Assembly: GCA_017499595.2 (NCBI GenBank)
Contig: CM039007.1
Span: 1,984,001-2,048,000 of the forward strand
Direction: 5' to 3'
From: Psilocybe cubensis
Taxonomy: Eukaryota
DNA: 64,000 nucleotides
In this document: positions 1-64,000 of the stretch, piece by piece
Position numbering within the stretch: the first letter of the stretch is position 1
How the letters are laid out: the number at the start of each line of letters is the position of its first letter
The notes under the pieces: generated by a model
What the model was told of the DNA's origin: nothing
The model's input: the letters and a program-made list of their open reading frames with translations, nothing else
The model's database searches: none
Program-made: the position numbers and the translations under genes

Positions 1-1139
1 TACACGGCTCGCTCAAACGACGGATAATAGTGCTAACACAGCACTGCAAGGTACCTCAAACGTCATGTCTCGTCCACCAGCCTCGAGCAATATTCATGAA
101 GATCAAAGTCTTTCATTGGGCAGTAGTAACCATCTGAATGGGCTCCCTTCCAAGAGGCAAAGACGTCAAAAATAAGCCCTAACCAAACTATCTCTTGCCC
201 TCTGTAACATTAGACAGAATAGAATAGAAGTATTAGAGTACAGAGTATTTAATTTTTTTTTTTTTGTGCTCGCTGCATTTCGCCCCATTATGGGCGTACT
301 AGCTTACACCGGGGCGAAAAACCTGGGTCCGCTGAATACGAAAACCAGACGCTCAGTTCCCCGGGTCCGCTGAGCTGTAGCCTGTGCACACCAGATACAC
401 ATACTCCGGACCCGCTGAGGTGTGACCATACACACATCTATTCGACGGATCGACATGCACCACTGACCACAGTACGGCCTTTCCTTGTGTCTTACCATAC
501 AGCACACTGTTACACTGGAAAAGACTAACACACTCGATGGAATTGTAAATTTCTGTGTATCAGAGGGATGTTGTAGAGTATACGTACAAGCAACAGAAAC
601 TCGAGATGATGGTAGAAAGAGAGAGAGAAGGAATACTATTCTGAACAAGTAAAGGATAAACAGAAGACAGGCTGAATTTATAAAGCAAAGAACCAAAATC
701 AGAAGCTAAGTAAGTTACATAGCCTACGTAAATTACCGATAATACAAGAGATATTGTCAAGCGAAACATGGTTGATTCAAGAAAATGTAGGACCGGTGAG
801 AAATACAAGACGTGTAATCTGGGTAAGAGAAAGAGAGGCACCAAGTTCGCCTGACCCTGCTCGGTTCGCATATGCTCGGAAAGTCGAAAAGTGGTCTTAC
901 CCTAGAAATAGTGAAGGAAATGAGCTTGTAATAACTCGATTTCCATTTCTGTCATCTTGGTCTGGGAAAAATTGGCGAATCTGTGCAAAAAGCCGTGTAT
1001 ATAGTCGGGGGTCCATCGAGAAACAGCGTAAATCATTTCTTGCTTTGTAATCCCAAAGGCATGAAAGTCCTGCAAAAGGTGTATCATGGAAGGGGAACAG
1101 GAGTCGAGAAAGGATGCAATTGCATCATTTTCATTCGAG

Positions 1140-2310
1140 TCATAACGCGACGGTGGGCGGGATACGGTATTGGCTGACGATGAGGCTGGAAGTCTCACTG
1201 TTAACTCTGGTTGGGATGATGAAATTACCATACATACCATTGACGTTCTCCTCTAATCGTGAATCTGAGGAACTCGCCGATGTGGAAACCAACGGAACTA
1301 TTTCAGGAAGGGTAAGTTTACTACGGGCTGGTCCGGGCATCTTCAATGAATTGGGGGTTGGGTACACCTTTAGTTGGTAAAAAAAGGATGAAGGGCCGTT
1401 ATTTACTCACCCCTTTACGCTTCCGTACATTATAGCGCGCCATCTCAAGTCTCTCAATTATGTATTGCTCCACAAGATCAAGTCTTTCACTTTGATCATT
1501 TTGCAGTGAGTGGTTAAAAATATCGGGGTATGCTTTTAATACCTGTAGGAAAAAAAAAAAAAAAAAAACTGTAGTAAGTAAAGGTCCATGCAAATTAAAC
1601 ACATAGTCCGTGCCCACCGTTTGACGAAACAATTTCCGTTGTTCAACTTGAAGAGAAGGTGGCAAATCCAATGTTAAGCAATCCTGCCCAATTTTAATGA
1701 TGTCGTTCTGTGAAGCAATGAGGATAATGTGCATGAATAGTATTGGAAATACTAACGACGATGTCCGAGACTGCTTGGTCATTATTCAAGCATACTGAGT
1801 TAAGCATGGCTTTTAGCTGACGCTCGCCCTATGTCATGCACTGTTAGTGTGTTGTACATAGTGGTGAATAGTACTGTTGTACTTGGCCTGTCTCTGTCTT
1901 GCTCTGAATTGTTTGCATTTCTGGAAGATATGGGAGGGCTTATTGTCTGTTGGGGAATGATAGAGGGGCAAGGGAAAGTTCAAGTTCAACTTTACGATCC
2001 CTCTTGTATCCGCCAATTTGACTGTGACGCTGTTCAATCGCTGTTCGGATCCGATATATCTGATCATTCTGATGTGTGTTACTTTTTTTTAAACTCACCT
2101 GTCTGTCACCGTGCAGTGCGGCGCATTCAATGAATTTATTTTTAGTTTCCGTGGGCAGAGGGAATTGCCATCGCCGGAAAGGCTCGGGTACAAAGGAGAG
2201 ATCGACATTTACAGTTGGTCTGTTGGAGACTGTGTTTGATAGTAGGTTGGGATTGCATTGGGTGATGAATGTACCTTTTGGTATTGAGGTATGTGTTGGG
2301 TGAGTATTTT
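1140..2310 (-). other. Probable multi-exon hypothetical gene or decayed gene of unknown function
   Basis: Several minus-strand ORF pieces (1140-1367, 1399-1782, 1834-2067, ~2100-2300) are separated by short GT..AG intron-like gaps. No recognisable domain; boundaries approximate. Confidence 0.35.
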
Positions 2311-4232
2311 TGATATTTTGTTTAAAATTACAACTTTAAAGATCTTTCAGGGAAATTAATACACACATTCAATTGGACAAGCGCAACCAGCTGCGATTAC
2401 ACGCAACCATTTCAAACTGGAAGCCATAATCTGACACTGACTGATGTATGTTTATTCATGATGAAGGGGAGACACTGGGTAAATTCTGTATGACGTATAC
2501 TTTTGTTGCCACGTATGTAAATCGGGCATGGGTCAATGACAACATCTACCTTATTGTAGGAACCGCTAAATTCCTGCGAGCGGAACAACGACTTAGCAGT
2601 TGTATGAATCACCCAGAATGCAAGACTCACAAAACGACGAAGTCCAGCACCTTGGCGCCCAAACCCTGCCAAACATGTGAGAACACGCCGCGCGCTTGTC
2701 AGTCAAATCACACCCATCCCCTGTCTGGCGTTTCCATCCCAATGTTTTATCGTCCATTTTCATTCTCAATACCTTTCCACAATTTCATCTTCCTCCACTA
2801 TCTACCTATCACACTCGTCCTTGTATCTATCACACAAGAGTTACTCAACTTACAACCAACCGGGTAGCAGTGTTTTGTTTGTTCATGAAGCCGGTAGATA
2901 AAAATTCGTAAATAGAACTAGTATATAAGTAGTCGGGCAGTCTGTGAAAGCGGTAGTGGAAATTTACCCTCGAAAATTTGGTTTCTCTCCGCTCCTTGTA
3001 CGTTCTCAAAGCTTAGCTGGCTATCGAAGAAAATCTAGCAACGCTACCTAACTCTTGTAACCCTACTTGTAAGGTGAGCCGTTGCTACGCACGGCAGATA
3101 CGAGTCCTTGTGATCAATTCCGTTGGAATTTATCAGACATGTCGTTTAGGAGGGGCAGCATCCAGTATATTATAAGATTGTAATAGCTCCATCTAACTTG
3201 AAGACAAAGACTGGACTGAAAAGAATGAAATCACTAATGTTTAAGTTGTCCTATTGTAGATTTCCGAAGCATATTTCTCAAAAAAGTCAAAAACAAAACG
3301 AGATGTTAATATACAAAACATGTATTTGATTCGTTTTTATTTCGCGTATATCAATGGCCTCCAGCAGTGTAATCAACTAACTATTCATGGATTCTAGCCT
3401 CTTACAGGGAAGGATAAGCGGCATCCCAATCTAAAGAGAAAGCAATAGTCAATGCAGAAGCCTCTCAAATTCCAATGACGAACGACTGGAAATAGGATAA
3501 GAACTTGGCAAACGTCGATTCTGTCGACGTGCCTTCAGTTAAGAAGAAAAATGGAAATGGAAAGGAAACCACCACCACTAATGCTAAGAGTAACAAAAAG
3601 GCACTTACATCAGACGATCTGGCTGCAAAAGAGACCGAGAAACTGCAGGTACAAGGGAAGCGGACCGAAAGTAAAATTCTCATAGTTAGTAGTGAATTTT
3701 TGTAGATTCAACAGAAAGGTTGTATTATGGTGAATTTACATGTTTTACACTCATCGTTTGAAGAGTCTAATACTCTATCCTATCGTCGTCATCGTCTTCC
3801 TGTGCTCGTCTGGGAAAAGGAAGAAGATTATTTGAGAAATAAGGAAAGTGGATGACAGGATTGGGGTTTGGAAACCACCTGGCGAACCAGATCATCATTG
3901 GTGTATGTTGAAGGTGTGGTGTGAGGGTGGGGTTCGCGGAAATTTGAATGCATGAATTTGACAAGACTGAGATTGTTTGTGGATAGTGTTGCTGTGATAT
4001 TCTCATCTTTCATCTTGCCATCGGTGGGTTCTTCGCCGTGGCGAGCTTCCAGATTTGACGAAACGTCCTCTTCGCCAAAAACCTCAGCCACATTTGACTC
4101 TGCATGCGAGGTCCCTTCTTGATCTGATGTTCTCAAGTTGGTGGCGACGTCAGTCTGGTCTTTGGCGAGTTCAGTGTCTTTGGGCGAGATGTGATGGCAA
4201 GCGGGATTACATTGTCCAAAGTCAATGTCAAT

Positions 4233-4341
4233 TAGTACTTAGTACATAGTAGACATCCTAGTGTAGAAAGGTGAGGAACGCTCACCCGTGCGTCTTAGCA
4301 CATCGATTGCTTGTTGCACGATAATAGATAGATTACAAACA
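4233..4341 (+). mobile_element. 109-bp extremely 5'-truncated non-LTR retrotransposon (LINE 3' tail) with 15-bp TSD
   Basis: Flanked by aaagtcaatgtcaat at 4218-4232 and 4342-4356. Internal ctcacccgtgcgtcttagca..ttgcttgttgcacgataata is the reverse complement of the LINE 3' end at ~50604-50670. Confidence 0.85.
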
Positions 4342-4512
4342 AAAGTCAATGTCAATGGGTTGATCCGAAGTACCTCCATACCACTGGTGTTGGCTGGCTT
4401 CTAACTTTTCCCGCGAATGAACAGGAATGTAGGGCATCTTATCAGCATCAATCTCCGCCGAGGAATCCGAATCCTTATCACCAAATTTCTCGCCCTGTTC
4501 GTCCTGTCCGCC

Positions 4513-4737
4513 CTTCTCGCCTTCTTCGCCGTTCTCGTTCTCTTCGCCGTTCTCGTTCTCTTCCCCGTTCTCGTTCTCTTCCCCGTTCTCGTTCTCTTCG
4601 CCGTTCTCGCCCTCTTCGCCGTTCTCGTTCTCTTCGCCGTTCTCGCCCTCTTCGCCGTTCTCTCCCTCTTCGCCGTTCTCGTTCTCTTCGCCGTTCTCGC
4701 CCTCTTCGCCGTTCTCGCTCTCTTCACCGTTCTCGCC
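4513..4737. repeat. 18-bp tandem minisatellite (~12 copies, ttcgccgttctcgttctc-like) encoding G-E-E-N/G-E-N repeats on the minus strand
   Basis: Directly visible repeat; matches the EENENG/EEGENG tract of ORF 4333..5559. Confidence 0.95.
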
Positions 4738-7700
4738 AATCCCGGTTTCATCACCAACCTTGCCCGAAGACTTAGAGAAAAGTCCTTTGCTGTCAAGAAT
4801 TTTGGTTTGAGAGTCAGTTTGAATTCCTTGGTCCTTTGTACTCCCGCGGCGAAATGGGCAGGGACCTTCTTCCCCTCTGTGGTAGGTATCATCGTGCATG
4901 TTCTCCATCGTTATTTCAACACCGACTAATTTATGAAGGACATCACTATGATAGGAATGCAGGACTTCGAATTTGTTTGAGAGCATGTCTATAGCAGCCA
5001 TGGAAAACGCCATTTTCGCTGCAATATAGTCGAAGCCATGGTCGTGATTAGCCAATTGCTTGTCGATTCGCTTCATGACTTTGTTCATCTTAGTGATATT
5101 CTTCTCTAATCGGGCCAGGCGATCTTCATTAGGGTAAGCTTCATTATCTGCATCTGCTTTGTTGTCTTCCCAATTGCGAATATATGTCGGCCGTGTAGGT
5201 AGTGGGCCTGCTGGAGCACGAGCTTCACTTCGCGCCATATCTTCTGCCACCCATGCTTCCCAATTCCTGGCAAATTCTTCTACAAAGATGTAAGCATACA
5301 ATTTGCATAATACTGGATGAATTCTTACCAATGTCTTTAGCCGCTCTCGCAGATTTCTCGGGAGGAAGTGAGCTAGACGATGCTTTGGGTGGTGCGGTGT
5401 ACCTTGGTATGGCTTCCCATGATTTGAGTACGTTCTCTGTTTTGATCTTAGCCTCAGTGTAGACAAACTGATAATGTACCTTACCCATAGGATGTTTGTC
5501 TTGGTTGGTTTGGGAAGAATTGAGGTCTGCGGTCTGCTCGGATATAGGTTGCTTTCCATTGCTGTGCTTTGGATCTCTCAGCGCCGGCGAGTGATGTTGA
5601 GGGTCGTGATGGCCACAATTTTCATCTGGTTCAGGTGAGCCGGTTTCGCGTTTAGGCCTTTTTTGGCGATGCAATGGTTTTCCATGTTTTCTAGCTTCTT
5701 CAACAGGACCTGTGATATCTTCGTTCGCCTCAGGCAGCCTCCTCACAATAGTATCCCCTCGATTGTCACAGCGAACCCGATGCGAACCACAATAAAAGCA
5801 AGAGTACCCTTTATATGTGACACGGCAATTAATATTGCGATCTGCGCACTGAGCGCAGGGTTGGAGATGGACATAGTTGGTTGGAACAGGAGGTGTGCGA
5901 TCCTGCTTTGTTTCAGAGCGGCCTTGCACCTTTATGTTCGTTTTAACGTTGGAATGTGGGGCGGGTTCTGGAGTAAGTTTGCGACCAAAGTTTTCAGTAG
6001 ACGTTGGACCCTTTGCTACTGCTGCCATGGCTCGTGTGATTCGTTTTCCAGATGAAGTGTCCGACGAGGGTGCAGGTGCTATAACACGAGTGTCTGGCGG
6101 ATTGATATTAGAGGGAATATCTGATGGAACATATCCATCTTCGTTATTGTTGTCGCTTGAGTTTTCAATAGATACAAGTGTTTTTGGTGGTGGAAGTTCG
6201 GGGCTGGCTTGCCTGGCCTGTTGCACTCGACGTTTCTTAAGTGGAGGTGACGGTTCTCTAATGAGTGCGGAATGGTTTGCACTGTCGTTGACGATTGTCT
6301 CTGCGACTGTCTTGGTTTTCTCAGCGCTACTAGACCGCGAGCGCTTATTGGCGACTTGGTGTCGAGACTTTCTTGTCGTGCGTCTTGGACCCTCAGAGTC
6401 TTGGCGAATTCGGCTGCCCTCGCCATCCACATTTTGGCGAACGTGCACTTCTGAATGCTGGTCATCCTTGCCTTCTAATGTGGGCTTCTGTACTGGTTCA
6501 TCGTGCGGATCATCGATCTCACGTTGCAGATTTTGGCAGTATTCGAGAAACTCGTGGCTGCGATGCTCTCTCTTGCGGAAAGCGTGTCCATAAGCACTCA
6601 GAAAGGCGAAAAGGAAGTTATACTGGGGCTTTTCTTTTTCCTCCTTGAAGCGACCGCAGGTTGTGGCAACCGCTTTCTAAATTGTTGTCTCGGTGTATGG
6701 TCAACATGTAAAAAGAATATAACTCACTGCTGTTTCCAAGTGCGAATCCATAACTTTAGCAACATCACCATCGACAAGGCTCTTCCGAATTTTTTGATCA
6801 AGTATCTTTATCGCCTCCTGGAACGTTGATAGATTATGGATAGATTGGAGCTCAGTGGATTCAGACATTATGGAAGGATTTGGATTTGAGGTTGTATCGT
6901 AGCGGAAAGATAGAATTGTAATGTCTGACAAGCTAAAATGATTTTCTCGCGGCTGACGCCGGCATGCTCGATCAGCATTGACTCTGCACTGCTCAATCAA
7001 TTTGTAAGGTCGATTGTCTGGTTGACATGCCTCCTCAAAAAAACTCTTACTACTAGTGTCATCTTGATTTCGCCAGTTCCGAGAGGTTATAGGTTGATTA
7101 GTGGTCCAGGTGGTCAAGAGTACTTGGTGCCTTGCCATCTGGTTGAAGACATAAATCGTTTTTTTTTCTTTCTTTTGAATCCTATGAACATAAAAAAGGA
7201 TGGGTTTAGAAAGGACAATGGCATCGGTACTATATACTCATCTTGTCCTGTGTCTATTGTACTGACTTTCGCATTTGAAAAGGAAGAAAACACACATATG
7301 GAGACCGCCGCATCCCATAAAGGAGGCACATTTACTTCTCCCACCAAACCTTCTGTAAGCATCCGCTTTTCTATACAGATTTTAAAATTGGACATATCTG
7401 AAAGGCTATTGGCACTCAGGATTTGGCGCAATTAGGGCTACATGCCGATGTCATAGCTCTTCAAGAATTGCTTGACATTTCGTAACAGGACGCAGCACAT
7501 AGGCTTTATCTGGCCGAAATAGAAAAGTGCAAAATGGGACATCAGACATTGGTTGCACTCAGACGCATTCAGGAAGATATTGATAAATGTATAAAAGGGT
7601 TCGAAGATTATTGTAAGAAAGGAAAATGAATACATAATATAGTTTTTTTATAAAAAATATTAAGTGATGAGGTGGGCGAGCCGGCTGGCGAGCACGAAAA

Positions 7701-7865
7701 TAAAGGCGAACGGTATATTATTATCATTTTCACATATCGTTTTTACGACGTAAAAATTGATGAGCGCCAGCAGTGAAAGTGAAACATTTGTATCGTCAGG
7801 CTTGACGAGGGTAAAAACAAAAGAAGGTAACAATAGATCTAACCAAGTCGTGCCACATTACACAC

Positions 7866-9968
7866 TCACGTCGCTCTCCCCGCCAGTGATAAGTAGTGAC
7901 TGCGCTAAAATTTAATGGAAAAGAGGGCTTGTTCAGAACCATTCAAAAAAAGGGATATGGACCACAACGTACCACCTGCACAATCTGCGACTTTGCAGGT
8001 TCGGGTATGTTGTCGATATGTTCCTGAGTCATACCCAACACTATCGATATAGCCTATAATATTCCCATTCACAACCACAACAGTGTAATTGAAAAGAATA
8101 GAGAAAATTGCATGTAAAACGGAACAAGTCATGAGGAAACATAAGACAACCTGTCAGTAAACAAACACTCACACGTTGTTGTTCTGGATCCATCTCCACA
8201 AATGCCGTTGCTATTTGCGCAAGCTGTTGTTGCTGCTTTATTAACGGAGGTTCGACAAGTGTAAGTGGGGAGGTACAAGGCGACAACGACGGGTCGTGGC
8301 AGATCCTATGTAACTCAAGGAGATATTGGGCATGCGCATGGGGTTTTACGGCAATCGACGATTGCTCCCGTGTCGTTGGCATCAACTGACTTGAGGAATA
8401 ATGCAGGCCATGCAATGGGGAGTATGGCGTATACAGTGGGTATTGGCTATCTGAACCTGTTGGTCCTTGGTCGATTGGAGATTGAGTTAGAGAACTACCA
8501 GCCGCAGCGGGTCGTCGCGAGGAAGCGAGCATACGTTCAATCATAATTGGATCAACAAATCGATTCAGTACGAGGGAATGGCAAAGTGCGTAGGCTAGCT
8601 GTGGGTACCTAATGAGCAGCGTTCGAGCTTTTTCAGGATATGTGATCACGAAAGCCTGAAAATGAAAAAGACAAAGGTTCCAATCAATACAAAACACCGC
8701 AAACAATGACGTTAAAACAGAAACTCAAATTCCGTTGCTCACCTTCATCTGAGCCAGGGCCTCGCGAACTTTACTCTCCGGTAACTCAGCCACGATCCAT
8801 TTAATGTGGTCAAGTGCTGAAACACCACTCGGGATGGTTATCCCAGGTGGGATATTCGCTAAAAATGTATCATTGTCATTCCACTGCCCTTTACCCCCGT
8901 CATTTGCATCCAAATGCATTCGGCTACGGTATTCGGATGACCCAGTGTAACCCCTATCCATTATACGGCCTCTAACAGTCGTTTTTCCTTCCAGAAGAGG
9001 GTCCAAATCGGCCAAATCGACACGCAATGAACGACCTCCGCAGTCCGTATTATTGAGATTACGAACAGCCAAAAGAGCAGTCTCGTGATCTTTGACATGA
9101 AAAGACAAGTGTCGCGTACGTGTGGTAGATATTGAAGCAGAGACAATGCAGTTTGCAGTTTCGGTGTTGATATACAAGGACAACGGGATGGGGTCGCGAA
9201 TTAAAGTTTGATACGCACATAACAGTAAAGTATAACTGATTGCGCGGGTAAAAGGATTTCACATCAAGGAGATTTCAATGGATATAGGGTATACACATAA
9301 CCATAACGGTCGCAGTATTCGAGGTAATCGAGCCAAGAACAAGCCGTGATTTGATTTTTGTTATGATTAGTGCGTTGTACACACATTGAAATATATTGGG
9401 TTTCACGAAGAATGTATCATTCGAAAAAGGATGCGGCACATTGTTGTAATTCGTGGATATGAGGAGTGAGGTTAATTCTGGGTAAGTTAAGTAATTCGAA
9501 ATTCGACACTCACGCGTTTGGGTGTATTTGAGACATACAAGACAATCGTGACAACAGAGTTGATATAATCGCATCCCATTAAGTAGTGTAGGAATGAATA
9601 AAAGAGAAACTTAAAGATCAGACATAATACGTGTTGATAGGCAGGAAGAAGCGAGATAGAAGTACCTGCAAATTCACAAAAGCCATAACCTTTTGGTTTT
9701 TCTGTGTCTCTGTCGAAGGCGAGCCTGTATAGAAGAGTGTATAGAGTTTAGTTGTAACCTCTCCCGAACAAGAATACGAAATACGATACCTAAATCCTAC
9801 AACCTGACCAACAGCCTTGAAAATAATCACAATTTGTTCTTCTGTCATGTTAAAAGGCACATTGCCAACTTACAGGTCACCAATACGGACAGAGAAATGA
9901 GACGAAAAGGATTTGAGCACTCCAATAAAATACGCACCAAACACCACACGACTTTTGCTGTTAGACAT
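7866..9968 (-). CDS. RNA15-like: Rna15/CstF-64-like mRNA 3'-end processing protein (RRM + hinge + C-terminal domain), diverged paralogue
   Basis: Spliced translation MSNSKSRVVF/VGNVPFNMTEEQIVIIFKAVGQVVGFR/LAFDRDTEKPKGYGFCEFA/DHETALLAVRNLNN.. contains RNP2 and RNP1. Hinge AFVITYPEKARTLLIRYPQLAYAL; C-terminal VLGMTQEHIDNIPEPAKSQIVQV/RSHY..; stop at 7866-7868. Confidence 0.85.
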
Positions 9969-11119
9969 AACAATGTCACTGTACAAACGTTTTACTGGAG
10001 CTTAATATATCAAATGCAGAGCAAGTGTCGTCAATCAATTGATTTACCGTAGACGTATCTTGTGACCCTGGAATATACCGACGTACCCGATGACTGTAGA
10101 ATTGTATTTGTAGACGGGAATGTCTATGTATATGGGAACGTCCGCACTCCAAACTCGTCTACCGAAGGATATCCGAACCTTCGCACGGTGCGTTCATCGC
10201 CTTTCACAGATGCCATACAACCCGATATGTTTAGTGCGCCACAGAACAGGATAGCCCATCAAGAAACAATAGTAATAATCCATTTGGTTATATACTGTCA
10301 GCGCATCGGCGTCAACCATCATTTCTCACCGTTTACTATACATACACAAAGTCCATCAGAATCATCATGTAACTTATACTTCAACATGCCGTTGAATAGT
10401 CTACGCAAGATCTGCCAACGAACTAGATACTTTGTTCCATCCAATCTCAGATTATGTAAAATCAGAGTCATCTCGAAATTCGTTCAATTGACCAGACTGT
10501 ATACAAATCAAAGTTTAGCTAAAGGACTCGGGACTCAGATGACTACTGGCTCCGTGTTAGCTGTCTTCTCTCGATTTACGAGAAAACGCAAATGCTCGCC
10601 AGACCGATCAAACCGTATTCAATGATTCTCGGAGAAAACCAAAGAAAATGATCTACAACGGTCTATCATTTACGTAATTTTTGAGTCTGACTTTGAAGCT
10701 CTCCCCTCCCCGGGGAGCTCCTCTATGGGCTTGTCCGGAATTCTGTTGATTTTTGGGTATCAAATCCGCGAAACCGGACATACCTTCTCAGCAGGTGTAC
10801 TTCCAAATATGGAAATTTCTCTCCCTGTGGGTGTCAATCAGTCGATCGACACCGACCAAATTATAGCAAAAAAAAAAAAAAAAGTACGGTAATGGTACTA
10901 TTTGATGACCGTGTATGATGAATTTCTTGTCTTTTTCTCTCTATTTAGACTCAATTTGAAATGCGAAAATATTCTTTGATGGTCAAGAATACGAATACTA
11001 TACTTTTTATTGTTATTTCTTATAGGTTCAACTAGGATAACCAATTGAAATCGAATCATCTCTCAAGAGTAACCCAAACTAGTACAGAACAACAAAAAGT
11101 CTGTTTTGAATGTCCGAAA

Positions 11120-11906
11120 TTACATGGAAAGACTATTAATGCCATTATCAAAATCTAAAATGAAAGACTGCGAATGCGAGACTGAAGCCATTCCAGGATC
11201 AACGTCAAGACCTGGTTGAAAAATCACCAGGTCTTTGGCGACTCTGGTAACGTCTGTATCAACAGGGCCATTGAAATGCATCTCAGATACGAAAGGTAAG
11301 TGGCTCATGTCACTAACGAAACTGACAGATCGGCACAAGCCTTCTTCGTTGGGTGCTCTGGGACGGTTGAGGTAGGTACCCTCAGAATGAATAACTGACC
11401 CAGATTTATGGCAAAACCGTAATAGTTCGGCAACTTTCGTGTTTAAATTTATATAAACATTGGAAAAAATGTCCATTTTAATCGAAGTACAAGTTGTATT
11501 TGTTTGTTTACGGGGTGCTCTAGCTCCGGTGATGTGGCTGTAAAAAATTGGATCTCTGGGTTCGAAGCTGTCGATAGTGAACCGAGGACGGGCTTTGTGT
11601 TTATTTTGGTAGTCTGCGATAACGTGTCGCNNNNNNNNNNNNNNNNNNNNNNNNNNNNNNNNNNNNNNNNNNNNNNNNNNNNNNNNNNNNNNNNNNNNNN
11701 NNNNNNNNNNNNNNNNNNNNNNNNNNNNNNAAACCCCAGATGTACCTGACGTACGACTGAACAATTTCTCGAGTGAGACGTGAAGTCCCTCTCATTGCGA
11801 TCAACTGTTCTAAGTGACAGAACGACATTATCCGGTAGATTAAATTTGGGGGTAAACATGCCATCGAAGTGAAAAGAGTATCCTTTGCGTAGTCGTGGTC
11901 GGCCAT
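11120..11906 (-). CDS. Hypothetical protein with possible N-terminal F-box-like segment, spanning an assembly gap
   Basis: ORF 11601-11906 begins ..MACLPPNLIYRIMSFCHLEQLIAMRGTSRLTREIVQSY (LP..l...I.s.l..L..l..TS pattern of F-boxes). An open frame resumes after the N gap to 11120; continuity cannot be verified. Confidence 0.35.
11631..11730. other. Assembly gap (100 N)
   Basis: Run of n characters. Confidence 1.
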
Positions 11907-12256
11907 TCGAATATATTGTTCGGTAGCAACAGAACACTTCTTCGCTGTACGATGATATATACGACGAATCAGTCAGAAAATTGCTCGTAAGCATCCTCCC
12001 ACTTACGTGCGACGTATTACTCATATTACTAATCTTAATTACGTTGCAAAAAGCACAACCATCCCGCATTTGGATCAAATTGTATTATATCATCACGATT
12101 ACTATACCCTTCCAAAGTTGAAAAAACATTGGCCTTAGCATTGTAGACACATTTTACGACATGATACAGCTATAAAAGAATATACTTCAACAGGTTATAT
12201 TCGATTGTACCAGTTGAACGACCCCTTCTTATCACATTTTACACTCGACTTCCATT

Positions 12257-13615
12257 ATGTCTCACACACAAGAAATATCTGACATAATGACTATATGGCA
12301 GTCAAAGAAATTAAGAAAGGAGGACATCACCTTCACGAAAGCGGCCATCTCCTTGAATACGAACGACCCTTTGGTGGTAGCACGACCAGGTTTAAATAAT
12401 TCGAAATGGATAGTCAGTCTCACTGCTCATACTAAATCACAAAATATATCGGTTGACCATAGTCCGCGCTTACAGGTCTGTGACACTGTCACAGGGAAAG
12501 TGGCTGTACTAGTACACGCGGGTATATGGAAATGGACTACTGACCTCGAAACCGGAAATTTTGTACCGTATGGAGAGGAGGCACCCGAAGGCGTACCTGA
12601 CGGGCAAATGTAAGTGAATTTGCATGTAAAGTATCATTGTATATTAATACCACTTTTCATATCAATTAATAGTCAAGATGAACCATCGTTTAAATGTAAA
12701 TTTAGTTACGCCTTCGACACATCCCGCGATACTAGCATATGGGACAATATCAAGGTATCTTCCTACACTATATTAATTCCGTTCTATGACCGCCAATGAC
12801 GGGAAGATTTTTGAAGATCATGTATGCCGTCAACCTGGATTTAACAAAGGGAACAGACCTCGTAGACCATGGCAGAACGGTCGCAGCTCGACTAATAGAG
12901 ATAAATATATCATTAACACTCGAGTTTTCGCGAACCGTTCAGCATTCAATACCAAAGAGGGTGGCGAATATAAAGTCCCTTATGAAGTTCACCCTTGGCT
13001 GAAGGAAGGCATAACACGATTCCCTGAAGCTCATCAAATACCGAACCCAGACAGACCGAAATACTTTGAATTTACGGAAAATCGAATTAGCAGTCTTGCG
13101 GACTCTAACGAACCTACCTTCAAGCAAGGAGACATTATTTGGATGACATTCAAGCTAGGGTTTGTTGTTACTGGTGGCTATTGGTGGCCGGAAATCATTC
13201 CTATAGAATTTGTAAGGGTAGGGAAATTACCGGAGCAAATACATTCTAAAGCCGATCATTCACTCTTCCCATCCGTTGACGAGTCGTTCAATTTACTTTG
13301 CGCCGGGGACATCGTCGAGTTCACAGATGGTTAGTTGCTAAGCTTTATTATGGTCGATATTCATCTAATGCGCAAGGTATCTTTTTTTAACCAGATCATT
13401 CTCCTAGACCAGTAAAACGGATTAGGTTGCATGATTCATACAACCAAGAAGAAGACTCCTATCGAAGGAAAGGTCATGTCGAGAAAGAGGAAGACATCAA
13501 TATGAACGACGAACCCGTGTTAGATGACGACTACGTGCATGTTGATGCACCTGAAACCAATTCCAAAAACCGGCTTCGATCGGGTAGAGGAGGAAAAAAT
13601 ACTAATCGTTCTTAA
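12257..13615 (+). CDS. Multi-exon hypothetical protein with acidic C-terminal tail; candidate OB-fold ssDNA-binding protein
   Basis: ORF pieces 12257-12613, ~12672-12753, ~12807-13330 and ~13395-13615 are linked by short GT..AG introns. Beta-rich motif FKQGDIIWMTFKLGFVVTGGYWWPEIIPIEFVRVG. The gene call is sequence-based; the fold is inference. Confidence 0.6.
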
Positions 13616-16600
13616 TGTAATCGCCACTCGACCGCGATGTACTCGAACAACGACTCGGATATGTAATTAGATGTGTAATAGACAGGTGTGTACTCCGACA
13701 TATAATTTAGATACATGTCGAGACATCAAACATTGTCTGTAAGCCTACGCTTTTCGTTATATTACATGGGCAGGATGCCTAGTTCCCATAACCGATAAAT
13801 GCCTGCGTATATAATAGCCCAACCAACCGCGTCCAAATTACATGCTACTGACCGGACGCATTTACTTGGAACATGCAACCCATATCATCCGAGCACACAC
13901 AGGATTGATACACACACTTCCAGCTCAGTATATTTGGCACAGGTTTCTCCATCTGGAAGGCGTTAGTCAAAGGGAAGAGCAATGGATAAAGAACCTAAGG
14001 CGACCAAGATAATAATCCCATGACAGACATGACCAACAACAGTCAGGTCAAACTCAAGAGCATCATGAAGAAGACCACAAAAGACATAGACGGGTCTCTG
14101 CCGATGTCGACGCATGTACAAAACATCGAGTAATACAAGAGGATGGAATATGTAAATTCCATTGTGCCAATTATCTTATCACACATCTTGCTGATGGACA
14201 TCTCAAAAACACGAGATTTTCTACTGCTTCTAACGCTATGCCTTGGGGTTGCATGCGCTGGAATTCTTGTCTTGCGCCCGGCTTCAAGCAAGGTACTTGT
14301 TCGGAACAAGTGCAACGCTGTATTTGGAACTGGTTTGGATTTGTTCGAGGACTAAATGTGGCATGAAATTATCAGGAAAAAGTCAGTACCGAGTGTCAGT
14401 CTCTTCAAGCATATCCGCCTACGCAAACATACTACACTTTACACTTAGATCCCCGCTAATTGTTTTCTAATATTATATCATAACTTGTGACATCACATGC
14501 TAGATATTTCATGCAGTTTCTCGGCTACGGACGTGACGATAGAATATGGACCTACAACACGCGCGATGTCCACAGCACGACGCAACTGCTGAGCCACAGT
14601 AAAGCCATTTGACATTATCTAATATCACCGCTAGGATTATTACTTCCTTGTCAAATCATTTTCTTATCCGATGTAAAAGCAAACACTTGGTTGGTGCTAC
14701 CGAACGGTCCCGACATATTCCTCTAATGTCCACACAGGATAGCAACTTTTGCTTCCCTCTACCTCTATTTCTAGAGAGCTAACAACGTTAAACTCGTACC
14801 TCTCGTTGTACGTCCTTTCTAGCACTGTACATTCTACTGTACCTTGACGCAAGCATTGTAGCCTTCGGAACACGTTCTTCCTGTAATTACACAAATGCAA
14901 GTGTGTCCCCACGTATCCGACCTGCTACCCATGAAGCCCTTTGCAGACTTGGACGCGTTCACAAATGACTACCTCGTGAACATCCATACCAACTCTGGAT
15001 CAGTTACCTTTGTCATATCCGACGAACTCCAGACCATACTGCGTATCATCGGTTTCACACATACATCTGTCATAGACCTACAGACCGAGATCGGGTATGC
15101 GATCATCTTCCTACCGTTCCAGCGCACGCACATCACCACACACACCGTTCGAATGTTACTGTACTACACACTGGACCTACCATCGTCGAACGGAATCGGC
15201 CTACGGCACGCGAATTGGCCGAACAAGGCGAGCGTACGTACGGCGGAGCGTATGGAATTTGTGTTCGAGACTGTCTTGAAGTGAAACTGTGTATTCCCTC
15301 CTGGAAAAGTGATCGTTGGTACTGGAAATGGTATGCAATGAGGGGGTCCAGGAGCTAGGTGTGTTGGTGTTGATAGTGTTGTATTGGGTTTGTGTTGCGA
15401 TGATTGGGAGAGAGGGACACCACGAATGCGACAGAAGTGACTATCGTGACTGGGAGGTAACGATAATGTCGTTCTGGCACACGGGGAGATTAGGTAGGGA
15501 AGCGGGAACATTCGAAAGATAAGTGTAAGTGTTCGTTGTTCGCTGGGGTCTACAGTAGAAACATGAATGTATTTATACTGTAGGACTAGCTAGCCAAGGT
15601 AATCAGAATCCGAATCAAGTAACAAAGCCAAGGGAGAAAAGGAAGATGAATAATATACAATCTAGCCGAAGGGAAGTAATCTAATCAGTCTCAGGTGATC
15701 GACGGAATAGGAATGAAGTTGAAACATAGATAAGATAACAAAAGGAAGATAACGAAGATGGGAAAAGCTAGGGATGTCACAGCCCTAGTTGCAAATGCAG
15801 ACACTCACAAACTTCATCATACGCGCATTTATGCGACCGTTTCATCCATACACAGCAAGTATGATGTGCGACTCGGTATCAAATTGAAACTATGAGTCGT
15901 ATATGCCTATACATGTAAAAGCAAAGGGTATTATAGTGGTTTGTAGAACCTTGTTGTCGAAAACCATCCGGAAGCGTAGAGGTTGAGTGGAAAGTTTGTA
16001 GGCGCGATGTACGGCAGATCTCTACGTCCAAAAGTTTACTGATGTCGAGTATATGCGTGGCGATGCCCTCTATTCTTCGATTATGGAACGCCGTACCAAT
16101 TTAATGTTCTAACATCCTCGCACCTTTCCTCTGTACATGGCGGTTTTCTTGATGCATGAGCTTCATCATAACCCTTCGCCTCTGCCCGTCCAAGCGACTT
16201 CAGCTCCCATCTTGATCTCAAAGCTTACCTAGATACTGTACAGTATAGACCCTACGTGTACGCATGTCAATAACACGACGACATGTGTTTGATGGCATCG
16301 GGAAGTCTGCCCAGTAGTGCCGTCAATTAAATCCTAGCTTTTCACGTTTGTTGATGATGTTGTACTCTTTTACTCAGAAACGACTAGAACTGTAGGGACA
16401 ATGAACATCCACATCATTTTTTTTTTTTTGACCCCAATGCCAGAGGAACAGTCCCTGAGTGCCTGGTCCAGGGGCATCTCACACAGTAACAGGTGTAGTA
16501 AAGTCTGGGTTATTTGTCGTTAATAGTTGAATCATTTCTGTCGTCGAGTGACATGATGAACCCAGAATGCATATGTAGTCCAGAATAGAAGCCTCGAAAA

Positions 16601-16906
16601 GTATACAATTCCGATTTCCTATCAAAACAAAGAAATCCATAACAGCTTGTATCTGAGATTGAACACTGCACACGAATCTTACACAGTCACTCAAATACCC
16701 CATTGTTGACTTACATGTTCGGTTTAGCCCCCACCTCTACGAAAGAGTAGCCAAGGCGTTCTGCCTTGCCGCATCGACAATATTAAAAATAACACTAGTG
16801 GTGATCGTCATTGTCGTCTAAAAAAATCAGGTTAATCCTAGTCAGCGTATGCTCTGTCGAATGACTTGTTATTAAACACAAAAACGTTCTACTGACCGGA
16901 ACCATA

Positions 16907-17094
16907 GACAACAAAGTAGACTCGCGTATGCACGCGAACATGGTGTCATACGCGAGAACAAGCTGAGCGATGATAAGCTTGCTGATAGACATGATTTATT
17001 CCTTGCGGAGGTCGAGGAGAATAGATTCGAGGCTATCGCATCCGCGTTCGGGAGAGGTGTACTGAATGTGGCGAGACAAGAAGAAGTGTCATAG
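16907..17094 (+). pseudogene. VPS11: Captured fragment encoding the extreme C-terminus of Vps11/Pep5
   Basis: Translates ..YAREHGVIRENKLSDDKLADRHDLFLAEVEENRFEAIASAFGRGVLNVARQEEVS*, matching the post-RING C-terminal segment of fungal Vps11 as I recall it. Confidence 0.75.
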
Positions 17095-18525
17095 GTTGGA
17101 ATAAGCTCACATTTAATCATCATGGACATCTAGGAATGGTAACTGCTTTTGAAATTCAGGTTATCTGGTATGCATGTCTACGTATGCTATTCTGGTGGAA
17201 ATCTCCCGTGGGAGGCTGGAGCAGATAAACTAACGAATCCGCATGAACTATTGCTCGTTGTGGAGTACGACAAAAGTGTATATTCCACGGTAACGTGTAC
17301 GCTACTCAGAATGGTTATAGAACTGCCCTGAGTCGTTCAATCAAAAACCTAATGTCGTATGACCATCTAAACACCAATATACGCCCCAGGGTGGCGTACT
17401 AAGGACTCGGGAGATTGGATAACCCGTCAGATGTCAATCTATTCAAAACTGTAATCGGTTATCGTATGACCATGTAAACACTATTACCGTTACCATTTCA
17501 TTTCTACCACTGTGTTTTACAGGACCCTTGCACCTGAAGCTCGGTTCATTCTGGACCGACGAGCACGTTTATTGTAAATTTCATATAATTTCCGGAAACC
17601 CTCTCGTTTCACACGGTATTTCACAAAATTTGTGTTTGTGACAATCCATACATATTGTGAAGCAGTTTCAACTCATTACTCTTCAAAATTTTGACAGAAA
17701 TAAAGCATTATGAGCCTGTCTCTTTTTGTCTCCATTTTTTGGACTTTTCACGGCGGGATATTCAGAATATAGAAATTCCACAAAGTAGGTAATCAAATGT
17801 TACAACATACTTGAAATATATTGGTCCATCCGTCTTTCACATTCATTTGAAACATAATGCTGCCAAATATACTAAGTTTCTTACCACATAGTGCTTTATT
17901 AACGGGTAATACACTGACACTCAAGTAGCGATGGCAGTAACCGTCTGTCAAATTGAGTCTAGTCTATGAGTCAATGCCAAACATGTGCGGTAACTTCATG
18001 GATTGGAATGAGGACGCGCCCTGGGCGATAAAAAGTAATCAATGTAGGTGTGAGTTGTGTAGTGCAGAGATATATGGCTGTCGGAAAGTGTCGGTTTAGG
18101 CCTCAAATCAACAAAAAACGGATATACCTTCTCAGGGGTAATATATAGTAATTTCTCTTCTCGTGGAGTGATATATATATATAAAATGGTAATACAAAGA
18201 TATTGGAGTGTTATTGACATTATTGATACATTCACATGCTACGGGAGGCAAATAGGATTTGGGTGTCAATGAAATCTTTGATAATGTTCGTTTTAAAGTT
18301 TGAATCTGAATGGTCGGACTGGTTTTCCTCGTCCATTTTTAAAATGTTATGATTAGACGCTGGAAGCTGGTTGATGCTTACATTACACTCTACGGTAAAG
18401 TTTCAACACATGATTACTTTTCCCGTTTTCCTTACTTTCGGCCACACCTGTCCTACTTTTCCATTTGCGGTCACATTACAAGGCTACTATACACAAGCAG
18501 AGGCTTTACACTGTACTATTTAATT

Positions 18526-19275
18526 TTACGTTTTATTTATCTTTATCGTTTGAGCACTTCGGCCCCAGGCACGATAATTCCGATACACCCCCATTTTCCA
18601 GTCGTCCACTAAATCCTCTGCGCACACGATTACCGCTTCAATCAGAATCCATTTCCCTGGACACAAACTGTTTGCCCAAATTCCTTTCGGTATATCTCGC
18701 CCCTCTTCGTCGAGAATTGACGTCATCGTTTTTTTCCAATAAACTGATATTTTGGCTTCTCTCTCGTTTACATCCATAAAGTTGATACAAGTAGATTCAA
18801 CCCCTCCAGCCTATAGATGGTGAATCATGGATGGTTGCCTCGATAGTGAGCACATACCATGCCGGTCCAAGGATATATTTTTTCAGCTTTGTTTAAAAAT
18901 GTCCGCATCCCCTTTATTTGAGCGCACCAAAGTTCCGTCCAAAAAGTGGCGGTACAGTTAAAACATTCTAGAATAATTAGGTGCTACATTCATCAGAATA
19001 TACCCGTTGATTGTTGGTTGAATATATCTTACATCGGCACCATCTTCGTCCCCTACAACAGAACCATTAGTTGCCGAAGTGGTAATGTCAGTCGCATCGG
19101 CAATTTGTCCAACAATATTGATAGCCCGGTAAGAAATATTGTCGTCGAAAGTGTCCCCACGGTATAATACCACTCTTTCGTTTAGAAATTCTTCAGGTCT
19201 GACTGTGTTTGGTAAGGTAACAAATCCGTTTTGAATCGCAAGTCGTAGCTGATTTTGAGTGATAGGTTGGTTCAT
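18526..19275 (-). CDS. Intact three-exon hypothetical protein (~215 aa); candidate OB-fold ssDNA-binding protein
   Basis: MNQPI..DGAD/HLIILECFNCTATFW..WTGM/AGGVESTCINFMDV..ILDEEGRDIPKGIWANSLCPGKWILIEAVIV..RNYRAWGRSAQTIKINKT*, with two phase-0 GT..AG introns. Confidence 0.65.
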
Positions 19276-21689
19276 GATGTGATATATTAGATGAAAGGTT
19301 CAGCCTCAACCTTTTTATACTTAAATTCTGACTGGTTAGTCGAGATGCGAAATGTTCTTACGTAATATGACTTAACACATAAGATGTTGAGTGTAATGCG
19401 TAATCGCATAAATTAACTTATGTTATGTCGAATATACTATCATTTTTGCCCTATTTACCCCTTCTGTCTTCGTCGTGTACGTAATTTGGTTGACCAATAA
19501 CCTGTGCTTCTTGGCCGGTTAGAATGAACCACTGAGTCCATATACAAGTCAACAAGGTTAATAATGTTGCAAATGTTAATATAAATGCCGTATATCTTCA
19601 TATCGCTTCACCATAGTCATCAATATCCTCGTAATTATAATGCTTTGTAAAGTCATTTTATTGGAACAAGACATCCCGGTTTTGTTGTAATTTTTTTGTA
19701 GGATATTGGGCAGGTGCTCGGTGGTATGGTACTGGATTTCCATTTATATCTCTTATGCCGTGGCACTGTAAGATAGGTCGAATGTGGGGCGTAGCACTAT
19801 CTTCTATGATATCCATTTTTCTTCTTCAGAAACAGTCACTTCATGTATGATATCGTTGGGAGGGGGGCGCCGGGTGGTTGGTGGGAAATCCCGCTACGCG
19901 TAGTACAGATCCGGGTTGTCGGATAAGAACCTACGGTACCATGACGTTGGAGACGTCGGAGTTTGGATTGCGTCGGGACAAATATCTTTCAGAGATAGTC
20001 GAAAGTGGGCTTTTGGAAATTGTTACGACGCACTGTCCTAAAGAGACGGTACCAGTCAAGGCGTGATGGGGTGTTTGAAGTGTGTTTGTGTATCTCGATT
20101 TTAGAGCTCAATATCATATACAATGCTTTATTACCAACACATTCAATATCAATTAATGTATCTACCTTGCTACTCAATCATATAGATACTACAGTCAACA
20201 GACTACCGGTTACACTGTAACTGTGCACTCATAGTCAGGCATCTGTCCGGTGACATCGTGATCCATCCAAAGTCGTCGCCAGTTAGCGGATAGGCGATGC
20301 ACTCAGATAGACAGCTAACCCGTGATATTCTTATGCCACTCATGGGAGATCTCAGCAAGCGATCTCTATTATGACATTGTAATCTAAGGTCCGATGTGCC
20401 CATTGAAGAAGATATCTCGAACATTCAGTATCATTCATCGCCGAGCAATGATAATCAGCACTGTGAACGTCTGAGCTGGCAGCGTTTATCAGTTGCTTGT
20501 CATCTATACCGTGTGTCAGCACTGCACTTATATATGCCTAGCTCCATTCATTTTAGAAGAAAATTATGAACTGTTTAAAATTTTGGACGTCACAAATCAC
20601 GACTTTTGTGCTCTGCAGCCATCCTATGACATAGTGAAAGCAAAAATATGTGTCGCCTCTAAAACTTGATGCTCTCTGCTCATCATGTATCCATAATTTT
20701 GGAAGAGCGATGAGCAGTCGCAAAGTCGTACCCTTAAAGTCAGTCGTGTGAAGATGCTTTTGTTCTGGAAGCGACTTGAACAGATTTTCGCATATTACCG
20801 TCCGTGCGATTCCCACTGTACCCGCAAGTTACTTCTCCGACCGCGTATCCATCGTTCATCAACACCGCGTTGGTTAAATAGTCAGTGTGTATCGATCGGT
20901 TTGTGGAGCGTCGAGTGCTAGTCGTTAAACAGGGTCGGATGTATCTGGTGAATCCCACGAATGTGTGGCAGTTCCATCAGTCGTTTCAAAGCGGATTTAT
21001 TACCTTGCCATACACAGTTAGACGGGAAGATTTCTGACAGATAGAGTAGTATTCAAAGGATTCTAGGATAATGATGAGCGTGGTAAGGAAAAATGAACAG
21101 GATATCTATGTAGGGAGACCCATCCAGTACGTTGTGTGCTTTTTACATTAAATTTTTCAATCTCAATCTCTTTACGATTTCTTTTTTACAAAAAAGGGTT
21201 CATCTATTATAAGGTGCGTCCGCCAATTTGAGTCCAAGTTTTTACCGCTGGAACAAAAAACGGTGTTCAGTATCGCCCAATATGGAAGGCGCCGCGGCAT
21301 TTACCGCCCGGTTGTTTTCGCGTTTATGTTTACCCGGCACTGGGCGGGTACTAGGTCACATGTAGTTCCGCGACGCATATGTAATACTTGCAGTGGCTCT
21401 CAATGTGTTTCAAAAGAACTTTCTGCAGCTGCATTCTGTTCGTTCAAAAGTACGCTCGAAGACGGAGGGACGGTGGACAAAGCAAGGGACCCATCCAGGG
21501 AGGCCCTAATGGTACGTTCTACTTGTGTTCAATTTTTTAACCTTAACCATAATTTCCTAGCTTTACCATCTCATCGACTCCGCCACCCTTCACGACGGTC
21601 GCATCCGCCAAGCCAAGCACGTCACCACGAGCTCGCTGTTAGTGGCACGCATGAAGCTGCGTGTCATGAGGATACCCTAAGTTGTTTGT

Positions 21690-22380
21690 ACAGCAAGTGG
21701 TGAGTTGGCTCGTACACAACGAACAGAGAGCTAACGACGCACCTGAATAGAACGCCTCCAGAATGCCCATGGTTTTTGTTTGCACGCTGAGCGGTGAGCT
21801 GGAGTGTACACGACGAGCAGAGAGCCGATCATACACCTGGATAGAGTGCTTCTACAATGCCCACACAGTGTTTATGTCGAGGATTTCTTGAGTCATATCT
21901 ATGCGCTATTGAGCTAACGTGAGTTGCAGTGCACATGACGAGCAAAAGGTTGACGACGCATCTGGATAGAATGGCTTTATAATGCCCAGTGGTGTTTGGG
22001 TCGACGTGACGGTGAGTCGTATTCGCACACTGTTGATCTGGTTAATACCCTTTATACCGCAGACACATGGCATCACTGTGCGGTGAGTTGGGGCGTAGAC
22101 GACGAGCAGGTATCTGATAGAACGGATGACGGTTTTGCTTGTACACTGAGTGGTGTGTTGGAGTGTACACAAAGAACAGAGAACTGATCCCGCACCTGAA
22201 TAGAACCTTTCTACAGTGCCCCGACATTGTTTGTGCCAACAATATGTTGAGTTGTATCTATGCGCTGTTGAGGTGATACTGATACGTTTTGTATACGGTC
22301 AGGGTACGGAGCGGTGAGCTGGAGCGTGTAAGACGTACAGAGAGTTGATAATACACCTGGATGCAGTCTGTATGCACCAT
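21690..22380. repeat. Degenerate direct-repeat array (cacctgaatagaac / cacctggatag cores, ~90-170 bp spacing)
   Basis: Recurrent motifs near 21741, 21834, 21960, 22111, 22194 and 22354, with gcggtgagctggag..gacgagcag linkers. Confidence 0.55.
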
Positions 22381-25300
22381 ACGAAGCTCCGCAACACGTT
22401 GAGTTCCATCCCCATAGTATCGGTGGTAATTTGATTTGCACAGCGTGGAACACTGAGTACTCTCATCGGTGTGTATTCAGGCCATCCGTTGGTGCAGAAT
22501 GCGTACCTCGCTATGCGAAGCTCAGGCCGATGAGGGTTGAACCGATGGCATACAGGAGAGATGGTTGTGGTATCACGTATGACTAGTAAAGTTGAGGCGT
22601 ACAAAATGTGCAGAGGAGCGATGAAGCGATGGGAAGCGGGTGAGATGGCCAGTGGGGAGGACATGTTGGGTTGAACGATGACTGATGATACACCTCCGAC
22701 AATGCCATGTATGTTATGGCTTTCGCATTGCCGCCACGCTCCACCTTGCCTACCACAACACACAGAGCGCTCTGTGTTGTGCCCTCCACCCCTCCTCTGA
22801 CGCCATTATTTTCCGCCCACAACTACATGGAGCGCATGGCGCACACGCCCTCCATTCCGCTCCTGCGTGTCGCTGCAGCCGCCACCACCGTGACATACAC
22901 TCCGCCGTCGCACCTCCATCCTCCACGACATACAAGTAGCGGGGTGCCGCCTGCACGGGGAGGCACCGGAACGCCGACGCGGTTGAAATAGAACCCCAAG
23001 AGTATCAAAATGCGCTTTTCGCTCTTCTTATCCTCTGTTTTCGTATTCGCGTATACTATCCTGCTAGCATCTGCATCTGCATCCGTTTCACCCAAGGGAG
23101 GGTTCTCTCTCCCATGATTACCCTAGCTGGTATAGTAGAGTAAAGGTCCCAGATCAATCTGAGTTATCCGCTGAATAATGTTCTGTTCACGATAGTATTT
23201 TTATCTATATCAAAAATGTAGCTGATATAGCGACAATGTCAACAGTAAAAAACAAGCCGCTACTTTACTTTACTCGAGCGAACGAGAATGGGAATATATG
23301 GTTAGTAGACAAGCAGTAGTACGAATTTCGATATGAGGGGGGAGTGTCACTGAATATCATCGAACATATGAGGATTTTGATAGTAACAAACCAGAGGTGA
23401 CCAGATATTGTCTGCTGTCAAGTAAACGAGAACAGGGTGTGAGAGCGGACTCGTTGACAGGGAAAGGGGAGTAGACGGTAGCAAACAGCTCCACGATGTC
23501 GTGTCGACACGGAAGTTTGGCGGAAGTAGCATAAAATATACTTCGTAGCGAAGGCGATGTGAAGGAAGACTACGGGAAAGTTGTCGCTTGTACTGGATGA
23601 GCATAGTGGTAGGCTTCTGCTTGTCGCGAACGGGGGAAGGGTATGTGGGACAGTAGATCACGAGTAAAATCGACGTCTGCAATGAAGTGGATTTGGTTGC
23701 TGAAGCGCTGAAGCGCTGACCGGGACCGTTTACACTTTCTTAGTCACACCAAACAAATCACATGAGTATAATGACTTTTCGACGCGTACTCCTATTTAGT
23801 ACTGTCACGTTATATTTTTGTGCACATGTTAATATCAAGATTTATTCTGTCGTTATCTGAAAGCGGTGACTACAGGAAGACTTTGTACGTGGCTATACAG
23901 AGTTTTACACCAGTTATACTTTAAGTACACCAAATACTCTTATAACGGTCGTTGTATAAGTATATATAATAATATTAAATATTGGAATGAACACTCACGG
24001 TAAACATATGCGCCTATGGCAGAGATGAAGGTTGTCTGGTTCTATAATTACATAGAGCGTTCCCTTTAAAAAAGATATTTGTCAGTGGTCATGTTTTATT
24101 AGACAAACAACATACATCTCTAATGGTCGTGTCCTTGACTGTTCCGTATATGACTTTCCCACCTTGACTAAAGAAAAAAACTTTAGTTCCAATCTAGAAA
24201 ATGTATGAGTATAACCAATGGTTAAAGTAGAGAATTGAGCATGGATTAAACATACATGGAATTGTATATTGTCTGAATGTTGCTGGTTTTGGCCAAGAGA
24301 TGCATTGTTTATTTCAGTATTTTCGACCATGATGTTGTTTAAAGACAGAAAAGCTGTAGTAAAGCTTTGACCAATGTCAATGACTATTAGGTTGTTACAA
24401 CCCAGTTTTATACTGAAATATTATAATCCTAAGATCTGTTGTTTTTGAATTCGAATAGAAACTTCTATAGTTGTTACGTTTTATTTACGTCCGAATTTAA
24501 ATAGGATTTAATTTCATTGAATTAGAAACAGGGTTCAACTTTATTACTATTAAACTTCTTGATTCCGGCAATGACTATTCGGATATACACTCATTGGTGG
24601 GCTGCATATTAATATAGTCTTACATAAAATAGTTTAATTTAATAGCAAATAACTTCATTTTTTGAATTGTGTTTTATACGTAATTAGACACAGAGTCTTT
24701 TTCTATAGTCTAGAATCAAATTAAAATTACTCAGGATCTTTTGCTCATAGTGGCGTAATATGATGAAACACATTGTATTTTTAGAATGATTCCTCATGAT
24801 GGCGTCATCTTTACTTTTGAACAAATATATTAGACAGTATGCAATGTACATTATACCAACATTCACAGCCTCCTTTGATTTTTTTCTACTCTCTATTATG
24901 ATAATTATACTTGTCGAATAAAAAGGTGTTTATAGTTATGTTTTTACTTTTCTCTTTTTATAACAAATTTGTTTAACACATTTTATTTTTAGTTTAGAAA
25001 CACACTTGTATGTCATCAGAAAGTAACTATATTATAGTATCATTACCCTGTTTCACATTGTATGTATAATTCTATATAATTGATATTTATCAGTTACGTA
25101 GAATCTGATCTTGTTTTTTTTTATATAGTTATCAAGAATAGGTGTTTTATTGTGACGCTAAGATCCTATTCATTTCTATGATGTTGATATTGTGCATATC
25201 TATTGTCCAGAAATATACATTGTACGTACTTTACGGATTTGGTGCAACTATTTGCAGTTAGTATCCTTTTAATTGGATATTAAACCAAATAGTAAAGTAT

Positions 25301-26099
25301 GTCATTGTATATGTCTGATACAATATGTAGACATGCACGACCTTTAGAAGCTATTTAACAGCAAGATTTAGAAAGTCATATTGAATGTGTGTTGGTTCTA
25401 GTGTATTATTTAAATAAATGTGGTGTGTTCATATTAGCGTTTAAGTAATAATGATATATGTCAGTGGCATGGTGACAAATTTATTGAATTTATATTTTGT
25501 GGATTTAATTTGAATTCAAATGTCATTATGTATATCTGTATTACAGTTAAAATATTTGTTTATACAACCACTTTTCCTATCAGAAATAGATAGAAATCAT
25601 AGTTGAGAATAGGATTTGTGTAAATACTATCTACTATCAAGTCATTGATGTATTACAAGGCTTATTCAGGTGATTTTCTATACTGATCATGAACCGATAT
25701 GACTGACAGAAACCTTGCGGTAATTGGTAATTCATACCATGATGACGTTACTGGTATCTGCCTATCGGAAGCTATCCATTGCATGGTCCGACGGCAACTT
25801 GCTCGTATAGCGTTAACTTCTTGAAGAACCGATTGTGAGGGCAAAGGGTATTCCTCTTTGTCTATATCCTTATGACTTCGTCCCTTCCCACTAGCCTCTT
25901 CATTACTTAACTATTCCCTTTCCAGATGCTGACGTATAAAGGTCCGTGGGTTTGCCGTCTCACTATCGCCGCCTATCAATGTAATATTCTAGAAGGGTTT
26001 ATCAAATTTGGTCAATGGGTGGCGTATGACGTCATCGATGATACTCGTTTCATTAGATGGTTCTGTGATGATGCTTCATCTAGAGCCCGCTGGGACGTA

Positions 26100-27076
26100 T
26101 AGTTGAGGACAATCAAAGACATCAAATTTTGTATCTCAGGAACGCGAATTTTCTGGCAAAAACTAACGACGGATTCAAACTCGGACGGTCAAATAGCGTC
26201 TAAAAACACACTTTTCGTAAAATTCCCACGAGGTTTTGACCACCGCCAAATTTTTTGGCCAAAATTTTTCAAAATATAGTCATGTTACTTGGTACCGGGC
26301 AGCTCGGCGACTCCAAAATTTACCACAAATGACTCGCTGAAAAATCGGCGGGCCTACTTTTGCTTTCTCACTGCCCATGCCGATGTACTCGCCGTCAAAT
26401 CAAGATGAGCACCCGTAAAACGCCAGGAGCAATTGATGAAACAACGAATATTTTTGGTGGAACATCCTTTGGAAGTGCTTCAAGATGTGTTTTTTTGCTC
26501 AGATTCTATATCCTAGCTGCTTCTTGAAATGTCTTCTTTTCAACTTCACAATAGCAGTATTGCACAGTCATCCACAGCACTATAGACATAGTTTATGAAT
26601 ATGAATAGCCATAGCTAAAAAGTATAATAGCTTGCCAGTTCTACAGGGTTCAATTTGCAACAGAATTTTCGCTCAAAATGCATTCATGGCCTTTAGAGAA
26701 AAGAAGATTGAGGAAGTTATTGTTTTTGGCCGGAAATGTTCCTCATTTGCCTGGGTGGTCTGCCGTTAGGTGGCATCTTGCCGAATTTATTTAAGCGGAA
26801 CGGCTCGATAATTTTTTTTGATATTTCAGGCGCGAACCCAGAATATCAAAAGCTATCTAAAAATGAATTTTTCGAGAATTTAGCGAATTTTTTTGACCAC
26901 CGCCAAATTTTTTGGGAAATTTTTTCCAAAAAAGTTGAATCTGAAAAATCTGCTCGTGCAAATCGTTTAATTAGACGTAGTATTACCTATTAAAACAGTT
27001 TCGAGGCACCCTACATGTGTGTCATAGACTACATAATTCGTGCAAAAAAATTGATGTCTTTGATTGTCCTCAACTG
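26100..27076. mobile_element. Non-autonomous Tc1/mariner-type DNA transposon (MITE), 977 bp
   Basis: ~26-bp TIRs (t/c)agttgaggacaatcaaagacatcaa at 26100-26125 and 27051-27076, with TA on both flanks (26098-26099, 27077-27078). Internal direct repeat ttttgaccaccgccaaattttttgg; no transposase ORF. Confidence 0.9.
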
Positions 27077-29294
27077 TAGACCTTTGGCCTTGACCCTTGT
27101 CATTCGATCGCGTGGTTGCCGTGTGAGTTAAGATGAACTACCGTCTGACGTGAGAAACCGTCTGACTTCAGTTCCGAAATGTTGACGTCGAGCATTGAAT
27201 TGGATGACAAGGGATAGTCCGAGCACATTGGCCATTATGTAACAAGAGACTATCGGTACGCGGAGGATGTAAAGGCGCGCTTATTACGCGTATACAAGTG
27301 ACAGTGAGTAGACGAGAAGACCAGTCATTTCGGACGAGAAGTGTTGGTAAACTTCCGTAATGTGTCGATACTGTCCTGTACAATGTTCACTGCAATGATG
27401 GACTAATCTCATTACATTGAAGGAAATTTTCATGATGGGATATCCATAGGAGGTCTACACACCGCCGTCACAGTTCTGTCTCGTGTCTAGTAGAAGGTCT
27501 ACACACCGCGCGCGGTACTCAGCTTCCGTGACAGCTAAAGGTTTTGCCCAGCACATCGCATTGCAGTCTAATTCTATTGTACTGTACCTTACGTACTTGG
27601 CACCGAGAGGAGTTAGTCATATCATTATACTCCCGACGATATACATCATTATGGATCATTTTACCGTTAAACTGGACACTCTATACCATTTAGCATTGTC
27701 GATGTTGTGAGAGTCATACTGGGAATACCTTTTCGACGACAAGGATCAGCATCACTGCTGTGCTGATACCCTTCCATCAACAATCAGCATAAACCAGTTG
27801 CCGCTATCGCTTTACTACCTTTCTACCTTCCTGTTTGTCGTGCACGCGGCTCCCAATCTATCCGCTTCCCAACTGCGATGACATTATCGATTTGACTACT
27901 CATTCCGTCCATCGTCTATCATCGATTCCTAACAATGCGGTACTGTGCTGTGATGTCCCGTTGCGGAGGCAGTACTGACGCGCCTTGATAATGTTCGGTC
28001 CTCTGTGCCACCCGGACGTGGTGCGCCGCGGCTGATTAGTAAGTCACGGTTTGTCATCGTCTTTCTGCTATTGCTGACTCTGACACGACACCTGTTGTCC
28101 AAGGAGCACCCCACGGAGAATGCACTTGACGACGGATCGCGCCACGCTAGCATGCTGGTCAGGTGAGTCTCAGCCTCTTACATGTCACCCAGCACAATAC
28201 TGGGATACGACGTGGCCTACCGCGCCCGACTCACAGTCGAACTGCGTGTTATTGAACATGGGACGCGTCGTTAACCCGAATGACCAGTAGAAAAGATACG
28301 TACCCTATACGTCCTTTGTCTCCTCGCATGATGATTGACTTTGCATCCACACCTGTAGGTCAATAAACACGTTACTGCCTATACACGGATCTCCGTCTGA
28401 TTACCGTCATCACCAACAAGCCCAGTCTGACCAGTTGAGGGATGGGTGGAAGGACACTGCAATTGCTGTGCTTGGTGGGATTAGCAGATACGGGTAGGGT
28501 GACTAGATAGTGATTAATTATACCAGCTGATCTGCACGAACCTTGACATTCCCGACGCGACTTCCAAGCTGCGGCGCAGCACACATTATCGAGTATAGTA
28601 AGTGAAGTGGACTAACTGAACAGTCCATCAGCAGTGGTGGAAAACGGCGACAGACACTCAACGGGTAGGGTTCTGAGTGGGTGTTGAGGGTATGGAATGC
28701 AGGTGTATACCTGCCATGCTGAGAGACCGAGTCCAGTATCACTAACATAATACAGGTACACCTCCGTCAGTCATGACCGGACGGCGCTGAACAGACGATT
28801 GGCGGTGTTCTGAGTGTATTAGGGAGAGTGGTTTGGTATGTAATGCAGGTGCATACCAGATATGTCTGCAGTGTCCATTTATACACACTGACCCGTTTAT
28901 CGTCCAGTATACGGTCGCGGGTCGAGTCCACGCGGGTGTATCGTTGAAGTTTTGAAGGATGTGTTAGCGATGGTTGGTTGTAGTACATCCAGGTACGTAC
29001 CGCTGGTGTCTGTTGTGTAGCCCACATCCATATAGACTAACCCGCGCAGAGCTCGTTTATATTGTCCGTCGAAACAATACTACCGTACGATTCGAGTCCA
29101 TGTAAATGTTTTTAGAGCCTTGAAGGGGACTGGTGGTGTCTTGTTGGAACCTTGAAGAGGGGTGGTGGTGATGGTGACGGTTGAAGGTGAAGTGGACATT
29201 TCCATTTGCAGCGGCACGCTCGTCGCTTTGCCATTCAAGTCCGGTTACCAACATTTTCGAATCACGTCAGCTTTTGGCTCCAGGTTTAAGGTGC

Positions 29295-30400
29295 TCATCC
29301 CACTGAATACGCCTGGTCTACATCAGCAGTAGCGGCCCAAGACTGGACCAAGACTTCCCTAAGACATCCAACGAGCACGAGAATGAACTGCAACACACCA
29401 TCGACGGTGCATATCAGATATGAAGGCATGGCATCGTATGTGCCTGGTACAATCTGGGTGTTTGGAGAGGGAAAAATTGTTGGGTCAGCATACGGTCATG
29501 GATATGGGGATGATTGGAAGTGGCTTTAAAGGGAGCGACGTGAAGAGAGATTATCATTGAATCATTCACCTTTCCATCCTGCACGAGCACAGACACTAAG
29601 ATTTCGTCTGGATCACCGACGCGTCCCAGTACTTGAATATTCCGCTGATCTATTCACCGCACATACATAGGCGAAATAAACATGAGTTTTGACCCGTATT
29701 TAAGTGGGGTCTCGGTTCGAAGAACTGAAATAGGTTTAAGGAATGGAAGCAAAGAGACCTACCGCCAATATGCATCCAGCCATTCCCATGGGCAATAGCG
29801 GCATCTCTCCGAATATCGTCTTGTCCCTGTTCAAGTACAGTTTGGATGGTGATGTGCAGGAACGAGAGAAATTTGTCTGTTGCTTCATCGTATCGATATC
29901 AGAGTATCAGTTAAGAATTTTCTTGTTTTCAGATAAACAGAAAGGGTGGGGTGCAGGGCAGCATAAACCGCACCCGCCGCACTTTCTACGCGCTCAAGCA
30001 GAGAGGAAATTGAATACAAGACTTACCGTTCCCTATGAAATCATCCAACGCTGAACCCTGCCCTTCTCCATGTATTGCCCCTCCCTTCACTCCTCCTTCG
30101 ACAGTCGTCTGTACAGGAAGCCACCCAATCAATGCTTCGGAGCCCTCCCCGCCAACAGCACTAGCAGGGAAGAGTATCAAAATATGACAGTGCGAAGGCC
30201 GGGAGCACGGGTGAGAATGGCATTGGAACGGGAGTGTAATAGTAGAACAGGTCGGGCCGACGAGGGTCAGCGAATGTTATGGGATTTATTTCTGATTCCG
30301 GTTCTGGTTCATATTCGTGTTGGGTGGGGAAGTGTCGGAAGATGACGGTACTGCCCGGTCGCTGTTGTAGTATATGGCCTGCGAAGATGTTGCCTCGGTG
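29295..30400 (-). pseudogene. Frameshifted, intron-containing copy of a conserved uncharacterised fungal protein
   Basis: Exons translate FADPRRPDLFYY..PAFALSYFD (frameshift) ..LIGWLP..ALDDFIGN / DKFLSFLHITIQ..GNGWMHIG / DQRNIQVLGRVGDPDEILVSVLVQDGK / IVPGTYDAMPSYLICTVDGVLQF..*. I recognise the GWMHI..D.R..GR.GDPD.I and Y..MPSY..CT.DG motifs from a conserved fungal family. 5' end approximate. Confidence 0.65.
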
Positions 30401-30905
30401 TACGTGTATATGATATGATATGTTGCAAGGTGGTAGGTCTAGGTAGACAAGTGCTAGCCTTCCTGTACAGTGACGATCATCTTTTGCCGGTTCGAGTAAA
30501 GTCCCTTCTGAGGATTCTAAGGGTTGATGATGAAGCTTTTGGAGTGACTATGGCGTGCAATATCGTAAACGATGATTAGTGGTACTGAGATCGATGTCGC
30601 TGAGACTGAACGACAATCGACCTCGAAAAAATGGTGGAAAAAAAATCATGCTTGGGGCCCGCAGTCAAATCCGACGCGGTCCGTTTGTTTGGAATTAGCG
30701 TCAGTAGTAAACATGCCCCTATTTTATAATTCACGGTGACACCGTTCGACACCGGCAATGCCAACGACTGTTTGGCAGAGTATACAAATCATACTTTTCA
30801 GAGAGGTAAAATGCATGTTATTGAATATTGTTGTAAGGCATGGGATTAAGCAATTCGTAGGTATGAAATTGGATTTTGTAAGGCATGTAATTAAGCAATT
30901 TGTAG

Positions 30906-30907
<2 letters not shown>

Positions 30908-30956
<49 letters not shown>
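30908..30956. repeat. Poly(A) tract (~49 nt), with a second ~19-nt tract at ~30989-31007
   Basis: Directly visible. Confidence 0.95.
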
Positions 30957-30957
<1 letters not shown>

Positions 30958-31819
30958 ATAATCAGGTATTGAGGATTAGAATACAACTAAAAAAAAAAAA
31001 AAAAAAACAGACACGCACCTTATACACTTCACAAACAGGCAACTAACTATCGCCAATGACTGAGTCGACATCTAACTCCTCCGACAATACGACAAATCGC
31101 ACAGCAGACGTAAGAGATAGGTTAGGAGTGATGTCACTGTTAAAAATGGTCAATAGCAGCGATACAACGAAGAACAAGCGTAGAAATTTAAAGGAAAGCG
31201 AAACAGTAAAGAATGGGTATTTACAGAGTCAAACGGGACAGACACAGGCCTGGAGGCTATCTCAATATAAAAGCAGACCATAAGCAACGATACATGGGTC
31301 AACAACGAAAGAGTTCGTGAAACAAAACATTGCCACACGGAAACTGCACAAGGAAAAAGAGGATCAGCGGACCGAATTTGACCGTGAAACGTATGAGTTT
31401 ATGTAAATGGTTGCAGAGACACGACCCAACGCGCCAAAATTTGGCGATTAAAAAAAAAACCACAAAACCCACTTCCTTTCAATCACGGGAATTATTTAAG
31501 TTGATGGAGGTTGCTTTGCGATCGTTCGCGATTCAGTACAAAGTACATGAGCTTCATTGCATATGACATTTATTTATTTAAACTATCATTTCACCAGGTT
31601 CAGAAATATAAGACCACGTTTGTCATGAGATACACTGTCTGTGTCAGTAGAAAACTCGATCAGTGACGCCCATGTCCCTGAGGATTCCTTCGAAACGTGA
31701 ATCTACAGTATTTGTGTCAAGCAACATGTGAAACACTCCTCTATTAGCTTCACCGCATTCCGGACAGACAGACGTTGGTATAACACCACCGCCCTTCAAA
31801 CAAATCTCCATGTTATTAC

Positions 31820-33640
31820 CGACTTCGTTGTCCGCGATGGGCAACAAGAAATGTCAGTGCATGTCAGTGCATGTAAGTGCACGTCGGCACTGACATTCAC
31901 TGACAATATAATGTCTATGCACTGACATGCACTGACATCACTTAGGATTTGTGAAAAAATTGAAGTCTGTACTTCTATACAATAAAACTATGTTTATTGC
32001 AGGATTACTTAGATGGATTTTGACCGGATTTTAAGTGTCTGGAAATCTAGTATCCTCCTAGAATTATTTTAACACTGACTGCCAAGAGTTGATGCACTGA
32101 CACATGCACTGACCGCCAAGCATTTGCACTGACTGTGCACTGACATGCACTGACGGTGCACTTACATGCACTGACGATGCACTCACATGCACTGACGGTG
32201 CACTCACATGCACTGACATAAACTGACTTTCAGTAATGGTGCACTGACGATGCACTGACATTATTTTTACCTTATAATCATGTTATCTTTTATTTCAAAC
32301 GAAGAACACAATGGTAGGTAGGTAGACTGGTATGAATTACCTCTGGTCCATCAACTGTCCCAAAGACCTGCTCAACTAGGATGCACCGATGGGACTTTCT
32401 AGTTCCCTTTCCCTTTTAGCTGTGTCATAGGGACGTCCTCCCTACTAAAAAACCGCACCCAAGCTAAGGCCAATATTTCAAAGCATTGTTGCGCCTGCAG
32501 CCAAGTATGATCCCAAATCATTGTCAAACAAGCATATTGGATCATTTATACACAGGGATACTCTGAGGCGTCTATCTAATGATTCCAGCATAATTCATTC
32601 ATTTTCCAACATCTATGCTTGATTTAGTACACCGGATCATTACTTGAAAATGTAGAAAATATATGTCTACTTCTATATCTTGTTATTTAGCCATGTCTGG
32701 CCCATAAATTCCGAGACTGTATGTTTTAATCCTCCCTAAGTTAACTTTCTCACGGCCCACGACTTTCAATCTAACAAGTAAAAACTTTGCCACCACACGA
32801 TGAACTAACCAACGCACTAACATAACCCAGGACGCACTGACACACCCTGACCAATTTATAGATGATTTGAAACATGCACTGACACTGCACTGACATCACT
32901 GCAGTTTACACTGACATTGCTGTGGTATGCACTGACATGCACTGACCGCACTGACATTGCACTGACATTTTCCAGTGCCCGTCCGCGATGTACCTACGAG
33001 CAAGCGAATGGCGATTAGAGGAATACACGTACAGAAGACACGCAGAAGAAGATATACACACAATACATACCATGGATGATAAGAACGGTTACACATGAAG
33101 TGCACGCTGGGAAGATCGAGCTGGTCGATGTAACTGGAGCACCTTGTCATAGAACACCCGAGACTCTTCTGTGTTTGTCAATTCAGCAAATTGCTTTATC
33201 CTGTCAACGATCTCCAGACGATACGATTTCGTGAGAGCTTGATCCTACGAAAGGAAAAACAACGAACAGATTAAATAGAAAGGGAAACTTACATTCTGAA
33301 TTTCACTCCTACTTTCCTTGATCGTCTTGATCAACCATTGCTTCATTAAACCGACACTCGCCACTCCATTTCGACTCAAAACTTGTAAGACTCCCAAGGA
33401 GAATCAATTGCACGTCGTCGATATGCTCCAGGATGTCCTTCAAACCAGTTTGATGTCGGTTAAGCAGCTCCGGCGTCGAGGTCAAGAACCTCAGAACAAG
33501 CGAGTATAGATGAGGACAGGCCTTTCCTTGGTACATGAGATGCTCGATAACCTCCTGCAACGCGTCGGGTGTGTTGCCTTCTTTGTCTTTGTCCATCCAA
33601 AAGCGTAGAACATCTTCATACATACCATCTTCTCCTAGAG
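31820..33640 (-). pseudogene. VPS11: Captured 3' fragment of VPS11/PEP5 (clathrin-repeat end to RING), frameshifted and interrupted by a MULE-like MITE
   Basis: GMYEDVLRFWMDKD..HLYSLVLRFLTSTPELL..(frameshift) GVLQVLSRNGVASVGLMKQWLI..EIQN / DQALTKSYRLE.. TRCS..QLDLPSVHFMCNRSYHP / YIADNEV, with two native-looking introns retained. Confidence 0.85.
31839..32980. mobile_element. Non-autonomous Mutator-like (MULE) DNA transposon, 1142 bp, with cactgacatg subterminal repeats
   Basis: Perfect 9-bp TSD gtccgcgat at 31830-31838 and 32981-32989. Imperfect TIRs gggca..aaatgtcagtgc / gcactgacattt..tgccc. Many gcactgacat copies at 31855-31940, 32070-32260 and 32835-32970. Confidence 0.9.
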
Positions 33641-33799
33641 TAACACGAGTCCGCCAGTGAAGCGGTATAGAAAAGCACAGCGATACCAAGATACCCATTG
33701 AGGTACATACCCTAATCCAAGCATGAGAAAGTCTGTACAACCTACAGTCTACATGAAATTTTAATGTCTATCATAATCACAAGAAAACAGAGGCAGCGT

Positions 33800-33976
33800 A
33801 CAAACGCTGATTAATGTAAACGACAAAATATTCTGCTTCACGTCTTTCTTCGGCTGCTCCATCACAGCCGTGTTCTGCACCAGAGACGGTGCGTGGAAGT
33901 CGAACGAGAAGAGCTCGTTTTCAGGTGCTTTGGGCTGTGCCGCCTGCGCCTGCGCGGGCGCGGGGTGGGAGTACAT
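33800..33976 (-). pseudogene. Short captured fragment resembling the middle region of a fungal ArfGAP (Age2/SMAP-type)
   Basis: ..QPKAPENELFSFDFHAPS..QPKKDVKQNILS, resembling the DLFSLDF / KKDVKQDILSLF motifs I recall from basidiomycete ArfGAPs. GC-rich island in AT-rich context. Confidence 0.45.
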
Positions 33977-34277
33977 TAGTCACAGCATAATAAGTGGACA
34001 TTGGTTGGGTGGATAGTCACAGTAATATGAACTGATAGATTGCCACGCGCTTGGAGTTTTCCGAGATTGATACTGGGCATACAGTCTAAAGAGCGCAAAA
34101 TCACCACAGACGGATAATTGGAATGAAACAGTATTCACCTTCCCATCCAGAACTCTATGACAAGGGTTTAATTTCAACAGGAAGTTGTATTATTCCACGG
34201 TGTCTAGGATTTACCCTTCAGTAGCGGGTACATAGATATTACATCAACAAAAAGTATGAATAAACCATATAACATGT

Positions 34278-35591
34278 TCAAGAAAGGTCAAGGAGATGAT
34301 TACCGAACTGTCCGTCTAAAATAGCGTCTTCCATAGTTGGGGGGATATACGCCAGCGCCATCTCCTCGAGAAAAAAACCAGCTTTCAGTTCCCCAGGGAC
34401 GATAGGGATAAGATCATCGATCCCCTAAAAACTCGTCAACTGAATCCCAAATTCAGACGAACAATGTCATACTTTGTTACATGTACCGTACAATTGCTTG
34501 TACCCAAGAGACACCAGAAGGGCGTCTGCTTTGCATTCCACGTACCGATTCAGGTCGTCTAATGGAATGTCTATCTCGGAAAGGTCCAGCAAATCTATAA
34601 TATTCAGCATGCTAATCAGACACGGACCATTAAAAAACAAACCATTATCATACCACTGCCGAATTTTTTTTCGATTTTAACAATGGTCCCGACGAATTCG
34701 TTGACAAAACTGGTTAACGGACGCCTTTTCAAATGATAAAAAAGCAGCGAGACAAAGTCTACATGACATTCCCTGTCATTGAAGATCCGGGTGTAAGTAG
34801 ATACCATAGTTGGGAGGTAATCTTTGCCAGAAAACCATTGTAGAAGCCGGGACAGAGAAATACCAAATATTCCTTGAATGAATATAAAAACGAGCAACCT
34901 CTCAGAGAAAGGATACACGGAAGATCTCGTCCAAATATTCATAAATTTTTCCTTTGGACGCAAGAGTTCCCATTCATCGACGCAATCGTCCATTCGAATT
35001 CCTGTGAGACCGTGCGTAATCTTGGCCATCGCCTCCTGGTGGACGTTTTCACTGTTAGAACGTTGTTAATCGAATCCTGAGATAAATCCATGTATAAAAA
35101 ATTCACACCCACTTGACCGACTGGAAACTGAAATAGCAATGTGCTTCTGGGACTGTAATTTCTTTGGAGATTATATCCAATAGTCGCTTATGTATCCCAT
35201 GAGAAGCAATAGAAAGTTTGAAAAAGAAGATGCCACCGCATCGTTGTTGGAATGACAGACACTCAGTCCAATCCTTAGAGTCACGTGATAAACCAGCACA
35301 ACGTGCTTCCCATAACGTCGTCACAGCATGCAAGTATGCTTTCCAAATCTGAACAGGGCAGTTCCAAGGCAATTCAAACAAAGTTAGTCCCGAAGGAAAA
35401 AATGTTACATTAACAACAACACCTTAATGTACCGAATGGGAAAGAGAACAAAACGCCGCGAATCCTTAGCGAGTAGTCGCTCCTGCGCATCAAGAATAAG
35501 AATTCGAGCGGGAGAGAACCTATGAATCTCTATCATAACATTACAAACACAACAAACCGCGACATTTGAGGCGCTCACCAAGATTCGCCAT
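34278..35591 (-). CDS. RNR2-like: Divergent ribonucleotide reductase small subunit (R2/beta) homologue lacking the radical Tyr and several di-iron ligands (pseudo-enzyme)
   Basis: Exons 35591-35579 (tentative), 35529-35423, 35348-35113, 35051-34654, 34594-34473 and 34424-34278. All introns are GT..AG and phases are consistent: 1023 nt = 340 aa with no internal stop. Motifs ERLLAKDSRRFVLFPIRY, IWKAY..LSRDSKDW, EITVPEAHCYFSFQ, ENVHQEAM, FSERLLVFIFIQGIF, NDRECHVDFVSLLFYHLKRRP, YVECKADALLVSLGYKQLY, KAGFF follow eukaryotic R2 order. Confidence 0.85.
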
Positions 35592-35715
35592 AACAATGGA
35601 GCTGTGAACTTGCGCACACTGACTCTGTCTGACGACCTGACCTTAAATCTACGTCGCGGTTTACACATAAAGAGACTCAGAATGCAATACACCGTCACTT
35701 ACAACACGAGCTAAG

Positions 35716-36116
35716 ACTTGCATACATCATCACGTAAACATAAGCACGTACACTTCCTCCCACGATGGGTAAAAGTGCTGGCTAGTTAGCGTGATAGTTG
35801 CTATTACTCATATGATCTGACAACCAAACAAAATAACAACACACGGCGGACAAAGTGTTGCTTACTTGGTGTTACGTGAGCAGTTCGTGACTGGACCCAA
35901 TTAAACACAAGCTAAGTGACAGTAATACTTGCATACGTCATCACGTAAACATAAACACGTACACTTCCTCCCACGATGGGTAAAAGTGCTGACTAGTTAG
36001 CGTGATAGTTGCTATTACTCATATGATCTGACAACCAAACAAAATAACAACACACGGCGGACAAAGTGTCGCCTACTTGGTGTTACATGAACAGTTCGTG
36101 ACTGGACCCAATTAAA
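35716..36116. repeat. Tandem duplication of a 190-bp unit (period 211 bp) between the R2-like gene and the Rep-helicase
   Basis: acttgcatac..ggacccaattaaa at 35716-35905 and 35927-36116, differing by only a few substitutions. Confidence 0.95.
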
Positions 36117-36529
36117 GAATCATTGAACGAATTTCAGTAACAGTACCAGATACCATACACAGACAAAACTCTATATAAACGAGTACACCCTATTTAAATA
36201 AGACAAAAGACCAGAACAGATAAAATCAACACCAACGCCCCGACAGACCCATTTCCAGATATATTGAAGAATGGTGAGCGCTTACAAAAACTTATAGTAG
36301 AACTATCTGTCAAATTACACAACGCAGACCACTTATATTAACACACAAAACACGGTATCGTCGTTGAAAGCGTCGACTCTGCAACGCGGTAAGTAATCGT
36401 TTTACCTATGGGAATTATCGCTGATGAAAAATTCGATTCGTCACCTTGTATCCAATTCAAATCTGGTTAAACTTGAAACTTGATATTAAATGAATTTAAA
36501 TTGACACGGATTAATTCCGATTTCACGCG

Positions 36530-39500
36530 TTGGACGAAATTTCAGATATCGATATCTACAGGTACAAACCCGAATATAGCCGTCCATATGTAGAAAAGCT
36601 TAAAGTGTTACGTTTCAACGAATATTACAAGTTCACCACAATATGGCTTTATCATGATGACGCTATAAAACACATAAATGACACTACAAATCTCGTATTC
36701 ACTGTCAGTATCTCTGTACTGATGTTCTGGTTCAGATATTTTACTATGAATGACATGAAAGCCATAGCCGATTCCCATGGCATACAATTTTCCCGTTTAA
36801 CTAAACCCAAACTATTCGCTAAGATATTTGAACACCAATGCAGTAGCAAATGCAGTAACTTGATATATGTTTTCAAATGCATGGCAAGACCACGTCAACA
36901 TATATTCAGTATTTTCGAAGAACGGTGTGGCAATTTCGATTTTGAAAGACGAACTGTTGCCAAAGAAAATTTGAACAACCCACCACAAGACAATCCTGGT
37001 ATAGACTGCGCGGATACGATTACAGAATCACAGCAACCCAATCGAGTTAAAGCGGTCCCCATCGACGAAGATCATCTTAAACCTATCGGGAAAGATGAAA
37101 AATTAAAAATTATACGGGAATGGAAACAAGAAATGTCTACGGACAGACTGTCCAATGTAGTATGCGCGGCATGCGCTTTGAGGTTTTTCAAGCGCGATTG
37201 TATATGGGTAAACCCAGACAATACCAAGCTGAATCTACTACAAAATCCACACTTGCCAGATTCAATTTTACCTAAGACTTATGATATCAAGATTTACAGA
37301 AAGGCCATACTGCATTATAAAGGCATGGAATACCGTGATCGTATTGGCAAGCTATGTCTCTGTCCAAAATGTGACAAAGCACTAGCGGCCTTCACTATGC
37401 CTAAATTTGCTTTGTGTAACTGGATGTATTATGGAATTGAAAGTTTACCAGAAACCGTGAAGACGGCGATAGAACATTCAACTATCTTCGACAGGATGTT
37501 ATGTTCGCGAGCACGGTCCAGTGTAATCACGTGCAGATTGAACCACACCACACAAACAGAAGACAAAGACGACAACGAAAATACGTTGAGTCGAGCTAGG
37601 AAAGGTATAAGAGGAAACGTTCTAGTATCACCGCTAGACGTGATACGCATGAACAATGTTATACCACCTGCGTCTGACACGATAAGGGACACAATGTGTG
37701 CTATATTCATCGGTAAAGATCTACCTAACCGTAAGACCATTCACAGATATAAACCTACCTTAGTCCGAAGATCGAGGGTAAAGACAATAATACACTTTCT
37801 ATTAACCGAAAATCCAGAATACTCTGCGAGCACCGAGTACAGCGAAGAGAATATGAGACTTTTGTTTGACAACGACAAAGACGAGGGTATACCACACGCC
37901 GTACATATAGGCGCTATGACCGATAACGACGCCATCAGCTCAGCCGTCGCAGATTATACATGTCGAAATGTGGATGAAAATTCAAAGGACGAATTATACA
38001 ATGAATTACTGATGGAAAATGTAGGATATACATCTGGAGACAACTCACCACAGGCATTCCTGACTATGAAATCAACTGCTTTGGAGAGATGTCTCACTGG
38101 GAAACCATTCCTGGCTTCTGGTACAGGATCTAGTATGGTACCTGACTTTCAAAATCCATCGATCTTGACATGGTTATTCCCCCATCTGGACCCTTGGGGT
38201 ATCGGAGGGTTTTACCATCCCGGACGAAAGATTAAAATAAGCATGGAGGAACAACTCAAACATCTTCTTTTAGTAGACGACAGCCCGTTTGCGAAAGACC
38301 CAGAATTCGCGTTTATTTTCTATAACATATGTCGGAAGGCACTAGTGTCCCAGAGTCTACGTTTCTCGGTATCCCAATCGTCACACAAGAAAATAGCTAA
38401 CGAACTGTTAAATATCGATTTAGACATGTTAAGTCACTTAACCAAAGAATGTGAGAAAAATCCGTATTACAAACCAACAGAAACAAAAGAAAAAGAAGCT
38501 TTTAGACTACTGTCTTCGATCAGACTGGTATCAAAACACGTACCCGGGAGCGATGGCTACAAACTAACTCTACGTAACCAAATCAGGGCATTGATTAATA
38601 ATAAAGGAACACCAACACTATTCATCACTATCAACCCGTCTGACGTGGACAACCCTATCGTACGTCTGTTAGCGGGTGAGGATATTTCATTGGAAAGTAT
38701 CGAACGAGGAGAGGACTGGACGAAATGGAGAAGATCACTCTTTGCAGCACGGAACCCTTCAGGATGTGCACGTTTTTTTGACCTAATGATAAACAACTTC
38801 ATTAACGTCATATTACGATACGGGCGCGAGGAAAATGGTTTATACGGCAAATGTACAGCGTACTACGGTACTGTCGAGGCACAAGGTAAAGGAACATTAC
38901 ATTGCCACATGCTGATTTGGTTGCACGGGCACTTATCTCCCCAGAAACTACGCGATGAAATGACCCGATCAATACATTATCAAACAAGAGTGTTCATGTG
39001 GATCGAATCTATAATTCAATGTGAATTTCCAAACTCAGTAGGATCCGAACAACAGACTAACGATTACCCCCGACGAATACTATCTACTGAAACAGGTGAT
39101 CCTCATCCAGGTGTAATACAATCACCTTCCCCACAAAATTATACCGATATAAACCAATTTTGGCTCGAGTTCGACTTCTTCCTGGAGCGAATCTTACATC
39201 AGTACGCATGGCACGAGCACCAAGCAACGTGCTGGAAATACCTTGAACGAGGTCAATCCAAATCAGACAATAATTGCAGAATGGGTATAAATGGGCAGAC
39301 CTTGGAAAAGACTACATTAGACGAAATAACAAAAGAGATACTACTCCGCAGACACCATCCAAGATTAGCGCAACACACTGATATAGTATCATTCTTATTG
39401 CAGTGCAACATGGACATTAAATTCGTAGGGTCAGGAGATGCAGCAAAAGCGTTCTTGTACTATGTTACTGATTATATAACAAAGGCATCTCTACCAGTTC

Positions 39501-42391
39501 ATGCAGGTATGGCCGCGTTGTCGTATGCTGTAAGTAAAGCGTACAGCAAAATGTCCGCAAATCAATCAGAAATATCAGACAATCAAACAGTGGGTGCCAT
39601 CATAACAGCTGTTAATAGTATGATGGGCAGACAGGAAATATCACAACCACAAGTAATGAGCTATCTAGTAGGCGGAGGCGACCACTACACATCTCACAAA
39701 TTTGCTATACTCAAATGGCACAGTATAAGAAGGTTTTGCATGTCTCATCACACTAAATCCAATCAGACGCCCAACAACAGCACATTAGACGACGTAAGCA
39801 ATACCAACGAACAAGAAAACGAAGAGTCAGTTGAGTTAAATATGGGTGACAGAGACATAACGGCGTCCAACCAACGACTGGACTATTGTTTAAGACCAGC
39901 GAACGACAAATTCATAGATTTGTGTTTGTATGACTTTGTAGCATGGGGTATCAAACAACGGTATACCAAAGAAATGTTACACATTGAAACAGCAGTACGT
40001 CCAGGATCATTCTTAAACGACGAGCACCCTGAGTATTTCACCCATTATATGACAATCAGAAGAAAAAGTTGTATACCAATTATACTAGGCCCTTCTATTC
40101 CGAATCCATTGAAGTCTGATCAACTAAAAGATGACTGGGCAAGGGACATGTTACTCCTCTTCAAACCGTGGAGGGATATATCAGATTTAAAGACCCCATC
40201 AGAAACATGGACAGACGCATTTCATAACTACGAGATATCAATGAAACTAGAACACACGCGCATCATACAGAACATGCAAGCTTTGACAGAATGTAGCGAG
40301 GCCCGCGACGCACACAGGCAGCGCAGACGTGGAAAAACATCCGAGGATGTAGTGTCCGATGAAGTACAGGATATAATATTAACAGACACGGAAGGTAATA
40401 CAGACACCCTCAACCCTAACGATGTATACTCTCCAGATCCCTTCCAATGCATTGAAAACCCCAACGAAGACTTTACAACAAACTTACACGACTCCATAGA
40501 TAACATAGGAGAGGAAACTTCAAGATTTCTAGACATGTGTCTCCCACTGGATACAACGGAAACTGCTGTGGACACGGAATATCAAAAATCAGTTCCAGTA
40601 AACCAACAAACTCTAACATCACATGAAGTGGATGATCTGTTAGCAAGCCATCGCGCCATCATGAAATCAAAAAGAAAACGTGCAATGCTACATGAACCCG
40701 ACACAGACGACATAACTACGCCACCCAAACGATATCGCAATGGGAACTATGCACCTATTGCCAAGCAAGCTATACTCCAGGATTTGTATGATTTAAGTCA
40801 TAATTACAATTCAATAACAGACACTGACACCATGAACAACATCGCAGAAGAAATGGGACTTTTAAATAACCCAGAACAGCTAAAGGCGTTCCGAATCATC
40901 GGTAACCATATCATAACCGACAACAAGGAACAGTTGCTGATTCATATTGCAGGCGTTGGCGGTACAGGTAAATCCCATTTGATAAAATGTCTGATTATGT
41001 TATTCGAGCGCTTGCATCGCAGGAATGAGTTATTATTAGGAGCACCGACCGGAATAGCGGCAGTGCTGATCGGAGGACAAACACTACACTCACTGATAGT
41101 ATCTCATGCAAATCAGTCACAAGCAAAACCCAATAAACTTAAACTAATTCAAATTTGGAAATACATAAAAACTTTAATAATAGACGAGACCTCAATGATA
41201 AGCGCAAAATTCCTCAGTGAAATCTCTATCAGAATTAGGCAAGGGAAAGGAGATGACGTCGTTAACAGCAATAAACCATTCGGAGGAATTAATGTAATAT
41301 TTATGGGCGACTGCGCACAACTAAAACCCCCTCTACAAAAGCCATTATATGCAAATGAATTGGTGAAGAACCCGTCTTTTGCAGAAGCTCGGAACGTGTC
41401 AGGACCATCACAACTAAATGGCGCATTTCTATGGAGACAAGTAAAAACAGTGATACAACTAGTCAAAAACGAAAGACACGCAAGAGACATAAAGTATGCC
41501 CTTTTTCTTGATAGACTAAGATTGGGCCTCTGCAGAAGTAATATTAACAATATTAAAAGTGACAATGAACAGTCAGATTACCATTATATATATAACAGAC
41601 TTATCCAGAAACAGGCTTCTAATCCAAAAACACTAGCATTGTTCAGAGATGCACCTATCATTGTAGGCAACAAGGCCGTACGAGACATCCTGAATGCCAA
41701 GCTAATCAAGTACCATTCAACAAAAGCAAATATATCACCACATATATACTATTCACGAGATGAGAGACACAAAAAAAGGATTACAGGTGAGTTCCAACAG
41801 ATATTATGGAGACTACCTTCAACAAAAACAAACGACGCCCTTGGAAAACTACCTCTTTTCATTGGAATGAAAGTAATGATAACAGAAAACATTGCATTCG
41901 ATGATAAAATAGTCAATGGCACTGAGGGTATAGTCACAGACATAAAATATGAAGTGGACGAGAAATACCGTCGATACTGCAAAGCTGTGTATGTACACGT
42001 CAAAGGTTGTGGAATACAAGTAGACGGGCTAGAAAAAGATGTTGTTCCAATTTTCCCTTCTTCGACTTCAATAGATGTTAAATACCAAAAGCATATCAAA
42101 TTGTTTGACAGCTTTACACGGAAACAAGTCCCACTAATACCAGCGTATGCGTACACAGACTATAAAGGACAAGGTCGCACACTTGATAGGGTAATTGTTG
42201 ATTTATTAACGGCAAGAGGTCAAGGTGCATATGTAATGCTCTCCAGAGTAAAATCCATATCTGGATTACTAGTTCTACGATGGTTCCCTGAGAATAAAAT
42301 ATACAATCGGTTACCTGAAGAACTGCGCAACGAGTTAAACAGACTGGACAACATAGCGAAGTCCGACGTCGAACAATCTAGACCAATCTAG
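36530..42391 (+). CDS. Helitron Rep-helicase transposase (Helitron2/HLE2 type): N-terminal Cys/DUF6570-like region, HUH-Y2 Rep, PIF1-family SF1 helicase
   Basis: 1953-codon uninterrupted ORF. Rep motifs PTLFITINPSD, VEAQGKGTLHCHMLIW (HUH), YYVTDYITK (Y2). Helicase motifs GVGGTGKS, IIDETSMI, GDCAQLKP, AYAYTDYKGQGRTL, AYVMLSRV. N-terminal CPKC..PKFALCNWMYYG, RGNVLVSP, LFPHLDPWGIGGF. True start uncertain (track starts at TTG; possible small 5' introns at ~36270-36400). Confidence 0.95.
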   Translation: MDEISDIDIYRYKPEYSRPYVEKLKVLRFNEYYKFTTIWLYHDDAIKHINDTTNLVFTVSISVLMFWFRYFTMNDMKAIADSHGIQFSRLTKPKLFAKIFEHQCSSKCSNLIYVFKCMARPRQHIFSIFEERCGNFDFERRTVAKENLNNPPQDNPGIDCADTITESQQPNRVKAVPIDEDHLKPIGKDEKLKIIREWKQEMSTDRLSNVVCAACALRFFKRDCIWVNPDNTKLNLLQNPHLPDSILPKTYDIKIYRKAILHYKGMEYRDRIGKLCLCPKCDKALAAFTMPKFALCNWMYYGIESLPETVKTAIEHSTIFDRMLCSRARSSVITCRLNHTTQTEDKDDNENTLSRARKGIRGNVLVSPLDVIRMNNVIPPASDTIRDTMCAIFIGKDLPNRKTIHRYKPTLVRRSRVKTIIHFLLTENPEYSASTEYSEENMRLLFDNDKDEGIPHAVHIGAMTDNDAISSAVADYTCRNVDENSKDELYNELLMENVGYTSGDNSPQAFLTMKSTALERCLTGKPFLASGTGSSMVPDFQNPSILTWLFPHLDPWGIGGFYHPGRKIKISMEEQLKHLLLVDDSPFAKDPEFAFIFYNICRKALVSQSLRFSVSQSSHKKIANELLNIDLDMLSHLTKECEKNPYYKPTETKEKEAFRLLSSIRLVSKHVPGSDGYKLTLRNQIRALINNKGTPTLFITINPSDVDNPIVRLLAGEDISLESIERGEDWTKWRRSLFAARNPSGCARFFDLMINNFINVILRYGREENGLYGKCTAYYGTVEAQGKGTLHCHMLIWLHGHLSPQKLRDEMTRSIHYQTRVFMWIESIIQCEFPNSVGSEQQTNDYPRRILSTETGDPHPGVIQSPSPQNYTDINQFWLEFDFFLERILHQYAWHEHQATCWKYLERGQSKSDNNCRMGINGQTLEKTTLDEITKEILLRRHHPRLAQHTDIVSFLLQCNMDIKFVGSGDAAKAFLYYVTDYITKASLPVHAGMAALSYAVSKAYSKMSANQSEISDNQTVGAIITAVNSMMGRQEISQPQVMSYLVGGGDHYTSHKFAILKWHSIRRFCMSHHTKSNQTPNNSTLDDVSNTNEQENEESVELNMGDRDITASNQRLDYCLRPANDKFIDLCLYDFVAWGIKQRYTKEMLHIETAVRPGSFLNDEHPEYFTHYMTIRRKSCIPIILGPSIPNPLKSDQLKDDWARDMLLLFKPWRDISDLKTPSETWTDAFHNYEISMKLEHTRIIQNMQALTECSEARDAHRQRRRGKTSEDVVSDEVQDIILTDTEGNTDTLNPNDVYSPDPFQCIENPNEDFTTNLHDSIDNIGEETSRFLDMCLPLDTTETAVDTEYQKSVPVNQQTLTSHEVDDLLASHRAIMKSKRKRAMLHEPDTDDITTPPKRYRNGNYAPIAKQAILQDLYDLSHNYNSITDTDTMNNIAEEMGLLNNPEQLKAFRIIGNHIITDNKEQLLIHIAGVGGTGKSHLIKCLIMLFERLHRRNELLLGAPTGIAAVLIGGQTLHSLIVSHANQSQAKPNKLKLIQIWKYIKTLIIDETSMISAKFLSEISIRIRQGKGDDVVNSNKPFGGINVIFMGDCAQLKPPLQKPLYANELVKNPSFAEARNVSGPSQLNGAFLWRQVKTVIQLVKNERHARDIKYALFLDRLRLGLCRSNINNIKSDNEQSDYHYIYNRLIQKQASNPKTLALFRDAPIIVGNKAVRDILNAKLIKYHSTKANISPHIYYSRDERHKKRITGEFQQILWRLPSTKTNDALGKLPLFIGMKVMITENIAFDDKIVNGTEGIVTDIKYEVDEKYRRYCKAVYVHVKGCGIQVDGLEKDVVPIFPSSTSIDVKYQKHIKLFDSFTRKQVPLIPAYAYTDYKGQGRTLDRVIVDLLTARGQGAYVMLSRVKSISGLLVLRWFPENKIYNRLPEELRNELNRLDNIAKSDVEQSRPI

Positions 42392-42442
42392 ACCGAACGA
42401 GACCACCTATTTCCTTTTATAGAAAAATGCTACCACCCTAAA

Positions 42443-42475
42443 CCTGGACTTAAAGAGTCCAGGCATAAACTCTAC
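42443..42475 (+). mobile_element. Putative Helitron 3' terminus: 8-bp stem hairpin followed by ..ctac
   Basis: cctggact-taaag-agtccagg (42443-42463) lies 52 nt after the Rep-helicase stop, followed by cataaactctac. Sequence immediately beyond is the start of an intron of the truncated protease gene. Confidence 0.7.
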
Positions 42476-42492
42476 ACAACAAATATCCTCAC

Positions 42493-43545
42493 AGATTTCG
42501 CGGTGCCCATGAGCCCATCGTCCGGGGACTGCGCGGAAAACTCTACCGATTCGATGCTGGCTACGCCGAATGTATGAGCAGGCAGCGCCAATCCCGCAAT
42601 GGTGACGTCGTCTGTGATGATGTTCCCCGATACAGACCCCGAGCCATATGTGATTTTGAAAGGTTTGCCGGTGTCGTTGAACGAGGTAGAGCTCTGTGGG
42701 CCGAGGAAGACGTGGTTGCCCTGGTAAAATGCTCATGTTAATGGTGTGGTGGTGGTGATGGTTTGTGAGAGGGTGAGGGAAGACGTACGCAGCCGATACC
42801 GTTTGACGTGCAGTCTTCGGAGCCTACCCAGAAGTCTGATGAGCCTGAATCCATTGTAACAAGGAAGTCCCTCGGTGGGGTGCCGATTTGGACTACAGCA
42901 GAATAGCCAACGTCAACTGCCCTATTTTATTAAAAAAAGAAAAAGGAGTGGGTCGGTGATAAGCACGATCCTTCATTCCAAAAAAAAAATAGTAGACTCA
43001 CTCGATATCCAACCCGAGAGAGTTGGGCGCGGTAGGTGTATTAGCGACAGTAACACCATCATCAATGAGCGCGTCATTCTGCTTCGGGGCCTCCGCAAGA
43101 GACACGGCTTCGTGCGCAGACGAGTGAGCCGCGGGTGCAGGGAGCCCAAAACGGTTGAACCGCCTCGACAGCCCCTCGACTCCTTCGACATCGCGCACGC
43201 GGCGCTCGAGGAGCGTGTGGAGGTCCCGCGCGCTAGGCGCCTCGTGCCCCCTCATGCGCGCCATACGGCGCAGCCCGCGGTTGATGTGCTGTTGCAGGTA
43301 CTACAAACGTTACAAATCGTTCGTTCAATATTTTAGTTTCATGAGATTTCGTTGTATGTGAAGGTGTATGCACTTACGATTTGACCGTGTACATCCCTTG
43401 TGCGCTCGGCGCGTTTAAGAGGGAGCGTAACGAACTTGGGCGGCGTCGGCGCACGTTTCGTGACAGGTGCGGACTCGGCAACCTGCGCGAACATGACGAA
43501 GAGCACGCTCGTCAAGATGGTAGTGAAAGACAGAGAGAGATGCAT
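42493..43545 (-). pseudogene. Secreted pepsin-like (A1) aspartic protease, 5' half only, truncated at the Helitron end
   Basis: Signal peptide MHLSLSFTTILTSVLFVMFAQVAESAP, propeptide VTLPLKR, then ..VQIGTPPRDFLVTMDSGSSDFWV (first catalytic Asp), FKITYGSGSVSG (flap), DGLMGTAKS|gtgagg. No second D(T/S)G lobe follows. Confidence 0.9.
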
Positions 43546-45394
43546 GGTGATTATTTGATAGGGAGAAAACTCTAATCTCTAATCGTGGATCGATTCCAAT
43601 GAAGGATGAAAGACTCGGAGTCTGAGGCGTGAGGGCGTGAAACTGGATAAAAGAATGAATGGGAAGCCCAAACCGGGGGCAAGAGGGAACCAAACAGATA
43701 AAAGATAAACGGGAGAAAAGAGAAAGAAGTGAAAGGGGGGGGGGAGATGAAGATGACTCCTTCCCTCCACCGAAACCCCTCCACTTAAATGTATCCTCGG
43801 AACAGCTCCATGGTGATACTCCCCGCAGGCCGGGGAGGTACACCTTGGATACACCCGCACCATCATCACGGCTTGTAAAGAGAATCCTGTAAAGCCAAAA
43901 AACACTCAGTTTCTTATTGTTCGTCTCTGCCTCAACCCACAATCCTTTTGTCTCTTCTCCCCATTGTCCGGTTAAAAATAGAACGCGGCCGGAGTTATTT
44001 TAGGCCGCGTTCCCAAGGGTCCTGCCTGATGGCCTGAGATATTTTTAGAACAGTAGGTAGGTAATTATTGTCCCTGGTGTCCCCTTTGACGTTGACCGCG
44101 ACACGAATTAAAGGATGCATGCGAGAATGCGAGAAGCGAGTGATGGAGAATGCAGAGTCTGAACTGAGGTAATAGTGGCCTGGGCCCTGGACCCGTTGCT
44201 AGCACACTTGACATAACGAATTGTAGGGACGGCGGTGACATGGAGGGATATTCGTACATGTAAAAAAGCAAAAGCATGGCCAGGAGTCAGGACAGGAGGT
44301 GCTAGCTCGGGGTGATCCTAATATTATATTATTATAATAGTATGCATTATGCAACCCCCCGACTCCCGAGCGGCTCACAATAACCTTCATACTAGTTCAT
44401 AGTCATCCGATTGGCAATCATAAACATAAACATAAAATAAAATAAAATCTACATGATGAATTGCAATTGCAACGCAGCGACATCGAAAAATAGAAATCAA
44501 AATGCAGAGCCCGTAGTACCACACCGAAAACAAAAAAACAAAAAACAAAAACAAAAAATAAACTTGCACAGTACGACGGTGTCCGAGGCGATGTGTATTG
44601 GAAGTGGCAGTGGTATTGGAAGTGACAGTGGTATGTAGTATAGGTGGCAATTTAAACCGCCATTGAACAGAGGACCAGAGGTATCATCATTGCGTCATTG
44701 GGTCATTGAATACTTGACGAGGACGAGAAAAAAAAATGAAAAAATGCGTATGAATGGTGAATGGTGATTGGTGAATGTGACGGACGGACGTATGGATGTG
44801 TGGATGGATGGACGTATGAATGAACGGGAGGAATAAAATAAAGAACGAACGAATGAAAGAAGAAAAAAAGAACTTTATAATCTTAAAATAAAAAACGTAA
44901 AAAGGGACGGAACAGAAAAGTAACTGAAAGGAACGTAACAGAAAAGGAACAGAAACAGAAACGGGAAAAGTAACCGACAAAAAAGAAGAAAAAGAGGAGA
45001 GAGAAGAGAATCCACCCTAAACGAATTATAATACACTACACACAAAACGAACCCTACACAAACGAACCCTACACACAAACGGGTACTACACCTACACATA
45101 ACGGACGTGTTGGATATGGATATGGGGAGGGGGGAGGGGGGTATCATCAAACGTGACAAGACAAGACAAAAAATTAAAATCGAACAATTGGTGTGCTATG
45201 CTAGCTCAGGCTCAGGATCTGGCTCACCACCCAAAGAAACAAATGTAAATGTGGATACGACAATGATACGCCTAAAGGGAGGGAAAAGAGAGAGAGAGAG
45301 AGAGAAACTGAGAACTGAGAGACCACAGGGGAGGGGGAAGCGGGAGGCATAATGGGAGGGTAGGGAAGGAAGGAATGAAGGGCTAACACCGACA

Positions 45395-47995
45395 TCACGA
45401 CCACGAAGCACTCTCCAACCCGGCCTTACTCACCCTCCTCATCGGCTGCAACGTCGTCTCGTCCACCGGCGCCCTCCGCGCATGTCTATAGCGCCCATAC
45501 GAGTCCTTGATCTCCATCTCCTGCCCTGAATCACCTAGCACGCGGTCCATGATACCTCCAGCGGACATCGGGCCCCCTCCCCCCGCGCCGCCCACGCCGC
45601 CGCCGAGGCCGTTGAGCTGCCCGCTGTGCGTGTCCATGGGCGGGAGACTCTCCCGCACGTGTGCGCCGCTCCGCCGGGACGCGCCTGATGCTAACACATA
45701 GCTCTCCGGAAGCCCAATACCCCCTCCTCCTCCCCCGCCTTCCCCACCCGTACCCGCACCATTTGCACCATGCCCATGCCCATGGTGGGAAGGATTCGAC
45801 AGCGTCGGCTGCACGCCCACCGACTTCCCGCCCAACTCCTGCTCCTCGAAATTCATAAGCTCCGAGACGAAGCCGATGTTGGGCGAGATGCCTTTACGGC
45901 GCTCGAGCACGAATGCGTATGCGCTTGAGAGTGTCCAGTGGTTTGCGTGGATGAGGTAGGCCATTACGGCTGTTACGGACCGCGATTTCCCGGCTTTGCA
46001 GTGGACGTATGTCGCTGCTGAATGTAACCTTGCATCATCTAGCGTGAAAAAAAAAAAAAAGAATATTATCATTGTTAATTGGTATACTTGTGAAAAAGGA
46101 GAGAGAGACGCACCGAGGATATCACACACCTCCCTCACACCCCTCGATATATTATCCTCCTCAACCGTATCCCTCATCGGTATCTTATAATACTTATCAA
46201 ACACCTCTCTAAGCCTCAACCCATGATCATCATCGCACTCTGCCGCAATATTCAGAATCCTCTTCACCCCAAGCGCCTGGAGCTCCGCGACATGCTCCGG
46301 CGCCGTCAGCTCGGGGCCCAAGAACAAAAAGTTGGGCAGGATCGTCGAGATCGTGAACACGGGGAACGCGTCCTCCGTCGTCGGCGGGTCGAGGTCCGGG
46401 CGCGCGGTGATAGGCGACGGCGGGAGCACAGGCTTCGGTGTCCCGGGCGTGTGTGGCGGGGTGTAGTACGGCGTGAGGTAGTTGGCGGGGTCCGTGCTCG
46501 GCGTCATCGGATAGCGCGCGGACGGCGGTGGTGAGTGCGTCGAGTAGAGGAGGTTCAGGTGTGAAGGTGATTGGGGCGGCGCTTGGATGGAGAGGGAGAG
46601 GGTGGGGGGCACGGCGAGTGTGGCGGAGCGCATTTGTTTGGTGCGCACGGAGAGTTTGGGTGGGCCGAGGCGTTCGGCGGATTTGGTGTCGATGCGGCGG
46701 AGGTTGGGCCGGCGTGGGGGAGCGGGGCGGCGGAAGCCGATGGAGGAAGGAGGTGGAGACGGCGAGGCGTCGACAACGTCCATCGGCTGAGCGTCTGCAG
46801 TACTGATACTCTGCGAGGAGGAGGAGGATGAGGATGAGGTCATCATGGAGGACATTATGGGTAGTGGCGATATCGGGAGCGGCGAGGGTGGTTTGGAGGA
46901 TGTGGTTGAGGCGAGCTCGATTTCTGGGAGCTTTTTGAGTCGTGTGGCGGCTTGGGTATCGAGCTGCAGAAGACCTGCGCTTCTTTTCATGCCGCCCCGG
47001 GAGCTTGTCGTGGAAAGTGGCGGGGGTATAGAGTTGTTATGCATATCGCTAATGGAATCGAGCTCGTCTGCTGTAGTGACAAGCGCCTGGAGCTCTGGGT
47101 GATGGCCTGCGATAGACAAGCCGCCTTCGAGATAAGCGACAGAGCCGTAGGTTAAAAGGGGAGATATAACAGGAATGATCGCCCAAGCTGTGATACCCAG
47201 GTTATCCTTGTCCTTGGGATCCATTTCGTCATCATATACGACGACATCGCCGTCCCAGGGACCGCCTGGACACATGAGAGCGTCCCATTGGATTTTTCCG
47301 AGTTCGGTGGTTGTGAACTGGCGAAGGGCATCGAGGGACTGGAGGCCGCCGCCTGGCCGCCTGCAGCGTTTAAGGATGAGGGATGGAATGGCGATGTTGA
47401 TGCTGTGGCGGAGATGATATGACTGATGTGCGGCTAGGGGTCTGGTGTCGATGAGCAAAGGGCGTTTGGGCTGGATGAGGCGGCTGGCGAGAGTTTGGGC
47501 AGCAAGTGAAACGGGGGGAGACATTGGGGAGGGGCGAGGTGCTTGGATGGCGGAGAACAGGGCACTCTGGGGTGTGTCTGACGAGGGCGTAAAGTAGGAG
47601 GAGGCGATGCTAGAGGTAGGACTGAGTGCGGTGAGGGGCGGGGCGGCGGGAGAGGCAGCGGCGGTGAAAGAGGCGGAGCGGGAGATGATGCTGTCGAGGT
47701 CGAGATCAAGCTTGCGGAGGTCAGTGCGAGAACGGATGGGACGCAGACGGAGATTCTTTTTCACGCTCTGGCGGAGCTGCTGGAGGGCCTCTAGATCTTT
47801 TGTGATATCATCCGGCAGTGGTTCATCCAGCTTGATGCTGGGTCCCGCACGGCCGGTCGGGGAGGAGGGGTTGGAGGAGTCCGAGTCTGAGAGCTGGAGA
47901 GTGTCCTCAAAGACATCGTTGTCGTCGTCGTCGTCGTCGTCCTCAGAGGTAGTGCTTGTGTCGTTGTGTACTGGGGGGCGTTGGTGGTGGAGCAT
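45395..47995 (-). CDS. MAP-kinase-type dual-specificity protein phosphatase (rhodanese/CH2 domain + DSP domain)
   Basis: LLIDTRPLAAHQSYHLRHSINIAIPSLILKR (CH2/KIM-like), ILPNFLFLG, HCKAGKSRS (HCX5R), ISPNIGFVSELMNFE. One in-frame intron at ~46040-46115; likely ATG at 47995. Confidence 0.92.
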   Translation of the reverse strand: MLHHQRPPVHNDTSTTSEDDDDDDDNDVFEDTLQLSDSDSSNPSSPTGRAGPSIKLDEPLPDDITKDLEALQQLRQSVKKNLRLRPIRSRTDLRKLDLDLDSIISRSASFTAAASPAAPPLTALSPTSSIASSYFTPSSDTPQSALFSAIQAPRPSPMSPPVSLAAQTLASRLIQPKRPLLIDTRPLAAHQSYHLRHSINIAIPSLILKRCRRPGGGLQSLDALRQFTTTELGKIQWDALMCPGGPWDGDVVVYDDEMDPKDKDNLGITAWAIIPVISPLLTYGSVAYLEGGLSIAGHHPELQALVTTADELDSISDMHNNSIPPPLSTTSSRGGMKRSAGLLQLDTQAATRLKKLPEIELASTTSSKPPSPLPISPLPIMSSMMTSSSSSSSSQSISTADAQPMDVVDASPSPPPSSIGFRRPAPPRRPNLRRIDTKSAERLGPPKLSVRTKQMRSATLAVPPTLSLSIQAPPQSPSHLNLLYSTHSPPPSARYPMTPSTDPANYLTPYYTPPHTPGTPKPVLPPSPITARPDLDPPTTEDAFPVFTISTILPNFLFLGPELTAPEHVAELQALGVKRILNIAAECDDDHGLRLREVFDKYYKIPMRDTVEEDNISRGVREVCDILGASLSPFSQVYQLTMIIFFFFFFTLDDARLHSAATYVHCKAGKSRSVTAVMAYLIHANHWTLSSAYAFVLERRKGISPNIGFVSELMNFEEQELGGKSVGVQPTLSNPSHHGHGHGANGAGTGGEGGGGGGGIGLPESYVLASGASRRSGAHVRESLPPMDTHSGQLNGLGGGVGGAGGGGPMSAGGIMDRVLGDSGQEMEIKDSYGRYRHARRAPVDETTLQPMRRVSKAGLESASWS

Positions 47996-48122
47996 GATGG
48001 TAAGTGAATGAAATGAGGTTGCCACGCAATAGGGAATCCCCGCATTTGACACAGGCACGCGCGCTAAATCTGATTGGGAAGAAACATACTCCCGCCAAGC
48101 TCATCCTCTCTCTCTCCTCACC

Positions 48123-49828
48123 ATGTCCGTCGATGCTGCTGCTAGATCTCGCACTCTCCACAGCAAGAGATCGTTTGGAAAGTATCCAAGACCAGTCGAC
48201 TCGCCTGCATACGACGCGTCAGTTGTCTTTTTTCTCTCTTTCTTGTTTGTTCTCCATTGATGACCATGTGCGCTGCAGATCGGAGGAGGATAACGACCCG
48301 CTCACGGACGATGCCTCAGCCGCGTCCCATCCGATCCCTATTTCTCGGCACCAGAATCCCCAACCCAACACCCGCCTCAGACCTTCCCCTCTCACCCGCC
48401 GCCACCACCACCTCCACGACGACGACAGCAGCGTAGACTCTCCCACCTACGACGGCGACATCGAGTCCAGCACAACTGCCGGCCCTGACCCCCTTCCACA
48501 CAAACCTACTCATCACCATTCCTCCTCCTCCGTATCCACCCTCAACACCCCCTTTTCGCCCTCCTCGCCCGGATCAACCCCCATCGCAGAGCCCCTCAAC
48601 CCGCTCTCTCCTACAGCCATGCGCCCCACCAACCCCAACTCCCATCTACCCGTCTTCATCTCCCCCCCGGTCAACACAGCCGCCGCGCCCCTCCTCGTCA
48701 CAGAGGAGCCAGCCGTGCCCCTCGCTTCCAAGGAGGCGTTCAACCCCGCTGCACTCACCCCAGCCGATATCCAGGCCTTTGTCAACAAAGCCATCCAAGG
48801 CGAGGTCCACCGCCCATACAAGATCAACCCGCCCCCTACAGATCGCCCCGTGCGCGTCTACGCTGACGGTTCGCCTCCCTCTTTTTTTGCCCTCCTCCCT
48901 CTTCTCTCTGACCATTGATCTTTTGATCTTTTTTTCTTTCTTCTTCTTCCTTTTTTTTTGTACGTCACTTTGCGCCATTTATAATCACATGATAGGTGTA
49001 TACGATCTATTCCATTTTGGGTACGGCGTCTACTGTCTGTCTTTTTCGTGTTGTTGACGTGCTGACGGATTTATGAAGTCATGCGCTCCAGCTGCGCCAG
49101 GCCAAACTATCTTTCCCATCCGTGTACCTCCTCGTGGGCGTAAACTCTGACGAACAAGTATGGTCCCACAAAGCACGCACAGTAATGAGCCACGCCGAGC
49201 GGTGCGTGCGCTTTCCCCCTTTCTCTCCTCTCTCCTTAACTCAGCATCTGCCTTTGTTAATTTTATTGGTAATTCCAGATTGGAAGCTGTTCGCCACTGC
49301 CGATGGGTTGATGAGGTCGTAGCTGAGGCTCCCTGGGTCATCGACGAGGCCTTTATCAAAAAATACGAGATCGACTATGTCGCGCACGACGAAGAGCTCT
49401 ACGCGAGCGCAGGCCACAACGACGTCTACGAATACGCCAAAAGTCAAGGTACGTCACCAGTCAACAGTCAATAGTCAACAGTCAACAAGCCCCCCAATCT
49501 ACTTTCTCATTCTTAACAAAATTTAAAATAACATATACATTTTTTTTGGGTTACAGGCAAATTCATCCCTACACGCCGCACACCAGGCGTATCGACATCC
49601 GAACTCCTCGAGCGGATCGTATCGGGGTATCGTAATCGCGAATTTGACGATAAGCTGACGAAGATGGGGCATGCGGAGTTGAGGGCCGAGGGGAGCGATT
49701 ATGATGGGCAGAGTAGGAGGGCGAGTAGGAGTGCGAGTCGGAGTGCGAGTCCCGGGCCGGGGGCGGGGGCGGTGGGAGGGGAGAGTGGGAGTGGGAGTCC
49801 GAAGCTTTTGGGGGCGCGTGCTAGTTAG
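48123..49828 (+). CDS. PCT1: Choline-phosphate cytidylyltransferase (CCT)
   Basis: Spliced MSVDAAARS..DA/SEEDN..RPVRVYADG/VYDLFHFG/HALQLRQAK (HxGH), RHCRWVDEVV, IDYVAHD, KFIPTRRTPGVSTSELLERIV; stop at 49826-49828. Confidence 0.93.
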
Positions 49829-50588
49829 GAGGTGTGTGTACCAGTAAGAACTTGTAAGAACTTGGGAGAGGGGTCGGGTGGGGTGGAAGGGAAGGGGAAG
49901 GGGAAGTGCGAGGAAGAGGAAGAGGAAGAGGAAGAGGTGTAGAATGTTAGATGCGCTGCTGAATTTTTTCCTTTTTTTTTCTTTTTTTAACTTGTGTAAT
50001 ATGTTCTTTTTTTATGGAAGGGGATGGAAAGGAAAGTAAGGGAAGATAAATGAAGAAGAGAAAATGGCAGAAGATGTGGGTTGCGGTGGTGAATAATATA
50101 TATGATACTCATTTTTAAGTATATAGTCGTTTTTGATTATTTTGATTATTCTTTTTCTCCTCATCGTTCTTGTGAAGTGTTTATATCATGTATGTATGCG
50201 CATTCAAGGAGGAAGGTAAGGCATCGAACTAACGAACCGTACTAGAATTATGTATTAGCATCCTGGCTCCTGGCCCTGGTTACTCTACAGGTACAATCTA
50301 CTTGTCTAACTGGCTATGTCTAAATAAAAACGCTTAGGCGCCTATATGACAGCCACGGTGACACTCGGTATCTTTTTCGTTTTTTTCGATCGGGATTCGG
50401 GCAACCTGGCAGGGGCAGGGGTAAAACGTAACGTAAACGTTTAGACTTTTATGTAAAAAAGAAGCTGATGTACTGCTTCAAGTTGAAGTTACAAGTTCTA
50501 GTTTGGTTTTTGCTTCTTTGTGGAGTTGTTAGGTATTTGCTATATTTAAACTTGAACCGTGGCCTTCCGTGTTCGCAAGATAGATGAT

Positions 50589-51370
50589 GTTGTTGAATCT
50601 GTTTATTATCGTGCAACAAGCAAACAGGGTGCTAAGACGCACGGGTGAGTGGTGCTCACCTCTCTACGCTAATCTATCTACTAAGTATTAGTTATCGATG
50701 TTTGTGTATCTAAGGGAACATCTGTAGGTAAAAATTATTGGTGTGGGGGTCGAGTGTGGTACGTATTCGAAGAGGAGGAAGATGTAGAATATAATAGAGA
50801 TGTAGATAAAGTAAAAAATAGATGTAGATAAAGTCAAATGCGGGGATAGTGAAAATGGGTAAATAAGTTGTGGATGTTTTCGAACAAAACGATGGATTGG
50901 CATCGGGGGTTTGATAGAGGTGTGTTGCCGTCTCCCGTTTGGATCACAGGCCAAGATCAGATTCGTCGTCTTCGGAGTCCGGGACTGGTTCGTCGTCGAA
51001 CGATGGAGGTTTGGGTGGTAGTGGTTGGGTGCCAGATTGAGTGTATGCCCCGGAGGCTGCGAGGAAAGATGCCAGGGTTTTAATGCCTTGGGTCGTTCCT
51101 AGGATTTCCGGTAAAAATATGCATCGGGAGGCCTGTAGTAGTTCTCTTCGCGCTTCAGTGTAGCGTGGGCATGCTTGAAGAATGTGTTCTCGGGTCTGAA
51201 CGTCTACTTCTCCGCATGGGCAGCTGATTTCACCTTCTGGTTTGTGCGACATTGGATGATGCGTCCAAATAATTCTCTAGGTTTTGGGAACCTTTGGACG
51301 TGTTGCATGGTCGGTGTGGGGAATTTGAGGGAAGGTTGGATGCGGTTGGCGGGTGCGAAGCCACCGGTCT
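50589..51370 (-). mobile_element. 5'-truncated non-LTR retrotransposon (fungal Tad1/I-group LINE), 782 bp, with 14-bp TSD
   Basis: TSD gcaagatagatgat at 50575-50588 and 51371-51384. Encodes the ORF2 C-terminus (..RELFGRIIQCRT, internal deletion, ..CPCGEVDVQTREHILQACPRY CCHC knuckle) plus 3' UTR. Confidence 0.9.
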
Positions 51371-51517
51371 GCAAGATAGATGATATCTTTACTATTCAGG
51401 TGAGTAGTACTACAGAAAACACCCATAAATGTGACGCCCTGCATATAAGTAAGTAACCATACATATGTCCAAAAAAAATCACAGAAAAAAGGGCATCATC
51501 ACAAACTCAAGGAAGAG

Positions 51518-52507
51518 CTAGCTCGTACTCGTACTCGTAGCTTGCAAAGAGTGCTCCCACAAAATTCGCTGAGCATCGTTCGCAAAGCGAGGAAACCCCT
51601 TCAAGCCGATATCATCCCCGTTTTCGTTCCGCCTGTACATCCCTCGCTCGGCCTGGATTAGCGCATAGAGCATATACTCCGCGCACGTCTCCTGCGTGCG
51701 CGTGATCAGCCAGAGAAGTGGCGAGAGGAAAAAGAGAAAGAGCTTGGAGATGGGGTTGGATGATTTGTGTAAGATTGCTGTGGATACGAATCCTGGGAAG
51801 ATGTGCGTGAATGCGATGTTGGGCTCGCGTTTGGAGAATTCCTTGCAAGACAAATGTTAAAATCTTTAAATGGGAGTGGTAGGTAGGCACGGGTAAGAAA
51901 TGCTTACAGCAACCATGAGATCGTTGTAGTCGATGCTTGCCATCATAGCTTTCCAGCCTGTGTACCGCTTCTTCAGACCCAAGTCATCGAGGTCGACCTC
52001 GGAAGTTCCTTTAGAACCTGCTCCAAGCACAGTGAGGACACTCGCTGGCTCACCACGCTCCGTTGCCTTTCGGAGTAAAGGCAGCAGATCGTAGGTCAGA
52101 GTAAACCGGGCATAGTACCTCGACGCCAATTTAACGTCGATCCCTTCCTCCGTCTCCCGCCTTCCGTCCAGACCAAAGACGCCCGCGCAGTGCACGAGAA
52201 AGTTGAGCTTGGGAAGGCGCGCCGAGAGGTCCTGCGCGAGTGCGTGCACGTTCTGCATTAGGCTCACGTCGCATGCGATGAACTCGTAGATTGCGGCTGG
52301 GTGTGTGGGTAGTGTGGATATGATGCGCGACGCGGCGGAGGAGTTGCGTGCGATTATGATGATGTGGACGCGCCCGTGCAGGTGGCGCGCTAGGGTTTGT
52401 GTTATTGCTTGGCCGATGCCGGAGGTGGCGCCTGTGATCACCATGACTGGGACGTAGGACGGGGTGTAGGATGCGTTGGAGTTTTGGGCGACGAGGAATG
52501 AAGGCAT
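51518..52507 (-). CDS. Short-chain dehydrogenase/reductase (NAD(P)-binding Rossmann fold)
   Basis: MPSFLVAQNSN..VMVITGATSGIG, NFLVHCAG, ETEEGIDVKLASRYYARF; second exon FTHIFPGFVST; one intron at ~51845-51907. Confidence 0.9.
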
Positions 52508-52897
52508 GGTGGTTGAGGAGGTGGTAGACCTGGTCTGTTGCTTTTTATTTCGCGCAGTGAGAACCCTTCGTAATGCCGAAGGACTGCGTGTATTCACGTC
52601 AAGGCGGGAGAGAGACCATGCAACTATGGCCACAGATAACCGTCAAGTTCAATCTGTTGGATTAGAGCAAGGTAGTCCCGCAAACTGAATGACATGATTG
52701 TTCTGGAATCTGAATGGTTACAGTCAAGTTACAGTGTATGGCAGGAGCAAGGGAAAGCGCGCGCCGCGCACTAAAACGGTTTTAAACTCAGCACCCGACG
52801 GATAACCGGGCCGGAGAGCTTGACCCCAGTTGTTCAACCCTCTTTCGCTTTCATTCGCAGGTATCTGGCTGCTTTACACTTCAAGGGTCGCGTGTTT

Positions 52898-55509
52898 ATG
52901 GTGTCCAAACCTGATGCTCAAACTCCTTCCTCCAAACCCGACAACAGGGCCTCAAGAACACGAGTAACACAGACACAAGGATGGATCGCGGCTGTAATTG
53001 CACTAGGCTTTTCTGCTCTGGTGTTGTTCAGCAGCACAGGAGATGCATCGTATACTATCTGTTCTAAAGCGAAGAACATATATACAGTGGATGAACGCAA
53101 CCCTAGAGTCGAGTGCATTTCTGTGCGAGGAACGGAGATAGTAAAGGTCGGGGAGTATGGTGAGTTTCTCTACCTACAATCTTGTTCGGTGTGTTGGTTT
53201 GACAAGTGGTTTACCATATCTATGCCTGCTGAAAACTTGTTCAAATCAGTAGGTCAATCATGGAGCCAGACATACCTTGCAGGGGTCACGTCACTGTTGC
53301 CGAGCTGGCTAGCAAAGTATTCAAGAGTTTCCGGAAGAGTTATTCAGCTCGATGACTCTTCTGTCTTAGTTCCAGGACTGGCAGGTGCTTTGTTTCATTG
53401 ACAGGTCACTCTTTCACCCCTCACTTACATTCGTGTGGGCTTAGATGCGCACGCCCACATCATTGAAAATGGGTACATGAGGCAATTACCCTTGATGGGA
53501 TCTCAGTCAGTCCAAGGTTAATCCCACCAGGGTTTCGACGTACCTCCGTGCTAAATACCGAAGATAGAGGTCATCGAGCGTATAAAAGCATATATCCTTG
53601 CTCATCCCGAAGTGATGAACGACAAGTCGCGATGGATCGAAGGAATGGGTTGGGATCAGACGAAGTGGCCTGGTTCTCAATTCCCCACTGCAGTATGTCC
53701 ACATACTTGTATTCGAACATTAATCTGCTGGTGTTAACTCACTTTGTGCAGTCCGACCTAGATAAAGATCCGCTTCTGAAGGGTCGTCTTATATCATTGA
53801 CTCGTGTTGATGGACACGCCCGTTGGGTTTCACTGTCTGTCCTGGACCTTATGCCAAATTTACCGGAGAAAGTAGGCGGAGGCTTGATAGTACGTGATGA
53901 ACACGGCAAACCAACAGGTATGCACCGCTCACGAATAGCATGGTACTTCAATTTGACGAACTAATGATTCACTTGAGGTATCTTTGTCGACCATGCAATG
54001 AGCTTGATCCCTACGCCGCCATGGAGTGATGCCCAGCTCACGGATTTCTTCGACATGACGATAAAAGAAGCACTTTCGTATGGTCTAACCTCTATACACG
54101 ACGCTGGGTCATCTCCCCATCAAATCGAGTTTTTCAAAAAGTACGTGCCTGAACGTGCTGTTTCCATTTCTGATTTACCAACTATTTGTTAGGCGCGCAG
54201 AAGCTGGGACGTTGCCTGTATGTAGATGCTTTACGGTTGGTGTGGCATTACTAATTTAGCATAGAACAGGCTTTATGTCATGGGTAAAGTTGACTCTGAA
54301 GAGTACTGGGGAAACCAAATTCCACGACTACATGATTACGGAATGCATGGGCGACTTAACATTCAGGGTATCAAGATCGTTGCTGACGGTGAGCCTTTTT
54401 CCCCCACGACGTCTCGAATGGCCTTGATAATGAAGATGACAGGCGCTCTGGGGTCGTGGGGGGCAGCGCTACTCGAACCATACTCTGATAAACCCGACAT
54501 GCGTGGTCTACTGCTTAGCAGCCCCGAAACGCTCAGAAAACTCGTTCATCAGTTCTGGAAGGACGGATGGCAGACTGTAAGTTCTCTTGCTTCTGGTGTG
54601 CTACTTACCCTGGTCATTCATCACTGTGACATTTGAAGAACATACATTGCATCGGAGATAGAGCCAACCACGAAGTCCTGAACATCTTCGAAGACATTCT
54701 TGAGAAACGGGGTGGGAATGTGACTGAATGGCGTCCGAGGATCGAACATGCACAGATATTTACTCCCGGAGACCTTAAGCGTATGAAACAGCTAGGAGGT
54801 ATGCGCTTCAAGTTCATATACTTGACATTGTCAACTGAAGAGAGGATTTGTTAGTGATTGCAAGTGTGCAACCGACACACGCGTAAGTCTAGTTTTTAGA
54901 GCGACTATCACTGTGTCTAATTTAAGAGTGCGCAGAACATCAGACATGTGGTACGCCGAGACGCGTGTGGGTCCAGATAGGATCAAAGGCGCGTACGCCT
55001 ACCAGACCTTGCTAAAGTGAGCGTACCCTTCATCTCCCTCATTGCTATCCCTTATCGCAAATAACCAACTTTAGGGCGTCTCCAAATGGCGTTCTTCCCT
55101 TGGGCTCCGATTTCCCCATCGAAGGCGTAAACCCGCTCCTTGGGTTCTATGCCGCAGTAACCCGGCTATCCGTAGATGGGACTTCCCCCCACGGCTCCGG
55201 AGGATGGTAAGGCTCTGCTTCCTAATATTCCTCTTCGTCGCCAAGTTAACGTCATTGTTCTTTCTACCCTATCCCCTTTCAAGGTTTACGGATGAACTTC
55301 TGACTCGGGAACAGGCGCTTAAAGGAATGACTCTTGACGCTGCATACGCCGCTTTTGCGGAAGAGACGCTGGGGTCTCTTACTCCTGGGAAGAAAGCCGA
55401 CTTTGTAGTGTTCGATAAGAATATCATGCAGGTTCCCGTAGGCGATATCTTAAAGGCGAAGGTGCTTGCGACTGTGGTGGATGGCGAGGTTATGTACGGC
55501 ACATTGTAA
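52898..55509 (+). CDS. Metal-dependent amidohydrolase (YtcJ-like, amidohydrolase-3 family) with N-terminal membrane anchor
   Basis: Multi-exon; PGLA/DAHAH, GMGWDQ, RVDGHARW, GLTSIHDAG, NIHCIGDRAN, RIEHAQI, LGSDFPIE, GSLTPGKKADFVV. Confidence 0.92.
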
Positions 55510-56019
55510 ATATATGCGCATGTTACACGTGTACAAGGAATGATAAGTTGAAACGCATACATGATATTTTTGCTGTAGTAGACTTGTGCTCTAAGTAAGA
55601 AATTAGGAACTCTAGGGCGAAAATTTTATTTGGACTCAGGCAAATATTCAAACAAGTTTTCAACACTTCAAAAAAGATTATATTCAAAGTGGCCTATGAT
55701 AGATTTTATGATAGGTATATGGTAATTGTACCCGGAAGATAAACCGAGAATAAAAGAACAGAAAATTGAATTTTTTTTCATCACGTCGAAAAATCGAAAG
55801 GTGGGTTATAATAATTTTATATAATAAAAAAATGAAAAGAAGATGTTTTTTGATCACGTCGAAAATCGAAGTAATCTATAAGAAATAAAACAAACAAAGA
55901 AATGAAATAAAGAAATAAAAGTGAAAAAAATAGTAGTTTGAAATAGATGTAGGTCAGAGAAACAAAATAGAAGTAGAAAACAAGAAAGCAAAGAAACACA
56001 TAGCGAAATAGCGAAAGCG

Positions 56020-58594
56020 AGTAGCGAGAATGTGTGTGCGAATCAATAGCAAGTAGTATGCGCCTGTGCATAGATGGCGAATAGAAAGTGCGCCTGTGCA
56101 AATAGGTGGCGAGTAGACAGTGTCCGTGTGCGGATCGATAGCGAGTAGAGTGCGCCTGTACTGATAGGTGGCGAGTAGAGTGTGCCTGTGCAAATCGATA
56201 GCGAGTAGTATGCGCTTGTGCAGATAGGTGGCGTGTAGACTGTGTCCGTGTGCGAATGGATAGCGAATAGTATGCGCTTGTGCAAATAGACGGCTGGTAG
56301 TGTGCGCCTGTGCTGATAGGTGGCGAGTAGAGTGTGCCTGTTCAAATCAATAGCGAGTAGTATGCGCTTGTGCAGATAGGTGGCGTGTAGATTGTGTCCG
56401 TGTGCTAATGGATAGCGAATAGTATGCGCTTGTGCAAATAGACGGCTGGTAGTGTGCGCCTGTGTAGATAGACGACGAGTAGTCTATGTACGTGTGCAGG
56501 TTGATAGCGAGTAGAGTGCGCTTGTGCAAGTAGGCTGCGAGTAGACTATGTGCGTGTGCATGTCGATAGCGGGTAGTGTGCGCCTGTGCAAGTCGATAGC
56601 GGGTAGTGTGTGCCTGTGCAGATAGGTGGTGGGTAGTGTGCCCCTGTGCAGATAGATTGTGAGTAGATTGAACATGTGCAGATCGATAGCAAGTAGTATG
56701 CACCTGTGCAAATAGATAGCGAGTGTCCGTGTGCAAATCGATAGCGAGTAGGGTGCGCCTGTGCAAATAGGTGGCAAGTAGAGTGTGCCTGTGCAGATTG
56801 ATAGCGGGTAGTGTGCGCCTGTGCAAATAGATGGCGGGTAGTGTGCACCTGTGCAAATAGATGGTGAGTGGACTGTCAGTGTGCAGATCGATAGTAAGTA
56901 GCATGTACCTGTGCAAATAGATAACGAGTGTCCGTGTGGAAATCGACAGCGAGTAGGGTGCGCCTGTGCAGATAGATGGCAAGTAGACTGTCCGTGTGCA
57001 GGTAGTGTGCACCTGTGCAGATAGATAGCGAGTAGAGTGCGCCTGTGAAGATAGATGGCGAGTAGTGTGTGCTTGTGCAAGTAGGTTGCGAAAAGACTAT
57101 GTGCGTGTGCGTGTCGATAGCGAGTAGTGTGCGCCTGTGCAAATAGGTGGCGGGTAGTGTGCACCTGTTCAGATAGATGGTGAGTAGGTTGCACGTGTGC
57201 AGATCGATAGCAAGTAGTGTGCACCTGTGGAATAGATAGCGAGTGTCCGTTTGCGAATCAATAGCGAGTAGGGTGCGCCTGTGCAAGTAGGTTGCGAATA
57301 GACAGTGTCCGTGTGCTAATCGATAGCAAGTAGTGTGCGCCTGTGCAGATAGATGGGGAATAGTGTGTCCGTGTGCTAATCGATAGCGAGTAGGGTGCGC
57401 CTGTGCAAGTAGGTTGCGAGAAGATTATGTGCGTGTGCATGTCGATAGCGAGTAATGTGCGCCTGTGGAGATAGGTGGGGGGTAGTGTGCACCTGTGCAG
57501 ATAGATGGTGAGTACATTGAACGTGTGCAGATCAATAGCAAGTAGTGTGCACCTGTGCAAATAGATAGCGAGTGTCCGTGTGCAAATCGATAGCGAGTAG
57601 GGTGCGCCTGTGCAAATAGGTGGCAAGTAGAGTGTGCCTGTGCAGATCGATAGCGGGTAGTGTGCGCTTGGATCGATAGCGAGTAGAGTGCGCCTGTGCA
57701 AATAGATGGCGGGTAGTGTGCACCTGTGCAGATAGATGGTGAGTAGGTTGAACGTGCGCAGATCGATAGCATGTAGTGTGCACCTGTGCAAATAGATAGC
57801 GAGTGTCCGTGTGCGAATCGATAGCGAGTAGGGTACGCCTGTGCAAGTAGGTTGCGAATAGACAGTGTCCGTGTGCAAATCGATAGCGAGTAGAGTGCGC
57901 GTGTGCAGATAGATGGCGAGTAGAGTGTCCGTGTGCCAATCGATAGCGAGTAGGGTGCGCCTGTGCAAGTAGGTTGCGAGAAGACTATGTGCGTGTGCAT
58001 GTCGATAGCGGGTAGTATGCGCCTGTGCAAGTCGATAGCGGGTAATGTGTGCCTGTGAAGATAGGTGGCGGGTAGTGTACCCCTGTGCAGATAGATGTGA
58101 GTAGATTGAACGTGTACAGATCGATAGCAAGTAGTATGCACCTGTGCAAATAGATAGCGAATGTCCGTGTGCAAATCGATAGCGAGTAGGGTGCGCCTGT
58201 GCAAATAGGTGGCAAGTAGAGTGAGCCTGTGCAGATCGATAGCGGGTAGTGTGCGCTTGTACAAGTAGATAGACAGTGTCCGTGTGCAGATCGACAGCGA
58301 ATAGTGTGCGCCTGTGCAAATTGATATCGAATAGAGTGCGTCTGTTCAAGTATGATGCGAGTAGACAGTGTCCGTGTGCGAATATATAGCGAGTAGGGTG
58401 CGCCTGGATCGATAGCGAGTAGTATGCGCCTGTACAAATAGATGGTGGGTAGTGTGCGCCTGTGCAGATAGATGGTGAGTAGACTGTCCCTGTGCAGATC
58501 AATAGCAAGTAGTGCGCACCTGTGCAAATAGATAGCGAGTGTCCATGTGCAAATCGATAGCGAGTAGAGTGTTCCTGTGCAAATAGATGGCGAG
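56020..58594. repeat. Satellite/minisatellite array of ~30-bp units (gatagcgagtagtgtgcgcctgtgcaaata-like) with higher-order structure
   Basis: About 2.6 kb of directly visible degenerate repeats; G-rich on the plus strand. Confidence 0.95.
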
Positions 58595-59900
58595 CAGGCT
58601 AAAAACCAATGGTGGGCAGACCGATCCGGTCAGACAGCTGGCTTTGGTATATCCGGGCAACAATCATCTCTGATGCAAGAATGTAAGGAACAGCACTCGT
58701 CAGCGCTGCCCCTGCCACCCCATGCAATCAGACCACCACCGATGCAACAAAAACTCAGAAGCGCTCGTCAGCGCCTCGAGTTCAAGATGCACCTGTGGTG
58801 TGGTGAAGGGTATCATCTCGTCAGACGATCCTCCACCCGATGAAAGGGGAAGGTAGCCCGTCGACTACCGTTCCCGTGCCCAGATGATATTGCCAGCGCG
58901 CTGGATGGTATGGTCTTCGCCAGGTTTTATCTGTAATGATAAGATTAGGACAAGTGAGGTAGTTCAAAGAAGTAATAACAACATACCAGACATTTCAGCC
59001 AAACAGAAGGAGCGAAATAAATGCAAGTAGGTGTAGGCACCCGACAGCGAAAACATGCGGCCTTGCGATGCCAAATGTTAAAGAACCTGAGAGCTGGGGT
59101 GAGAGACAGTCGCCACTATATATATGCGTATAAAACTGACCGATTATGAGCTCACGCCCATGTAACACAACCCCAATTTTTCAGAGGTATATATTGACCT
59201 TGAGACATAAAATTAAGAAACAATGGAATTAATAATTGGCCTAAAACTCACCATATATTAAGAGTAAGATGTTGAAATATGAATAGAACTTGGTACACAT
59301 AGATATTTCCAAGAACCTGCTAATCAAAATTAGTAATGGCTAAACGAGATGAGGAAAAACTCACTTTTACTGTAGATATTTTTGCTGCATGTTTGAAGGC
59401 ACAGCCCACAAACAAGATACACGACGCCACCGTTTCCAAAGAAACGGGAGATTAAAAGATACAAAAAACACCACGAAAAAATACAAATCTGGAGAAGACA
59501 CAGACAAAATACAAAAAACAAGAAAAATGAACAAATATAAAACAAAAAAATAGAAAATAAAACAAAAAAAGAGATAAACAGAGTATGATCCAGAGACAAA
59601 TCCACAGACGATAGACAATTCCGAGAGGAGAGACAAGAGAGAAAGATCCAGAGGCGAGAGAAGAAAAAAAAATCCAAAGGCGAGAGACAAATCCAGATGC
59701 GAGAGAGAGAAGATAAGCGAGAGATCCAAATGCGAGTGGGGATACAAATCCAAAGGCGATAACGAAAAGAATAACCCAGTATACAGTCTGAGAAAAAAGC
59801 GTCCGCCGTCCATGAGATGATAGAGGCTTCAGCATATAGAGATATCATGCTAACACTGGCAGCCATAGCGAGTAGCGAGGAGGAAGCGACACATCCGAGC

Positions 59901-61981
59901 TTACAACTCAGGCATAGTGTAGTAGTAGGATTCCGGGCGGTTGTAGTACAAAGGCAGGGAGAGAGGACGAAGCCCAGACCTAGGTGCTGATTGTGGTGGG
60001 TGCAGGTCGTCGAATCGACGGCGCTGGGCAGCAGTTGACAGTACGGAGATCCGAGAATCAACAGGAGTGCACGTGCTTACATCCGCGATAGGTGAAGAAT
60101 CTTCCAGTTCAGGGACAGACGAAGCGAATTCCTTGGTCATTTCGTCATCAGAGACCGCCTCGGGGCAAGTTTCTTGAACCTCGACTGGAGTAGAAGGAGA
60201 CGACGAGTACTCTGAAACGGCGGATTCCACAAGAGGGGACAAACCATTGTCGGAGGATTCTTCCATGCCGTCCTCACTGATGACAGGGGAATCCGTAGTT
60301 GGCGAATCAAGGGCAACCCGAGTAAGATATTGACAGTTAATGAAGGCTTCGACTTAAAAAAGAAGCATCTCAGTAAAAGAAATGATAGCACCTGAATGAG
60401 AAATGTACTGACTGATATCATCGTCCAGGAGAGGGACGGATCCAAATGCATCGACCTTGAAGTTGCTATCTACTGAATAAACTCCCAAGAGATAGGTGTC
60501 ATCTTCAAGGGGAGCAATGTCACAGTCTATATCTTCGATTGACCAAACGTCAATAACTATTCCACGCAGAATAAGAGTATACGCACCGGCATTTGCGTCC
60601 AAAAAGATAGAGCCAAAGGCACGAATGATGAATTTAGTGCCCACAGAAAGAGAATCGGCGTGGTCGAGGACGACACAGGAGGTAGAGACCTCAGCGACAA
60701 CGTCATCCACTGCAGCAGAAAGGTCGACATCTATATGCACACCATATCAGTCAACAAGAGTGGTGGAGAAGATGTATGTAAGAAAGTGGCGTACCATTGC
60801 AGGATGAGGAACGTTCTTCTTTGATGTCCTTGATGACAACTTCTACAACGACAGGCTCCTCGACTATAGCAAACTCCCCAGTGACTAGACCATCAACAGC
60901 AGCAGGCTCCTTGGCAACGGCCGCCCCTTGGACGATAACGGTCTCCTCGATGACAAGCTCCGCGCCCTCAACGACAACACATTCCTCAACGGCGGGAACG
61001 ATTGAATCTTCGGCTTGAGCAACGGTGACATGTTTGTTGGCAGAAACATCGTCTTCGGGGAGGACAAATCGCGCATGACGTCTCTTCTTCTGGTTAACAC
61101 GGGTAGTGTTGACCTCCCCGACTTCAACAGCATCGGCGTGGTTGTCAGCGACAGGCTTGACCAACTCTCTGATCTTAGTGACTCCAGCGGATTGGAAGTC
61201 GCGGACGTATACTGGAGGGTGTACGATTTGCCCTTGCCGTTTCCTGTGCTCGAGAGTAATGGCGGAGATGGGTGCTGCTGCCCCGGGGACCTGCTCAGGA
61301 TGGCCCATACCATTGATGACAGTTGGGCCCCTCGACCTCAAAGAAGCGGAGGTAGTATGATACGAAGGCTTGAGAACGCGTCCGTGGAAGTGTTCATACT
61401 CTGCACCCACGTTGTCGGGTCCATACATCGTAGGCGGGGCGACTTTGTCAAGGCGTTCCTTGATCTCCTTGATATTGGGGGTGGGCCTAATGGGCTTCTT
61501 GCCTTCGATCTTTGCAGTGGGCGCGTGAAGCCTGGGCTGGGCGATATCCCCATGTCGGTCACCATTCTCGGATACAGCAACGGCGGGGATGGGGGTTCCC
61601 TTGGAGGGAGCGGGATACCTGGCCTCGAAGATACACTCGCCAGTGGGGGTAAACTCTGGCTTGTATTTTTGATCATAGAAGCTTTCGTCATCGTCGATGA
61701 TAGCTCCGACATCGTGCGATTTGCCCGACGCGCAAGGCACGGTCTTCTTAAGGATATTCAACACTATGGGACAGAAAACGCGTCAAAACGCAACCAAAAC
61801 GCGTAGACGAGGGGGCGGAATGATACATACACACACGGCGAGCCTTTCCTTTCTTTTTCTTCTCCTTTGACGCGTTCTTTGCAGAAGAAACGACGTCGGG
61901 CGGGGTACCTTTTACCTCGGCGACAACATCGCCCTTAGAGGGCTTGCACTTAAAGAGCTTGGAGATGGTGTTCTTGGCCAT
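59901..61981 (-). CDS. Multi-exon low-complexity hypothetical protein (basic N-terminus, acidic/Val-rich C-terminal half)
   Basis: ORFs 61748-61981, 60751-61764, 60354-60740 and 59901-60266 are in collinear order with intron-like gaps. No recognisable domain; 3' end uncertain. Confidence 0.55.
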
Positions 61982-63315
61982 GGTATTTAAGAAGAGGTAT
62001 CGCAGAGGGAGAATTTACAGGTGGAAAGGTCTCTTGGTTGGAGAGGTGGAGAAAGGAAGGAAAGAGAGAGGGGGGGAAAGATTATATACACCCACCAGGG
62101 CGAGCAGTATACGATCGATCGAAGGAGGGTACCAACATGTCCACACAAACGCGTACGCGAACGCGTCGAACAGGTTGTCAGATCGATAAATATACCTGAG
62201 ACAACCTGAAGATGGTTGGAGGTCGATCGAGAAAGCGAAAACTTTGGATTGTCCCTCTGAACGTCGCAGTGGACTGGAAGGTATAGCAAAACAGCAGAGC
62301 CCAGAAATCCTTGAATGGACAGAACACATCCACTGAGCACAGAAAGTACAAGGACATAGAAATTGTGTCGCAAAGTATCCTCCAGACATATCAACGACAG
62401 AGGTGATTAGTTTGAGCAGCTACCGAGACGGATGCCTAGGAAAGCCTGACGAGAATACCAAATCGGTCATCTTCCAGATTTGATCCAAGCCTTGGTAGGA
62501 AAAGCGCAGAGAAAAACAAGTTTCAGGGTTTTGAAGTGCATCTAAGGTTGAACGTTGTTGAAGTCCAACGATAACCATCAAGCTTTAAGGTTGTTGCCCG
62601 CGAATTGGACGACTGTCAGGGCAAGTTTTGCAAAGTTCCAGTCAGAGAATCACCATTGGTGAGGGCATTTTGATGAAGAGATAAAGAATCCAAGATAATC
62701 TGAATGAAGATGTTTTTCCCTCAGTACATAGAGGTGAAACGAATGTCGACGGCTAGCTCAGAAGTTGGAAGTCGAAGTTCAAGTTGATTCAAAACGAAGA
62801 GACTCGGCACGTTGTCGGCAACTTCCACTGCGAGAACAATGAAGGCTTTTGATTGGCTACGTACATAACTAAATCACGCGGATCACGTGTACCGTGTTTT
62901 ATCGTCGCGTCGCGTACTAGCACTGGCTGCCAGCAGCATTGAGTCGCTTCACTAGAAGGCGTTGGATTTACAATCCATTACGTAGTCAAAAAGGCGGCTT
63001 CGCCGCGATTACCTGCCATGGAAAGACTGTTTACTATTGTGTACCAGATTACATATAATAATTATATTACTTCATCGGAATACCTGCCCATGGCTGGTAA
63101 CATCACTTGATTCTATGCTAAATAGTACAACAAGCCAATGTTGAGTCAAAGTGGGCATAATCAGTCGTAAAATAAAGCACCTAATTTATGCTTCGTGTCC
63201 GCCGATAAATAGACTCGGAGTTTAGCAGGGCTGGAAAGTTCGATTAATTGTCCATAGATAACAAGAAAAAGAACGTAAAATATACGGATGATTCGCAAAG
63301 AATAAGAAAAGTAGG

Positions 63316-63979
63316 TTACTTTTTTTCAGCTTGTTTCTTCAAGCTATTCGCTGCACCAGCAAACCCTTTCTTCAGTTGCTCACTAGACATATATCTAATA
63401 AGATATGCAAGTAACCCTCCAAACGCTTCGAAGTTCTCGTATTTAGTCATCCCCGTCTCTTTATCCACGCTCAGCGCCTGTGTACGCAACGAGCGAAGTA
63501 TGAAGTAGGGAAACATTGCTGCTGTCCACGAGATACGATAATTCTCTGGCTCCAACATAGAAATCATGGCAAAGGCGTCGCCTCGGTCTCTTTTGTTTGG
63601 ATCTTCTGGAACATCTCCAGGATTCATGTTGACGAGCATATCAAAATATTTTCCGACCTCAAGCTTTTGGTCTGCAAGGGGCCGGCGAGTATTGTAGTCA
63701 ACTAACACCATTGATCGCCTAGGTTTGCTTGATAAGAATTGGACGATCTCAAGCGCAACAAATATGACTTTTGGCGTACGTGAAAGTATTCCTAGACCTA
63801 TCTTTCAATATCATTATTCTTGCTGTTTTCACAAATTGTACTGACCACTTTTGATAGCTTGGGAAGTCCATGAGGATAGACCATACTTTGTCAATAGGCG
63901 CGTCAATGAGAATCGAGGATGTAGTAGAAAAAAGATAGTCGCTGGCATTGAACGGAGGAAGGTTACTGCAGGATGTCAT
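63316..63979 (-). CDS. SRPBCC/polyketide-cyclase-like (START-fold) protein
   Basis: FSTTSSILIDAPIDKVWSILMDFPSYQKW/N(T)F, ..YENFEAFGGLLAY.., C-terminal helix ..AANSLKKQAE. Confidence 0.8.
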
Positions 63980-64000
63980 TTCGGTTGGTTCTGGTGGAAT

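Follow-up and report, generated by a model that had tools for sequence, protein, structure and literature searches.

The window, i.e. the whole 64,000-nucleotide stretch of the Psilocybe cubensis genome analysed here, falls into two parts that meet at position 42465 ± 1. The left part is the AT-richer one (GC content 0.426 at 1-42465 versus 0.496 at 42466-64000), as already stated in a preliminary description of the same DNA. It is gene-poor and, besides a Helitron Rep/helicase gene (RepHel) at its right end, contains mostly dead gene fragments and small transposons. The right part begins with an interrupted gene for a pepsin-like aspartic protease (table 1).

The Rep/helicase is apparently intact, as had been proposed. 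Its main open reading frame (36530-42391, plus strand) runs for 1953 amino acids with zero internal stops and matches the Pfam domains DUF6570, Helitron_like_N (PF14214, 3e-36) and PIF1 (PF05970, 1.2e-22); all the expected motifs were found, namely HUH (LHCHML, residue 791), YxxxY (978), Walker A (1475) and DETS (1552). The combination typical of Helitrons, an HUH Rep with two catalytic tyrosines and an SF1B PIF1-like helicase, is thus present in one protein, and its closest relatives are Helitron helicases from Agaricales (1900-2000 aa, 43-52% identity). The first ATG of the 1953-aa frame occurs only at residue 66; judging from the sequence, translation may start further upstream, at the putative ATG listed in table 1, with two introns of consensus type (54 and 157 nt) preserving the frame.

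The gene is followed by a hairpin at 42443-42463, CCTGGACT-TAAAG-AGTCCAGG, with an 8-bp stem and a 5-nt loop, which had likewise been pointed out before and whose DNA fold (-9.1 kcal/mol, z = -3.9) was equalled by 0 of 200 shuffled sequences. Such a termination-marking 3' hairpin is expected of a Helitron, and the end of the element could be set at 42465 ± 1 with public reads of four runs placed on 24001-44000 (X1, X5 and X9 as contigs, X11 as raw reads; X1 may be the source sample and is hence not independent). One X1 contig spans 36040-42465 and another, covering the flank, starts at 42438; the match to the flank begins at 42465 in X9 and at 42466 in X5, and loose read ends of X5 lie behind 42466. 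The junction reads ...AGTCCAGGC(A)|(A)TAAAC, lacks CTRR and follows the hairpin after 1-2 nt; the element therefore does not qualify as a canonical Helitron1 (5'-TC...CTRR-3', a hairpin 10-12 nt before the end, insertion between A and T). As for the ATIRs of Helitron2 elements, the interval 42392-42520 has only chance-level inverted matches of 10 nt in the window (e.g. at 29279), and the terminus has no outstanding inverted match anywhere in the 64 kb; the true 5' end may lie beyond the window. Two candidates for the 5' partner, a small hairpin at 28608-28627 and the inverted match at 29279, were rejected as chance, neither being accompanied by a supporting feature.

The protease gene had been described as cut at the Helitron end, with its second half missing from the DNA to the left, and both statements hold. 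In a tblastn search with the 474-aa orthologue from P. cyanescens (P0124), residues 1-269 map to the minus strand, from 43545 down to 42493, and residues 270-474 have no match in the whole 64 kb (E <= 10); in agreement with this, no credible match was obtained for the second active-site motif of aspartic proteases. The last exon ends with ...DGLMGTAKS; a GTGAGG donor comes next, which places the break, at 42465 ± 1, 27-28 nt inside the intron. The same truncated protein exists as a public record, 'Pepsin A [Psilocybe cubensis]' (P0123, 282 aa).

Of the genes that had been named in the left part, RNR2, VPS11 and RNA15 were recovered, the first two in decayed form. The RNR2-like copy, spread over three ORFs, is highly diverged, as claimed (57.5, 30.0 and 18.7 bits against Pfam PF00268; 41-45 bits against yeast RNR2), and has changes at two iron-ligand Glu positions. 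VPS11, of which two copies had been reported, is indeed represented at two places, but the residues are consecutive and the pieces make up a single 3' fragment, separated by an inversion of ~16 kb. Searched singly, a VPS11-like ORF had no match in Pfam or PDB and no useful one in the Atlas. The notion that truncated VPS11 genes have proliferated as a family, based on best matches of 300-670 aa, was rejected: the short ones are mostly metagenome or Logan records, and such short VPS11-like records (ena, jgi, Logan) are probably partial gene calls. Full-length VPS11 proteins account for two of the three top matches, with 80-81% identity across the matched half of the query. The RNA15/CstF64-like gene is present and its exons appear intact; its resemblance to an ordinary intact gene is a counterpoint to its belonging to a mobile unit (see below). 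No ArfGap match was obtained at E <= 0.01 for any of the 189 stop-to-stop ORFs (>=62 aa) in 1-36.5 kb, so the ArfGAP-like gene is not confirmed; among these ORFs, Pfam detected only RNR2, VPS11_C, CSTF2_hinge and RRM, apart from weak matches at chance level. The nested MITEs are borne out by two pairs of terminal inverted repeats that coincide with bins of high read depth, the second pair also with loose ends of X11 reads (273 at 31839 and 294 at 32980).

Table 1. Features of the window, with positions counted from its first letter.
Feature	Position	Strand	Basis and remarks
RNA15/CstF64-like gene	8044..9869	-	RRM exons plus hinge
Scaffold gap, 100 N	11631..11730		N run
VPS11 piece B, VPS11_C, residues ~1004/1032-1087	16837..17091 (1032-1087 at 16924->17091)	+	continues piece A, inverted
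Upstream block	24001..36039		depth and low divergence like the Helitron, from reads; extension to ~20326 inferred
Nested multi-copy element, ~0.98 kb	26098..27078		33-nt terminal inverted repeats, arms 94% complementary; raised depth
Nested multi-copy TIR element or cluster	31836..32983		TGCACTGAC-type repeats; depth 2-7x that of the block
VPS11 3' fragment, piece A, residues ~835-1017	33031..33749 (match 33667->33076)	-	in-frame stop
Degenerate RNR2-like (ribonucleotide reductase small chain) copy	34470..35423	-	exon-like structure kept
Tandem duplication, 194 nt x2, 96% identical	35712..36116	+	upstream of the RepHel promoter region
Helitron Rep/helicase gene (RepHel)	36271..42391	+	domains and motifs; putative ATG 36271, putative introns 36274-36327 and 36389-36545
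3' terminal region of the Helitron	42392..42465	+	hairpin 42443-42463; end 42465 ± 1 from read contigs
Start of interrupted protease intron, 27-28 nt	42466..42492	-	GTGAGG donor read from sequence
Pepsin-like aspartic protease, N-terminal 269 residues, 4 exons	42493..43545	-	first catalytic DSG at ~42851; C-terminal 205 residues absent from the window

Read depth is flat over the unique parts of 24001-42465 in all four runs, without a step near 36 kb, and past 42465 it drops 2 to 5.5-fold: from 86.6-96.7 to 16.5 in X1, from 20.4-30.2 to 7.6 in X5, from 46.6-53.8 to 24.5 in X9 and from about 46-60 to 19-26 in X11, in which the flank reaches 0 at 43713. The single-copy baseline consists of the protease flank and one low-depth control, a diverged paralogous contig over 30104-30191 (15.9 in X1, 12.4 in X5, 17.9 in X9), which is near the flank in X1 and X9. 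X11 comprises 1631.7 million letters and the genome measures at least 40 Mb (Logan contig totals are 39.7-42.1 M), giving an average of at most 41x, so that the block lies above the highest possible genome average. The Helitron has no surplus of depth over the DNA to its left, hence no sign of solo Helitron copies; and since a contig over 24001-26160 spans 5835 nt, the block probably reaches back to ~20326. The X1 flank contig, which starts 28 nt inside the Helitron and is thus always joined to it, has ~18% of the Helitron depth, and the Helitron end must therefore adjoin other DNA as well.

These values have to be weighed against the main rival explanation, which we consider unlikely, namely that an ordinary autonomous Helitron of ~6.4-6.8 kb, with its 5' end near 35.7-36.2 kb, sits in an old graveyard of transposons and pseudogenes, that the protease junction is a deletion or rearrangement at the Helitron end, and that the depth differs because the block is homozygous and the flank heterozygous or hemizygous. 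A TATA-like box and the putative RepHel start do lie at 36.17-36.27 kb, as would suit such an element, and the autonomous fungal Helitrons in the available portions of two reports are 5-13.7 kb long (PMC5148889, PMC4289320). The deletion could come about by recombination with a second copy in the protease intron, removing the intervening DNA including the C-terminal half; for FoHeli1 in Fusarium oxysporum TR4 (strain M1), the available part of the report gives deletions exactly at Helitron ends, attributed to recombination between near-identical copies (PMC13342296). Two haplotypes would also fit the depth ratios near 2 in X9 and X11 (X5 likewise could combine a homozygous block with a heterozygous or poorly covered flank) and the small-repeat variant contigs of X1 at 38-51, if 90 stands for two haplotypes and 45 for one. 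They do not fit the ratio of 5.5 in X1 or the X11 block depth in excess of the maximum genome average, and in all four runs the flank total stays below the block even when all alleles at least 90% alike are counted. An ordinary Helitron, moreover, predicts a depth step near 36 kb and the remainder of the protease just upstream, neither of which is seen, and the excess of depth on the Helitron over the left block is absent too.

Comparison with other strains had been recommended in the preliminary description as a search for an empty site. An X5 contig of 1067 nt matches the flank only from 42466, with 407 other letters on the element side, and an X9 contig of 14457 nt matches it only from 42465, with 10336 other letters; the protease site seems to be unoccupied in these strains. 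Two X5 contigs run from the element beyond 42466 into other sequence, so the 3' end is joined to different neighbours, and the block has 2-5.5 times the depth of the flank; of the marks expected of Helitron copies (both termini shared, different flanks, no target-site duplication), these data concern the 3' side. The consensus of the X5 loose ends after 42466 has 0 matches in the window at <=3 mismatches; a tandem or head-to-tail Helitron join within the window is thus unsupported. Relative to the window, the block in X5 and X9 shows 0-0.4% differences (8/2127, 6/2128, 5/2302 and 10/6367 in X5; 0-1 per contig in five X9 contigs), whereas the flank shows 1.5-2.7% substitutions, or about 5% if gap letters are counted (X5: 10 plus 2 gaps in 661; X9: 42 plus 34 gaps in 1536). 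Between-strain divergence is, in other words, 5-10 times lower in the block than in the flank.

The same junctions bear on the idea that ordinary errors of recombination or replication duplicated or amplified the segment, or made it part of an accessory or aneuploid region, with the Helitron as a passenger at its edge. Variation of copy number between runs (about 2 to 5.5), as seen in copy-number-variable regions, would be in keeping with it, as would the failure to find the Helitron 5' end in the window. The boundary, however, falls 1-2 nt from the Helitron-ending hairpin and 74 nt past the RepHel stop codon, and at least two more right-hand junctions at the same base occur in X5, which chance would not repeat; we regard this explanation as quite improbable. 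An artefact of assembly or scaffolding, bringing a Helitron copy together with a flank, or with DNA on its left, to which it is not adjacent in the genome, appears more improbable still. The N gap is a potential source of such an error, and all three contig-based runs break at 35774-36040, because of the tandem duplication there, so that the left block and the Helitron never share a contig. Yet the X1 contig that begins at 42438 crosses the right junction to past 44000 with 0 differences, X11 raw-read depth is even at 35.7-36.1 kb, with no top-ranked loose ends there among those listed, and the identical 282-aa protease is carried by an independent public annotation.

Flat depth, the drop at 42465 and low divergence fit a large unit ending at the Helitron terminus. 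We give about an even chance to the reading that this unit is Helitron-terminated, multi-copy and recently mobile, and that it measures at least 18.5 kb (24001-42465), with about 22 kb as the inferred size; judged by the split VPS11 fragment, it possibly reaches back to 16.8 kb or beyond. The Rep/helicase would nick at a start site far upstream, either the remote left end of the Helitron itself or that of an upstream copy whose terminator is bypassed, then peel off one strand across the junk-rich DNA and the RepHel gene, and halt at the hairpin. In the lineage of the window, a copy would have landed in the protease intron and parted the N-terminal half of the gene from the C-terminal one. The DNA carried along would be mostly decayed, consisting of the RNR2-like pseudogene, the broken 3' end of VPS11 and the nested small TIR transposons. 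A composite Helitron would be marked by a second, equally oriented copy upstream whose 3' hairpin is defective; no such copy was found within the 64-kb window, nor was any other Helitron copy or remnant, six Helitron protein queries (tblastn) matching only 36.4-42.5 kb.

The giant Helitron of the preliminary description is supported in so far as 24001-42465 behaves as one repeated block ending at the terminus; its likening to Starships with adaptive cargo is unsupported, the contents being mostly dead fragments and small transposons. A more far-reaching reading strikes us as unlikely: an active autonomous Helitron of >42 kb, in ~2-6 identical copies that vary between strains in number and position, near-identical across three organism labels, and moving upstream DNA by tens of kb, the whole RNA15-like gene among it.

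Fungal Helitrons, according to the available portions of three reports, measure 1.5-13.7 kb, with one putative composite in a figure fragment of ~38 kb (PMC4289320, PMC5148889, PMC13342296). A size of >=18-22 kb, if true, would be unusually large for a fungal Helitron, and an autonomous element repeatedly copying 20-40 kb would make rolling-circle transposons large-scale movers of DNA in mushrooms. With insertions polymorphic among sequenced strains, it would also provide a natural system for studying the choice of start and stop sites and the pickup of host genes; at >42 kb it would be a basidiomycete rolling-circle counterpart of the giant cargo transposons of ascomycetes. Should the protease instead have been lost by deletion at the Helitron end, this would be a second fungal case in which gene loss is associated with a Helitron, the gene in this instance being that of a secreted protease. 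In the available text of a Stropharia genome paper that names Psilocybe cubensis, the word 'Helitron' appears once.

In maize and other plants, Helitrons pick up gene fragments as DNA, introns included, and can be tens of kb long; those carrying gene fragments are mostly non-autonomous and canonical (TC...CTRR), whereas the present element is autonomous, non-canonical and fungal. The position of the cargo upstream of RepHel also differs from the usual capture by 3' read-through. Starships are mobilized by a tyrosine recombinase, the 'captain', whose gene lies at one end, and no captain domain was found among the 189 ORFs (>=62 aa) scanned in 1-36.5 kb. The likeness to these ascomycete elements, as portrayed in the available parts of two papers, lies in large mobile blocks, interrupted host genes and variability among strains (PMC11162782, PMC13004909); the material carried here, in contrast, is mostly pseudogene debris rather than functional cargo.

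Closer parallels are found among fungal Helitrons, as far as the accessible portions of the respective reports go. In the Helitron2-type FoHeli1-5, a distance of 38-51 nt separates the hairpins and inverted repeats from the terminus, and the family is defined by a corresponding repeat on the 5' side, the ATIR (PMC5148889); the hairpin of the present element stops 1-2 nt short of the end, and a 5' partner was not found in the window. The accessible account of FoHeli1 likewise describes an active fungal Helitron with terminal hairpins, breakpoints exactly at Helitron ends and a copy number varying among strains, and in the Race 2 strain C081 it includes a putative capture of coding fragments lying between two copies, shown in a figure fragment of ~38 kb, the inter-copy DNA being mobilizable since the upstream copy has no 3' hairpin (PMC13342296). 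FoHeli1 is, however, about 6 kb long and its capture is a single, unamplified one between two visible copies (PMC13342296), while in our basidiomycete a single copy is seen, the block seems to be multi-copy and the 1953-aa RepHel has an N-terminal DUF6570 domain. HELPO1 and HELPO2 of Pleurotus ostreatus, in the part of the study available, differ in their size (1.5-13.7 kb), A|T insertion, T[C/G]...CTRR/CTTG ends, RepHel of about 1400 aa and captured genes located downstream (PMC4289320); here the end is ...CAGGC(A) rather than CTRR, and the extra DNA is found upstream, in a block of at least 18.5 kb. They share with the present element an agaricomycete host and a single RepHel ORF with PF14214 and PF05970, and the likeness extends to RepHel introns in some of them, captured gene-like sequences and young, near-identical copies that break the synteny of haplotypes (PMC4289320).

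By both its protein and its 3' hairpin, the element is a Helitron. The intact Rep-helicase and terminal hairpin of the preliminary description were both recovered: the open reading frame (ORF) of the Rep/helicase gene contains the Pfam domains DUF6570, Helitron_like_N and PIF1, carries a full set of catalytic motifs (HUH, a YxxxY pair, Walker A and Walker B), and aligns over its full length with Helitron proteins of 1900-2000 aa at 43-52% identity, the closest transposase relatives coming from Gymnopilus, Psilocybe and other Agaricales. The first ATG in the frame is residue 66; a spliced start at ATG 36271, using introns of 54 nt (GTGAGC...CAG) and 157 nt (GTAAGT...CAG), would be in frame. Six Helitron protein queries matched this single locus, revealing no second Helitron or remnant in the window.

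Directly beyond the Helitron end, a protease gene is cut. Its 80-aa exon on the minus strand (42493-42732) matches the public 'Pepsin A [Psilocybe cubensis]' (P0123, 282 aa) at 100% identity, and the last exon ends in ...DGLMGTAKS, followed by a GTGAGG donor and 27-28 nt of intron before the Helitron end starts. Since tblastn at E<=10 with the 474-aa P. cyanescens orthologue places none of its residues 270-474 in the whole 64 kb, the window lacks a further D[TS]G motif in a protease setting, and the public annotation holds the identical truncated protein, the central observation of the preliminary description, a protease broken at the Helitron end with its second half gone, is correct.

Features located in the window
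Feature	Position	Strand	Observation
414-aa ORF	4336-5577	-	no convincing Pfam family; 18-nt tandem repeat at 4454-4773, 12 register copies, encoding GEE(N/G)-type repeats
483-aa ORF	5228-6676	-	no convincing Pfam family; Cys-rich stretch
RNA15/CstF64-like exons	9869->8044	-	appear intact
VPS11 fragment, residues 1032-1087	16924->17091	+	sequence match
Nested TIR element	26098-27078		terminal inverted repeats
Nested TIR element	31836-32983		terminal inverted repeats
VPS11 fragment, residues ~835-1017	33667->33076	-	in-frame stop inside
RNR2-like copy	35423->34470	-	exon-like layout retained
Tandem duplication	35712-36116		194 nt, 96% identical, period 211; directly upstream of Helitron TATA-like box
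Rep/helicase ORF	36530-42391	+	1953 aa, uninterrupted, no stop
Hairpin	42443-42463		CCTGGACT-TAAAG-AGTCCAGG; starts 51 nt downstream of Rep/helicase stop codon; DNA fold -9.1 kcal/mol, z = -3.9
Protease, N-terminal part	43545 to 42493	-	four exons, residues 1-269, pepsin-like, first catalytic DSG included
Tandem array, ~30 nt	56016-58637		69 register copies of 53-nt reference, about 60-90% alike; several long minus-strand ORFs run across it, two tested, nothing credible in Pfam

Nine public sequencing runs share at least half of the words of 38001-48000, and for four of them reads were mapped on 24001-44000, as Logan contigs (X1, X5, X9) or raw reads (X11); X1 is possibly the source sample of the window, and its results are not independent of it. 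The X1 contig over 36040-42465 meets a contig of the flank (the protease side, right of 42465) that starts at 42438, and flank matches start at 42465 in X9 and 42466 in X5, which fixes where the element ends. On the element side of these matches, the X9 contig (14457 nt) has 10336 other letters and the X5 contig (1067 nt) 407, so the protease site is apparently unoccupied in both strains, an empty site of the kind that the preliminary description had proposed to seek. Two X5 contigs continue beyond 42466 into different sequence; the Helitron end thus has other neighbours in X5. The Helitron contig stops at 42465 in X1 and at 42406 in X5 and X9, meaning that copies within the latter strains differ over the final 60 bases. 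A Helitron that merely borders an unrelated duplication as a passenger would leave the recurrent junctions at one base unexplained, and we regard this reading as quite improbable. An assembly artefact, possible at the N gap and at the 35.8-36.0 kb tandem duplication, bridged by no contig, is contradicted at the right junction and seems very improbable.

Read depth over the left block (24001-36039), the Helitron and the flank
Run	Left block	Helitron	Flank
X1	86.6-96.7	90.3	16.5
X5	20.4-30.2	24.9	7.6
X9	46.6-49.7	50.1-53.8	24.5
X11	about 46-60	about 47-70	26 and 19 (poorly covered, depth 0 at 43713)

Because the tandem duplication halts all short-read contigs, only depth and raw reads tie the Helitron to the left block. 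In none of the four runs does the depth change abruptly near 36 kb: unique parts of the left block run at Helitron depth, the flank far lower. In X1, the flank contig begins inside the Helitron unbranched, so every flank copy is joined to the Helitron, and, with the flank at about 18% of Helitron depth, the Helitron end in a pure culture must also join other DNA; left-block depth lies within about 5% of the Helitron's, so the left block must be part of the other Helitron copies too. A diverged paralogous contig at 30104-30191 serves as a further control of low depth, with 15.9 in X1, 12.4 in X5 and 17.9 in X9; for X1 and X9 this is near the depth of the flank. In X11 the letters read, spread over 40 Mb or more of genome, amount to no more than 41x, lower than the block depth. 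We favour about two copies of the block (24001-42465) per flank copy in X9 and X11, two to three in X5 and five to six in X1, on a baseline of two loci only and with summed contig depth not equal to copy number. Divergence from the window contrasts strongly between block and flank: in X5 it is 0.16-0.38% over four block contigs against about 1.5-1.8% for the flank, and in X9 each block contig has 0-1 differing sites, against 42 substitutions and 34 gap letters in 1536 for the flank. X1, X5 and X9 each have a contig of ~5.8 kb over 24001-26160, which probably carries this depth class leftward to about 20.3 kb. At 30492-31704, X5, X9 and X11 have a variant ~10% diverged and lacking 765 or 782 bases (30725/7 to 31491/31510); where 782 bases are gone, 24 other letters replace them. 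In X9 the depth of this variant is near that of the protease flank, and it probably represents a partial paralogue at another genomic site.

The simple model of a 6-7 kb Helitron sitting in the protease does not hold, as the upstream sequence contains neither the other gene half nor a depth step. We hold at about even confidence that the block belongs to a multi-copy, recently mobile unit of 18.5 kb or more that ends in the Helitron; extrapolated from the contig over 24001-26160, it would measure about 22 kb, and the more than 42 kb of the preliminary description is distinctly unlikely. The main rival, deletion at the Helitron end through recombination between copies, combined with heterozygosity, accounts for the missing protease half, and a two-haplotype model (a depth of 90 standing for both haplotypes) also fits the X1 repeat-variant contigs of depth 38-51; excerpts of PMC13342296 describe FoHeli1 deletions that break at the ends of Helitrons, by recombination between copies. 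It leaves unexplained, however, the 5.5-fold ratio in X1 and the lack of solo-Helitron depth, and we consider it somewhat unlikely. Under the reading of a mobile Helitron-terminated unit, one copy would have inserted into the intron of the protease in the lineage of the window. Replication may have started far upstream at the unit's own distant left end or, alternatively, at the left end of an upstream Helitron copy whose terminator was bypassed, as the same excerpts propose for the two-copy structure of FoHeli1 in F. oxysporum strain C081.

The left-hand 'cargo' is mostly debris. The compartment is indeed AT-richer (GC 0.43 left of 42465, 0.50 right of it), and the nested small elements and the RNA15-like gene noted there are present. 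In a Pfam scan of ORFs of at least 62 aa, convincing matches were confined to RNR2 (three ORFs) and VPS11_C (one) among 123 in 11.8-36.5 kb, and to the CstF2 hinge (two) and RRM (one) among 66 in 1-11.7 kb; the supposed ArfGAP-like gene was not found among these 189. The RNR2 copy is diverged as described: it reaches just 41-45 bits against yeast RNR2, and two iron-ligand glutamates are gone. Judged from its sequence, it is not a working RNR2. VPS11 sequence is likewise present, 80-86% identical to P. cyanescens VPS11, but instead of two copies there is a single 3' gene fragment broken in two; the split (16837-17091, 33031-33749) is explained by one ~16.2 kb inversion whose breakpoints lie close to 16.9 and 33.07 kb, the right one crossed by the X1 contig 32952-33502. 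Both TIR elements match high-depth bins and hundreds of read loose ends. Right of 42465, the genes are ordinary (a dual-specificity phosphatase, a short-chain dehydrogenase). An inverted match of 95-100 nt (82%) links 4240-4342 in the left compartment with 50590-50690 in the right gene region, probably as two copies of one small repeat.

With no CTRR and a hairpin that sits directly at its end, the element is not a canonical Helitron1; it may be a Helitron2, a type recognised with the help of the 5' end. Nor is it a Starship, no recombinase occurring among the 189 left-side ORFs scanned. The literature searched does not link Psilocybe cubensis with Helitrons beyond one unrelated mention. Helitrons measure 1.5-13.7 kb in Pleurotus and 5-11 kb in Fusarium, according to excerpts of PMC4289320 and PMC5148889, respectively. 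An autonomous unit that is multi-copy and spans 20 kb or more, if true, would be a larger-sized form of a familiar kind of Helitron.

What the first reader, a model, noticed from the sequence alone, without database searches (positions are those of the whole stretch)
34278..35591. Intact 'dead' ribonucleotide-reductase small subunit encoded head-to-head with a Helitron Rep-helicase
Seen: a six-exon (first exon tentative), stop-free 340-aa frame hidden from the ORF track by splicing, collinear with eukaryotic R2 over its whole length. It sits <1 kb from, and divergent to, the Rep-helicase. Against the canonical R2 motifs: ASDGI->ASHGI (first Fe ligand Asp->His); ENIHSETY->ENVHQEAM (Glu/His kept, radical Tyr->Met); VEGIF->IQGIF (Glu->Gln); RDEGLH->NDRECH (Glu displaced, His kept). 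The C-terminal R1-binding FTLDxDF-type tail is replaced by NHLLDLS. Known: a radical-less R2 cannot be catalytic, but yeast Rnr4 shows ligand-deficient R2 can act as a heterodimer partner, and large DNA viruses carry RNR genes to raise dNTP supply. Inference: extensive divergence with intact frame and splice sites suggests selection on the protein. It may be a transposon-borne R2 decoy or partner that modulates host RNR (or titrates RNR inhibitors) during rolling-circle replication. I know of no description of this in Helitrons.
Basis: partly seen in the sequence, partly recalled or inferred. Interest (0 to 1): 0.9.

Follow-up and report, generated by a model that had tools for sequence, protein, structure and literature searches.

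The report
Helitron-borne dead ribonucleotide reductase subunit
A rolling-circle transposon of a mushroom genome carries its own copy of the small subunit of the enzyme that makes DNA building blocks, here in a catalytically dead but still intact form, and related transposons carry the same gene in working-looking and dead versions.

Summary
Six exons on the minus strand (34278-35591, five GT..AG introns) give, letter for letter, a 340-aa protein. A public source already names it 'ribonucleoside-diphosphate reductase small chain [Psilocybe cubensis]'. It has the R2 fold but lacks the radical tyrosine, three of six metal ligands and the usual R1-binding tail.

It faces an intact 1958-codon Helitron Rep-helicase frame. 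At least five near-identical copies are annotated in that species.

The new result: I examined 19 related Rep-helicase loci from metagenome contigs that had enough upstream DNA. Ten carry an R2 homologue in the same head-to-head position, with the same exon borders. Three of these keep every catalytic residue; seven are degenerate in different ways.

So R2 is an old accessory gene of this Helitron lineage, not a chance neighbour. The window holds a dead derivative whose frame has been kept open by selection (0 of 400 neutral simulations stay stop-free).

What the dead protein does is untested. I favour an Rnr4-like non-catalytic partner of host R2; slow decay is the main rival. I found no description in print. 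The element's 5' end and expression remain open.

The parts
34278..35591 (-). R2-like gene. Six exons: 35591-35579, 35529-35423, 35348-35113, 35051-34654, 34594-34473, 34424-34278 (stop included). It encodes 340 aa and is catalytically dead.
   Evidence: The joined CDS equals P0001 exactly. Pfam PF00268 matches. The fold is R2. The motif changes are shown.
35592..36514 (.). Divergent intergenic region between the R2-like gene and the Rep-helicase frame. It holds two tandem copies of a unit of about 211 bp (35712-35905 and 35923-36116, 96% alike). I infer it is a shared promoter region.
   Evidence: the repeat finder family D4; sequence read. Promoter function was not tested.
36515..42391 (+). 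Helitron Rep-helicase open frame, 1958 codons, first ATG at 36722. Motifs: HUH at 38897-38914, two-tyrosine motif at 39458-39484, Walker A at 40952-40975, Walker B at 41177-41194.
   Evidence: ORF list; Pfam Helitron_like_N, DUF6570 and PIF1; motifs. Relatives are 34-55% identical in 60 metagenome loci and up to 52% identical in agaric proteins.
42443..42465 (+). 3' end of the element. An 8-bp perfect hairpin (CCTGGACT / AGTCCAGG, 42443-42463) is followed by CA. Other copies and other strains diverge after 42465.
   Evidence: Sequence. Loose ends of X9 and X14 contigs lie at 42465/42466. An X14 contig shares only 42377-42465. An X9 contig joins 42466 onward to other DNA.
33309..33976 (-). Second passenger gene, P0002 (204 aa, two exons, no known family). 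It is copied together with the R2-like gene.
   Evidence: The protein maps to 33976-33803 and ...-33312. In three pairs its accession number follows that of an R2-like copy directly. It has no Pfam hit and no Atlas hit.
27079..33308 (.). DNA left of the passenger genes. In two runs it has the same read or contig depth as the element. It may be the 5' part of the element; the 5' end is not settled. Other strains differ from the window at 27078|27079.
   Evidence: Depths, the X13 loose end at 27078 and the X9 contig that starts at 27050. In the related pair L017/L022, likeness runs 9.35 kb upstream of Rep-helicase.

Best explanation
The gene is an accessory gene of a Helitron lineage of agaric fungi and descends from a eukaryotic ribonucleotide reductase small subunit (R2).

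Shown:
- It lies upstream of the Rep-helicase gene and points away from it.
- It is copied with the element within the species.
- Sister Helitrons hold a homologous gene at the same place, with the same exon borders.
- Some of those sister copies keep all catalytic residues. Others, like this one, have lost them.

Inferred, step 1. The ancestral gene gave the element its own supply of the limiting RNR subunit while it replicated by rolling circle. Large DNA viruses and p53R2 do the same for DNA synthesis outside S phase.

Inferred, step 2. The window's copy can make no radical, because the tyrosine and three metal ligands are gone. It has an altered tail. Yet selection has kept it as an open, spliceable, R2-fold protein.

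Inferred, step 3 (about 35% likely). It still pairs with the host's R2 through the usual dimer face. It then acts as a non-catalytic beta-prime subunit or as a decoy, in the manner of yeast Rnr4, and tunes host RNR activity or its control.

My odds: passenger gene of the Helitron lineage about 0.9; frame kept by selection about 0.7.
For: Copies within the species.
- The identical 340-aa protein carries four accession numbers and a UniRef name saying n=5.
- Three of these accessions are followed by the next number for the neighbour P0002.
- A 468-aa fused model and a 214-aa partial model add further loci.

Depth in sequencing runs.
- In X11, depth is even over 33341-42216 (41-71 in 14 of 14 bins).
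- In X9, contigs 33473-35774 and 36040-42406 have depths of 20.6 and 24.9 and break only at the tandem repeat.

Related loci. A scan with a Rep-helicase alignment gave 60 loci.
- An R2 profile hit only 10 loci plus the window. Every hit is on the minus strand, 0.5-1.9 kb upstream of Rep-helicase. There are no hits elsewhere in 521,547 bases.
- That is 10 of the 19 loci that have the Rep-helicase N-terminus and at least 1.6 kb of upstream DNA.
- The exon borders are shared, at profile positions about 52, 130, 267 and 310.
- L005, L015 and L031 keep D, E, H, Y, E, E and H. The other seven loci and the window do not.

Gene inside the element. The near-identical L001 and L011/L041 share only 8209-21243, with R2 inside that stretch. 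L017 and L022 share 9.35 kb upstream of Rep-helicase.

Trees.
- The window's Rep-helicase groups with R2-bearing loci (support 91).
- With other long branches left out, the 11 Helitron R2s form one side of a branch (support 86).

Selection.
- 0 of 400 unconstrained simulations reach 32% identity without a stop; the mean is 11 stops.
- 24 of 38 highly conserved R2 columns are kept.
- dN/dS is 0.19 for the dead pair L001/L011 (15 differences: 5, 1 and 9 by codon position) and 0.20 for the live pair L015/L031 (7 differences).

Pairing. The complex model of Agaricus R2 (used as a stand-in for the host protein) with P0001 scores 0.88, against a best of 3 controls of 0.00. That mark was reached by 51 of 78 solved complexes and 2 of 108 mismatched pairs. 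The runs agree in at least 91% of contacts, and the partner's pLDDT is at least 84. Like complexes are solved (R2 dimers, yeast Y2Y4), so the pass may come from memory.
Against: - The gene is dispensable: 9 of the 19 examined loci lack it and hold unrelated ORFs upstream.
- L022 has a frameshift and a stop, and L017 lacks a detectable middle part.
- Dead copies evolve much faster than the Rep-helicase beside them. Window against L001 is 25% for R2 and 52% for Rep-helicase. The live pair L005/L015 is 71% against 62%. This fits strongly relaxed constraint.
- The dimer-face residues named by the model are no better conserved than the rest: 10 of 28 against 73 of 243, Fisher p 0.52.
- dN/dS rests on very few differences, and L017/L022 give 0.31-0.55.
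- The single-origin branch has support 86 only. The clade of dead copies (97) may be long-branch attraction. With Rnr4-like and chytrid sequences included, the window's protein joins those instead.
- All ten R2-bearing loci come from a few related metagenome records, so the taxonomic breadth is unknown.
- No protein closer than 32% identity exists outside the species among 1.84 billion representatives.
- The 5' end of the window's element is not mapped. The two flanks do not fit a simple insertion.
Confidence: 0.55

Rival explanations
1. Relic on its way out. The Helitron once carried a working R2. In this sublineage the gene lost its function and is drifting. The frame is still open only because decay is slow or the loss is recent, and the protein does nothing for the element or the host.
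For: - The gene has been lost from 9 of 19 loci.
- L022 is broken and L017 is partly undetectable.
- Dead copies diverge far faster than Rep-helicase: 25% against 52%.
- The catalytic positions hold different residues in each dead lineage.
- The dimer face is not specially conserved.
Against: - Unconstrained change to this divergence leaves no open frame in 0 of 400 runs, and only 3 of 400 stay open even at 73% identity.
- All five introns keep GT..AG.
- Exons 3-5 are open in the window and in L001/L011, L009/L013 and L007.
- 24 of 38 conserved fold columns are kept.
- dN/dS is 0.19 in L001/L011, though on few differences.
Confidence: 0.27
2. New function unrelated to RNR. The ferritin-like helical bundle was kept as a scaffold for some other role that serves the element. 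It might, for example, bind another host factor or a metal through the remaining His, Glu, His and His residues. It would not pair with host R2 or R1.
For: - The radical site, three ligands and the canonical R1-binding tail are all gone.
- The interface is no more conserved than the rest of the protein.
- The terminal branch is very long, at 2.1-2.4 changes per site.
Against: No positive sign of another activity was found. The only family match is R2. The model still builds the standard R2 dimer with a canonical partner (with the caveat that it may come from memory).
Confidence: 0.13
3. Ordinary host paralogue of R2 that merely lies beside a Helitron insertion, or an artefact of assembly or annotation.
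For: A public annotation lists it simply as an RNR small chain.
Against: - Near-identical copies lie at five or more loci.
- The same arrangement is found in 10 of 19 related loci.
- Independent runs hold the stretch.
- No orthologue exists in other annotated fungi.
Confidence: 0.03

Closest known systems
Yeast Rnr4 (beta-prime), the non-catalytic R2 paralogue that pairs with Rnr2 (PDB 1jk0, 1sms). Its role is recalled from the literature; the structures were matched.
   Same: It has the R2 fold with several metal ligands replaced, so it cannot make the radical itself. The window's protein is modelled in the same dimer arrangement.
   Different: Rnr4-like sequences keep the tyrosine and the F..D.DF-type tail, and Rnr4 is a single-copy host gene. 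The window's protein has lost both features, is carried by a transposon, and is not an orthologue. The two group in trees only through long branches.
Genes carried by Helitrons: the cap genes of the Pleurotus HELPO1 family (PMC4289320, passages read) and the RPA-like genes of plant Helitrons (mentioned in PMC5148889, passages read).
   Same: It is a whole gene inside a Helitron that is copied with it. Agaric Helitrons with passenger genes are on record.
   Different: The HELPO1 cap genes lie downstream of RepHel and have no known family. No R2 or RNR gene is mentioned: 'ribonucleotide' and 'reductase' occur 0 times in PMC4289320. Here the gene lies upstream, points away from RepHel, has a clear enzymatic ancestry, and is conserved across several deep branches of the Rep-helicase tree.
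RNR subunit genes of large DNA viruses and phages, including catalytically dead viral RNR homologues with new roles (betaherpesvirus R1 homologues).
   Same: A selfish replicon carries its own copy of an RNR subunit. Both live and dead forms exist.
   Different: The carrier here is a eukaryotic DNA transposon without a capsid. Only the small subunit is carried. The gene has fungal-type introns.
Canonical eukaryotic R2 (Agaricus bisporus P0006, human RRM2 and p53R2).
   Same: The fold is the same (TM 0.90 by target), and W53, E120, H123, H215 and 24 of 38 highly conserved columns are kept.
   Different: Identity is 25-32%. The Asp, two Glu and the Tyr are replaced, and the tail is different.

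Membership tests
Class Ia RNR small subunit (R2, Pfam PF00268) | Sequence and fold homology to the ferritin-like R2 family | tested here: met
   PF00268 matches at E 1.8e-15 on exon 4, with two further exons matching. Foldseek gives human RRM2 at E 1e-13 and TM 0.90.
Class Ia RNR small subunit (R2, Pfam PF00268) | Six metal ligands (Asp, Glu, His, Glu, Glu, His) | tested here: not met
   The changes are Asp->His, Glu->Gln and Glu->Arg. Glu120, His123 and His215 are kept.
Class Ia RNR small subunit (R2, Pfam PF00268) | Radical-bearing tyrosine | tested here: not met
   Met127 stands where 93% of 113 aligned R2 sequences have Tyr.
Class Ia RNR small subunit (R2, Pfam PF00268) | C-terminal R1-binding tail (F..D.DF type) | tested here: not met
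   The protein ends ...GNHLLDLS, while canonical sequences end ...FTIDEDF or similar.
Rnr4-type non-catalytic beta-prime | Orthology with Saccharomycetaceae Rnr4 | tested here: not met
   The two group only as long branches. When those are removed, the protein joins the Helitron R2 set.
Rnr4-type non-catalytic beta-prime | Forms a heterodimer with the catalytic R2 | tested here: inconclusive
   The model scores 0.88 against a best control of 0.00, but like complexes are solved and a stand-in partner was used. The interface is not specially conserved.
Helitron (autonomous) | One protein with a Rep (HUH, two tyrosines) domain and a PIF1-like helicase domain | tested here: met
   Pfam Helitron_like_N and PIF1 match a 1958-codon open frame. 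The motifs are located.
Helitron (autonomous) | Defined termini (5' TC, 3' hairpin with CTRR, insertion between A and T) or the Helitron2-type ends | tested here: inconclusive
   The 3' end is mapped at 42465, two bases after a hairpin, and there is no CTRR. The 5' end was not found, and no inverted match to the 3' end exists.
Helitron passenger gene | Lies inside the element and is copied with it | tested here: met
   Copies lie at five or more annotated loci. In relatives the gene is inside the shared stretch (L001 8209-21243; L017/L022). For the window's own copies, adjacency to Rep-helicase rests on depth and contigs only.

The most novel reading that the evidence does not exclude
A lineage of fungal Helitrons has kept an RNR small-subunit gene as a replication accessory, much as large DNA viruses do. 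After losing catalysis, some members turned it into a regulatory pseudoenzyme. This protein would pair with host R2, or soak up its inhibitors or degradation machinery. The transposon would thereby raise or re-time the host's dNTP supply for its own rolling-circle replication. That would be a transposon manipulating host nucleotide metabolism.
Probability: 0.3. Interest if true: 0.85.

Novelty: new variant of a known kind. Interest (0 to 1): 0.72.

Why it matters
Helitrons are known for picking up host gene fragments. Accessory genes that are kept across a whole lineage are few (RPA-like genes, endonuclease, OTU). A conserved RNR subunit would be the first nucleotide-metabolism gene of that kind in a eukaryotic DNA transposon. 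It would parallel the auxiliary RNR genes of viruses.

The live and dead versions side by side form a natural series. With it one can ask what a radical-less R2 is good for, and whether dNTP supply limits rolling-circle transposition.

The near-identical copies, and an insertion site that differs between strains, suggest the element was active recently in a cultivable mushroom. That makes experiments feasible.

Tried and rejected
- **Whole genome.** None is held for this window, so copies could not be aligned directly.
- **Translating long stretches for Pfam.** Single ORFs were used instead.
- **Expression.** No RNA holder was listed for the stretch. In the two runs guessed to be RNA (X13, X14), no contig lay on 33975-42216, although spliced contigs cover the neighbouring protease gene. 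Contigs show presence, not absence, so this says nothing on expression.
- **Rep-helicase copies by accession number.** The protein search in the 1076-3427 aa range found no copy from the species itself; the best hit was 52%. Adjacency by accession number could therefore not be checked.
- **5' end.**
  - No inverted or direct match to the 3' terminal 100 bases lies in 20000-36600.
  - No perfect hairpin with a stem of 8 or more lies in 24000-36600.
  - The 5' terminal words of L017/L022 and L001 are absent from the window.
- **Simple insertion into the protease intron.** Rejected. The mRNA's next 30 letters are nowhere in the window at up to 3 mismatches. No second protease motif is found.
- **A relic of the canonical R2 tail in the start of P0002 (..ELFSFDF).** Rejected. 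tblastn of canonical R2 finds nothing there at E up to 50.
- **Close relatives of the dead protein in metagenome contigs.** None: 248 pattern matches, 0 confirmed.
- **Origin of the gene by tree.** Not resolved. The IQ-TREE mixture run did not finish, and FastTree joins long branches.
- **Other shared passenger genes.** tblastx of 20000-36500 against all loci finds only the R2 exons. P0002 has no hit in the loci.
- **Upstream ORFs of loci without R2.** They have no Pfam family, apart from a weak F-box hint in one of ten, and no likeness to R2.
- **Earlier notes of this scan.** Nothing relevant was found.
- **Rfam on 24000-46000.** No match.
- **Papers.** These full-text searches found no description of an RNR gene in a Helitron:
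  - 'Helitron' + 'ribonucleotide reductase' + 'fungi': 5 papers, listing seen, none on this.
  - 'Helitron' + 'ribonucleoside-diphosphate reductase': 2 papers, unrelated.
  - 'Helitron' + 'RNR2' + 'captured': 0 papers.
  - 'Psilocybe cubensis' + 'Helitron': 1 paper, unrelated.
  - 'Helitron' / 'dNTP' / 'accessory gene': listing seen.
  - Supplementary files were not open and may list Helitron cargo genes.
Full report
**1. The observation.**

The minus strand between 34278 and 35591 holds six exons separated by five introns of 48-74 nt, each with GT..AG ends. Joined by coordinates, the 1023 bases translate letter for letter into P0001, a 340-aa protein. The protein search returned P0001 with the source name 'Ribonucleoside-diphosphate reductase small chain [Psilocybe cubensis]'.

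The exon ORFs match Pfam PF00268 at E 1.8e-15, 4.3e-07 and 0.0012. They also match solved R2 chains: yeast Rnr2 at 3.4e-10, then Rnr4 and human M2 and M2B. An AlphaFold2 model built on 114 aligned sequences has pLDDT 85 and pTM 0.83, with a disordered last 40 residues. Its best solved match is human RRM2 (3olj, E 1e-13, TM 0.90 by target, rmsd 1.9 A).

- Asp->His at the first ligand.
- Glu and His kept but Tyr->Met in ENIHSETY.
- Glu->Gln in VEGIF.
- Glu->Arg with His kept in RDEGxH.
- The end is ...NHLLDLS instead of F..D.DF.

Of 38 columns that are at least 85% conserved among 113 other R2 sequences, the protein keeps 24. The 14 changed columns include the catalytic ones.

**2. The neighbour.**

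The plus strand holds an uninterrupted frame of 1958 codons at 36515-42391. It matches Helitron_like_N (3e-36), DUF6570 and PIF1. It carries the HUH motif, the two-tyrosine motif and Walker A and B. The two genes point away from each other. The gap is 923 bp to the start of the open frame and 1130 bp to its first ATG. This region holds a tandem duplication of about 211 bp.

**3. Is the gene part of the transposon? Evidence within the species.**

The exact look-up shows the 340-aa protein under four accession numbers and a UniRef name saying n=5. Three of the accession numbers are directly followed by the number of a 204-aa hypothetical protein, P0002. P0002 is the next gene downstream in the window, at 33309-33976. 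A 468-aa model fuses the two genes, and a 214-aa partial model exists as well. The pair of genes therefore stands at five or more loci in near-identical form.

I laid two DNA runs on 27001-46000.
- In the raw reads of X11, depth is even across both passenger genes and the Rep-helicase: 41-71 in 14 of 14 bins.
- In X9, one contig covers 33473-35774 (depth 20.6) and another covers 36040-42406 (depth 24.9). The only break lies in the tandem repeat.
- Minor variants at 33806 and 40810 are each seen in a quarter to a third of X11 reads and are fixed in X9.

The right end of the repeated unit is sharp.
- Contigs of X9 and X14 run up to 42465/42466 and then continue with unlike letters.
- One X14 contig shares only the last 89 bases (42377-42465), between other sequences.
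- An X9 contig joins 42466 onward to 407 other letters.

This end lies two bases after a perfect 8-bp hairpin at 42443-42463.

I could not place the 5' end.
- Depth left of the passenger genes, back to 27001, equals that of the element.
- Other strains differ from the window at 27078|27079.
- The flanks do not fit a simple insertion. The aspartic protease gene on the right stops at an exon border at 42493. Its mRNA in other strains continues with letters that are nowhere in the window.

**4. Evidence from relatives, the main new result.**

The dead protein has no close kin. Among 1.84 billion representatives, the best match outside the species is 28-32% identical, and the top hits are ordinary R2 of animals and fungi. 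A pattern scan of metagenome contigs found none either.

The Rep-helicase does have many relatives in agarics, up to 52% identical. An alignment of 17 of them brought 60 metagenome loci with up to 10 kb of flank.
- tblastn, and a profile built from 71 canonical R2 sequences, found R2 pieces in ten loci: L001, L005, L007, L009, L011, L013, L015, L017, L022 and L031. There were no hits elsewhere in 521,547 bases.
- Every hit is on the strand opposite to Rep-helicase. The R2 5' end faces the Rep-helicase 5' end at 0.5-1.9 kb.
- Nineteen loci contain the Rep-helicase N-terminus and at least 1.6 kb of upstream DNA. Ten have R2 and nine do not.
- The ten loci fall into six lineages: L015~L031 (99.4% alike), L005, L001~L011 (96.5%), L009~L013 (99.2%), L007, and L017~L022 (78-86%).
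- All come from a few related records, so the taxonomic spread is unknown.
- The exon borders fall at the same profile positions as in the window, about 52, 130, 267 and 310.

**5. Live and dead versions.**

L005, L015 and L031 keep the Asp, Glu, His, Tyr, Glu, Glu and His. They are 63-64% identical to Agaricus R2. They cover the profile without gaps.

The other seven loci and the window have lost the tyrosine, which is replaced by Cys, Leu, His or Met. They have lost different ligands.

L022 has a frameshift and a stop. L017 lacks a detectable middle part. In L001 the R2 frame ends after exon 5, 45 bases from the element's end.

Relatives also show that the gene lies inside the element.
- L001 and the pair L011/L041 are 95-97% alike only over L001 8209-21243, with unlike DNA on both sides and R2 at the left edge.
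- L017 and L022 are alike from 9.35 kb upstream of Rep-helicase onward, beginning with TCTAA[AT]CTAC.

**6. History.**

In the Rep-helicase tree, the window groups with L007, L001/L011 and L009/L013 (support 91). The live-R2 loci L005 and L015/L031 form another clade together with L006, which lacks R2 (support 100). Lineages without R2 are scattered between these.

In R2 trees the window's protein has a very long branch, 2.1-2.4 changes per site against a median of 0.5-0.7.
- With Rnr4-like and chytrid degenerate R2 included, it joins them. I read that as long-branch attraction.
- Without them, all 11 Helitron R2 rows form one side of a branch (support 86), and the eight dead ones form a set with support 97.

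Each dead copy is closer to live or canonical R2 (30-43%) than to other dead copies (24-34%). The dead state may therefore have arisen once or several times.

One old capture followed by losses is the simplest reading, but it is not proven.

The GC3 of the window's gene is 0.46. That is nearer to the Rep-helicase (0.39) than to most neighbouring host ORFs (0.52-0.68, with two at 0.39-0.43).

**7. Selection.**

For selection:
- Random substitution on the window's CDS down to 32% identity gives 11 stops on average, and 0 of 400 runs stay open. At 73% identity, 3 of 400 stay open.
- dN/dS is 0.19 for L001/L011 (15 differences: 5, 1 and 9 by codon position).
- dN/dS is 0.20 for L015/L031 (7 differences).
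- dN/dS is 0.31-0.55 for L017/L022.
- For the live pair L005/L015, dN is 0.28 with third positions saturated.

Against strong constraint:
- Dead R2 diverges much faster than the Rep-helicase next to it: 25% against 52% for window versus L001.
- Live R2 diverges more slowly than its Rep-helicase: 71% against 62%.

I conclude that the frame and fold have been kept but most positions are free.

**8. Mechanism.**

The protein cannot form the diiron-tyrosyl cofactor. This follows from established knowledge of class Ia R2.

A complex model with Agaricus R2, used as a stand-in for the host protein, places it in the standard R2 dimer.
- The score is 0.88, against a best of 3 controls of 0.00.
- That mark was reached by 51 of 78 solved complexes and 2 of 108 mismatched pairs.
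- The runs agree in at least 91% of contacts, and the partner's pLDDT is at least 84.

R2 dimers and the yeast Y2Y4 heterodimer are solved, so the pass shows likeness and not binding. The residues at that face are not better conserved than the rest: 10 of 28 against 73 of 243, p 0.52.

I therefore rank the possibilities as follows:
- An Rnr4-like partner or decoy of host RNR, about 35%.
- Slow decay, about 27%.
- An unrelated new role, about 13%.

**9. Known or new.**

The protein is annotated automatically as an RNR small chain. I found no paper that links an RNR gene to a Helitron.

The Pleurotus study of agaric Helitrons describes passenger genes downstream of RepHel that have no known family, and it does not mention reductase (passages read). 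The Fusarium study mentions RPA-like genes only (passages read). Supplements were not open.

I class the finding as a new variant of a known kind: an accessory gene kept across a Helitron lineage, with a pseudoenzyme derivative.

Noticed in passing
window 31840-32980: A 1141-bp non-autonomous element with terminal inverted repeats (GGCAACAAGAAATGTCAGTGC... / ...GCACTGACATTTTCCAGTGCCC). It has many GCACTGACAT-like subterminal repeats and a 10-bp target duplication, GTCCGCGATG, which makes it Mutator-like. Read depth in X11 is 3-6 times that of its surroundings, and hundreds of loose read ends sit at both borders.
   Followed up: partly
window 42493-43578 (minus strand): This is the 5' half of an aspartic protease gene (Pfam Asp profile positions 2-113 of 315, plus a signal peptide). 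It ends at an exon border 28 bases from the Helitron end. The rest of the gene is not in the window. In other strains, spliced mRNA contigs continue for about 1.5 kb with other letters. The element's insertion, or a rearrangement at it, seems to have broken this gene in the window's strain.
   Followed up: partly
L005 6848-7192; L015 and L031 8278-8409: The catalytically intact Helitron R2 copies end in ...SRFEL or ...NKFEL, not in the canonical F..D.DF tail. This end is shared by two lineages that are only 71% alike. The window's dead copy ends ...LLDLS, which may be the same motif in changed form. Even the live copies may therefore contact R1 differently.
   Followed up: no
window 33309-33976 (minus strand): P0002 is a 204-aa protein of no known family that is copied with the R2-like gene. 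It is absent from all 60 related loci. An X14 contig (RNA by guess) matches 33341-33965 and then continues with unlike letters, so part of P0002 may stem from an expressed host gene.
   Followed up: partly
window 30218-30447: A 235-base contig of very high depth (342) in X13 matches here with 14 differences and 2 gaps. About a third of X11 reads carry the same differences. The window thus holds a diverged copy of part of a highly expressed locus, possibly a captured fragment. Rfam finds nothing.
   Followed up: no
window 42377-42465: An X14 contig of 2181 letters holds exactly these last 89 bases of the element, without any difference. On one side is a diverged Rep-helicase end, and on the other is unrelated sequence. 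Another Helitron subfamily seems to share this 3' terminus and to be transcribed.
   Followed up: no
L003 8583-9350, L006 2746-3624, L008 8602-9252, L010 8616-9245, L012 8125-8961, L018 8268-8990 (all minus strand): Related Helitron loci without R2 have other open frames of 210-293 aa in the same upstream, divergent position. They have no Pfam family and no likeness to R2. The slot upstream of Rep-helicase may hold exchangeable cargo.
   Followed up: partly
L001 8209-21243; L017 from about 655; L022 from about 1165: The elements of this lineage are large. One is 13 kb, with 5.5 kb downstream of Rep-helicase. Another has 9.35 kb upstream of Rep-helicase. The termini differ between families: L001 starts AAGCATCTTG... 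and ends ...TATATGCAG, while L017 and L022 start TCTAA[AT]CTAC.
   Followed up: partly
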